DNA of 58,742 nt, the filler included, from Catajapyx aquilonaris (taxonomy: Eukaryota): the NCBI GenBank assembly GCA_000934665.2. It is 2 parts of 2 records of this genome, joined end to end, with 100 filler letters (N's around TTAATTAATTAA, not from the genome) between each part and the next. Parts side by side here need not be neighbours in the genome. Positions count along the whole stretch, not along the records: positions 29,481 to 58,742 come from JYFJ02004822.1; 1 more part is not named here. One strand, written 5' to 3'. Shown here in pieces: positions 1 to 58,742 of the stretch. The position numbers were made by a program, and so were the translations under genes. Under the pieces are notes generated by a model. The model saw only the letters and a list, made by a program, of their open reading frames with translations. It did no database searches and had not been told where the DNA came from. Position 1 is the first letter of the stretch, and each line of letters starts with the position of its first letter.

Positions 1-260
1 GCGGGAGTCTTTCCCCGGATATACTGAATCATTTTTTCCAGATGCTCGGCTACGAGAAGATGGTTCCTTGTCGAGCGGTGTACCACATGACCACGGAGCG
101 GCGAGCCTCCTGATTGGCTGGAGACTCTTCCCACGCATATTTACTAGTTACAGAAACCGCCGCAGTGGCGCTTTCCCATGTTAAACTCGCATAGACGGTG
201 GCGACACTGCGGAATTTTTCCATGAGGCTCCGTAATAAGCCGTGGGCTACTACTAATATA

Positions 261-352
261 ATTATATTTTGTATATTGTATATAATTATATATTGTATAT
301 TGTGTATGATTATATTTTGTATATTGTGTATGATTATATTTTGTATATTGTA
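261..352. repeat. AT-rich minisatellite, about 4 copies of a 24-bp unit
   Basis: Unit ATTATATTTTGTATATTGT(A/G)TAT(A/G) starts at 261, 285, 309 and 333. It explains the NIQNIIIH repeats in ORF 50..382. Confidence 0.85.
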
Positions 353-3300
353 TACAGTATAATAATTATTGTACGTCGTCACAGTCGTAATATTTTCATC
401 AAATATTCTTCGAAGATACAGCAGTGTGGTCCAGATCAGCTATAGCATTTTTCCAGTTGATAGATTTGAAAATGCGCTTAATTCCACTACTTTTGTACGG
501 ACTAGTTATTATAACCGAAAGAAATCGTCAGCCGTCTCTTCACATTTAATTACTTTCCCAATGTCCGAAATGATACAGTCGACTTTAAAAGACCAACATT
601 TTCCCAAATCCCCTCCTGCATACTTGATATCCTCCCCCAATAATGGGTTGACATCACATTTTAATCAGACTTGCTTCATGTCAACAGCCTGCAACCGTGC
701 ACATCCTCAATCTGGAAGACCCCTGCAAAGAATTTGGATTCTACTCTTTTTTTATCAATGTTGAGCTCACAAGCCATGTTTATTCGGCCTTGGAATTTCC
801 AAAGAACCCCTCTATCCACACTCGACGTTTGAGTCAGGTGAAATCCGGATCTGAGGGGGGGGTTTGAATCCGTACAACTTCACCATGGCGATAAGACCCG
901 TTTCCATCACGACAAATGGCCAACTCTTACCCGGATTTCAAACTATAGTGTTCAAGTTGAAAAGCAGGGACTCGGGCTTCTTTCTACTTGAAGGACTTTC
1001 AACCCCGTCTTGTTGCCTCCTCCCAAGGAAAATCGTCTCCAATTCAGAGGATTGGATGCGAAACAAAACTAGGAGAGGGAGACATTTGACATTTGCGGAA
1101 ACCCCGCAATTTGCTTGTTGACGGTGGGTATTAGATGGCAGGGATGTGACGTCACTATGCAGCTCAGCGTCAATGCAAAGTGACACTTTATACAGTGCAC
1201 ATTACACCACGGTGCCAAACCACATTGCAGATGAAAACATAATAATTACTGCATCCAAATATTATTCAAAATTATGGTAATCGTCATAAAAAAAGTTGAT
1301 ATGTACTAAGGTAACTTATATGTGGGACACACCTCACACAAATTATTATTTACAACTTCGCAATTGCATGTCATAGCGCAATTAGCTGAGAAATAATGGG
1401 AAGGAGGACACAGACGTATATTTGAATTCAGTAATCATTTGTTTTAATCCGGTTCTGAAAGGGCGGGCGGATTAACATTAATTACTGCAGACAGAGAGTG
1501 CTCTACTCTGCGCAGAGATAACTTATGAAATTGTTTTTGCAATTTCGAACGTCATGATTTAAAACATTCCGCCGAACTTCAATAAGGTTTATTCTACATA
1601 TAATGCAGGATGACAATTATTATTACCTACTTCACTCTACTTCTTTTCGGACTTACATCCCGAGAATGCAAATATCAGTAATAATTTACAGTTGAGTTTT
1701 AAAAAATTAACCCAGCTGAACTTCTAACTGATGCCCTCAACTTTTACGCCGCACCAGCACATCCCTCGAGTACTATTTACCTGCACAATCGCAATTTCCC
1801 AGCGCACCGTTTGCAAACAATTTTCTCCCAATTATTCAGGCTCCGTAAACGCCACATCCACTGTCAGCAAATCCCCCATGGCCATTATCCTAATCTGCCC
1901 GCAACCTGGTCCCACAAGTAAGACACGATGGTTATCTACCTAGTCAGGATACAACTAGGACCAACAGAAAAAAAAACCCGGATCAACCCATGACCCTGGT
2001 TGATTTTGCAAATCACCGGTACTTTTGTGTGCGTTTGTGTAGTGTGGGCAGACCCCTTTTTTAAGCGATACATCGGAAAGGCTTATCAAAGTCGCAAATT
2101 GGTGTGTTCAACTCCGGACCAAAAAAAAACCTTCCAATCGCCATCGATATCCATACATGTAATTGCTTATCGACTCCGTTCATCCACAAAAGAGTGATTA
2201 CATCCAAAGCCCAATTTGCACACACCACTGTACAAGATGAAACCTTTTTTTTCCCCACCCTGTGCAATTTCGCTAGTGAAAATCACATACAGGCGCCCTT
2301 CATTGCAAAAAAAAAGGTGGGTTGAAAATGGCAAACTGCAGCTTGGCAGACTCAACCCTCTTTGATATAGCTGGGCTAAAACTTGGTTGGTAAAGCGGAG
2401 GCGGGAATAGGCCCGAGTCCTCCTGTAAGTGACAGCTCAAACGATCCCTGCAGAGGATTTCGACCCGGAAGCATCATCAGACGCCTCTCCGGATTTGCAA
2501 ATACCCTTCACATTACTTGGCATTAACGGCCTTGCCAGCCTCAGAGTTACTGCAACTTTTTTTTTGCCAGTGAGACACCAATGACAAGCGGGCTTTCAAA
2601 ATGTCATCCTATTTGTACATGAAGAACAGGCACTATCTTGATAATGTCTGGATTGTATTTTGTCCAGTTATAGGGAACGGTTGTAAATAAATTTACCAAA
2701 TGGATCCACCTGCAGTGAATGTTCGAGATTTACTTTGGCAGTGTGACACGTTCACCTAACGCGCCTGTTCAGCGGTGTAAAATGTTTTTCATTAGCGGCG
2801 CCAAGTAAAGTAGTGGAATTTCACGCAATCCTGTGGAGACCGGCCTAGCTGCACTATGTCCGTAAACAGATTAGTGTACGCCACTAGCAATGGAAGCCAC
2901 CACCCCCATGATATAAACAGCTTCGAAAACAACACGCTCCTATAGTACTTACACCTCAAAGTAAGACGAGCTGCACAACATTAAAATAATTCAGCCAAAC
3001 ATTAAAAATGTATATAGAATATTCATGTATGATACATCTTATTTGCATAGGCACAGGCGTACCTGAGTTACACCGAGTCTCTGCAATTTTCTCAACATGA
3101 CGACTCGTATAATCTGAGAATCACAAAGCACGTTGTAAGTCGGAAAACATGTTTGGTAGAGAGACAGGCGTGGAATCCACTTGATAATTACTAACGTTGC
3201 AAGCGCCAAGCTCTTCACATGCTTCTACATTAATTGTGCCCAGGAGTCAAGTGGGTCGACAGGGCTGTGAACATGCAAATTCCACTGGGAGGGAAGGGAA

Positions 3301-5441
3301 GGGGGATGCTGTGGAGGTTGATGTTGGCTGCATCCAGCAACCTCTGAATCTGGCTAAAGTTCCCCCAGAAAATTTCTCCCCAGCCCCAGGCAACCTTAAT
3401 GCCAGATTCCCAGCATCATCCAACCAGGTGCATTATCATCAGCGGCTTTCAATCCAATCTGCAATAAATTTCATCAGCCCAGAACAAGCATAGTTCATTT
3501 AGCAGTGGAGTTGGGGGACGCGTCAATCGCCTTTTCATGGTCAAATTGTATTACTTAGCGCTCTATTATTCAATTACAGTAATTGGATCGACCCATTGTT
3601 AGGTGGAAACCTATCCATTTTTTTGTGTCCTCTACTTCTTTTTTTAAAGTGGTATGCAGTAAATAGATGAGAAATTGGTGTCCTTTTGATCCGAAAATGT
3701 GACAACTTTTACGCGGACACTGGCGGATTTAGAATGCTCTCATGGGATGTTCACACACAAAACATTCCGCTACATGCGTGACGGCTTTGTTGCGAGTGCG
3801 CTCAAAACTAAGTACCGTGAAGGCTACAAACACTAACATTTTTAATACCATTGTTGCTCCCTGACTGGGAGGTGATGCACTGTTGGCTACGAACTGCATG
3901 ATAAATTCGAAATAAGGCCATCTTTTCGCAACATAACCACTTCAGTATAGCTTCCAATTTGCACGCAATGTTTGCTTTTCACCCCTTTCCCTTCCCTATG
4001 TAAATATTGCTACATTTGCGATAAAAGTACGCAAATATTATGTCGCCTCGTTGAAACTGGGTATGTCCACACCACATTTTTAGCATTCTTCTCAGTCCCC
4101 CTTTTTAGTTCCCAAATCCATATCCGCACTTATCTCACCCCCATCCATCACCCTCCTGAAAAATTCCGAGAGCGATTAATTCCGGGGAATCCTCAGAAGA
4201 GCCACAAAAGCAAGAGGGTCGAGAAGACAAACGATCAGTGTCCATTCCCCATAGCACCTGGGTCAATCCTATTATTCCCTCATGAAGGTGAGGACACTCC
4301 TGGAAATCCGCATCTTTATTTAATAAGCTACATCTCAGCTGGCCGGACAACTCCTCAGAAAATTGAATCTTACCCGGTTGCATAGTGTTACACGCCCTTC
4401 TAACTTTTCAACTCCGCTAACTAGTTTCCAAGAAAAGTTTTCCGCTCGAGTTGGACCAACCCCAGAATATCGCGGGATCATCCCATGGCTTTTTGCATGT
4501 GGTGCTTAACGTTTCCAGATAATTTCCTTTTGCACAAAAATCGAGAGGGCGCGCTTCCAGATTAGAATCTATTCAGGTGGGACGTAATAACGAGTCGTAA
4601 TCGCCTACAGGGAGGTACTCTGGAAATTAGAGTGGAGGCACGTACTACGTTGCGCGAATTTCAGCAAGGGGAGAGAGAATATTTGCGAAATCCGGAGTAT
4701 AGGGAGTCGAAAAGTGCGGTGGTGTCCAGTAGGTCGGGAGGACTAATGCGATAATCTGATCGGAAAGCTGTCAGATTGTGAAAGGACTCGCTTAAAATGC
4801 GATTTTTTTTTCTGTGAGGTGTGCTGGGAGATTGCAAAAAAATGGTGTAATTATCGTCATTCGATACCCTGATCGAACGGTCTGACATCTATCGGCAAAT
4901 TTTAATTAAATTTCTTAGAGTGAAAACTGGCAACACTGCTAGTTCGACGTAGTATGAAACGCCACCACCAGTGGAACACACTACTGCCGCTCTGTGGCAG
5001 AAAGTAGTACTACATGCACGTTGGTGATGAAATATGTGATTTTATTTCAACCCCTGCACGACTTCAGTCGTTTCTCACATAATGTCAACAATGTGCTTGA
5101 TGTCGTTTGTCGTTGTCGCCAAATCTGACCGTTCAACATCATCGTCTCGCCTAAAAGCAAGCGCCGATTTTTCAAGGAGCGTTTCGCCGAGTGTCATTCA
5201 CAAACACGTCACTTGCATTTACATAACAAATCTCCGGCACGCCTGGCTCTAATTTTCAGAATGGGTTATGGCAACATCAGGATGGCTGAGCCAATTTGTC
5301 CTAACGTCAGTCTAGCAGGCGATTATCCTCTCTTCTAATCGAAATTCCGTGTGCAGATCCCATAAGCCAACGAAGGACAATAGCCCTTTTCCAGAAATAA
5401 ATTAGCTAAATAGCCATACATTATTAGTTTTTTTAGCTTAC

Positions 5442-5484
5442 CTGAAAGGTGGCGTTTCGGTTGAGGCTGAACTTGCTGATTCAC
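5442..5484 (-). CDS. Gene A probable 43-nt micro-exon (GESASSASTETPPF)
   Basis: Acceptor tattttgcag and donor CAG/gtaagc. Phase-1 entry matches the previous exon and the frame is open. Downstream exons not identified. Confidence 0.65.
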
Positions 5485-5795
5485 CTGCAAAATACAGAAG
5501 AATCAGTACCGCAAAAAAAAAAAAAAACTTTGAACCGAACTAGAGAGGAGGGTTTAACAGAATTCGAAATGAAGAAGGTTCGGTCCTCAAAACAAACAAC
5601 TGGGAATGTAGTTTGGTGGGGAGGAAGAGCAAGGGCTGGTGGCTTTTGTCAACAAAAGAGAGCCGGCAGCTCAGCACTACTAGACCAGAACCTTCATTCG
5701 AGGATTTTGCAAGAGCTCACTTCAATTCACCCGCATTATGCCTCGTGAATGCGGAATATTACATGGCCTTGCTATATTTGCCACGGGAGGGTTAG

Positions 5796-5837
5796 TCTCT
5801 CTCTCTCCCCCCCCTCTCTCTCCCTCTCCCTCTCTCT
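5796..5837. repeat. Imperfect (CT)n/pyrimidine microsatellite
   Basis: tctctctctctcccccccctctctctccctctccctctctct. Confidence 0.7.
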
Positions 5838-7696
5838 ATTTTTTCCAACCCACTGGAAAGGCACAGTGTAGTGGTAAGCCACACAGGAGAATTCTACATG
5901 TTGTGGTGTACGTGTACAATGCGAGGCCTGCATGTTGCTCAGTAATGAACCCCTCACAGCATTTTTCGCCATAACACTGTAATTATTTTGCAAAAATAAT
6001 ATGCTTACACTATATGGGTCAATAATGACCTTATTTTAATTAGCCGCATGGGGGGATAAAACAAAGCCCTGGGTACAACAACATAATAACAGTAAACGTA
6101 ATAAGTAATTCATCAAAAAGTCTACTCTGAAACATTTAAAAGCATAAAAATATTCAGAGGTGTTCAAATTTTTAAATAGACAAATAAAACTTGTGTCTAT
6201 GAATACAGTATACGTATTTATGCACATTAATAAGTGTATAAAATTTATGTCTGTAAGTGAATGAATATATTATAGCTCAAATTAATACATCCCCATAAAA
6301 CAATTGGATTTATCTACATGTATAAGAATCATTCACGTAATTGATATTTTTATGAATTTACAATTTTCCTCGAACAGGGTTGCTCACACTCACAAACACA
6401 TAAGTAATATAAGAGTGCATTATTATGCATTGCGCACCGTGAGCACGTCATTTCCTTGCGTCATATTCTGTCATAAAAGGTAGGAAAGCACATCATAACC
6501 GTTGTTTACGATAATTCACTTCAAACTCGTCAGACATTCTAGCTGTTCTTTCCAGGCAGCACATTATCGTGAGTAATGCGATGATGCACTTTTGGTGGCA
6601 TTTCCTTGTTACAGTCGTATACCGGTATTTCCTTCCATACACCTTGCATGACTTATGTGATGTGATAGTTGCAGGATAGTTGCCACGCTAGTCTTACACC
6701 GAATAATTACATTAAAGCAATCTGACATTTTAACAATTCATAATCAGATTAAATATCTGTCATGTCCACTACCGGACAAAAATAACTACAAAGCATACCC
6801 GACGGTGAGTATATACAACTTGACGCAGTGGATAAAATGTAATTACACTAATACCAGCTCTAACGCAAAATATAATACAGCCCAAAACCTGCCGTATTTA
6901 CTACGCATAAAACAGCTCACAGAGGTCAATACTGCAATATTTATCAACGCATTCAAACATCAATGTTATAGCTAGCATGGTTTGAAGTTGCGAATGCAGA
7001 TCCCAAAAATGGCAATTATTTTCCCTCATCTTTAACTACGCGATCTTATCATCAACAGCGCATTCGCATAATAATACTGTAGGCATATATCTCTCACATA
7101 TTCACCAGCAAGACACAAACAACCAGCAGGGGAAACCAAACGAAAACTACACGCTACTGCTCTCGTCTCTTCCTCCAACTCAACTCATCTCTAGCATTCT
7201 AAATATCGCAAACAAAAAGACGAGAGGCCAACCCCCGGAATTTGGAATTCTTCTCCTGCCCGGATTCCATCCCTTCACGTGCTCCCCGGATTTTCCACCA
7301 ACGCAAAATTCCACCCACGGATTTCAAAAATCCCCTAAAATAACACATCTCCAATCCAAGCCCAATAATTCCTACTAACTTCCGGTTATATTACATCTTT
7401 AAAAAATACATCGGGTAGAATTTTCGTCCCACTTCTATAGTTACTGCTAACTTAGCAGTAGGCCTATAACTCAGGGCCAATTTAAGCGTGTGCTGTCCGA
7501 ATTAATGTGCAGTCCCAATTCTGCTAATTCTCCAGGCTCATTTTCAGCCCTTTCCAAATTTTCGAGCATGGGAAGGTTTAGAAAAAACATATTTTTAATG
7601 GCTTTGAGACAAAAATTCGACCTATTTACTAATAATTTTGCATGTACCTGCTGCCCACACATGTGTAGTCGTATCCTAATTGCATTTCCCCATTAC

Positions 7697-8155
7697 CTGA
7701 ACCAATAAACGGTCGGTTAAGCGTATCATATACCTTGTTTCGATGGGGCTCGTCAGATGGAGGACCGGGCTCGAGTATGGGCGCCGAGCTGGCCTTGGTT
7801 CCCATGTCCCTCGGAAGAGGTCGAGGCGGGAGCTTCAGAGACACAGAACTGGGACTTGGAAGAGACATGGTGGCGGGACTCTTGGTTGGACTGGGGCTCG
7901 GGCTGGACCAGTTGCCCACGGGCGGGATACGGGTCAGCTCAAGAGGCTTGGGTCTAGGTCGGCTTGGAAGGGTGTGGGTCGTGTCAGGGGAGGAGGCCTC
8001 GTGACTGCTGCCCGATCTGGTCTGGGTCTCCACATTCTCTCGTTTGACCCACACTTCCTCCAGGTCGCGTGTACGACGCTTGTTGCTGACCCCTGGCTTG
8101 GAATGACGACGACGGATTTTCTCCCAGCTCTCCTTCCGATCCACTTTGACTCCAT
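7697..8155 (-). CDS. Gene A coding exon 5 (DGVKVDRKESWEKIRRRHS...PFIGS), Pro/Ser-rich
   Basis: Within ORF 7629..8201. Acceptor polyT-cctcgcgacag, donor TCAG/gtaatg; 459 nt, phase 1 to 1. Confidence 0.85.
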
Positions 8156-8804
8156 CTGTCGCGAGGAAAAAAAANNNNNNNGGGGGGGGGGGTGAAAGCA
8201 ATATGAGGATGCGCTAATTGCAGGAAGCTGTAAAAGTAACCGGGAGTAAGGGCCGACCCTGAGGCATAAAAATTGAACAGGTGCGAATGACGGTATCGCT
8301 ACTTTCGTGACCGGTACTGCATCGCAAACAACGGGCGTATATCTTATCTGCTGGCTCATATACTTGTACAATGTTGGACTACACACTTATCTATTATGGG
8401 AGCGATAAATTTTATTAGAAATCTGATTATTATGAAGTCCACATTTTTTGTTATGCATACAGTACAATTATTTCGTCCAGGACATTCGTTACAGACGGCA
8501 ATATTATGGCCCTGACATACTAGTATGAATGTCGTCCTATGCCAAATAATAATCAACGCAATGGCCTTTGCTTAACTCCACAGCAACCAACAGCTGTGAC
8601 TCAATTGTGTTACCAAGTCCGTGGGCATAAAAACCTCGAAAACGTCACCGCTACCATTTCCAAATGCACCATGCACGCCAAATTATTATTATTCCGCTTG
8701 GACACAATCTCTGCCAACTGGGTTGCCAAAATAACCTATGTAACCAGCCAAACCCTACTGCGTTAGATCGGTTGCAACAGATCATATACTCTTTTCTTTT
8801 TTAC

Positions 8805-9219
8805 CTTGAGCGTTTATGTTCCTCTTGGGCAAACTTGTGGGTGACCCCGTCCCGATCCCTGATTCTGCCCCGAGGTCATCCGCGTTCTCTAGAGATTCGG
8901 ACAAGGAGATGCTGCTGGCGCTTCTGGGACGTCGCTGGTCGTCGACTGGATCAGACATGTCAGTAAAGGCGGACTTGCAGGAGGAAGACGACGACGAGAG
9001 CCGCTCCTGGCTGTTCCGTAACGACAACGACGTCGTTCGAACTGATCCATCGCAACCGCATTCAGACGATACCCATGTGAAGCTGGAACTTGGCGACACG
9101 CTGCATGTCGGACTAGTCTGCGTCGTCGCATCAATCACCGACACACCGGACAGCCACACGTCGTCGTCCGATGTCTGCGACGTTCGAGATTCAACCTCCC
9201 TTCCAGCCAACTCCTCATT
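8805..9219 (-). CDS. Gene A coding exon 4 (NEELAGREVES...NINAQ), Ser-rich
   Basis: Overlaps ORF 8782..9210. Acceptor tttttatgggcag, donor CAAG/gtaaaa; 415 nt, phase 0 to 1. Confidence 0.85.
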
Positions 9220-10002
9220 CTGCCCATAAAAACACGCAACATAATAATTATTAGCACCTAATATTTTGACAACCTCTAAAAGTAAGCTATAAAAAAACAG
9301 CTTAAAAATCGCTCATTTCAAATGGAACACTGCGCAGAAATTGTTTCACTTTCTGAGCAGCTGTACAAATGTTCCGTTGTAATTAGAGCTGTTGAGATGG
9401 GTTGTGTTTTTTTGTGGGATTACGTGGCTCGACTGCCCCCTCAGCTGTTTCATCCATCGCTAACTGGCCATAAAGAAGTCCATCTGTCATGCAAGACATG
9501 TTTCGCAGTCCATATTTAGCATGGGAATAAAAAAATTTGAACTCGCATTTCCGTTAGTCAAAATGTTACAAGGTAGTACGTCACTGATACTTTTCAACAT
9601 TTTGACCCCATTGACATATTGAGGAAACACCCAATGAAAACTTGATGCCAATAATTCAATCAGAAGCCAGAGCGGACTACTGGATCTAATCACTCATTAA
9701 ATAATTAGTATGTTGCCAACCGTTACTTATGCGACTAAAAATAAGTGAAAAATTAGTGCGACATACTTTACACAGCGGAGTTCACACAAAGAAATACAGC
9801 GCTATAAACGTCACTAATCCGCCATATCGCGAAAGTAAACAGGAAGCAGCGCCACACAAAACTTTCACAAGTTAGCATTCTTGCATTAACGAGTGTCCAA
9901 ATTATGAGCCGGAAACAATGATAACAGAGCGGTGGTAATTCGCGCCTCGTTTGAGGTCATCATTCTTCGGCATGTTTGCCTAATGAGGAAGCCGCTACTT
10001 AC

Positions 10003-10445
10003 CAAATGCGAGTTTCTAGGTCCGTCCACTGTGCACTTTCCGTCCAGTCCCAACAAACTGTCAGTGCCCAAGAACCGCGTGGCGTCCAGGTAGGCCGAAC
10101 TGGATGAAGACGCCACTGATGTTTCCGAAGCTTCCGACGGCGGTGGTGGCGGCAGGTAGCACTGAACCACCCGGTTGTGACCTGCCCTGCCAACCATCGG
10201 GGTGAAGTAGATGACCTCTCCATGCTGACGTCGTTGTGCTCTGTACCGCTGGCCCGCCGCTCTTGGAAAAGAATGGGATGACCTAGCGTGGAAACTGTCC
10301 AGCTCTTCAGCACTGTCCCGACGTCTGAAAGCGGTCAGTCTGACCCCATCTCGGTCCAACTCGTGGGTCACCTTGTAGCTTCTTGCAGACGTACAGACGT
10401 TGCCCATTCCGTTGACTGCAGGATGGCCGTTGCACTGTGGTTCAC
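10003..10445 (-). CDS. Gene A coding exon 3 (GEPQCNGH...RNSHL)
   Basis: Within ORF 9886..10458. Acceptor ttacag, donor TTG/gtaagt; 443 nt, phase 1 to 0; 90-nt upstream intron. Confidence 0.85.
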
Positions 10446-10535
10446 CTGTAATAGCCATTAACTACAGTCAGATCTGAACAGAAATATAGACATTATTTGC
10501 CAACAATGAACATTGGAATGTGCCCAAAATATTAC

Positions 10536-10947
10536 CTTTGGCAGCCTGCAATCCGGCTTCCAGCTGCTTCAGATCCGTGCATTTCTGGGTGTCCGCCCCT
10601 GGTGTTCCATTGGCCACGGGCCCGACTTGCTCAAGGGCCAGAAGCTGCTCGATTGCCCATGGACTAGCGACGGCACCCAAAGAGTGGGACCTTTGCCTAT
10701 GAGAAGGTCCTGTGTCGCTGCTGACATCTCCTTGCAACTCCTTCAGCTGGCTGTCGACAATGCTGGTGAACTCAGCCAGAAGGTTGTCGGACCAACCGGT
10801 GGTGACCTCATCCTTGATGACCTCCTTGGTGATGACTTTCTTGGGCTTGCGTTTTTGCGTCGGGTTCAGAATAGCTCCTGTTGCATGACCATTCTTCTGC
10901 CTTTTGAGGGTCCCTTCCAATTCGTCGAACACACGCCCGATCTCCTC
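10536..10947 (-). CDS. Gene A coding exon 2 (EEIGRVFDELEG...LQAAK)
   Basis: Mostly ORF 10468..10932. Acceptor catatag, donor AAAG/gtaat; 412 nt, phase 0 to 1, consistent with both neighbours. Confidence 0.85.
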
Positions 10948-12015
10948 CTATATGTTGAGGAGAACAAGCCTATTTAACAACAAGTCAGGCCTTGAAGCCT
11001 ACTCAATCAATATTCTTTTCCACACGTGCAAGCCAAGTTCCTCGTGTTTATTCCAACCCCTGCCAGCATCACATTCCTCCACCTGCTTAAGAACCAAAGG
11101 GAGGAGATTCCTACCACGTGTCTTACTTTTTTTGGTGGTGAACTCTGGTATATCGCGAAATATTGGATGCGCCTCACCCAAAACCTCGGGGCCAACACTG
11201 TTGTCTTTATTATGTCTTCCTCAGCGTGAAGGTTGCCCATTCTGGCCAAGGGCAGCCTTAATCAGGATCAGTTTTGCGGGGATCCTCAAGAGCTACCTAA
11301 TGAGCCAGGGCTGCTTCCAGTCGCAGTGATTTAGTAGTGACATGTCTGAGAGAAGACAGTCCTCCTGAAAAGCTGAGTAGCTACAAAAGAAGCCGCCATC
11401 AACACTTTGGAACGACTTTCATCCTGCCGATAAATCCGCCTGCAGTTTTCCATTCATTTCGTCATTCCGCCTACATGGAACAAAACACGCACTTATGTAA
11501 CGCGCAGATATATTACCTTCCTGATATGCATCTGGAATCGTCCTAATTGGTCAGGTCCGATCGCATACCTGATGCGTATAGGTCCATATAAGGAGCGATA
11601 GGACTGGGTCGGACACCTGTCACCTCCGATTGTCACTGGTTGTACCAACTCACCCGAAGACCACCGAGAGACCACACTTGGGACTGGGAAAAGATGGACA
11701 CTTCTTGGGTGCTGCTTGCTTCCTTGATGAATGAGCCTGGTTTTGGCCATATGTGGGTCACCCACACGTATGTCTGCATAAGTGTGTGTTGGTGTACCCC
11801 CAGAGGGAAGCACCACAAGTCCAGCCAGCCAGCTGGGCTTTTGCACCAGGAGAAACTCGACTCCTTCACTTTGTCTCATCAGGACACCAGATGGCGTACC
11901 AACCGTGATTTCATTAAGAATGTAGTTTGACGCATGTATTTTAATATCAAAATATTCATGTCGGTTTTTAAGAATTAGGAAGAAAGTGGGCTGGCAATAT
12001 ATTGTAAACACTTAC

Positions 12016-12093
12016 ATGAACCTGCTCAATGTAGCGCTCCAGGTCTCCATACGGATCGTCCGATGACCCAACGATGTCCTCCGGGTCGGCCAT
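12016..12093 (-). CDS. Gene A coding exon 1 (MADPEDIVGSSDDPYGDLERYIEQVH) of an uncharacterised Ser/Pro-rich protein
   Basis: ATG at 12093 with an in-frame stop upstream. Exon acceptor ttttgcag ends at 12125; donor GTAAGT at 12015, phase 0. Joins in frame to EEIGRVFDELEG, forming a plausible amphipathic helix. Confidence 0.75.
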
Positions 12094-13107
12094 TCTCAGC
12101 ACTCAAGAATCCATGTGTCTGCCTCTGCAAAAGGATTAAAATCAAACGATGACATCGCACATCCTCAACTTGTTGTTTGGTTATTCACCACCCTTTGAGA
12201 CCAAATCCTCCAGAAGATCTGTGACCGCAGATAAGACAATGCCAACAAGCACCAGAGGTCGCAGCCTAGAGCCCCGCCTTCAATTTAACACACCCGCCTC
12301 ATTGTTATTGAAATAATCCCTCTGGTGTCTCTCCTTGAAATGCAAAGCAGGAGGACGAGGAGGGGGGCTGTCCCCAAAAATGAAGACATGCAGCATAGGC
12401 CGTCAACCCTCCTTGGCTTGCTTACTAACCTCCACAGATTTTTAAGTGGCATCATGACGCAGGCCTACTTTACAATGCTATCGAGTTAGAGCAATCGGGC
12501 ACCCACGCGACCGTCAGCTAATCAGAGTCAATCGTATTTCACACAGATTTAGACTATCAACGTGGTGCATAATAAAATGCATAAAATTATGCATCAGTTC
12601 ATATGTGTAATAATACGCACACCGAATTTTTCGAGTGTGCACCGATGCATGGCAAGAAGACAATGCAGAATTCGGAAGCTGCCAGGCACCAATTGTGGTT
12701 TGGTAATCATGCACGCATAGAAACAAGGTGCTCATTTGTAGGGGGCTTAAAATGTAATCTTGGAAACGACCTAATTGGCTGGAAATCGCAGCGGGCAGTG
12801 GAGGTTATCCCCGCTACCGACCGACTATTACCGAGCCTAATGCTGGAGGCTACTCGTGCGAAAAACCTCACTTCCGCCAATGGGATCGTGGGAGCCAAAA
12901 AAGCCGCTGACAGTATTTTCCATTTCCCTTTTTTGTACGGGACAAAAATGCAGAGTCAAATCGTTTCAGACGTGTAGTGAATGCCCGCGCCTCCTGTTGG
13001 ACTGAATACAATTCAGGCTTGATGACCCGAATAATTTTTTAAATTCGATTCGCTTATTACATTAACGGGGCAAATTATGGAGAAAATCATTGCATTACAA
13101 GTACCTA

Positions 13108-13220
13108 CAGTCCAAAGAATGATCTGACGTCACACAAGCCGTGTTTTCTGAGCATGCGCGGTTGCAGCGTGCTTGGAAGCGTGCTGAATGTGACGTCAGG
13201 TCGTTCTTTGTAGCGGACTG
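13108..13220. mobile_element. 113-bp Tc1/mariner-type MITE
   Basis: Inverted ends CAGTCC(GCTAC)AAAGAAYGAYCTGACGTCACA, with a 5-bp deletion in the left arm. TA on both flanks (13106-07, 13221-22). Confidence 0.8.
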
Positions 13221-16200
13221 TAGACATAATCTGATATATTTCCTAATTGAGCTGTTCATAAGCGGTAGGAATATACCAACAAATTGTTAGGCTTCAACTA
13301 TACGGCAGGCTATAGTTTAATTTGCATGCAGGGATACAAATTACGCCATGACGTCAATATCCTCACGTTTTGCAATCACTTCCGTTATATGAACGCTCCA
13401 GGAATATTAATACAGAAGCTGTAAATATCCCTATTGCTATTTACTAAACATCACACATGTAAAATAACATGCACGTGCTACACAAACAACGCCATGACCC
13501 CTCCTTGACAATTTGTCAGCCAATAAGGAAAGGCCATGATAAACTCAGATAGTGCACAAATTAAGGAATTATCAGCATGTTCTTAACGGTCGGTTCTTCT
13601 CCGTTCACCGTCCAAAAACTTGAGCAAAGTTCGGGCTCCCTGCTGCCCCAAGTTGACCTATGACCCTCCCCTCAGCGCATATGGTGCACCCACAAGGATG
13701 TGGGATTAGGGCGTGTGTTGAACCAAGATTAAACCAATAAGCAAAAATGGGAGCAGCGCCTCACCCACTATGCTCTCTGGGGTGGGTTTGACATTTCGGA
13801 AGAAGAAAAATGAAATGGTCGGGGAGGGATGACAGCCTCAGGGAAAACGAATGTCACCATTAGTCTCAAGAAGTGGCTTCGTTATCCCACTAATTGTTTA
13901 TTCCTCCATCATACACCGTTGCCACATTTGGAAGCAGGAATTTATTTTTTTGATCCCAATATTATAAATGGGGCGAAGTCCTATTGAATGGTGGACGAAG
14001 CCCCACTGCCGAGCGAAGCGTCCCCACCAATACTTCCATACAGAAAGTTGCGTAACACATTACATGCACCTCACATAAAAATAATAATTAGCGAGCCATG
14101 TTTCCGCTCTAGTAACCACTCAAAAAAGGACCGCGCACTTGAACCAAACGCACGTGACAAGTGAGCCTAAAGCTTTCTTCACGGCGGTGTTCCCTGTCAC
14201 AACAAGGTCGCAACTTCACCGGTTGGAAACACGTTTTGATTTCGTACGGTTCCAATTGTGGTCGAGTTTCCAAGGACACATTTTTTTTTCACAGAAGTGC
14301 AATTTTGACCGATTCTTTCAGTTGGAGGAACACACCTTGATGTAATTCTTGCACATACGACGTCAATCCGGTTTTTTTTTCTGGTACCTCTTCCTTCCTT
14401 ATATCCAAGGTGAGCCACTACTGTATTGTGTGCAAAGTCTACGCCCGATTGGCGCCCTGTCTGTTTCACATAGGGACCAGACTGGTTCGTTTTTTTATTG
14501 TTGTTGTCAGGCTCAATATCGCCAGTTGGCAAGTGGTGCTGTGTAATTGCTTCCTCGCAAACGCAGAAACATAGTCCTTCAAGGAGGGTAATGAAGTAAC
14601 ACCACATGCAATTTCACAGCCTGTTGGTCGATTCCAAGGACGGCTGATATAACGCAATGTATATAGCCCCTCTCCAGGGGCGGATACTAATTCGCTTGAG
14701 AAATGAGAAATTGACTTGTAGTCCAGCCAATTGTGCTGGGAACATGCATGTAAACACGTATGAGGCTGCGAGGAAAATATACATCTCCTTTAGTAAAAAG
14801 GCCCCCTTGGGCTCTTATGAAAGTGGTAACCAGTTGGGCCATATATCAATGGTATGGCTGAATAAAAAATATTTTCAGAAGAATATGTGACACAATTATC
14901 AATCCCAAATATTCGTGTAGGAATGCGTGGCCATGAAACCGCCTCGATCAAAAATGCCAGACGGTGATAAATTCAACCGGTCCTTTAAAAAAATGGGAGG
15001 TTGACATATTTGGATGGCAGGAAGCGCTAAAAATGTAGCGCCCACGTGAAGGAAGCTGTGACAAGCTCGTTCCTCAATGGTACCATGTGTGGCCCACCTC
15101 TTATCGACTGCTTAGAAAACCTCTTCCAGAGTGCCAAATGAAGAGCAAAACAGTGTTGGAAGGAATTCGGAGGAGGGTTTGGACCGTCTTATCTTCCCAG
15201 ACAGGGTGAAACTACCCCACTAAAAACGGGAGCCGACAAGCTGCTTGATGGATGCCATTCTGAGGGGGTGCCCATGGTTAAAGCCCTTTCCACCTTCTAA
15301 CCAACACGTTTCCTCCCAGAAAGAAGCAGCTCAACAAAACCACACTTGACAATAATTGTGGTGGCGCCACTTTCACTTCGTGTCTTATCATTTCCCCCCC
15401 CCCTTCTTCTCTCTGAAGATGGTACCAGTTTTATTGGCTTTTGTGCACTGGCCTCCACGTGCTGTTTCCGTTGTAAATTGCCCTTGTTAGGCCTGATTCT
15501 GAGGGTGACCTCCACCAGCATTTTTGGATGAGGGGAAGACCTGAGCCACTCCCAGAGGTCCATACATCAGGTCAGAAGTGGACAGGAATTTCGGGGCCAG
15601 CAAACATGTTATGATCGCTGTTAGGTTGGGAATAAGAGGCGTAAATCATACTTTTCGAGGAACACCCGCCACCGACATGCGTCATACGATGCCTAAGAAG
15701 TGGTCCAGGTCATCCCTTGGGCCTCCTGCAGATGTTTACCATCCTCAGAATATAAATCTCGGACCAGTTACAAATCATCTCATAACAAATTCATTGGTCC
15801 GCATTGGTTTCTCCTTAATAAAGGAGAGCCATGTGTCTTCCTTAGGGGACAAAGTGGGGGTATCCGATCGAGAACTGTAGACCTCCGATTAGAGTTAAAT
15901 AATTACTGGAAAGGTCGAGGTGATGGATCAGGATGCCAGGCAGATAAGAACACAGCAATGTATTTTGCGAGACACCCTGTGAACTTAAACAGATCATGTT
16001 TCATTTGATTCAGTGTAAAGTCTCACTTCCTCCGCCCACCAACCACGACTCGAGGCCACTCAACTAAACTGTACCGGCAACAAGTCAATTTGCCTGCACT
16101 TACATGCTTTTAGAAATATTTTAAAAAAATGAGGCCACGCGCAACATACGGGTTAATCCACCTAATTGCACAGCAGATAGCAAATGCGATAAACTACAAA

Positions 16201-19200
16201 AGGCTATTGTTGTGTGGGCGATACGCATTTCCTGGTGTAGCTGTGACAAGAGATGCACAAAAATTGCATGGTCCTTGGGACCTTTCTCTGACCCAACCAG
16301 TGTAGGTTTCTACCCACTGTCACATCCCACATGAATTCCGCTACTGGTACATTTCAACGAAACCCAACCTACAGTCGATCTTCGGTGTCGTGGTTCGGTG
16401 TCGGAGACTTGTTGTGTAATCTGCCACCTTGCCAAAACGGTTACATCGGAACATTTTGGCTGGCACAAAGCGGTGTTGGCAGGTGACCAGTGTGGAGATG
16501 GGAAGGGTCAAGTGCGTGCCCTTGTCCAAAATGGCAACATGGCTGCGTCAGCCTGCCTGTAAACAATGCGGCAAGGTCGGGCCAACTCGGCCAAACTTAG
16601 GACCTCTATACTGTCCGATTATTTTTTTTTCTTCTTCACCTTCAGCACATGAACTCCGGTGACTCACAAAGAGTCGCGCTTTTTTGTGGTCCCTTGCCCA
16701 TTTACATCCGCACCTCCTTTTTGCGATGCGTGACCTCGTCCTATGCAACGGCGGGGAACTACGCAAACAGTAAATATTTATGAAGCCAGAATCGAGCATT
16801 TGTACCACCTGTTATGCTAATAATTTCGCCATTTTAGTCCACTTCGTTCCAAGAACAGCGCCACGCTTACTCCTCAAGTGTACTAGGAAAACTATCACTA
16901 TTGACCTCCTGCACTTCCCTAATGTTCAAAACGTGGTTGGAATCCGACTCCGATAACGCCTCAAAATTCTCAGAGTTAATAGTGTCACTCAGCTTTTGTC
17001 TGTGGTCATTGATCTTCCAAGTTCAAAGGTTATCACCGGCAAACGGATTACAGAGTCTGAATTAGAGCACATTACGCAACGGTTGATCTGTGTCAGTTAC
17101 TCTGTAATATTTGCAAGAGTTGTCCGGATAATCGAGAATCCATCAGCCTTAGCTGGGTTGAGTCAGTCTTTCTTGGTAAAGCCGGCCACACTCTGATGAC
17201 CTAAAAGACACCTCTAAAAAATACCTTCCCGTTCTTTATATATGTAAAAAAATAAAAGTACTTGTAAGTTTCGAGGAACCCACCTGATATTATCATCATG
17301 CGGCAGGTTGGTCGGGGACCTCCACCCTTCTCCCAACCTCCCAATGATTTCCTACCTATAAGTCTCTCCGAGCCATGACCCTGCCCTGCCCTCCCTCATA
17401 CTGTGTGGGTTTGTTTCAACACGACAACTTCCCTGGGAAAGAAGAAAAGAAAGGGTGTACTCACACACCCACACCATATTTGTACCCAATATCAAAAAAC
17501 AATTAAGGACACAACATTACTTTGACTGTTGATAACAATACGGTTACTCCCTCTCAATTTTTAAGACTCACTGACACCCTAACCTCCTCTTCCCTGTTTT
17601 GAAAAAAAAAGTCGTAAAACATGCGTGGGTGGTTTTAATATCTAGGTAAAGGAAGTAAAATATTATTAGTTATGTACGTATAGGTCCTGCCAGTAATGCA
17701 AGTATGCTATAAAATGAACTATTAAAATATTTTTACAATGCAGATTGGTAATTCAAACTGAAACCATTATTAAAATGCTGCATTTGCATATTACTAATGA
17801 ATAATTTGAATAATATGCTTACTTGTTAGTCTATTAGCATTAAACAATTCAATAATTTATGATAGTAATTCTTAAGTAACGTAATTGTTACTCAATTAAC
17901 ATTAAATAATCTCATATTAGCTCTATCACATTGCTATAATATTGATATTAGCTATATCGTAAGTTGTAATATAATAATAGTTAAATTTATTATACGTCTA
18001 TTCGGGTCTATTATAGTATTATAGCTGTGTTATAATATTGGTTCAAGGATTGTTACTAATGGCGCCCAGCGTGTGGTGGCGAAGGGTGGGTTCACACTAT
18101 CCTCGATGTCTTACGTCGTTTGCTGTTGGGACGATCAGTATTGTAATAATTCAAATAAAATCATGGAAAAAATATCTTAATGATTAATGAAAACATTAAT
18201 GAACACACTGTGTTAATAATACATACTGTACATACATTTCTTCGCGGCATTAGTTCCCACAGAGGGGTATCAAGTGTTAATTAAATTAGTAATTACAATT
18301 ATAAAACTATTATTATAATTTATAAGTTATAATTACAAACACGAATAGATCGCACTGCATATTTCAGTTACGACTTTTTTTTGCTAAGCAGTACGCTGCA
18401 TGACACCCTCCAATTTTTTCTCTGTCAATTGAATCCCCAGCAGGCTTCTGTTCATCCCCATGTCATCCCAGCAGCAGCCAGGGTTCCGGAACGTTGCTAC
18501 TTCCTTCGAGGGCCCCCAAATAGTCACGCAGGAAAGGCCGAGTCATGTTCCTCGTTGCATATGCAGCAGCTCGACCCCGCCTAATCATGCTGACTTGAGA
18601 CCACAGGAATTCAAGAGACGGGAAGGTGGGATTGGTACCACCGGTATACACTCCATTGAATTTGTCTTCAGCCAGAAATGTACTTCCATGTTATTATCTA
18701 ATAGTGTACTGGCGGCACGTGTCCCTGACTCCTAATGCATTCCTAGCCGGCTATGAAAGTGTCGGCGTTTGCCTAATGTAAGAGGAACCGTCCTTGGTCG
18801 ACAGGGCTATTGCCACACCCAAAAGACCAGGGATGGAACAATCCTCTTTTGGACATGACGGCCATCAGGACTCTCTCTCTCGGCCGCCCCTGAGACCTTC
18901 TTTGCAGCGCCCTCAGATACACACAAAAAAATATATCTTAACCTTTTGTCTGCGAGACCATCCACTTGGATGGAACGGCTCAATCACTAACCCCCATCTA
19001 GGCATCATTTGGGATTCAAATGTCGCGTTTAGGAGTTGCCGGCGTGATTTGTGGCCATGCAGGTATCACAGGGGGCACGATCCATCTTCAAAATGCCGGG
19101 TGTGCGATACAATCAGAAAGTATGGTCAATATATGTTTCTTAAGTAAAAATGTAGCCCTCCCGCCCCCCAAAAAAACTGTCGCCGACTATTTGCGGTGGA

Positions 19201-22200
19201 CCAGACCGAAAATAAATGACTGTGGGAAAACCTGTGCACACATTTCTGGGTGTCTGTCCTTGGGACATGACCACACTGAAGAAAGCAACCTTCGAACCAC
19301 AAGAGGACCCGACTGATAAAGCACCACCAGTGACCCCCTGCTTGGTGCCCTATTCCTCTCCTTCTGAGCCTCCGTCAATCACACCCCACACCCATATCGG
19401 CCAACCGGTTGAGTGTGGTCAAGCATTTCCGCCGACTCACCCTGTGTCCAAAAAATCTCTGGAATCTATCAAAAAAAAAATCTAGAAAAACCACTTTTTG
19501 ATGCCAAGTCCGCTGGTCAAAAACTATATGTAATTAGTCCTGTTTTTCGCGGTCCAATTCCGACTCTAATTTGGTGTTTCGCTTGCTGGACATGCACGCA
19601 ACTAATTTTCAGACGTGTGATCAACCCAAGGCCATTGTAATGCCTGTGAACTGACGTCATACTGGTTACTTGTCATTTTTGTTACATCACTTCTTGTATT
19701 TTCGGTAGGGTTGATTTCGAGCCTATTGTTGAGGGTATGCCGCCCGCTGCCACTTGAAAGCTTAATCAACGTCAGTGTTTATCATGGAGTGATTTATCAA
19801 TCGCGGATCGTCTTTTTGATCGATATCTATCTTGAAGTGGGGAGGGTTACCCCCCTGTGGTTACGCGAAAGGGTTAATGCCTGGGACCATCCTCCAGATA
19901 ATGATCCTGACGCGAACAAATCGCCAAGGTAGGGCCCACCTGGTATATATGGAGCACGTGTGTGGGTGACGTTTATTTACCCTCTGGCGGCTCCGTTTGT
20001 TGTTGTTGCCTTTTTTGTATGAATCTGCGATTGTTCCCACACGTCAATGCCATGTCCGTTCTGGTGACATGTGTCCAGGTGATAAGTCAGGGGATCTATC
20101 GTCCTCCGGTTACAAACAGGGAATATTATTAGCTATTGTTTCAAACGTGTATCGGCACGTTTGGTATACCAGACAGACGATGTAGATCCGGCCTTCCTCC
20201 CACCCACCAGGGGCGCTGACTCCACCATTGCGCATGAGCAGAACGGGAGCCAATCGGAATCGTCGCGGTAACACTACACGGCGGGCCAACCATATAACAT
20301 CAGTAAAAATTTAATATTATAGATACTTGAATGTACCAAAATGTCAGAACATGCGGAAGTCCTTCGTGTGGTATATGGCATGTATAGTGATGTGAACTTG
20401 TACCATCGTTTCCCAGGGCATGCTCCAGGCTCCTAATCATCCCGGTTCACGTGTAGTCGTGAAGCCCAATTAATTAATCGGTACAAAAAGAAACTGCCAG
20501 CATGCATAACAATGTGTAAATTTCACCTGAGGGGAACACAGGAAGAGCACGCCGTCTCTTCGCATACATTTTCTTAATTGCTCTGCCACGATTTCCCACC
20601 CGATTCCAATCTCTGCTCAGGTAGCCAACAATCAGGCAACAATGCGAATCTCGTAATCTTTTTTAAATAATGAAATTTTTTGGGATGTGGACTCCAATTC
20701 TGGGAGGATAGTCCTGGGATACCCCCGCGGAGGCACGACCTTGGTACAGACGATGAAAAGATTTTCCCAACTCACGTGCGGCCTCAGGCGCCATGAAATT
20801 TTATGCATCCGGGTTGCCAAATTTGCAGTATGTGCGTCAGGACGGTGGGCGGAGTATGGAGACATCATACTGGAAAGTTGGCACCACCGGATTGTTTTTA
20901 CCTCCCAATATGATAACCAATAGTCATATTGTCAGGTATCAAAATTTTTCAAATAATGAAAAATTCGCACCCGAATAGCAAATATTGTGCTTAATTTTCG
21001 CACCTGTGTAATTAATTCAGCCGGTGAGATGTTCCTTTTCCGGCATAGATCAATGACTTTGAGTGACGTACGAATCCAAATATAACCTACTTATGCGATG
21101 CATCCCTCCGAAAAATTACGGCCTGTCAATATACAGATTTCAGAGGTTCAACGTACCACGAGTGGGCAGGAAGTCTTCCTGGATGATTTTTTTTTAAAAA
21201 ACAATGTTGTGCAAACTTTTTGGTCTTTCACCTCTCAAGGGCTTTCAATTACACCCCTAGTTGGCCCTCAACGAAAAAAAGGGCGTCCCCCTAACTTTTA
21301 ATTATTTTCTTTTCAGGTACTCGAGTGACCCACCTTGGGTCCACACCCTATTCAAACTTTCCCGCCTCGTTTGCAAGTATACATGAAGACCTTCTAAGTT
21401 GAGATTATTCTGCACAATTTTTTTACTATTTAATTTGGATTATTGCATTGTATTGTATAGCCTACAGTCAGGGCGGTGAATGTAGAGTCGATTGAACTGC
21501 CCAAAAATCACAGGATATTTGTGGTCGCAAAATATGTAATTTATTTACAACTGATAACAATCTGTATTTACGCGATTGATAGATTTCCCCGAATTGAACC
21601 CGAAATCCGCAAACCACGTGATTGGTGTTCCATGATCCGTCTTCCCCACGCACACTTTGTGCACACATGTTGTCATCCCGAGGAAAATGAGGGGTCGTAA
21701 AAAAATGGCAATGTTTGCCGGCTTCACAATTTCCTCCGTGAAATCCGTCGACGCAGTTGCCAACTTTGTCAATGAATGGTCTCCAATCCTATGTTTACAA
21801 CCAGCACGTGCTTTCTATAGTTTACTCCCCCTGGACTATGAATGAAGATCACTTACCCGAAACGAATTCCGTCTACAACCCAACACACTATCCTATATGG
21901 AGAGAAGTGTACACGACCGTGTGAAGCGAGGGCCAGCTGTGCACTGGAGCCCGGTCTGACTCCGGTTGCCGACGTGTGGCTTGCCCCCCACCCCCACCCG
22001 AGACCGTGTTGCCATGTTGGGCCCCCACGTGTGAGGTTGGGTGCGGTGTATGAATGGAACGCACTGTACGGGCACTGCACAAAAATTGGACAAAAATTAC
22101 GTAATAAACAAGTTTCCGCTCTAGCAATAGTCCGTTATAGACAGGGAAAATAAATTAATAAAAAAAATTAAAACACCTCATACACGTAGCTAGGATTGGC

Positions 22201-24718
22201 TGATTTTCATCATGTGACTTGTTTACTAAAATGAAGACGTGTGACCTACAACGTCCGTGATACTGCGGAAATGTTTTGTACTTTACACCTTAACCTTACC
22301 GGATTGCACAATGACAGCGATATGATTTCTACGTCTAGGGCTCATACCTGTATGACGCTGCAACCCGGTAGCTGGAATACGGTTCATGTACGTGTCGAAA
22401 GTGATAATTATGTGATTCTAATCTGCCTCATTTTCCACGGATCGACCTCCCCCTGGGAGACGGAATGCCGCCAGCTACTGTTGCCGGTATACCGCAATGT
22501 ACCGTAACAATACGGTATATACCTTCCAGAAATAGCAGGGCGGTGCACAAGAAGGAAACAAGTGTTTACCCCAGCAACCTATTTTTCTTACGAACAACTC
22601 ATGTGAAAATTCTAACTACACCATGCACATCATGACAACTATAGTAAGGTTGTGAATCCTCAAAACTTCTCTATTGTTCTCCCACCAAACAACATCGAGG
22701 TCCTCCACGTCTTTGTTACTTATGCAAGGATCCTTCCCCTACTCTCCCAAGTGATTTAAAGGCGATAATCCTATTAGTGGTGGGAAGTCCTCAAAAAAGA
22801 CGAGCCCCAACTTCTTTTCATAAATCCTCCCCCATCCTACTTCTTTTGTCATGAAGATGCCGACAAGAAGATCCACTTCTGTGGTAAAGGAACCATGAAA
22901 AAAAATAAGGGTCTCTCGCATCATTGGATGCTACAGGGTGACAAGGTGTTGGTTGGGCTGTAAAATGTCACGAAATTTTTCGCGGCTTAAATTTTTCGAG
23001 CGATTACCATGTGGCTCATTAATGCGGAAGAATAAGAAGAGGTGGAGGACTCAAAAAACCTGTTGTACTGATCAAAAAAAATGTGGACCTGCGGGATCAC
23101 AAGCTAAGAATACTCTGTCGTAAAGAATCAGTTAAAAGGATGCGCCACCAGAATTAATGTCGTCCTATAAAGGACATTCCGGGGGTTACATTTTTGTAGG
23201 ATTTTTCTAAGAGAGGTCAAGGCTTCTTTTATAATGTATTCATACAATGACTGGGACAATTGCCTACCTTACATGTAAAAATCTTGGGGGACTTCAAAAT
23301 CAGGAAATGGTGCGGGTCATCGTCCGGGATCATAACGGTTGTGGTGTGTGACAATGCGATGATTTTCATCACGTTTCTGACTGGGAAGCTGGAGCTCTGA
23401 TTGTTGATAACGCAACCTGATTCGCCAGCTTTGCATAGCCTACATGCAAAAAAATAAATAATAATAAATAATAATAAAACTTCCTGACGAACAAATTTTT
23501 ACGTGTGCAACAATTGGCAAAATTGAATGAGACCACTAGAGACAAACGACCATTGTTCAGTAGCTGGACAATAATGAATCTGTTTCCGGCCAGCCTTGAC
23601 TTGGAAGTGGGCAAGGAAGCCCATACAACACGCATTCCACAAGCAAGAGCCTATTAAACCTTCGCACCTGCCCACCGCCTTGACTTACGTCATCAAACAA
23701 AAGCCGCTTTCGAGCAAAGCCTACACTTTGAATCATGGGAAGAAAAAAATGCGTGTTGCTTTTTTCCTACAACCGGATTGGTCAGCTACGTTGCCATGTT
23801 AATTGGACACGATGCTAATTAGCACAGCAATAAATTCAATTCCACACATGTCACCAGATATTTCAACAATTTATACATATTACAATAATTCAAATTTTTT
23901 TTAAACTGCTATTTGCTATCAAATTTTTTTAAAAAAATGCGCCAAAAACCACACCGGATTGGAATTTCACCTTGAAACAAACGTCATATTCTGACTACCA
24001 CATTCCTTTTACCATACCTCCTTTTATGCACAGCAGATGTGGAGGCCCCCATCCAGAGGCTGGTGCCCCAGAAGAACGAAGGGGTCCTCTGGGATTTACG
24101 GTCCTTGAAGGGTCAGAGAGGAGGCACACAAATAGACCACACCAATTTTTCTCCTGGTCGACATGGCAACTATGTGGGGGGAGTCTGCTTGGATCTTCTT
24201 TCCATCTCTTCTTCTCCTTCACACGTTTTTGTTTCTAACCCCCACACACACATGGCCCAACGATTCGCATGCAAAGTAGTCCCAGTACCAGAGGTTAAAA
24301 ATGTTAGGAGGAGACGACCTGAAGAGAGAGAGAGAGATAATGGGTAGAGAGATGTGTTCACACGTTAGGGTGTATGCAAATTAGAACCCAATTGGTGGGG
24401 AAAAAAGAGAAAATGAGTACAGGGCATTGAGTCACTTCGGGTGTAATTTTGGTTTAGTTACAGCTAGTTGCAGCTGCATTGCACGCCATGTATGACTCAG
24501 CCCAATTTACGGTGGGGGGGCAATGATGATAAATGCAGCTTCAAGTATTCGGCATGCTACTAAAAAATTGGGGCCTGCAAGACCTCTTATGGGCCGTAAA
24601 ATTTTGACTGCTGTACGTTGAGGGTTGGGATTACTGTAGGTGGGACTGGTGCGGATTTTGCATTTGACGTTGACTGGTGGGAGGTACGCAACACGCATGG
24701 TAGGAGTATAAACAAAGT

Positions 24719-24724
24719 TTTATT
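24719..24724 (-). terminator. Candidate AATAAA polyadenylation signal of the pasi1-like gene
   Basis: TTTATT on the + strand, about 390 nt downstream of the stop codon at 25114. Confidence 0.45.
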
Positions 24725-25113
24725 TCATTGTAGAATGTGCAGCTTACTGCAATACGTACATACAAAAAACTGATACAAAATACTGTCCTCTATTTCAAGG
24801 CCTGAATATTAAGGCAGCTGCTGCCATTCATCTTGAGCTGCTCACATGGTACTGCGGATGGCTCATGCATTTGTATTGAAAGCTGCTGCCACGTTACCAA
24901 CCTTCAAAATTTCCTCACTTGCAGTCTTGCGTCATTTCTCTTTGTACCATCTAAATCTAATATTACAGACTTTATAAATTGGACGGAGCAAGTGTGCTTC
25001 TTGAATGGAATGATATTACTTTGTAAATGCAACTTGGACGTAAACTCTTCATGAAGAAAATGAGATTCGTAACTAGGCCCTCTTCATGAGCCCATTTCCT
25101 GTCACCCGTGACA

Positions 25114-25248
25114 TCATGGATAAACCATGATGATGTTGGGAGACTGCGAATACAGTAGGATTTGATAGGCAGAATACACGCAGAGGAAGCAGTACGTGTT
25201 GTATGCAAGCCATATCCAGGTGACCAAGGCTACGAACACTGACTGCAA
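25114..25248 (-). CDS. pasi1: Terminal coding exon of a pasiflora 1-like tetraspan septate-junction protein
   Basis: Acceptor aatttttcag then LQSVFVALVTWIWLAYNTYCFLCVYSAYQILLYSQSPNIIMVYP*. Matches my recollection of the Pasi1 C-terminus (WxWxAYNxYCxLCVYSxYQI...QSPNI...P*). Not in the ORF track. Upstream exons not found. Confidence 0.8.
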   Translation of the reverse strand: MQSVFVALVTWIWLAYNTYCFLCVYSAYQILLYSQSPNIIMVYP

Positions 25249-26965
25249 CTGAAAAATTGAGAATAAGAGAAACTTTACTGATGTGTCTTCTGCATCAATT
25301 CACGTCTGATGCTATGCACAGAGCTCTCAAGTCATGTCCACTCCTCGTTCATGATGACATTACCATGTCATTATCATGTTATCATCCTGTCATTTGTCTG
25401 TCACACGAAAAAAGTCATGGCAAGCCTCGTCCAAAACATGTTCCTTTGCAGTCATATTGTCAGGTTCGTGCAGTCATCATTTTTCTTACTAACAAGGACG
25501 CATGTGGTCATCCAGAGTGATAGAGGCAGGCTATTTATGGGAATTGTAATTTCCTTGTCAAGTGATAGCTGCCTGATGGCTCAGCTGCCAAATGAGGGTT
25601 TTTCCATTTCAACTGGAGGAAAAAACATCCAAACTTCTAAGGCTGTGTGTGTGAGTCAATTTCCATAGAATCCGTAGGGCACATAATTTACAGATCTACT
25701 CTAAATTGAGATTTTAGCTTGCACTCATATTCACCAAGCATAACATAAACCTATGATATAAAACAGGTTTCAACATACTCATATTGTTCTTATGTTATTG
25801 TATAGGCTTTGGTGGTATTGGTGCTCCAGAACCACATCACCATGTACCCTGATAAGCACAACCTGGCACTGGGACAGGGAGAAAATGCGTGGGCAAGAGT
25901 ATGGAAAATATCATGCAAAAGAAGGACAGGGCAGGAAGGAAGCATATCTGTGGCCTTCCTTAAAGGAAACCACCTGCGAATTATCCTGCAGGTGATTGAG
26001 GAAAATATGCAGAAAGTTCCTTTCTATGTGGTTGGCACCTGGGATCAAATCCTGCATATCTTCTCAATGATAAACTGACTTCTAACCACTAGAATGCCTC
26101 AGTACAATTCTGATGTCCTTGAGTATAGCAAGGAATGGTTCTCAACCCTCTTTACCAAAACATAACCCTATTACAGTATTTGAGGTTGGCTCTGCGGAGA
26201 ACACACTGACTTGTGAGTACTCAGAGATGCATGCTAAAAATGAAGCTAGCAAGGGAAACTGCAGACATCACACACTTTCAAGGATGGAAAAATTAACATG
26301 AACACCAAGGCCCAAGCCGACATGTTGCTACCATTACGTCACTCTTGGTTTTTAGAACCGGTGCTGTGAGACAGTCTGTGGTCAAAACATAGGCATATGT
26401 TTCGTCTTGCAAATTTTAATATCAGTTAATTTTGTAAACTCTCGTTTGTCCAGTCCATGAACTTATCGCTGCATTCAGATCCTTATGAAACATTTTAAAA
26501 ATCTCTGAGTACTTCTACCAGAAGTAATGGTGTGCCCTTACTAAAGCAAATCCAGAGCACTATGAATTTACCCATTTGGCTAATTTATTTGTACAGTCTT
26601 CAGTGCACAATTTTAAGCTGCAGTAATTGCTCATGGTCCTAAATGCAATAGTTGAGTAATTTTCAGGACAATTTTAACCAAGGCTTGCATCCCCGAAACA
26701 AAGTACCATAATATTAATGAAAGCAAGTTCTGGAATAAAGGCCCATACAAGGAATTCGGAAATGTAAATGACACTTGCTACCAATTCATGACACTTGCAC
26801 TGTGCAGATTCAGCACAATCCTTGGGGCTTACCATTTTATTCAGTGTTTCAGTCATCACATTTAACCAGAACAATGGAATCCTGCCGACAATGCACCCTG
26901 GATACAGCATGAACTTGTCTGTTTTTGATCCCAGCACAGGATTTTCAACAAATTTCTGTAGTATA

Positions 26966-27774
26966 CAGGGTGTATATGAAGTCGGTACCTATTTTTATTT
27001 CCGAATAACTTTCCAACAAGTACACCTACGGAAGTGAAACATGAGTCAAAAAGTGCGGGAATTCATGGGATTTGATCTGGGTGACACCTTTTTACTGTGG
27101 CACTACTAGCAGGTACTGTTAGCAGGTGCAGGTTGACAATTCATGCCTTGGTGGCGCTGCCAGTGGGGGCAGCTTTGAACAGAATGTCAGACCACGTGTC
27201 TGTGACATAAGGAGGGGGGAGGAGTGGTCGGGGGTTGGCTTTTGATATCACAGACAGGTGGTCCGACATTTTGTTCAAAGCTGCCTCCACTGGCAGCGCC
27301 ACCATGGCAAGAAGTGTCAACCTGCGCCTGCTAACAGTACCTGCTAGCAGTGTCACAGTAAAAAGGTGTCACCCAGATCAAATCCCATGAATTCCTGCAT
27401 ATTTTGACTCATGTTTCACTTATTTATTTATAATAATGGATACTCCGTGATAGGCCTCCTTGGGCCTCTTAGGGGTTCATCTTTTAAATACCGACTTTAA
27501 TCAGTGCCTGTGTTGTGATGGATTTTGATTGTGGGAGGAAACGGGAAAACCCCAAGAAAACCCACGCGAACACGGAGAGAACCCATCGAAACTCTATCCA
27601 CATAAGTATCCTCCGTTCCACCTGGGGATCAAACTCGGGACCTTAGAGGTGGAAGGCTGAGGCACTAACCACTCGACATCGTGTCACCCTGACTCATGTT
27701 TAACTTCCATAGGTGTACCTCGTTGGAAAGTTATTCAGAAATAAAAAATAGGTACCGTCTTCTGATACACCCTG
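26966..27774. mobile_element. Foldback MITE of Tc1/mariner type, interrupted by a SINE
   Basis: Near-perfect inverted arms of about 240 bp, termini CAGGGTGTAT...ATACACCCTG. TA on the left flank; the right TA is degenerate. Confidence 0.92.
27422..27689 (-). mobile_element. tRNA-derived SINE with V-domain-like core
   Basis: A/B-box head (GTCGAGTGGTTAG; GAGTTTGATCCC), core GTTCTCTCCGTGTTCGCGTGGGTTTTC...TTTCCTCCCACA, TAAA tail. 17-bp TSD TGACTCATGTTT(C/A)ACTT at 27405-27421 and 27690-27706. Confidence 0.9.
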
Positions 27775-28924
27775 ATAATGGCAACCTGTTTGATATGGAA
27801 AGTAACCATGAAAGCAATTGATTCTGTTAAAAGCATCTGTCTTCCCAATTCACTCTGTAAAGCCGTACACTCAATAAGGTCTGTCAGTCACCAGTCAAGT
27901 TGGGGTCCTATGTCATTGCTTTAGGTTTCAAAAATGTAGTCACCTCAGTTTATACCAACATTACATCAATACTGTTGCATGTGATAATTCGTGTCACACA
28001 ACATAAGCAAGCATGTTCAAGCACTCTAACTGGGTAACAATAATCCCAATGCCAGTCAGCAAATAAAAAGATATGGTATGCAGCAATTTCAATTTCAATT
28101 TTCAAGTGATTTGGTGGACAAGAGAATGTTTGCAAAGGCTATTAAAATTGTCCTGTAGCCCAACAATGAAATTTTTAAAAATATGAACAAAATAATATTA
28201 AATCGGTGATTGCTGCAAATGTTAGCAGATTTCCTATCATTGCATAATAATATGGTTGCAATCAAAGTTTTATAATGATTTCTGTATGCACGATTATTAT
28301 GTTCACTGTTGAGCCATCGCATTATTATTATTTTCTTGATTCATGCAATATATTTAAGGCATAAATTCTTATATACACTGATAGTCATGAAATATAGGTA
28401 ACAAATTGATGTGAACATGTTTTTGAAATTGATAATAGTTTCAAGTACATTCATGAGTGGTTTTAGTATGAAAATGCTTCACAATGGAATCTTTAAAATC
28501 TCTTGTACTCCTAGCTTAATTCATAAATTATTTTTTATATATGCAGGATGGTCCAGGCTTGACACTTTTACATTTTGTGTGGAATATTCCATATACATAT
28601 CTCCCTAGAACTTGCAGGTTTTTTTTCTCTTTGTGTCTGATATTCTTCATGCACAACTAGCCTTAACTAATATGTTGATTTGCAAAAAAAAAATTAAAAA
28701 CTGGAAGCTAGAACAAAGCAGTATTATTCCCATAACGATTAACAATCATGTCAATTTTGTTTTTTTTTTCCATTACCCCACGGGGGGAGTTATACTACTC
28801 CTTAGGGGGGGTGGGTTGCCACCTTTGGAATTTGTTTTGGAGCGAGTTTAAGAATAATCTTAATTAGTATGCTCCAAGGGTGGGTGGGAGGGGATGTGCA
28901 AAGTGCAAGTGCAATGTCTCTAAT

Positions 28925-29098
28925 CGTCATTTTGTGAACTCCCCCGGGTGGCTTAGTCTGCCGGAAATTGCCACCCGAAACGAAGCCAGAGATGGCCCAA
29001 CTCTGCACGAAAGAAGGTGGGAACCCCGGGTGGGGATTGAACCCGGGACCTTAACTTCCGTGGGCGCGCGTGTTACCGCGGCGCCACTCCGTCTCCCC
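28925..29098 (-). mobile_element. Short tRNA-derived SINE (third family)
   Basis: GGGGAGACGGAGTGGCGCCGCGGTAAC A-box region, GGTTCAATCCC B-box, then a non-tRNA body. No clean TSD; 3' boundary approximate. Confidence 0.7.
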
Positions 29099-29347
29099 GC
29101 AATCATGTCAATATTGGCAGCGGAGGATTTCCCATTAGGCACAGTAGGCACTGGCCTAGGGGCGGCCGCCCTGCAAGGGCGGCCGCGGTTGCAATAAATA
29201 TTATTTCTCAAAGAAGACATGATGGCGAGATCACAAAGAAAAGCAAATTGTTGATAGCTTGATTTGGCACTACATGCGGAAAAGGTAATTGCCAAAGGGC
29301 GGCCATAACTTTCAATAAAATATTTTAAAAATAAAATAACATTAAAT

Positions 29348-29380
29348 CAGCGGTTCTCAAACTGTGGGGCGCGCTGGGGG
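29348..29380. mobile_element. hAT (Charlie-like) MITE terminus running into the gap
   Basis: CAGCGGTTCTCAAACTGTGGGGCGCG resembles hAT-Charlie TIRs. The other end is not visible. Confidence 0.55.
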
Positions 29381-29480
29381 NNNNNNNNNNNNNNNNNNNN
29401 NNNNNNNNNNNNNNNNNNNNNNNNTTAATTAATTAANNNNNNNNNNNNNNNNNNNNNNNNNNNNNNNNNNNNNNNNNNNN
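29381..29480. other. Assembly gap with synthetic six-frame-stop linker
   Basis: 44 N + TTAATTAATTAA + 44 N = exactly 100 bp. Confidence 0.95.
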
Positions 29481-32400
29481 AGCTTCAGATTTTCTCGACC
29501 AATCAGAGACAAGCCCAGGGTGACTTGCACATGTAGTCGAATTTTCTGGTGTCAGACACCCACTATCAACCTACTAAGATAATAATTAATTGCTAATTTT
29601 AATTAGTTTTATGAAGCTATTTTTGCTGTTATTTTATATCAGTATACAATATGTCGTGGTTGAAATATCAAGACAGCGATGTCGTCTTCACATGTTGTTC
29701 GTAGTAGTCATTTTGTTGCACCTCACTTTTCAAGATAAGACGGAATACATTACATATTGAATAAAATAGTCGTTTTTTTTTGTATATTTCCCTTTTAATG
29801 GGACCTTAACTATTGCTAATATGAAACACACATGATTTGGCTGTTACCAGCTTTCAATATTAGCTACTCTGTGGTCTTATTAATATTTCAGAATGCTGTT
29901 ATTCCTTAGTAGATAAAGAGTGCGCTTACTGTGTCATAAAATGGGTGTAACCGGTATTAGGGTTCGACAGCGGCTTTTTTTTAAAGCAACTGAATTAACT
30001 GATGAGTTTAGACATTATAGTCTCCTTCCTTTACCCACTGTGTGTAGTTATTCTGAGTTATTCTTTGGTTCTATTACCACTCACCTAGACAAGGCAATTC
30101 AAAACTGCCGACAAGGGTGGATTGGAGTCAGATAGGTCAAGCAATGCAATTTCAGCTTGGGGCAGCCTTGCTGACACTATATTGCTGGGTGTCGGAATCA
30201 GATATTTTCTCTCCCTATTCCATTACTGAACTACTGTTGGACTTTCATTTGCAAGGACATGGGAAACTTATCTAGTTGCAATTTTCTTATTTACACTTCC
30301 ACATGGAAGGAAAGTACCAAGGATATGTTGTGTAGCTTCCTGGCAACAGGTCGCTGATGTTGCCTGGGACTTTAGCACAGTTGTGTCCGCCATTGTTTCA
30401 CCCTTGGTTCGCCACTTCACCAAATAGGTTGCTCTAGTACCTTCACTCCACGCTAACTAAGTGAAAATCAAGGTAATTATGCAACTATCTTCCTTTTTTA
30501 ATTGAATTTCGCATGTTTACTTACCCATTCCAATATCGAATTCAAATTCTCTTCTCGCGTGTTCTTGCCGTGTAGTTGCCATGGCTGCCAAAACCATCAA
30601 AGATGGCGGACCTTATTTTTGCATGTACCCTATTTATACGTCGTTGGCATACCATGCACACACGTCAAGATGGCCGCCAGCCTTGGCAACGCCCTATAAA
30701 CAGAGAGACGCGAACAACAAAGGCGCCGACAGAAGTTTGCGCCTCTTACGTAGTATATGCTATAGTTGAGGAGAAGTAAACCACCAGAGTAGTATAACAG
30801 CTGCTTCATTAAGGTCAAGTATGGGAGTCAAAATCTCTGTTAGACTCAAGAGGCCCAGATGTGGCATCCACCGATATCAGGTGTAATACGTGGGCTGCAC
30901 ATGCAGTCCATCACTGTCAGGAAGTCTACATGATGTTTAAAAATCAAATGTCTTTAATGTCACCTGTTTAGCTGCCCTTTACCCACAGCACTGGTGACGG
31001 TAAGTTCTGTGGTGCAATGTCCTGACATTTAGTTGGGCCAGGCCCAAGGCGGGCCAGGGTGAAATTTGAACAACTTTCTTACATTTCTGACGTCGGAGCA
31101 CGTGGTCGAAGTCTGGATTCATGAGGCGATTGAGGCCCCATCTGTGATGGTGCTTTAAATTCGAATCCAACACTACCTATGCCTGTAGTTTTTCGTAGCC
31201 TTTGGTGTGGCCTATATTTCAGTGGCGTCTTTTGTAATGCAGATAATCTTTTTAGCATTGCCTCTTATGTTATGCACCAGACAAAATTTAAATGCACGCC
31301 TGTCGGAATGATGGATGGCAATTTCAATAGCAATAACAATCTCAGTTATTAAACCATTGGAAACCATTGAGACGGAGAAGCTGTATGACACAGATTGTGA
31401 AATTTTCGCCATGACATGTCTGCTGGAAATGTGAAAGCCGGAATTGATAAATAATCGCATGCGATTTTTTTCTCTGTAGGTACTGTATTGTGGGAACGAC
31501 TGGACGTGTGATTCTTTGGTTCGTCATGTGACTTGGCTTAGTCGGACCAACACGTAGGGTTGAATGGCTGCGTCTCATTCATTTGACTCCATCTTTCTAT
31601 ACATCATCTGCTCATGAAAATAACATGAGAGCGGAATGCATACTGAAAAGTACGCGTACCTATGTGCGGCAGAATTCTGCTTCTTCCACACTTATCATCA
31701 TTGTTTCCACCATTTTTGGCATTGAAATAGGCTTTTTTGTTTGTGAGTGGCCAAATCATTATTCACTGTAATAGTGTGACATATTGTCTCTCTCTTTGCC
31801 ACTCATTTATGCAGCCTATAATAAGAAATGCTATTGTAATTAATTTTACATGTAGCTGTGCTCTTATAAGAATTTGATGTACGAGTATATGGCTCACCCT
31901 GTAAGTAGATGCTGTACATTTGACTACACTTGCAGACACTGTAGCTACCGAGTTAACACATGTTTTACCTGCAGGTTTGGAACTACTTCTGGGTTTTGAC
32001 ATTTACCTAGATCTCTTGTACTGTACTATTCACTAATTTGGTCTTGATTTCCCACACTTTTAGCAGTGAAGTAGCAACTGATCATGCATGTGCCATATCG
32101 TCGCATGCTATGTCTAGACGTCTAGTCCAGTTTGACTGGTTCCCTTGGCAGGATATCAAAGTTGTCTCATGGCCACCCTTGCTCAGAGTTGCCCTGATGG
32201 GATATTTGTGGTTCTTTGTTAAATCCACAGCATCCTCTTGATATCTAGAACATACTTCAGTTTCTGCTCAATTCTTGTCATGTTGTTTTAACAACAGACA
32301 CACTGTGAGTTTCTTAAGCAGTATGCTGGCTGTATTTGTACAACCTTCAGCAGATGCAGTTACTCTTGTGGCTCTGATGAGATGGTGTGCCAAAACCTCC

Positions 32401-34670
32401 TTTGTCTGAATTATGCGTTTTAGGGTACCTCCGTCCAGAAAAGAGTTTTGCTTTTGCTAGACGTATTCGAAGTACTTGACTTATAACGAGTCATTTGCTA
32501 TAATTTGATTAATAGTTTGGTAAATGGTACGTTTGATTTTGCACTCATGCGTTGCTGTAAGTCTCGCCGTCTTCTCTTCATTTCCGCAGATGTGAGCTCT
32601 AGTCTGTCTAGTGTGTTTCTTAGTTTCATGTTGTTTTTCTGGTACACATTCAATTTAGTTACCAGAATGGCCAGCTCTCCATTCAGGCTGTGGAGTTCAG
32701 CCTTCTCATCTACTGTTAGTAGTACATGGGTTAGTGTGTGGCTGCTTGAAGAGTGGCCTGGTAAAATTGGGTCAATGTAACAATATTGTGTGGGAATTGG
32801 GGTATTGAAATTCTCATGGATCCATATGCCCCAAACGGGTCTCACAGTATCGTAGCGAGACGTGTTTTGTCAGCAGTATCGTTGGTGGTCATTGATGTGA
32901 TGTAATTCATATTGTGCTTCCAATTATTGCAAGAGGACTGTAGTGTGTTGTATGAGTACAAGGTTGGAAATAAAGGGGGACTCCAGACAAGATGGCTGAC
33001 CGAGTTGGACGTGTTTCACTAGGGGGGCTAAGTAAAAGACCCGAATAAAACAAGGACAACTTTAACATCCAAAAATGACGAAACCGATCTCATGTATGCC
33101 CCTGACCTTCTCGCATGCTCTACAGAACACATGCACAGTCGACCTCATATAGTACACATCGTCTCCACACTCACACAATGCCATGTAAGGAGCATTTGTG
33201 TGTGGTGCAGTTACATATTTCTACCCTTTCATCATGCATAGATATTTTCTTCTGTCCTGACATTTTTTTAAATAGTGTCAGGTTGACATTTCCGTGGAAT
33301 TGCATATGCCATATTCTTGCGTTAGGGCAACTTCTGGCCATGCTCTGATGACAGCTGCGGACAAGTGTTCAGAATGGTACCTGATAATTAGCTCAATTAT
33401 TACGACCCATGACTGGTTTGCATGGAGGCTTGAAGACATGTTGCTACACGATTTTCGTCCCCTCCTCCAGTGCCCACATCGGCACATCCCCACAAGGTGA
33501 GGCTAATTGTAGCCTCAAAGTGTTGTGCCACCTGCCACCCCAACACTTTTCCCTCCCTCCCGATCCCGAAGGATCCCTGTTGCCAAGAGTATCCTGAGGG
33601 TTGGGGTGGGATGGGGAGAGTCCTTCAGGGCTTCAAGTGGGGAAGGATGGAAGATGGTCGTGCAACACTGATGGCTTGGGTTGGGGGAGATGTGCTCTCT
33701 TGTTCGGCTGATCGGCCGGCTGATGTGTGGGGCCGCAGAGGCGCAGACTACTGGTGCTGGGAGTAGAGCTGAAGGATGGGCGTGGAAAGGACCACGGGCA
33801 GACCACGGGCAAGAGACAGGTTGGTGCATGCACTGGGTGCCGGCAAGTGTAGGGCGTGGCTTTGAGATGATTTTGTCCAAAATTTAGGGCTAGTTTGGCA
33901 TGCTTTTATTTTTGTTGTCCTGTGCATTGTTAGAGGGTGTGATTGTATAAACACTGGAGTTTGCTTTGCAGTGTGGACGTGACGTGAGCCATCGCAGCGG
34001 ACAGAAACTGAGGGGCTGGATGTGCAGCACACCGTGACCAACATCGAGACAGCTTGTTGCGGCCAGCACATCAGTGGAACTGCTAACTGGCCAGTCGGTA
34101 AATACAGTGCTAATTCCACTCATTTTCAGGGCACATTATGAAGCGGGAAAATTGTGGATATTTTTCTGTGTATTGTAATTTTTCAACTAGCTACATGTTT
34201 TGATCAGGGCCGAAATAGTACAGTGCTGGTCAGGAATGGTGAATTACTGGTGGGGCCATGAGGCAATGCGGCAAATGAGCAAATCGAAGAGATGGATTTG
34301 TTGCAAATTCATTGCTTCAGTTAGCTTTTTTTTGCTGCTGCAGCTCGCAGCACCACCAGTACTATTCTTGTCTGGAACTGTACCCAAGCACATGATAAAT
34401 CATGTGCCAAATAATTTTGTTTGCTGTTAAATATTGCAAATGTAACTAATTGCTGCTTTTACGAGAGGAAAGGGCTAATCAGTATTGCTCGATGAACATT
34501 ATTCATGTGATCTGGAATGTTCATTTGGAGTTGTAAGTTCTCCCACAGGAGGAAGCTGGACATTACTGGGATTACGCAAGTTTCATGTAATTTCGTATCA
34601 TATTACAATAACGATTCTGACTCTGAATTAGGCTAGTCCACATATATTTTATCTTTTTGATGCAGTAGGT

Positions 34671-34901
34671 GTACCGAAGCAGGTTGGCATAGTGGATAAG
34701 GCGTCTGACTGCTAATCGGGAGGTCCTGGGTTCGAATCCCGCGGCCGGCAACCTTGACCGTGGTTTTCTGTGGTTTTCCACGGTCTTTCTAGGATAATTC
34801 TGGGGTCGCTTCCGTATAATAGGCCACAGCCGCTTCCTTCCTTCCCTATCCTTGGAGGTTGAATGGCAAATGCTGGGCCAACCTCCTTAAATATCAATTA
34901 A
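34671..34901 (+). mobile_element. tRNA-derived SINE
   Basis: A box TGGCATAGTGG, B box GGTTCGAATCCC, core GGTTTTCTGTGGTTTTCCA...GGCCACAGCCGCTTCCTTCC, 3' hairpin GGAGGTTG/CAACCTCC. TSD AGTAGGT at 34664-70 and 34902-08. Head and core shared with the copy at 55886-56345. Confidence 0.88.
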
Positions 34902-35603
34902 AGTAGGTCAGTGTGGACATATGATTTGAGGTTGATACTTGTATCAACTTAAAACTGACTGTCCATGGCCTTGTTAGCATGGGAAGATGGCCGTTTCGAT
35001 ATCCTAGGGCACATATGCATTACTGCATGAAGTACAGTAATCGAACAGTCCAAGAATCAAACAATTGGCAAGGGGTGCTAAGAGAAGGGGACAGTGGGCG
35101 TAACAAGCAGGGTGGTCTGCATGGCCACCCATGGGGACTGATATGATTGGTTAATGGTTGTGTGTGTGGAATGTGCTTGCACATACGATCTACCTGGTGC
35201 AGATCGAATCCGCAAGGACAAGGTGCAGATCAGCGCTCCACAACTCATACGATACAATAGTTGAATATAAAAGTCTCCGTCCGCGGTGCTGGTGCATGCC
35301 CACAGGGATGCTGTGGTTGGGGCGGCCGCTCGCGGACGCCTGAACCAATCCGAACCATTCTTTCCAGTGCAGCTGGGTCCGGACGGAATTCACAAATCGC
35401 CAGTCAGCCACCTGAACCACAGGGTAGGCTAGGGGAGACTTTTATATTAAACTACTGTCACCATAGGTCTTGATAGGGAGTTGCGTGGAGCTGGTGCAGA
35501 CAGTTGCTCTAACGTAAATGCGAATCTATAAGCTACCTGTACACAGTGACGGCCTTCCATTGCATGCACTCTCACCCTAGTTGTAAGGGGATGGCTATGC
35601 TCT

Positions 35604-35972
35604 TTAACGAGTCCTCCGCCACCCCAGATTTGCCACAGCAGTTGGGCACTGTACCAAATCACATTTGGCGGACGACTTCTGAACTATTCCGTACAGTCGC
35701 TTTAGCTTCCGAATAAACTAAACCAAACTGAACTATTCCGTAGCAACCCAAACCATCAATTCACATTTAGTCCCAGTCCGCAGACTCGTGCACCAAACGC
35801 CTGAGTGTGCTTTGCATTGTTCTAAATCGCACCCAAGCGGTTGGCGCACAAATCTACGTACTGGAGTTGAAGGTGAATTTATGGTTAGGGTTGGTTCGGA
35901 ACGGTTCAGAAGTTGTCTGCCGAATGCAATTTGGTACAGTGCCTCACATCCAGGGATGCGGAGACTCGTTAA
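35604..35972. mobile_element. Degenerate palindromic MITE
   Basis: Inner arms GGCACTGTACCAAAT (35645) / ATTTGGTACAGTGCC (35943) pair over more than 100 bp. Outer arms TTAACGAGTC / GACTCGTTAA. Superfamily not determined. Confidence 0.75.
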
Positions 35973-36699
35973 GCTCATGGAAAAGGAGAGGGAGTTGTGG
36001 GGGGCTGGTCCGACTATTGGGCACAAGTCAGAAGTTTCAAGCCGATGTAAGGTTAGGCCTCTATGTGCCCTTTAAAGTAATTTTAAATATGCAATGTTGA
36101 TGAAGTTACCTCAAGCCAAATCACTGCTGAGGTTGTGACCCATGTTTTAAAGCATATTGATTGCCAAGGATTAGATATCATGTCTTTCAATCTCATACTC
36201 ACTTTGGAAAATTGATAAGTTCAGTGGCATTAAATAAACAGTATGATGCTGGCGTAATTATTTGCCTTATTGCAGTGCCCCATGTCACTGAGCTGACCCA
36301 CATTTTTTCATGAGAGGTAACTCCACTGCATTGCAACTGGGACCCAGTGTGAGAATGTACCGTGCAAAACATAAACCATATGGTCTTGATGCCAGGCATT
36401 GATGTTTTTATGAACTTGTTGCTAGTAATTTGGCAGAAATATTTATTGTGATTAGCAGAGTTAATTGCCTATTTGCCTGACAGCAATGTCTAATACAAAA
36501 TTGTTTACAGGTCATACCCTCTCTGCTGTGACCAGCTTGGGGCAAGAAAGCTGCTGCTGCCTATTGCTTTCATGAACCAATGTTATGCTGGGTGGGACCA
36601 CTCATGAGGCAGCTGCTGCATGTTGGTCTACATGTTCTGGTGGGCATTCACCATGTTTTGCGCAGGTGAGAATAGGTTTAATCTCTGCATTTATATTTC

Positions 36700-37880
36700 A
36701 ATCAATCAATCAATCAATTATTTATTTTACCTCAGGGACAGGTTTCCCTGAGGGACACCACTCCATTACACTGTACGCTTATTTCTGGTTAGACATGAAT
36801 TGATGACATTTGCCAGGGGTGGGGACTAAATACAATTTAATAAACCAATTTGGCTTCACCGGGATTCAATGTGTATGATACATCTGCTTATATCTGTTCA
36901 TGCCATTTGGCAACGTAAGTGAGGAAAGGAACATAAGTTGTAAAATTTGCATTTCTGATGGTTAGTGTAGGATCAACAAAAAATCAGACCTAGGAGGGAT
37001 TGGTAAGTCTCGTAACAAATTTTGATGGCCCCCAGCATACATCGGACATTCGAAAGAGGTGTGGAACCAGTCCTCTTCAGAATCCATTTTAATAGTCCTT
37101 TTTTCTCCCAGCGGTATCCACTTTGATCCAATCTGAAGACAGGCCAATAGTCTGCATAAATTTATCTGAATTTGCTTTCCTGTGTAATAAGAGGGAAAAT
37201 ATCTATGTTTATCATAGTAAAATTGTGCCTTTTCTCTATTCCTATCCAATTTTTCAAGACAGTCAAGGTCATTTTTTATTTCCACATCTAACATCGTTTG
37301 GGTTAGGGATACATATTTTTGGAGCCAGCAGGGGTCATCCTTCGTCGTAAAATTTGTGATTGACTGGCCATATTCATTCCGAAGGAAATCTAATTGTTTC
37401 GTCCAGTTGAAAAGGGTTAAGGAGTATGATTGTACAAGTAAATACTTCATCTCTCTGTGCGGTAATCTATGTGAGTCCATATTCACAACTGTCTTAAGAT
37501 ATTTAACTGGGTGAAGGAAAACTTTGACTTTAAGTGGTGGGTGGCCAGTTTCTAATCTCATTAAATAGCCAGCCGTTTGTATACCTGTAGCAAGTAATAT
37601 TTTAATAGCTGTCCCTTGTATCCTGTCTTAAGTTTTTTAGTCCATTTAGTCCCCAGATAGGAGAGCCATAGTTCGCCGATGTTATAACTGCCTTGTCGAC
37701 ATATTTTAAGGTGGATGCTAGTGTGGGGAGCTGGGCTGAGACATTTAATACTGTCACCACCTTACTTAACCCTATCCATCATCTCATTCGTAAATAGACC
37801 GGATGAAGAAAATTTTACTCCGAGATAAGTAAATGACTTGGCAATCTCGATAGGTGTGTCATCTATTGTAAATTTTTTGG
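36700..37880 (-). mobile_element. 5'-truncated, degenerate non-LTR retrotransposon (CR1/L2/Daphne- or RTE-X-like)
   Basis: End-of-RT motif SFTYLGVKF near 37820, ORF 36962..37561 with EDWFHTSFECPMY (CCHC remnant), 3' hairpin CCTCAGGGA/TCCCTGAGG, AATAAA and an (ATTG)n tail at 36700-36718. Confidence 0.8.
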
Positions 37881-38328
37881 GGAATTTACTCCTACATTTC
37901 AGCTTTTGTATTTTTTTCTGGCAAAACACTCATGCTTGTTTGAAACTAAGAATCTCGAGCTATCGAGTAATGTCGCAATTTTTTCTAAAAGCCAACATAT
38001 GTTAAGCTGCATTTACATGGAAGTAATTTGACGAGCAAAGCAGAGTGAAGTCTTCGCAGATGCTGAAATTAACAATCAATTTTTGCCTCAGCCAATATTG
38101 GTTACTCAGCATCAGCAAAGACTTAGGTCGTGAAGTTGCTCACAGTAAACCCAGCTTTAGACATATGGGAATGTAAATGACAGGGAAATTTGTGACATTT
38201 TTGGATGTACAGTGCTGGACACATTAGCTGTCTCTGAATGTTTTTTTTTCCATCTGCGATGGCGCGCGTGACCTGGCAACCCCGGCCGGCGGGCCAATGC
38301 AAACACCAGCACATGGAGAGTGCTTATA

Positions 38329-38923
38329 CAGGGTGTATCAGAGTCACGGGTCAAGAGGGGGTGGGGAAAAATCGTAGGTGGCGACTACCCTGGTCGGTTT
38401 TATAAAACAATTAGAAATACGGCAGTAATCAATTTATTTATTACGGGCGTATGGCGTGAATTGAGCCTGGTGGGCACGGCAAATGCAAGGCAAGAGTGCA
38501 GTGGTTTGAACGTGTTTGAAGCTGGTTGAATGTGTTTTTAGCCTTGCTGGTTGCACTGAAAAAGGCGCTCTCATGCTACACCGGCAGGGTACTGTACAAA
38601 GTAGTGTACTACTGTATGGTGGTGTGCTCAGTACTCTGCTAGTGTAGCATGAGAGCGCCTTTTTCAGTGCAACCGGCTAGGCTAAAAACCCGTTCAACCA
38701 GCTTCAAACATGTTCAAACCACTGCACTCTTGCCTTGCATTTGCCGTGCCCACCAGGCTCAATTCAAACAGAAAGGACGTGACGTCACGCAATACGGCCG
38801 TAATAAATAAATTGATTACTGCCGTATTTCTAATTGTTTTATAAAACTGACCGGGGTAGTCGCCACCTACGATTTTTCCCCACCCCCTCGCGCGCGCTTG
38901 ACCCGTGACTCTGCTACACCCTG
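38329..38923. mobile_element. 595-bp foldback MITE of Tc1/mariner type
   Basis: Inverted arms of about 265-295 bp, termini CAGGGTGTA(T/G)CAGAGTCACGGGTCAAG, TA on both flanks (38327-28, 38924-25). Confidence 0.95.
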
Positions 38924-41566
38924 TAGTGTCCTTTCCATTGTTGCCACTGTTTACAAATCGAGGGAGTGACGCGGACGACCCAGCGACGGGCCTCTTCTGC
39001 CTGCTTACACATCAGTAGCAAGGGATATGCAGGGAAAGACGGGAAAATAATGATGTTCGACGCAAGTCATTTTGGGGAAATGTACGTTCCCTGCTGGACT
39101 TTAGTGAGGGCTTAACTTCCGAATTACTTCGCCAATGTATGGACGGCCAGAATGTGCGATTTATGTGTTTCAAATATATCATTAGATAGACAAAGATTTA
39201 CACCATCCAGGGTTCACATCCAGGGGAATTTTTTGGCCTCAGAAAAGCGTCATAAAAAATTCACTTTGCGACGTTATTGGGTAATGGCATGACTCTACAC
39301 TGACTGTATATTAATTCGGCCCATTTTCTCATTGACAGGTTTTGCAAGTACTGCATGTGCTGCCAAAGCCCCAGACAATGCTGCCATTATGCCAGCAAGC
39401 TTACCAACTGATGCCTGGGTTTGGCTGGACTTTGAGCTTACTGCCGTCAGGTCAAGAAACTGGATGCTGGAGGGTGGTTCCAGAACTGACATTGCCATAT
39501 GTCAACATAGAGAGTCAATTATCTTCGTCCTTTGGTCAAGCTGTCTTCTAGACTCTAGAGTTTTACCTGAATGGAGTAACTAACCTATTCATGTGATACC
39601 TACCGTGCCTTGCTCCAGTCCCGTTCCCTTCTTCAAGCAGATCCCTGCCAGGTTTCCATTCAATTCCAATCTACAGTCCTTGCTAACAAATGCTTGACAA
39701 AAAAAGGAGATGGATCCTGAGAACATCTAACACTTTGTAAACTCCAATGGACTTGGTCAGTTGGTCTAACTTCTTGCCAAAGGTTTTGACATAGGATGTT
39801 GCTTTAGGCATGGTAGCCACACCGAACTGGTAGTACTTGCTGCTTTGAGTTGTTGTGTTTCCAATGTGTCAGGAAAAAAACTTAAAATCAGTAATATAAG
39901 AGATGACTTGAGCCAAAAAAAGAAAGAAGAGAGAACCATACTGGAGGACTGAGAGGAAGGACTTGGCGGGGCAACATGAACAGAGAGGGCTTTGGGACAG
40001 TGGGGAAGGGAAGGGCTTCAATCCCCCAACCATCAAGAGATCCCTTGCGGGATGCTGGCGGTGACAACGTGAGGGTGGCAGTTGGGAAGAAGACCCAGGG
40101 GCCTAATCCACGCCTTCTCCTTGTTCAAGACAAGATGCAATACACACTGTTGCTTCCTGGAAGGCTCAAGTCTTCTCATATACCACTAAATAACAAGATG
40201 TAATCAAAAGTTGGCAAGCACATGAGACAAGCTGCTGCATTATCTGCATTGGGGTCAAATATCACCTTTGGCGGGGAGGTATGGGAGCCGAGATGGAAAC
40301 GTCTCGCCTTGCTGAGTGAAAGGTCCTAAGTTCCATCTCCGCGTGGGATTTCCCTTTCACCTGCGTCAGGAGGGTCTCTGACCCGTACCAAGGAGGTGTC
40401 CGGCAACCTAAACTCCTGGGGAACAGCACATGACCCCTTTTCAGCACTTGCACCCTTGTTCCCTCCCCAAAAATACATATCCTTACCCAGTGTCTTTCAT
40501 TCCCTGCTCCGGAGTTAGAAAATGGAAAATATGGAAATATGGTGGTAGACTGGTAGTCCACCCCCCAACATTGACACTGTCACATGGGGTACATTTTTAA
40601 AATATTTTATTTTATTATTATTATTTTTAAATAATTTTAAACCTTGGGCTACATGTTGAATGTGAAAATTCCTGTGTATGCCCAAAACTAGCATCAAAGG
40701 AAGGTCAGTGGCAGTGACCGACATGCCCTCTTGTCTTGGTTGACCAAGCACACATGAAACACAGCTTGTGCTGGCTTTCTGATTCCCATCTGTATTTGTT
40801 TTATCGTTGTTGTAAGCATGGGTCAAGAACAACTCATATTCCACATTCCAAATGTGGGTTCAACAGTTGTCCCACCTTTGCATATTCTAGTACCCAGATA
40901 GCCACAGTTAAATGATAGGTGGTGACAACATCACGTAGAGGTCAACTTTGATTCCACCTTTATTGGTTATGGTGGCATATGTTTCAAAAACATGCGTGGT
41001 CATAAACCAAATATTTGTTCATAATAATTATACTGAAAGTTGTTGACCTGGGTTTTAAAAATATCGTACTTGACTACTCAGATGATTATAGAGGGGTCAA
41101 ATTTTGAATAATTTACCTGCAAGCTATTTGGCTAACATATCTCAAGGGTGTTGGGGTATTTTACCCTTGAGTTGTACCGTTGTTGTGGTGTAATGTAAAA
41201 GTTTTCTCATTTGATACAAGAATTTTTCTGTGTATTACAAACTGAAGCTACAAAAATTTTATCATTTTGTCTAGGAAAATGCGTCATCTTGACACACTAA
41301 TGCCACATTTAGGATGTGCCCTGAAACACCGAGGCGTGCCATATGACATATATCCATTGCACACAGAAACAAAATCTCACATTTGACACACTAACGACAC
41401 ATCCGTATGGAAAGAGGGCAGGCCAGCTTTGCATGTATACTGTCATTGTCCAGACCTCGGCGGCTGCGGCTTTCCTGGGGCGTACTGTACATATGGAAGG
41501 CTTACCCTTGCCACATTTCCTGCCAGTCTGCTACCTCTCTTCTCCGTGGTTCTTTTGCTTCTTGCC

Positions 41567-44102
41567 TCACCCGCTGCATTTCTGTTTTGTTCCGACACGG
41601 TGCACCTGCTGGCTTAATAGGTCTGGGGGCATGCTCTTCCGTGCACCTCCTGCTCTTCTGGATTTTCGTGTCTCGATGATGCCTCCTCCTTGCCAGTATT
41701 CACTGTCTATTTTTCCATATGATCTCTTATCGGGTGCATGCTCTTCGAGAATTGCCAGTCTCTTCAACGACCGTAGAACTTCCTCAGGAGCATTCCACTT
41801 ATTGGTTCCAAAGTATTCTCTTTTCATAACATTCTTATTCTCCAAAGCTGCAAGAGCAAGAAAACATTTCCGTCAGTGCATTAAGTCAGGCCTGAATATC
41901 GGTGATACAGAATATTGGAATGATTACTAATCAATTAATTATTAGATTTTAGGTGATTATTTATTTTGAAGTGTTGTTTGCAAGGTTGCTGACTGATCGT
42001 GGAATAAAACTGCAATACCACATTGTGTAATCACACCTAATTTTAAGATGTTCAATGACAGGATATTTACTGCCCTATTATTAACACAGCCGAATTTTTA
42101 CCTCCAATTTAGAGACGTTTCAACAATAAATTGAGAGACTTCATAATATTACGCTTCAGTTGTTGACCATACCTTGGGAAGAAAACCAATTGATGTTGCC
42201 ATGCTTCTGGACAACTTCTCCTAAGTGGTTTCCCATGATATGCATGTATGGGGTGACTCTCTTCCTCCCATATTCCTATAGCGTCTCCGCCTAGCGAAAC
42301 GAAGTCTGATAGCCATTTTTGGACCGCTTCAGCAACAGCAGCAGGTGAATCCACGGACATTTTGTGGAATAGAGAGTGAAAGTCCTGAAAAGAAAACGGC
42401 CATGTCACGGAACCATAACATAAAGGAGCAATTTAGTCAGCAGGAGCTACAAAATGGAACATGCAGACATTTAAGAAAATGGAAAATGTGCAGAGAGAAG
42501 TGCCCATAATTTCAGAACCGAACACCACTTTTTCATTCATGCCTACTTCTCTTCATCATTACCAGACGTCGCAAAACGGGTCGCTGTAAAAATTCTTCTG
42601 TATAATTGAATTAGCTGCAGTTAATTTACTTACATTCCAAAGGTGTATCACTCGCTGGGATGTCTTCTCCAAAATTATCCCTCGCAGCTTGGCAGGCAGT
42701 TTTTCCAGGAGAACACTCCTATCCTTTCCTGAAAAATAAAGCAAATCGCAGATTAATTTTATCTTTTCTCCTCTAGATTGAAATTGTAGAGCTGTATTTG
42801 TAGGAATATTACGTACCTGATATGGTTGTCCATTTGTCTTTCCCGCTCGGAGAAAAAACAATGGCAACACCACAATCACTAATTGCATTGGTCAGCTTCT
42901 GGACAGACGTCAGTCCACTTTGTTCGTTAACATCTGCCCGTGAATCACGTTCTTCACAATCTGTTACGACGTTATCTAAGAGTCTGTCAAAAATCCTCAT
43001 CATTAAATGTAATGTGTCAACAATGTGGCATTCTGGTTCAATGGCAAAAATGGGCAGGTGTTGGACACAATTCTTGACTTCAACATAGTCCTGTCTTAGG
43101 TTGTGAAGGATCATTTTCTCGACATTTGGCTGCTCCGTGCGCCACAAATTGTCATTGGACACTGTACAATAGAAGCATGGATGCTTAGAATTTGCACTCA
43201 TAAGTCCTAATACAATAAGTAAGAATTTCATGTCTCCTCCAATTACGAAATTTGTATTCACAAACTGTTCATCGAGCACTACGCCACCTGATGATACTTA
43301 TTTCCTTGGCAATATCAGAAGTTGCTGCTTTTAGCACGGTGTACTTCTCCTTTTCTTCAATAATCGTGACTGTCCGGTGTGTTGAAACTGATTGCATGTT
43401 TTGCAGGCCGTCCAATTCTAGGTGAAGTCCAGTCCAACTTTTGAAGGATGTTGTTATTCGTGCAGCATCCCCTTCCAATTTTACAGTCACACTGCCGATT
43501 TCACTTGGTGCCACACCTCTCTGCTTACACAAAGTACGTATACACTCACATATCGTTGGAGTAATAGACTTTAGTTGAGAACCACGAATGGTTCCAGGTA
43601 GCTTGCACATAATTTGTCAGATCGAGATGTTCTCGGCATAACTGCAATAGGTTCCACTTTGGTAATGTTGGGTTTGTCTCACAGAGCGTGAACCATGTTC
43701 TTGACTCATGAATTTCGCCTCCATTATGTGCCACTCCCCCATTATGGACAAAAATGAGGCACGCACACTACTTACAGGCACGCCTCCCGTGGTATGACTG
43801 CATACAAATATTCCTGAGGGAATGTAGTGGGCTGCATCGCCGAATCCTTTGAATAGAATTTCCTTCCCATTCTTACCATGCATTTCATCTTGATAGGGAA
43901 TGAAACGGCAACCCCATCGCCCAACCGCATCAAGTTTTCGGTTTTTGTCGGTGTGGAATTTAATTGGTGATAGTGATGCATCTGCTGTTTGTGCCTTATG
44001 GAGGTTCACTTGTGATGCCTTGCTGCGGTATGATGGCTTGACATGGGGAAGGCTAGGTGCTTTGTCTGTGGCATCAAACATGTGGGCAGAACACGAGGGC
44101 AT
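41567..44102 (-). pseudogene. Intron-containing Transib/RAG1-like DDE transposase, frameshifted
   Basis: Motifs in RAG1-core order: VKLEGDAAR (D), GGDMKFL (D), CFYC, IVDTLHLMMRI, VTPYMHIMGNH, FSSQ/ALENKN (E). GT-AG introns at 42729-42816, 42385-42633 and 41848-42172. Frameshifts near 43280 and 42270. Confidence 0.8.
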
Positions 44103-44577
44103 TGCCTTGTCAGCAACACCTGCAAATGAGGAGAGTTTGAAATGTTTACTGTCATCATCATATCGAAAGGTTTTTTTCCCATCCCTGTAACCTCATTCTA
44201 AGCTGCTGAGAATTTGTCAAAAGAAAACACTGCGGCAGTCACCTAGCGCCATTTTGATGGATTTTCAGGTCACTTGAAGAACCAAAAACCTGGACGTGTC
44301 ATTATTCCGAAGAAGAATCCTACCATAACCAAAGTTTGCACAATGGTAGTGCCTCATGTTCGTATCACACTTAGGTACCATTTATGTTTTTACCACTCAT
44401 GACCTTGAAGGTATTGCCCTCAACAATGGTTAGACTTGTGCTGTTTTCTTCGAAATCCTGAAATATATCAGTACAAAATATTCTTCCCAGTGTGTGACAA
44501 TCTTTATTTCCATTAATCTGACTCTTTCAAGTACAGCATAATATTATTACACGCCCATTGCCTTGCATGATGCCATC

Positions 44578-46374
44578 TCAGCTGCTGTCTGCTTCCTCGT
44601 CTTCCGACTGACTGTCATGTCCCTCGGCAACCAAACTCCGATAATATGCAACACTCTGTGGCTTTCTCAAGAATGGGAAAAGCCCCAAGAGATCCCGTAG
44701 CTTTCCTGGTTTGATGGGTACAGGACCCCAGTAGAGAGGTGGGAACATGCTGACATCACCTTTTGTCTTTTTCCGGATTGTACAAGTTTGCCATGGGCCA
44801 TTATATGAAAACCTTACGTCTACTGTGTTTCTCTTCTGCGCTGTGTACCTAATCATTCTGATGTCTCTTAGTTTCAAGGGAGGTCGCGGAGTGTTCAAAT
44901 AATGTGGCTTGAGAGCTGCCTTAATATCGCAAAACACATTTCTCTCAGGCTTCACGAGTACAAAGGCGGAAGGTTGCTGTCTTGCCGTTACAACAATGTC
45001 ATCCCACTCATTGGGTGTTTCAGCAATATGAGTTGCACGGTGTCGAGAGATCAGTTGAAAGTCTTGATCATTAGCCATGAATGAATGGCCTCTTATTGGA
45101 TAGACATGTAATATTGATTTTAAGCGATTCTCAACTGTAACCAAATGATGTAGTAGCTGCACAAGTAGCCTACATAGTTTTTGTTTTGTGCGGCACAACC
45201 ATCACTAAGCAAAACCAGTGACTCGCATACCCTGTACTTCCTTGTCATCATGGGTAATTAGATAGGAAAGTAGGTTGATCAGCTGGAGGCTGGTGTTGTC
45301 AGTGTCTTCTGAAACTGTGTTCGTCAGGAAATGGCGCAGTAGAGATGCAACTTCATTTTGGCCTCTCCTTGCAAAGTCTTCAGAGTAAGTGTACATGTGC
45401 ACGTCATGTGTAAGGAGGTTATGGATGCCAAAAACGTAGACCCAGAGTAGCCTGGCATAGAAAATCTTGTTCGTGGTCAAATTTGGGCAAGGTAGGTTCT
45501 GCATGAAATCAAACGAATAACAAGCAATAGTTGCATCTTTACGTGCCTCTTGTACTTCATGTCTGCGAATACCAAAGAAAGCCTCAGCTTTCTTCAAATG
45601 CAAAGATTGCTCGCGTTTTATGAGTGACCTAGAAGCATCCGAATCAGCATTTTCTAGGCGTACTGACAACTCGTCACAGGTGGAACATGTGTCACTCCTC
45701 GGGGAACCGAAGATGTTAAACTTGTTCATGAACACACGGTAGTACTTATCATAGGAGCAAGACAACTGCGGATATGCCTCTTTGAGCATGTGGTACATTT
45801 TGTTTATGTTGAGGGCTTGATGCAGGTAAATCCGATTCCTGTTTTTGTGGGTTGAATAGTGCGATTTCCTGGCAGGAAAGGATGAAATGTGATCCATGAT
45901 GGCTTTCTCTACACGATCTGAATACTTATGAGGATGATGTCCATGTTTTCCTCTTTTGTCTACAGGAGGTGAGCCCGTGTTCCACAATGAGTTGCGAATG
46001 CGACGAGTTCGTCCTGCGGTTATTCCATGTAACGCCATGAATGCCTTCACACACACTTGCTCCTCTCTGCCTTCCTCCAGCTGGACCTATACATCACAGA
46101 AAAACGCATTTCAATATTTAAGTAATATCACCCCTGACATAATCATCTCGTCACTGTCACAAAAATTATATTCAAGTCAATGATTATATCTCACCCTGTA
46201 TCTGGCTGACATTGCATGAGGCCTGGCCAAGACTGATGTGTCAGCATCACTGTTGCTGTCCTCTTCATCAGTTGCATTGACCCTGTGTCGTGGTCGTTGG
46301 CGTGCAGCTTTTTTCCAGTTATTTGAACCAGAGTAAGCCTCTCGCATAGTGCCTTTTCCATAGGTGTGAGACAT
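44578..46374 (-). pseudogene. Sola-superfamily DDD transposase, disrupted
   Basis: VCVKAFMALHGI, DKRGKH, HISSFPARKSHYS, PRSDTCSTCD, SFDFMQNLPCP, LSDGCAAQNKN (shifted frame near 45200), GHSFMANDQDF. Intron 46087-46194. An apparent insertion of about 70 nt at 45230-45300. Confidence 0.88.
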
Positions 46375-47225
46375 TTTCGTAACGTTCGATATGTGCTTTC
46401 GATCTCAATCTCTGATTACTGGAGTGTCTGTGGCAATCATGCTTCTGCCACGTTTTCTGGCTTCCCGGCCAGATTTTCGTTCACTTGCTTTAGGAAATCC
46501 ACGAATTGCTTCAGGACTGTCACAATAGGTCACCGGTCACAATAACCTTAGACCTATGTTGTGTTCCTTTTACGTCTCTCCCGGTTACACTTGGAAGTCA
46601 CGAGGCAAAGAGGTCATTTTCTGGTTTATTAATCACTCTACAGGACTATACTAAACTAGCATGATATATCACCAGGATAGCAACTCTGACCTGCACTAAT
46701 TGTAAGTGGCGGTGGGTCATCTCAATGTTGAATCCGCCTGTCCGGGGTGTGCGCCGGGTAGCTTTCTGTAGGCATCCGTGGGTTCCTCCTGCTAGGCCTT
46801 CTCTAATTAGGGCCCGCCTGCTGATTGGAGGGGAAGAAAACAATTAATCATTACGTATAGCTTCATAAATCGGCACAGTCAGGATGGAATCTTTGTAATA
46901 TGATAGCCCTAAATGTCATTTCCGATAATAGCATAAAGGGTGCCCCACAACTGTTTCTGTCACAACCGCAAATGACAGTTATGGTTCTCAAAACAATTGG
47001 CATGCCTCATAACTAGGCGAGGCCGCTTGTGGCATGTTCGTTGTAGCATGGTTTGCGGGTGTGCGTGTGTAAGTGGGCAGGTTTTTGTGATACCATACGC
47101 GTCACCATAACTAGCAAAAATTAGATGTGTAAAATATTAACCACGTCACTTACCAGTTGGCTGGCGTCAGCATCCTCTTTCACAATGGCACCTAACCAGG
47201 TACCCAAGAACAAACACAGGAGTTC

Positions 47226-47439
47226 TGTTACTCACGTTTATTGCACCAAGACCGTGAAACCGGGGAGACCACAAACACACGTCTTCTCCTTGCTCCGGCT
47301 TACCCGCTTCTCCTCGTCTCCCTTGCCTCCCGCCAGGCGGCTCCCCTCACAGCCACCAACCGCCACTTTTCAGGGGAGCCAACCTAGGGGAGGCGCGGGA
47401 AATACAATCTCCACCCCAATCGGGGGCAACAATGCCACA
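47226..47439 (-). mobile_element. Possible solo or partial LTR
   Basis: On the minus strand it runs TGTGGCA...AATAAACGTGAGTAACA (TG...CA ends with a polyA signal near the 3' end). No TSD or PBS confirmed. Confidence 0.4.
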
Positions 47440-47530
47440 CCTCAATGTCGACTGAGAGCTCCTGTGTGTTGGAGTCAGTGCTTTGGCTGGCCCTTGGGGT
47501 GGTGCGATCCCGTAAATATGGCAGATTGTC

Positions 47531-47767
47531 CTAGCACCATAGCACCTTCACCATCTCACCTGCCTTCTTGTCAAGCAGTTCATTTCCTCGCGGGAATGCA
47601 CTTCCACTAGCACTGTGCTGACACGCGTCTGACGCTACTGCTTTGTTTGCGGCAGGAAACAATGTCGTCAACTTGGGGACCATTTCCAGCAGTTCGCTCT
47701 CCGCTGCTTGTTTCTCCTTCAGCAGACGACGCCGTTTGGCTCCACTCAATTTTTCGGAACTCTTCAT
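47531..47767 (-). pseudogene. N-terminal fragment of a hAT (Tip100/ZMYM1-like) transposase
   Basis: MKSSEKLSGAKRRRLLKEKQ...VPKLTTLF resembles the typical LSGAxKRK...K+xxFF start of these transposases. Truncated before any domain. Confidence 0.55.
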
Positions 47768-47829
47768 ATTGCGCTACGCCGCTACACCATGTGACTGCAT
47801 GAGAGATTGAGAGTAATGAGAGATGAGAC

Positions 47830-49275
47830 CCAGCACCCTGCTTTGGTCCAAATCACCGAAATTGCCATCTGAGTCCTCGGTGTCTCCATACCCTGGTGGG
47901 CAGTACCCCATGTCAGGGCCTCCTGCCTCTCTGCAGCCACTTCGCAGATAATTGTGCAACTCACAGGCTGCCTTCACAATCCCATCTGCATGGGCTGGGT
48001 CTGTGTTGATAGGGCGCCTGAAGATCCGCCACCCTGTTGCCAAGATTCCAAAAGCGTTTTCGACACATCTCCTATGGGTGTGATTACTGTTTCAGTGATG
48101 GTGAAAGACAATATTCTGGTCTGATTGTGTTCACAAAGCTATCTTACTACAAATACGGAAGCAGCAGGATATGATGCCAGTAAAATTGGAAAAAAATACA
48201 CCAGATAAATGTTTCCCTAGATTTTCCCCACTAATACCTGTTTGCAAAACTTGAAGATGGATTTTAGTGAACAGTTGTGTACCAAGTGACTCACCTGGCT
48301 CTGCTGAGGCGGTAATTATATACCGCCTTCTTTTGGGTCAGATCTTGGCCTGGGTATGGTCGCATGAAGTTGATTTTTAACTGGAAAGCTTCATCTCCCA
48401 GAAACACACAAGGTGATGTAGTTTTGGTTCCTGGGAGGTAGGTCGGAGCTGGCAGTGGAACCTTGTTTTGTTCCTGCTTCTGCCCTAATGCCGAGGCTTT
48501 GAAAATCCCTCCATCGCTCTGTTTTCCGTAAAAGCCCCGACATCTATTACAGAGAACTTGTAATAATGAGGCGTCTGCGACCGCCATTAGGACTATCAAG
48601 AAGAACCCCTACAAGTGACAAAAAAAATCTTGTGGTAGACAAAATCGTCCTTCAACAAACTAAGTATGTAGAGGCTCTGCATATTTACAATTTGACATAT
48701 ACGAGGGCGGATCAAAAAGTAGATCATTTTTTACTCCGAAGATTTACTACAAAACCTGAAACAGGCATACACATATGAAAGAGCAGGTCTTTTTTCTACT
48801 TTTTGACTATAGTAATCATAAACATTGATGCATACATCCCCCCCGGGGCACCAATTCTACCATGACAGAACTTTGGTCGGGGGGGCAAACTATACTATGC
48901 ATCTACATTGTAGTTGGGGTAAAGAGATCAAGAGTTTGAAGGTGCCTGCATAATAACATGTTTTCCGTCCTCCGAACCGGTCCAGTTAGGGAAGTTCCAG
49001 AACCTCCAAAAATCGTGGGCAATGGCCTCGTACCCTTTCTCATCAGGTTCCTGCCGAAAAAATACATGCTAACCTTCAATATGTTTTCGCGGAATATACG
49101 TATATTATAAGGATAACGTGCCATATGGCTCAAGTAAGCTTACTTTATATAGAGGGGTTGTAGGGTGTCCCAAAACAGTGAGGTCATGAAGTGCAGAATT
49201 ATTGACACAGTGCTTATCCCTATCCGAAATGACACTGACAAATCTTGGAAGGAGCACCCTGAGGCCAGATATCTA
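47830..49275 (-). pseudogene. PIF/Harbinger (HARBI1-like, DDE_Tnp_4) transposase, fragmented
   Basis: RYLASGCSFQDLSVSFRIGISTVS (49140-49275); IVLMAVADA, YGKQSDGGIF, FLGDEAFQL, YNYRLSRAR; intron 48072-48294; RCVENAFGILA, AACELHNYL. Confidence 0.9.
48702..48865 (-). mobile_element. mariner 3' end nested in the Harbinger remnant
   Basis: TA + CGAGGGCGGATCAAAAAGT TIR. The minus strand encodes a degenerate ELVPR..CINVY.Y..K*, resembling the mariner C-terminus LVPRWDKCINxxGDYVEK*. Confidence 0.7.
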
Positions 49276-49714
49276 GAGTTTAAGAGAAAATAATATAAAT
49301 ATGTCATATCATGTAAGTAAAATTCAGGTACATCCTTGTAATTAACAGCCGGTCTGCCTGTGCACATGATGCTTACTTTGTAAACAGTTTATAGCTTACT
49401 AAACAATAACAGTAAGCCTTGCTGATCTCCTCCACGACTTGGGACAACCTCTTCTGGTGCTCCTCGAGGGTCGCTGTAATAATGTCAAAGGCACGCAGCG
49501 GGGACGAAGCAGGATTGGAGTAAAAGACAGACTGCCAAACGAGAACCTTACAGTTCAAGAGATATATTCCCACTGACGTGCTTGAAGAAGAACAGCGATA
49601 AGGAAAACAAAGAGTAGTGAAATGGGTATATTACAGCTAGCATCCCTTTCATTCTGACCCCCACAGTTACAGTCACCATAACTAAAATCACAATTAGTTA
49701 CATGGAGAAATGGG

Positions 49715-50758
49715 TCAAGGTTCATCCTGAAAGGAAAACACAATATTTGCCTCCTCTTCACTAGTAGTTGCAGCAGCCCGAGGTCCACCATAAAGAGAAG
49801 TCGAGTTCATGGTCTTCGCCAACATTTCTTTCGATGGGGTGAATGTTGTACAGCACTTGGACGATGCCTTTACAGACTGAGACGCCAAAAGAGTTCCACA
49901 GATGGTCTGCGTAACTAGTCTGTTACGGGTCCTTGTCTTCACCAAGTTGATTTTGCTAAAGATTCTCTCGCAGTCGGCATTTGAATGCGGGGCACTTAAA
50001 GCACTCAACGCGAACTGGGACACCGTTTTGTACTTCGGTTCTCCTCCAGAATCACAAACTTGTCCTATCTGGAGCATTAAAACAAACAAAATGACAATGA
50101 GGGATAGATATGATAATATTAGACCAGCAAGCAATATATTGCAAAGGATAATACAATACCTTATGCCAGAATAAATAGATTTCTATTTTCCTCTTCAATA
50201 TCTCGGGGCAAAATGTCCTGCAGAAGAAGACGCCACTCATCGTCCACCAGCTGCAGGTCATCTGGAGCAGCTCGTTTTACTTGCCTTGTTAGTGCTGCCA
50301 AAGATGGCGTCTTTTCCAGCTGCAGCTTGCAGAGAACATTTTCTGGCCTTAGGACAGTGATGTTGCGGAGAAATTCATCCGTAAAGTCAAATCTCTTCTG
50401 TATTCCTTTACACATGTTTATCAGGAATTTGAGGCACTTTGTGTGGAAGTCGTTCAGGAGATCTCTTCTGGCCATGACCTCTGGTCCCTTCAGCAGCTCA
50501 TCGACTCCCACACCCAGGTAAATCTTTTCGGGCCTCAGAAAATGTTTTGAGTCGTCTGGCTGTATGGCATTCAACGGCGTTGTTGACACATAGTCATACT
50601 TCATGTAACATTTTAGGAGGTCCTTGAAGCTTGCTTCCATTCGTTCCATTAGGTCAGTGATGACGACCCTTTCTGCCTGAAAGTACTGGTTCATCTTTGT
50701 TACCTTGGGAAGTACAAACTTCAAAAATGAATAGTACAGCTTGGCAAAAGGGGTCCAT
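49715..50758 (-). pseudogene. C-terminal half of a hAT transposase including the dimerisation domain
   Basis: KLYYSFLKFVLP, IYLG, IQKRFDF, DDEWRLL, FWHK; intron 50069-50159; ALSAPHSNADCERIFSKINLVKTRTRNRL. Confidence 0.9.
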
Positions 50759-50760
50759 TA

Positions 50761-52511
50761 CATTAGCCACGGAACTTCCGATTTTGAGTTGCTCAGATAG
50801 CCTGTTGTGAATCTGTTCCAATGGTCTATCAGATTTTCGCAGGTACTGTCTAATCGTCTGCATGTTGTTTTCAAACGGGAAGGCACTGAAGGAGTCCACA
50901 GATCCAAACCGTAGCACATCGTCCGCTAAGTGAAGAAGGCCATGAACATTGTAAGTCACATTCTTACTCCCGTATAATTTTGAAAACGTTTTCACAAAGT
51001 ACGTGAGCAGGGCCTTGGCATACCCATTGAGGGTGACGCAATGCCGTGGACTGGCAAGGATTGTCAGAGCTACATGTATTGTCAGGAACAGCTTGTAATG
51101 TACCGTGGTTAAAGCGTCCTTCAGTATCACGGGCCCAGTATACAACACTAACATTCTGAACTCGGTGGCTTTCCACAATTTCACCCAGCGAAAACTACGC
51201 GGTTTTCGGGCAAAATCCCATGGTACACACTCACTTAACCTGCCCGTGGTATCGCACGTATTTTGCAGCGAGTGAAAACTCCGCCGACTGTTCGATTTTT
51301 TTTTCAAGCCACAAATTTACTAGCGAGCCACGCCCAAGCACAAAAGGTGCATGTACTCGTAGGGGAAGTCCTGTACCATGTCCACAGAGAGTCTTTCAAG
51401 AATAGAATCCCCATGGTGGTGACCAGGGTCCCTTTTATCGCGAAAGTCTACATCTGTCCGCAGGGCAGCATTATTTCCCCAAAAAAACCACTCCTCCACC
51501 TCGACCTTTGAGAACGTACGTGCCCTCTACTCGGCACTTCGTGCACCCCTTCTTTCCTCCGTGGCCTTTCACGCGTTGTATGAAGGCTCGTGCCGGGGCA
51601 TCACAAATGAATCCTCTGATTCGTACCCGAACTGGTTTTCCGTCGATGTTCACACCATTGTCATGTAATATCTCGGCTTCTTCAACAAAAGCTCTTAAAA
51701 AGTCATTGCTACTTTTCGGTTTTCCCTGCCCGTAATACACGCCAATAATGAAAGGAGTGGCGACTGTAGCATTGGCTATGTAGCCTTGAATTGGCCACAA
51801 ATTTGTACCGTTGCTATTATACACAGTAAGGCCATCTACACTTACCATTACAAGCAATTCTTCTGGAATATTTGTCTGTTTTCCTAGAACAAATGTTATT
51901 CCTTCTTTCAGGCCGAAATGATAATATTGCCTGGGTTCCATTGGTACAATGTGTGTGTGGGCTTTACGAGGCATGGCGAGCAGTGTGCGCGGATCACATG
52001 GAAGAGAGGAGAAACACGAGTGCTGTCGCAGCCAACTCAACAGTCCTTTTAAAGTGGTATGCGGAACTTTTTGTTGCACCGCCCATGTCGCCAAACCCTG
52101 CCTCATTAACTTTTCCTCTGATGGCTGTAGTGGAAGATTTAACCTGGAACCACAAAAGTCCTCTTGGGACGGTTTTACTAAGGAACTTTCGCTTTCGGGT
52201 TCCTCAACATCGTCCAATAAGCGGGACTCTTCTTGCCTGTCGTTATTGTCGTGAGCTGAGTGAGGGGTACTACAACGTGAAAGTGACATTGGTAGATCTG
52301 TTGGTGATACAGTATCTCCTGCCATGGATGCATCAATTTCACATGTCGGCTGTGAGTCACACTTGGTGCGTTTATCTCTGCATATGTCATATTCATGCAA
52401 GCATGCATCTGTAGCTCGCTTAGCCCTAGCGTAAATGGACCTACTAGAATTGCCTCTTCTATTTGACATTACGAGTGCGTAACACTTGCTGAGGGTGTGC
52501 AATGTAAACAA
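50761..52511 (-). pseudogene. CACTA/EnSpm (CMC) transposase, frameshifted and 3'-truncated
   Basis: LPCDPRTLL, VSVDGL, LWPI, FICDAPARAF..VKGHGG..GCTKC, FPYEYMHLLCLGV, FARKPRS..WKATEFR, YNVHGLLHL, SAFPFEN. Confidence 0.92.
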
Positions 52512-53097
52512 CTATTGGGAGGGAGAACATTCAGGATGGTATGTGGGAACCAACAATTATTTCCTGAATTTGGCTGTGACGCACCGTACGTCTGTGTGAC
52601 GTCACAAAAACGCGGTAGCTTTTGAATATTATTGAAAATTACGCTGCTGGAACCCCCCCCCCCCTCCAGATGCCTGTCCCCCCCTCCCCAATCACAGTCG
52701 GCATTGATAAAATATGTCCTGCAAACGCTGCAAAAGACATCTTAAGAGAAAAAAGACATTTAGGTTTTAGCAAGTTTTAGGTACCATATCTTTTATTCCA
52801 ACACAATCATGCAATTATAAACTCAGCTAACAATACAAATATACCCTTTTACAGGGACAACATTGGGTAATACTTGCGGTATCTACAAGGGTGGTTCAAT
52901 ATACAGTGTCTGCTGCAACAAGTCATACCAGTTTTCCATCGTGGCATTTTCGCGACTCAGTGAGCCAGTATCCGGTATAACTCTTGCGCGCTGTTGCCGG
53001 CAGCTCCCCAGGGTAAAATAAATAAATAAAATACGTCCAATCTACGGAACACGAAATCCTTACCGGTAGGCCGTGGGCCACCCCTGGGCCACGCCAG

Positions 53098-53345
53098 ACT
53101 GACTTCATTCAGTCGCCTGTAGTCCAGGCAGAATCTCCACTGCCCATTCTTCTTTCGGACTAGCAGGACGGGGGCACACCAATGGCTCTCGCTCTCTCGC
53201 ACAACCCCGGTGTCCTGCATCTCCTCTACCTGCCTCCTGATTTCTTCTCGGCCCTCAGCATGCACTCGCCTCGAACGCTCCCTCACAGGAGGGTGGGACC
53301 CCGTTCTGATGTGATGCTGAACAATATCCGTGCTTCCAAACAGCA
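53098..53345 (-). pseudogene. Ty3/gypsy reverse transcriptase N-terminal fragment
   Basis: HHIRTGSHPP...IRRQVEEMQDTGVVRESESHWCAPVLLVRKKNGQWRFCLDYRRLNEV. Confidence 0.92.
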
Positions 53346-53829
53346 AGAACACACAATAGTAATGTGTGACACAGAATTTGTGAAAAGGAGCCTTCCAGAA
53401 TTGGACGAGTTTTACTTTCGGTATTTCCTGCCACTACTTGCAAGAAGGCAAGAGGTGCGTCTCATGTTGTGGTGGGTTTGTGGGCCGTGTTCATGAATAT
53501 ACGTTATCATTCTCCTAATTTTGATTTTTCAATATTCACTCCTCAAACAGTTACTTAATCAATAAAATCAACATAAACAGGTTTCACAGTGCATTTCAGT
53601 CACATTCCTTATCTTTTATAATAGGTGGTTGGGAATTGACCAACACACAGCACACGTGCGTTATTCTGTCCATTTGTGACATAAGCTCACTTGGGATACT
53701 TACATTTAAAATGTTGAATATTTTAAGTCTTTGTATGACTCTCTCCACATGTATTCTAACTCAAGCTATTTCATAGGTTTTTCTCAGATCATCTGATGAA
53801 AACTGGTGAGATCCAGATGCAAATGAACA

Positions 53830-54440
53830 CCATCGGAACTCCCTTGATCTGTCTGTGTATAATGTGATGGAAACTAATTGTCGTACCTTTTAGATAGACT
53901 TCCAATAATTTGGCAAATGTTCTAACAGACATTTTTTCTGCATTAGCATCACAAGTTCTATACGTTGCAAAGAACTGAACCACCTCTTTCTTCAATCTAT
54001 CCAGTAGAAGGTTCGGATAGAGTGCCTCTACATCAAATGTGACCATTACATAATCCTCTGATAGTCTTTCCGGTAGCTGAGCCACCATTCCTTTCACATC
54101 ATCAGGGTCAAATAATCTATATCTGACCAGATATATAAGCGGTCTCAACACATACAGCAAACATCATTTACTCGACCTGTGATAGATTTGATGCCCTGTA
54201 TGATTGGCCGCACCTTCAATTCAGAGATATCATGTTTAATTTTATGCAACTTGGGCATGGCATACAATAAAGGGACTGTATATATTTGTCCATATGGATT
54301 AACTTCATTGTCATAAAGCACGTGTGACTAAGTCAAAAAAATCTCCATATTTTTCTTTGATTTAAGGATAGGTTTAAGCTCTCCAACCATACTAATCATC
54401 TCAGCGCATCGTGATCTAGTACTTTCCGACAAGGGCTTCC
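53830..54440 (-). pseudogene. Penelope-like element reverse transcriptase fragment
   Basis: PLLYAMPKLHK...VRPII (54200-54280), MVTFDVEALYPN and RQIKGVPM. Ends before the YxDD motif. Confidence 0.85.
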
Positions 54441-54474
54441 CCTCTATAAAGTGCGACGTGAAAGAGAAGGGGGC

Positions 54475-54600
54475 CAGCAACAAGTTGAGAAAGTCGGAAT
54501 CTGTTGTAATATATGAATCACTACTACTTCCACCGTATCCCTTGGATATGAAGGATATCATGCCATCTGGTGTAATGGCAATCAAATATTTTGCAGTGAA
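54475..54600 (-). pseudogene. ISL2EU (PIF/Harbinger-group) transposase fragment of about 40 codons
   Basis: [40 protein letters not shown]. Confidence 0.8.
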
Positions 54601-55299
54601 AGTGCCTTTATAATGGGGAAAAAAATGTTTACTTTCTCGACAAAGTCAAAGGACGAGAGCGCGTTAGCCTCATGTTGGTTGAGGCCGTTGGTTGTGCATA
54701 AATCATGCGCGAGACTTGTGATACGATCCTTGGTTGTGTTTACTGCTTCCGGCCATTTTGTCCGCTTGTTAATTTTTGGAGTCAAATATCTTGACTCGGG
54801 ATGTTTCACCAATGCCTCGACTGTTTCATTGCAAAACTGGTATCGGGCTCGGATTTCTGATGGCCTGTACTTTTCGAAGGTATTCAACAGGGGTCGGAAC
54901 TCATTCATGGCCTGCAATTTGCACATCCGATATAATAGCACATGTCCAAAAATAAATGCTCTTTAACCTGTGTGTAAGTAAACAATGCAAGATATTTCTG
55001 CTGCAACAATTCTAATGCTGCACCACACTCAATGAGTTGCCTTCTGTGGTGCAGTGTTTTCACTTATATCGGAGTGTGTCCAGTGTGGACGGTGCGGGTG
55101 TCCACAGAAGCCCCTCCGTCCAAGAGGAGTCTGCACGTCTCAACCATACCACTCCTGGCAGACCAGTGAAGGGATGTACCTTCCCTCCACGTCCCTTGCG
55201 TCCACCTCTTCGTGTCCAGTCGCGTCCAGAAGAGACCGACAGATGTCCACCTTGCTGACGTGAAAATTCCCAGTTATACCAGGTCCCATTCTGGCACAC

Positions 55300-55800
55300 T
55301 TAGCCATCCGTATGATGCGAGCTTTGCTGACACTGAGAATCTTACCGTACGTGGGACTTTTAGCCAAGGTAAAGAGATCCTTGGTAAAGTTTTGCACGAC
55401 ATGGTTTGCACACTCAATATTTCCCAGTAGCAATCCATATGGTATACCGTCTCCATCCCCAATGAATTTCTTCAACATGAGTCCATATTCCCTTGCGCAA
55501 TAGAGGAACCCTTCCAGGATGATGTCAGATTCCATCTGCGTGGATGGCCCCATCCGGTTGCGAAAGCAAGTATGGTCTCCTGGTTCCTCAACTTTGCCGC
55601 TCTGGCACACACCACACAATACGTGTTTCTCACACCAAGATGTAGAAGTTTCTTGGCATGAAACTCAATGACAACGGCGCGTCCGGACTTCGCAGTATAC
55701 CGATGGCCGCAGGAACGCTGGCACCAACCGCCATCCACAACTGCAGTAGTCCGCGAGTGTGTGGCTTCATTCCATAACATCCGGTCATCCGCCATTCTCT
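55300..55800 (-). pseudogene. Kolobok-type ('Mutator-like' domain) DDE transposase fragment
   Basis: VDGGWCQRSCGHRYTAKSG, LGVRNTYC/GVC, HTCFRN..GPSTQMESDIILEGF, FIGDGD and IECANH, across a frameshift. Confidence 0.75.
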
Positions 55801-55878
55801 CTCTAAAAGATAATGTACTGATCATGATAATGTAAGTTAATAATATATTCATGGGGAGGAGAGACAATAAAATTACGA

Positions 55879-55885
<7 letters not shown>

Positions 55886-55951
<66 letters not shown>

Positions 55952-56345
55952 TAGATATACCCCGTGATAGAGCCATGGGCTCTCTTAGGGGAGTGGAAAA
56001 CCACTATGTGCAGGGACAGAGTGGGGATAGGAGGGGGGGACACTGGTGCATGTGCAATGTCATCAAGTTGGGGGTCGTGTGCAGTCCCTCAGGGGGCCCG
56101 TTCGCCAAGATGACCCCCTAGATGCGAGTTAGAAACCCCCGACTAACCCGCACCTTCTCCAGGACAGGGAGAGGAAGGAAGCGGCTGTGGCCTATTTTAC
56201 GGTACGATCCCGGGAATTATTCCTGGGGCGACCTTGGAAAACCACAGAATAACCAAGGTCAGGACCGCCCGCCTCCGGGACTCGAACCCAGGACCTCCCG
56301 ATTAGCAATCGGATACCAAATCCCCTCCGCCACTACTGCTTCGGT
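55886..56345 (-). mobile_element. tRNA-derived SINE with long (TAA)n tail
   Basis: B box GGTTCGAGTCCC, same head and core as 34671-34901, (ATT)n tract at 55881-55950. 16-bp TSD AAATTACGACATTATT at 55870-85 and 56346-61. Confidence 0.92.
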
Positions 56346-56776
56346 AAATTACGACATTATTCATTGTTGTGCCTAAATATTGCAGTTTTCTGTACACAAG
56401 AAAGCTGCTGTGAAGGGTAATGTTTATCAAGACAAATTGCAATTATTCAAGCCGGGAGAGACTTGCTGTCTTTATCGTATGAAAATGTAACTATTTATGG
56501 ATGTGTTCCTACAACTCATCCTGGATGTGTGGTGTAATGGTATGTGAAACACGTCCTTTATTGAATGGGATACATTCCAGCATATTTGCATTGTAATGCA
56601 TTGTAATTGAAATATTCGCAAATGTGTAGCCTTAACACAACATGATTATGCCAAAACAATAATCTAGTTAGGAGGCCATTGACTGTCACTATCGTTATTA
56701 TTTAAAGAATATTGTAAAGTAAATAACCTGAAGAAATTAACAAGCAAATGTGCACAAAAATTAATTTCAATGTGTA

Positions 56777-58742
56777 GGGGAGAGCGGGGATGGTTCGGAC
56801 ACACAACGGATTATAATTTTTTAACAATGTAAGAGTATCACTCACAATAGAGATGCTTGTATGAGTACAAGGTAGGTCCTCTGGCTCCATATTTTTTCCA
56901 TTGCCATGTTTCTAAAATCACCGACCCATGACTTATGACATCAAATGTATGACAATGTCGATCGTCCGAACCATCCCCATACGCGGGGTTACTTCGGACA
57001 GAGTAAGACGAAGGTCCAAACTGGTAAGAAAAAATTGGAAATTTGTATTTTATATTTTTATTATCTGCATATTATACCGATAAAATAGGCTAAAGAGCCG
57101 GGCAGGAATGGCGATGTAACCTACAGGTGGCGATGAATTAGAAACAGCGCGTTGATTGGTACTTTTGCCGCCGAAGCTACTTCACTCTTCCTGTCCGGCA
57201 CTGTAGGCCTACAGGCAGTAGCCTACAAAGGCGACAAAGTTTTTTGTTTACAGTCAGCGAATGTTAAAGCCGCTGAGGTCACATGGAAACCTTTTGAATG
57301 ACTGTACCCTCTTTGATCCTCCACAGGACATAGGAGGTGGGAGTAGTAACACAAGTGACTCTTTTGCCACAGAATGGATATCTGGAACATTTGGCTCTAT
57401 AAACGCATTTGCCACTTTACTGCTCTTTCGAAGGTAGCTAACATCAGCAAAGTCATCATCATCGGCATCATTTCCTTTTAGAATTATGCTTGCAACATAA
57501 AATACATCATCTTTTCCATTCCCTGAAAATTTCACCAATACATAATCTCCTACTTGTGCAGCAGTGACGTCTTTAACGTCTGGCAGAGGGGCGAAGTCCG
57601 AGAGTGAGTCATCTTCAGTATCAGAATATTCTTGAAAACTACCATCTGAGTCAGAGTCTTCTTCAGAACTGTTAACTGAATCAGAGGATGATGATTCAGG
57701 TTGCTTTTTGGACAATCTTTTTCCAGAAGTTGATTCCTGCTTGCTGCCAAACGTCAACTGCTTTGGTTTCGGACCTTTCGTATAACCGATTTTCTTAGCC
57801 GCCTTCTCAGCAATCAAATCCTTCTCGGGTGTGACAGTCGCTATCATGCACTTACCGCGCTTCCGTCCTCTTGTCGATAATTTCCTTGCTGGAGCTTTTG
57901 GAAATGGGCGTATGTCTTCTGGAGACGCAAATGACTGCGTGGTGTCTTTTGAGGATGTTGATGACGAAGGCATCGGAGATGTTGCAGATGTTTCAGCTCG
58001 ATACTCTGTTTCAGGAGGAGAAGACACATCCATATGCTCTTCATTAGGCATTGGACGATCAGTAACGGAAGATGGCAGGAAGTCTAAGTCAGTGAAAATA
58101 GCCCTGTCAAATGGAAAAATCCCAGTGCACCTAAACCCTGACTTGATATTGACAGGAGTCGCCCCCCTGTCCCAGGCACTGTGAGCTATTGTGGCAATAT
58201 CATAGATTGTTATGGCCTGTGCTGGATGGGACAGCATCCATGAATCAACACCTTGGTTGTAAAAGGTTTTAAATGGCCCAAAAACAGTTCTATCTAAAGG
58301 CTGCAAATGGCTGGAAGTGTGAGGAGGCAGCGTAAGAATAGTGATGCCATGGCTCTTGGCATATTCAATGGCTTCTAGCGACAGATGAGAATCATGGTTG
58401 TCCATAATTAATAGGACTTGATTTTCAATGGAGCAACGAGTATGCTTAACAAAATGCTCTAGGACCCTAGGAAAGTTCTCCTTCGTCATCCACCCTGAAG
58501 GATACACCAACCCCAAGGATCCGTCTTCTGGGACGCCATTTAGCATGCGCTTTTGATCGAAACGCACTCGGGGAAAGACCCACACTGGAGGAAGAGCCAC
58601 TCCATTTGCTCCTATTATTCCTACTTGGGTAACAAGCTCTCCCCATTCCCTGGACGTCACTTGACCAACTTGATGTTGGCCTTTCCTGCCCACGATCTTT
58701 GGCACCTTTCCAACGGTAGTAATTCCAGTCTGAAATGTATAA
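56777..58742 (-). mobile_element. pogo/Fot1-like DNA transposon, 3' part with terminus
   Basis: TA + GGGGAGAGCGGGGATGGTTCGGACA terminus, with subterminal copies of the motif at about 56964 (inverted) and 56984. Contains the transposase exon. Continues beyond the window. Confidence 0.8.
57254..58729 (-). CDS. pogo-family DDE_1 transposase (DD35D), last exon, frame intact
   Basis: Acceptor catttcag then TGITTV...; SGWMT, LIMDNHDSH and QPLD with 35 residues between the two D; acidic C-terminus. The first catalytic D is presumably in an upstream exon outside the window. Confidence 0.92.
   Translation of the reverse strand, partial: TGITTVGKVPKIVGRKGQHQVGQVTSREWGELVTQVGIIGANGVALPPVWVFPRVRFDQKRMLNGVPEDGSLGLVYPSGWMTKENFPRVLEHFVKHTRCSIENQVLLIMDNHDSHLSLEAIEYAKSHGITILTLPPHTSSHLQPLDRTVFGPFKTFYNQGVDSWMLSHPAQAITIYDIATIAHSAWDRGATPVNIKSGFRCTGIFPFDRAIFTDLDFLPSSVTDRPMPNEEHMDVSSPPETEYRAETSATSPMPSSSTSSKDTTQSFASPEDIRPFPKAPARKLSTRGRKRGKCMIATVTPEKDLIAEKAAKKIGYTKGPKPKQLTFGSKQESTSGKRLSKKQPESSSSDSVNSSEEDSDSDGSFQEYSDTEDDSLSDFAPLPDVKDVTAAQVGDYVLVKFSGNGKDDVFYVASIILKGNDADDDDFADVSYLRKSSKVANAFIEPNVPDIHSVAKESLVLLLPPPMSCGGSKRVQSFKRFPCDLSGFNIR

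What the first reader, a model, noticed from the sequence alone, without database searches (positions are those of the whole stretch)
36700..58742. Strand-polarised 'one of each' transposon library: candidate flamenco-like piRNA cluster built mainly from DNA transposases
Seen: LINE, Transib/RAG1-like, Sola, hAT N-terminal, Harbinger, mariner, hAT C-terminal, CACTA, gypsy RT, Penelope RT, ISL2EU, Kolobok-type, SINE and pogo pieces all lie on the minus strand within 22 kb, almost without repeating a family, and the pieces are mostly coding sequence. Under independent random orientation, 14/14 has probability 2x0.5^14 (about 1e-4); counting one possible + strand tail at about 53000, 14/15 is about 1e-3. 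Established: Drosophila flamenco is a uni-strand cluster of co-oriented antisense TE fragments, dominated by gypsy-group LTR elements. Inference: one + strand transcript here would be antisense to about eight DNA-transposon lineages and four retroelement types, acting as a broad immune-memory locus in a non-model arthropod.
Basis: partly seen in the sequence, partly recalled or inferred. Interest (0 to 1): 0.9.

Follow-up and report, generated by a model that had tools for sequence, protein, structure and literature searches.

The report
One-strand array of transposon remnants
About a dozen broken jumping-gene copies from many different families all point the same way in a 22-kb stretch of a probable arthropod genome, which is the layout of a one-strand piRNA (genome-defence) locus, but no RNA data could be obtained and chance is not excluded.

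Summary
The core observation holds. In 36.7-58.7 kb, every transposon piece whose direction I could determine lies on the minus strand: 11 supported pieces, 1 unclassified decayed gene and 1 motif-only RT-like ORF. None of the 158 plus-strand ORFs scanned gave any Pfam hit.

Several labels did not hold:
- Transib/RAG1, mariner and hAT N-terminal were not confirmed, and Penelope rests on motif recall only.
- Pfam calls the "Kolobok" piece Mutator-like.
- pogo-type and DDE_Tnp_4-type pieces each occur twice.

A copy of the same SINE lies on the plus strand 2 kb left of the chosen boundary. The quoted P of about 1e-4 ignores the search for a boundary and a window. A same-strand run of 11 or more is expected 0.3-3 times by chance among the ~316 windows read from this genome.

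The piRNA-cluster reading stays untested. It is my leading explanation (about 0.35), ahead of chance (0.3) and a giant host intron (0.2).

The locus fails the Gypsy-dominance criterion of true flamenco-like clusters. It sits closer to the mixed-TE uni-strand clusters described in Tribolium. The scan noted a similar array on other DNA of this genome (e1-7506408).

The parts
36965..37627 (-). LINE (APE-type non-LTR) ORF2 fragment: the region just after the RT domain, 5'-truncated
   Evidence: 14 representatives at E 6e-7 to 9e-4; 8 of the 14 hits were scanned; all 8 carry RVT_1 (2 also endonuclease domains), upstream of the matched stretch in 7 of them; tblastn 37118-37627, E about 1e-9 to 1e-12. 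Support is moderate.
38327..38925 (.). Palindromic MITE-like element with long inverted arms; it has no orientation
   Evidence: arms 138 nt at 94% and 105 nt at 96%.
42812..44192 (-). ORFs of 191 and 115 aa sit in one frame split by one stop, then a frameshift leads into a 162-aa ORF.
   Evidence: ORFs. No Pfam family above noise, with only DUF1258 at E 0.021. No PDB hit. No homologue by word search. No match to the CACTA profile. The AlphaFold model had pLDDT 35.
44581..46086 (-).
   Evidence: Pfam DUF7869 at E 0.0033, below cut-off, and 0.011 on read-through. Atlas features 0.92-0.93 to DUF7869 clusters.
46237..46527 (-). Second pogo-type piece: a short C-terminal module only
   Evidence: tblastn of pogo homologues, best E 9.6e-10, query residues about 446-540 of about 640.
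47777..49388 (-). PIF/Harbinger transposase gene. It keeps a 223-nt GT-AG intron (48072-48294) that joins the two DDE_Tnp_4 halves in phase.
   Evidence: DDE_Tnp_4 profile 43-117 (32 bits) and 116-158 (25.5 bits), plus weak HTH_Tnp_4. The intron was read from the sequence.
49718..50757 (-). hAT transposase C-terminal part. The dimerisation domain is in 49718-50182; the upstream ORF 50164-50757 is unassigned.
   Evidence: Dimer_Tnp_hAT at E 5.2e-6, above cut-off. No Pfam or PDB hit for 50164-50757.
50786..52295 (-). CACTA/EnSpm-like (CMC) transposase, residues about 33-538 of about 670, with one frameshift near 51500
   Evidence: 39 homologues, E down to 2e-44, some carrying PF02992, PF13960 or PF16064. 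tblastn.
52960..53433 (-). Ty3/gypsy reverse transcriptase, N-terminal fragment only
   Evidence: PDB sequence search: Ty3 RT 4ol8 at E 7.7e-8, Ty3 Gag-Pol 7q5b at 3.6e-7.
53599..54645 (-). Profile 17-69 lies at 54331-54645 and profile 116-158 at 53599-53760.
   Evidence: 47.2 bits; 44 bits. The two DDE_Tnp_4 elements are not alike by BLASTP. The middle ORF has no Pfam or PDB hit, an atlas lead to a cluster with RVT_1 in 19% of members, and a model with pLDDT 39.
55143..55768 (-).
   Evidence: PF20700 at 50.1 and 46.8 bits. Ank at 22.5 bits.
55886..56345 (-). tRNA-derived SINE with an (AAT)24 tail, flanked by an exact 16-nt direct repeat (55870-55885 and 56346-56361). It inserted beside the Mutator-like piece.
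   Evidence: Direct repeat D13. (ATT)24 at 55880-55951. Alignment to the copy at 34.7 kb. blastn 80.7% over 192 nt, inverted.
57257..58742 (-). pogo/Tigger transposase, residues about 185-690, an open frame of 495 aa that runs off the window end
   Evidence: DDE_1 at E 8.3e-18. 1683 homologues, best at 49% identity over 99% of the query. tblastn.
34672..34857 (+). Outside the claimed interval: a copy of the same SINE in the opposite (plus) orientation
   Evidence: ARAGORN tRNA-like head at 34679-34750 plus. Rfam tRNA at 28.2 bits, just below gathering.

Best explanation
This is a transposon-dense stretch built by repeated insertion and deletion. Copies that lost one or both ends can no longer move and have piled up. 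The complete co-orientation is most likely kept because the plus strand is read as one long non-coding precursor. Insertions antisense to that precursor yield piRNAs able to target transposon mRNAs and are retained. That makes the locus a uni-strand piRNA cluster in the broad arthropod sense.

Shown here: the pieces, their families, their common strand, their truncation, and the absence of host domains.

Inferred: transcription, its direction, piRNA production, and selection on orientation.
For: - 11 supported pieces plus one unclassified decayed gene are all on the minus strand in 36.7-58.7 kb. None of the 158 plus-strand ORFs scanned hit any Pfam family.
- The pieces are diverse: 6 DNA-transposon groups (DUF7869-type, pogo, PIF/Harbinger-type DDE_Tnp_4, hAT, CACTA, Mutator-like) plus LINE, Ty3/gypsy and a SINE.
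- They are independent DNA-level insertions, not one duplicated unit. There is no nucleotide similarity among them. The SINE has its own target duplication. The Harbinger gene still carries an intron.
- No inverted-repeat pair brackets any coding piece, so these are end-less remnants.
- No non-transposon Pfam domain above cut-off lies inside the array except one ankyrin repeat.
- Composition is polarised. T exceeds A on the plus strand in 25 of 30 one-kb bins from 28 kb to the end, after a turn of the cumulative skew near 28 kb.
- If a cluster keeps 85% of its pieces antisense, 11 of 11 is about 170 times likelier than under random orientation.
- Strand bias alone predicted real one-strand clusters in Drosophila (PMC10643416 methods passage; PMC11400887 passages).
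- Uni-strand clusters holding LTR, non-LTR and DNA transposons are reported for Tribolium (review PMC9962485 section 5.3 passage). About 90% of somatic clusters are uni-strand in Aedes (10.1101/2022.08.22.504762 section 5).
- An unchecked note of this scan describes a similar array elsewhere in this genome.
Against: - There is no RNA evidence of any kind.
- Boundary and window were picked after the fact. A same-strand run of 11 or more is expected 0.3-3 times by chance among 316 windows. The same SINE lies on the plus strand 2 kb outside the boundary.
- Polyadenylation-signal and donor-like motifs are as frequent on the plus strand as on the minus strand. AATAAA is 14 against 14, so there is no sign of selection for an uninterrupted plus-strand transcript.
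- Only 22 kb is visible, while flam-like clusters span 227-1085 kb.
- The pieces have no close relatives in what I could search. The best pogo hit is 49% identical over the full length and CACTA hits are 38-41%. No look-alikes turned up in other scanned windows. Any piRNAs made here might therefore have no living targets, although this coverage is thin.
- Aedes core clusters are TE-depleted, so uni-strand clusters need not look like this.
Confidence: 0.35

Rival explanations
1. This is an ordinary, untranscribed or irrelevant transposon graveyard. The same-strand run is a chance outcome that a reader scanning many windows was bound to meet.
For: -: P for a run of 11 or more is 0.001-0.01 per window holding 11-30 orientable pieces. 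That gives 0.3-3 expected among the ~316 windows read from this genome, and hundreds among 250,000 windows.
- The run ends as soon as the next orientable element to the left is included: a plus-strand SINE.
- PAS and donor motif counts are symmetric.
- Another piRNA-cluster claim in this genome failed profile checks (note e1-7594389, unchecked).
Against: - 11 of 11, or 12 of 12 with the unclassified gene, is still a 0.05-0.1% event for one pre-specified array.
- A second such array is noted in the same genome (e1-7506408, unchecked).
- The AT-skew polarity extends over about 30 kb, beyond the coding pieces.
Confidence: 0.3
2. The stretch is part of a giant intron, or a read-through tail, of a plus-strand host gene. 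Insertions in the sense direction were removed because they disturb splicing or polyadenylation, which left antisense copies.
For: - Other notes of this scan describe gene-free stretches of 30-60 kb read as giant introns in this genome (e1-7497223, e1-7506292 and others, unchecked).
- The cumulative AT and GC skews change sign around 24-30 kb. This could mark diverging transcription units, though it is confounded by TE composition.
Against: - The known intron bias is moderate and mainly concerns LINE and LTR elements. That paper excluded DNA transposons, and most pieces here are DNA transposases.
- At 60% antisense, 11 of 11 is only 3.8 times likelier than under chance.
- No plus-strand ORF with any Pfam domain exists anywhere in the window.
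- The only exon-like long ORFs outside the array (7.6-11 kb) are on the minus strand and unassigned.
Confidence: 0.2
3. The mosaic was assembled by a directional capture process that inherently gives one orientation and mostly coding sequence. Candidates are template switching on transposon mRNAs, or Helitron or Pack-type transduplication.
For: - About 71% of 42.8-58.7 kb is coding remnant, by my sum of the part coordinates.
- Fragments abut within tens to hundreds of bases. The CACTA match ends at 50786 and the next ORF starts at 50757.
- No terminal inverted repeats bracket any coding piece.
- That captured fragments in Helitrons tend to be co-oriented is recalled, not checked.
Against: - The Harbinger gene keeps a canonical intron, so it is a genomic copy and not a cDNA.
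- The SINE has its own target duplication.
- No Helitron Rep/helicase or any other carrier domain was hit in the 566 ORFs scanned.
- DNA transposons are mostly coding sequence in any case.
Confidence: 0.04
4. This is an assembly artefact: a chimeric or collapsed contig that strings together reads from different transposons.
For: - A 100-base spacer sits at 29381-29480: 44 N, then TTAATTAATTAA, then 44 N. It shows the window is a scaffold joined from pieces.
Against: - There is no N inside 36.7-58.7 kb.
- 86-95% of the sampled 31-mers of 44-54 kb are present in contigs of four DNA runs. These come from one sample and one study, probably the assembly's own source, so they are not independent.
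- A mis-assembly would not orient unrelated transposons alike.
Confidence: 0.03

Closest known systems
flamenco and flam-like unistrand piRNA clusters of Drosophila (van Lopik et al. 2023, PMC10643416; FlaHMM, PMC11400887)
   Same: A TE-dense region with nearly all fragments on one strand. In Drosophila, strand-biased TE content alone has been used successfully to predict such clusters (passages).
   Different: In those clusters the bias and the content are driven by Gypsy-family elements and the clusters span 227-1085 kb. Here Gypsy is one 0.47-kb RT fragment among mostly cut-and-paste transposase genes, and only 22 kb is visible. Promoter, expression and piRNAs are unknown.
Uni-strand piRNA clusters of Tribolium castaneum (as reviewed in PMC9962485, section 5.3)
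   Same: These are arthropod clusters enriched in LTR, non-LTR and DNA transposons, described as uni-stranded, with 70% of transposon-mapped reads antisense (passage). This is the closest match in content.
   Different: Those clusters are defined by small-RNA data and this locus has none. I saw only the review's passage, not the primary paper, so their fragment-level orientation is unknown to me.
Mosquito core uni-strand piRNA clusters made by transcriptional read-through (Qu et al., bioRxiv 10.1101/2022.08.22.504762)
   Same: These are uni-strand source loci with captured elements in antisense orientation. They offer a possible mechanism, namely read-through from an upstream gene (abstract and section 5).
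   Different: The 25 Aedes core clusters are depleted of TEs apart from a slight LTR enrichment, and they archive viral fragments. No upstream plus-strand gene is identifiable here.
Antisense-biased transposon content of long introns (Zhang et al. 2011, PMC3088655)
   Same: Co-orientation relative to a long transcription unit is produced by selection against sense insertions (passages).
   Different: The bias is documented mainly for LINE and LTR elements in mammals, it is partial rather than complete, and DNA transposons were excluded from that analysis.

Membership tests
flam-like unistrand piRNA cluster (Drosophila sense) | TE-rich region with a strong strand bias of TE fragments | tested here: met
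   11 supported pieces plus 1 unclassified gene are on the minus strand and 0 on the plus strand in 36.7-58.7 kb.
flam-like unistrand piRNA cluster (Drosophila sense) | Content and strand bias driven by Gypsy-family LTR elements (PMC10643416 passage) | tested here: not met
   There is one Ty3/gypsy RT fragment of 474 bp. The other pieces are DNA transposases, a LINE tail and a SINE.
flam-like unistrand piRNA cluster (Drosophila sense) | Size of hundreds of kb (227-1085 kb) | tested here: inconclusive
   22 kb is visible. The pogo gene runs off the window end at 58742. The left limit lies between the scaffold spacer at 29.4 kb and 36.7 kb.
uni-strand piRNA cluster (any animal) | Abundant 24-31 nt, 1U-biased small RNAs from one strand only | not testable with these tools
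   No RNA holder was listed.
uni-strand piRNA cluster (any animal) | Long single-stranded precursor transcript, with TE fragments antisense to it | not testable with these tools
   The direction of transcription is unknown. Motif counts give no strand signal.
PIF/Harbinger transposase (47777-49388) | DDE_Tnp_4 domain above Pfam's cut-off | tested here: met
   32.0 and 25.5 bits against a cut-off of 24.8. The halves are joined across a GT-AG intron.
pogo/Tigger transposase (57257-58742) | DDE_1 domain and full-length pogo-type homologues | tested here: met
   65 bits against a cut-off of 22. 1683 homologues at E<=0.001; the 120 listed all carry PF03184, several also PF05225 or PF03221.
CACTA/EnSpm (CMC) transposase (50786-52295) | Homology to proteins carrying Transposase_21, DUF4218 or DUF4806 | tested here: met
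   39 homologues, E down to 2e-44. PF02992 in 1, PF13960 in 7 and PF16064 in 2 of the 39 listed. The window's own ORFs reach only E 0.053 for DUF4218.
Ty3/gypsy reverse transcriptase (52960-53433) | Sequence match to the Ty3 RT fingers/palm region | tested here: met
   4ol8 at E 7.7e-8 and 7q5b at 3.6e-7. Pfam RVT_1 was not hit.
Transib/RAG1-like transposase (42812-44192) | Match to the RAG1 core or Transib transposase | tested here: not met
   No Pfam hit to any RAG1 model at E<=5. No PDB match at E<=1 or E<=10. That the PDB copy holds RAG1 and Transib chains is recalled. No homologue by word search.
Penelope-like RT (53792-54163) | RT domain of Penelope type | tested here: inconclusive
   No Pfam or PDB hit. 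The atlas gives a lead of 0.93 to a cluster with RVT_1 in 19% of members. The model was unusable at pLDDT 39. The resemblance is a recalled motif.
mariner (claimed between Harbinger and hAT) | Transposase_1 or HTH_48-type domains | tested here: not met
   No such Pfam hit in any ORF of 38 aa or more. Three proteins carrying Transposase_1 or DDE_3 gave no tblastn hit at E<=1.
Kolobok (55143-55984) | Kolobok-type transposase | not tested
   I recall no Kolobok model in Pfam; none was hit. Pfam assigns PF20700 Mutator-like at 50.1 and 46.8 bits.

The most novel reading that the evidence does not exclude
The locus is a working uni-strand piRNA cluster of a non-model arthropod whose antisense archive is dominated by cut-and-paste DNA-transposase genes from at least six superfamilies, rather than by Gypsy-type retroviruses. 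It would be one of several such arrays in this genome. That would mean the trap-and-remember logic of flamenco has been applied to DNA transposons.
Probability: 0.3. Interest if true: 0.5.

Novelty: new member of a known kind. Interest (0 to 1): 0.3.

Why it matters
If small RNAs confirm it, the locus would extend the flamenco principle beyond flies and beyond retroviral elements. That principle is one transcript, antisense to a catalogue of past invaders. It would also show that strand-biased TE content can flag piRNA clusters in genomes without small-RNA data.

If the genome-wide run-length test shows no excess, the case becomes a useful caution. A perfect same-strand run of a dozen transposon pieces is something a large scan will meet by chance.

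Tried and rejected
- RNA evidence: no RNA holder was listed for 44001-54000. Five runs were listed. Four are DNA runs of one sample and one study. One run of unknown kind holds next to none of the sampled words.
Neither contiguity nor expression could be examined.
- No whole genome is held for this window, so a genome-wide control for strand runs was impossible.
- A six-frame Pfam scan of 3-kb chunks failed, first because of stop codons. It then failed for size when stops were read as X. I replaced it with scans of stop-to-stop ORFs down to 38-40 aa.
- The unclassified gene at 42.8-44.2 kb gave nothing usable: Pfam, PDB, word-based homologue search among longer proteins, comparison with a CACTA profile of 24 sequences, and look-alike search in the scan's notes.
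- Single-sequence AlphaFold models of 42812-43297 and 53792-54163 had mean pLDDT of 35 and 39. No fold search was run on them.
- ORF 50164-50757 has no PDB, Pfam or CACTA-profile match.
- The long ORFs at 7.6-12 kb and 32.5-34.1 kb have no Pfam family above noise.
- Strand counts of AATAAA, ATTAAA and GTRAGT show no asymmetry.
- Pieces in 29.5-36.7 kb were not counted as evidence. These are a hAT dimerisation hit at E 0.037 (31352-31537, minus) and a LINE-like tblastn hit at E 0.01 (33529-33681, minus). Both are at noise level.
- Rejected: that the array is one duplicated composite. There is no internal nucleotide repeat apart from the SINE and the MITEs.
- No supplementary files of any paper were consulted.

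Full report
WHAT THE WINDOW IS

The window is eukaryotic DNA, 41-51% G+C per 2-kb bin, with three N runs. One is a 100-base spacer at 29381-29480, made of 44 N, then TTAATTAATTAA, then 44 N. I read this as a scaffold join, which is my interpretation.

The best named relative of the largest open frame is a crab protein at 49% identity. Other hits come from insects, a spider, a tick and a tunicate. A probable arthropod is therefore reasonable but not shown. No whole genome is held for the window.

CHECKING THE OBSERVATION

I scanned stop-to-stop ORFs of both strands against Pfam.

In 35.7-58.7 kb, 142 ORFs of 60 aa or more were scanned (69 plus, 73 minus). Eleven had a hit at E<=0.01, and all eleven are minus-strand. 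They are:
- DUF7869 (weak)
- DDE_Tnp_4, three times
- HTH_Tnp_4 (weak)
- a spurious DUF276
- hAT dimerisation
- one ankyrin repeat
- Mutator-like PF20700, twice
- DDE_1 with DDE_3

Beyond 42.9 kb, 144 further ORFs of 38-59 aa (89 plus, 55 minus) gave two hits, both minus. One is a second DDE_Tnp_4 C-terminus at E 2.4e-11. None of the 158 plus-strand ORFs in these two scans had any hit.

Controls were blank or at noise level:
- 150 ORFs of 66 aa or more in 1-32 kb gave no hit at all.
- 130 ORFs of 40 aa or more in 29.5-42.9 kb gave only sub-threshold hits at the rate expected by chance.

PIECES THAT PFAM MISSED

- The 346-aa ORF at 51474-52511 has 39 longer homologues, E down to 2e-44. Some carry Transposase_21, DUF4218 or DUF4806. 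tblastn places residues about 33-538 of about 670 at 50786-52295, with one frameshift.
- ORF 36965-37627 matches the stretch just after the RT domain of endonuclease-RT proteins. It has 14 representatives at E 6e-7 to 9e-4. It is a 5'-truncated LINE tail with moderate support.
- ORF 52960-53433 matches Ty3 reverse transcriptase (4ol8, E 7.7e-8).
- pogo homologues also hit a short C-terminal module at 46237-46527 on the minus strand.
- A tRNA-derived SINE lies on the minus strand at 55886-56345. It has an (AAT)24 tail and an exact 16-nt flanking direct repeat.
- A decayed gene of about 460 aa at 42812-44192 is minus-strand but stayed unclassified.

WHAT DID NOT HOLD

- Transib/RAG1, mariner and hAT N-terminus were not confirmed.
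- "Penelope" rests on a recalled motif and an atlas lead.
- Pfam calls the "Kolobok" piece Mutator-like.
- The "ISL2EU" piece is a DDE_Tnp_4 transposase split in two, with the RT-like ORF in the middle.
- pogo-type and DDE_Tnp_4-type pieces each occur twice, although the two DDE_Tnp_4 copies are unrelated at BLASTP level.

NATURE OF THE PIECES

They are separate DNA-level insertions. Apart from the SINE and three palindromic MITE-like elements, the window has no internal nucleotide repeat.

The Harbinger gene keeps a 223-nt GT-AG intron at 48072-48294. Its removal joins Pfam profile position 117 to 116 in phase. This argues against a cDNA origin.

No inverted-repeat pair brackets any coding piece, so all lack at least one end. 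From general knowledge, cut-and-paste elements that lose an end cannot excise. That alone favours the accumulation of such remnants.

Decay is modest:
- The pogo frame is open for 495 aa.
- CACTA has one frameshift.
- The DUF7869 gene has two adjacent in-frame stops; a frameshift there is suspected but was not tested.

IS IT MORE THAN CHANCE?

Eleven of eleven gives a two-sided P of 0.001, and twelve of twelve gives 0.0005. Two corrections apply.

First, the left boundary was set at the first minus-strand piece. The next orientable element to the left is a copy of the same SINE at 34672-34857, and it is on the plus strand.

Second, the window was picked from many. With 11-30 orientable pieces per window (my assumption), a run of 11 or more is expected 0.3-3 times among the ~316 windows read from this genome. 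The run is therefore real but not decisive on its own.

One independent, though confounded, signal is composition. The cumulative AT skew rises to 28 kb and then falls steadily. T exceeds A on the plus strand in 25 of 30 one-kb bins from 28 kb onwards. I recall that TE sense strands tend to be A-rich, which would give this sign.

INTERPRETATION

The defining evidence for a piRNA cluster could not be obtained. Sequence proxies for plus-strand transcription are neutral.

On priors:
- Uni-strand clusters are common in arthropods. About 90% of somatic clusters are uni-strand in Aedes. Tribolium has 187 clusters holding LTR, non-LTR and DNA transposons.
- Strand bias alone has predicted real clusters in Drosophila.
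- With 85% antisense retention, the likelihood ratio over chance is about 170. With a 60% intron-type bias it is about 4.

Weighing this against the look-elsewhere effect, my estimates are:

| Explanation | Probability |
|---|---|
| piRNA cluster | about 0.35 |
| pure chance | 0.30 |
| giant intron or host read-through unit | 0.20 |
| directional capture | 0.04 |
| assembly artefact | 0.03 |

The intron rival gains from unchecked notes that this genome has gene-free stretches read as giant introns. It loses because the known intron bias concerns mainly LINE and LTR elements, and because no plus-strand coding evidence exists in the window.

COMPARISON WITH KNOWN SYSTEMS

The locus may work like flamenco, but it should not be filed as flam-like. 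In Drosophila the bias is driven by Gypsy elements and clusters span 227-1085 kb. Here Gypsy is one 474-bp fragment and only 22 kb is visible. The mixed-content uni-strand clusters of Tribolium are the nearer model (review passage only).

The scan has already noted a similar array on other DNA of this genome (e1-7506408) and rejected another claim (e1-7594389). I tested neither.

SOURCES SEEN

- PMC11400887, PMC10643416, PMC9962485 and PMC3088655: passages found by term search.
- 10.1101/2022.08.22.504762: abstract, outline and section 5.
- Other titles: search listings only.
- No supplements were consulted.

VERDICT

This is a genuine one-strand array of diverse transposon remnants. It is a reasonable but unproven piRNA-cluster candidate of a known kind, with modest interest until RNA data or a genome-wide control exist.

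Noticed in passing
window 29381-29480: A 100-base spacer of 44 N, TTAATTAATTAA and 44 N looks like a scaffold join carrying stops in all six frames. The cumulative AT skew turns at about 28 kb, close to it, so the polarised domain may begin at a contig boundary.
   Followed up: partly
window 48072-48294 (minus strand): The Harbinger transposase gene keeps a 223-nt intron with a consensus donor (CAG|GTGAGT) and a CATAG acceptor. Splicing would join the two DDE_Tnp_4 halves in phase. The apparent stop at 48291-48293 lies inside the donor site.
   Followed up: partly
window 55870-56361 and 34672-34857: A tRNA-derived SINE family is present in two copies, 81% identical over 192 nt. One has a perfect (AAT)24 tail and an intact 16-nt target duplication, which suggests recent activity. 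The two copies lie in opposite orientations.
   Followed up: yes
window 26966-27774, 35645-35943, 38327-38925: Three palindromic MITE-like elements have long inverted arms, up to 177 nt at 92%. Two of them end in CAGGGTGTA-type termini. A weak mir-304 Rfam match (35780-35857, E 0.047) falls inside the middle one and is probably just its hairpin.
   Followed up: partly
window 7629-12011 (minus strand): A G+C-rich block (up to 54%) holds several long minus-strand ORFs of 150-194 aa. Two of them share one frame and are split only by stops (9886-10461 and 10468-10947). They encode Ser/Pro-rich, disordered-looking sequence with no Pfam hit. This could be a host exon or pseudogene, but equally long ORFs overlap on the plus strand.
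   Followed up: partly
window 55067-55273 (minus strand): A single ankyrin repeat (22.5 bits, just above Pfam's cut-off) lies directly downstream of the Mutator-like fragment. It may be a captured host fragment or part of that element.
   Followed up: no
window 1-24000 versus 24000-40000: The GC skew is negative in 23 of the 24 one-kb bins of 1-24 kb and positive over most of 24-40 kb. Together with the AT-skew turn, this could mark two diverging transcription units or simply different repeat content.
   Followed up: no
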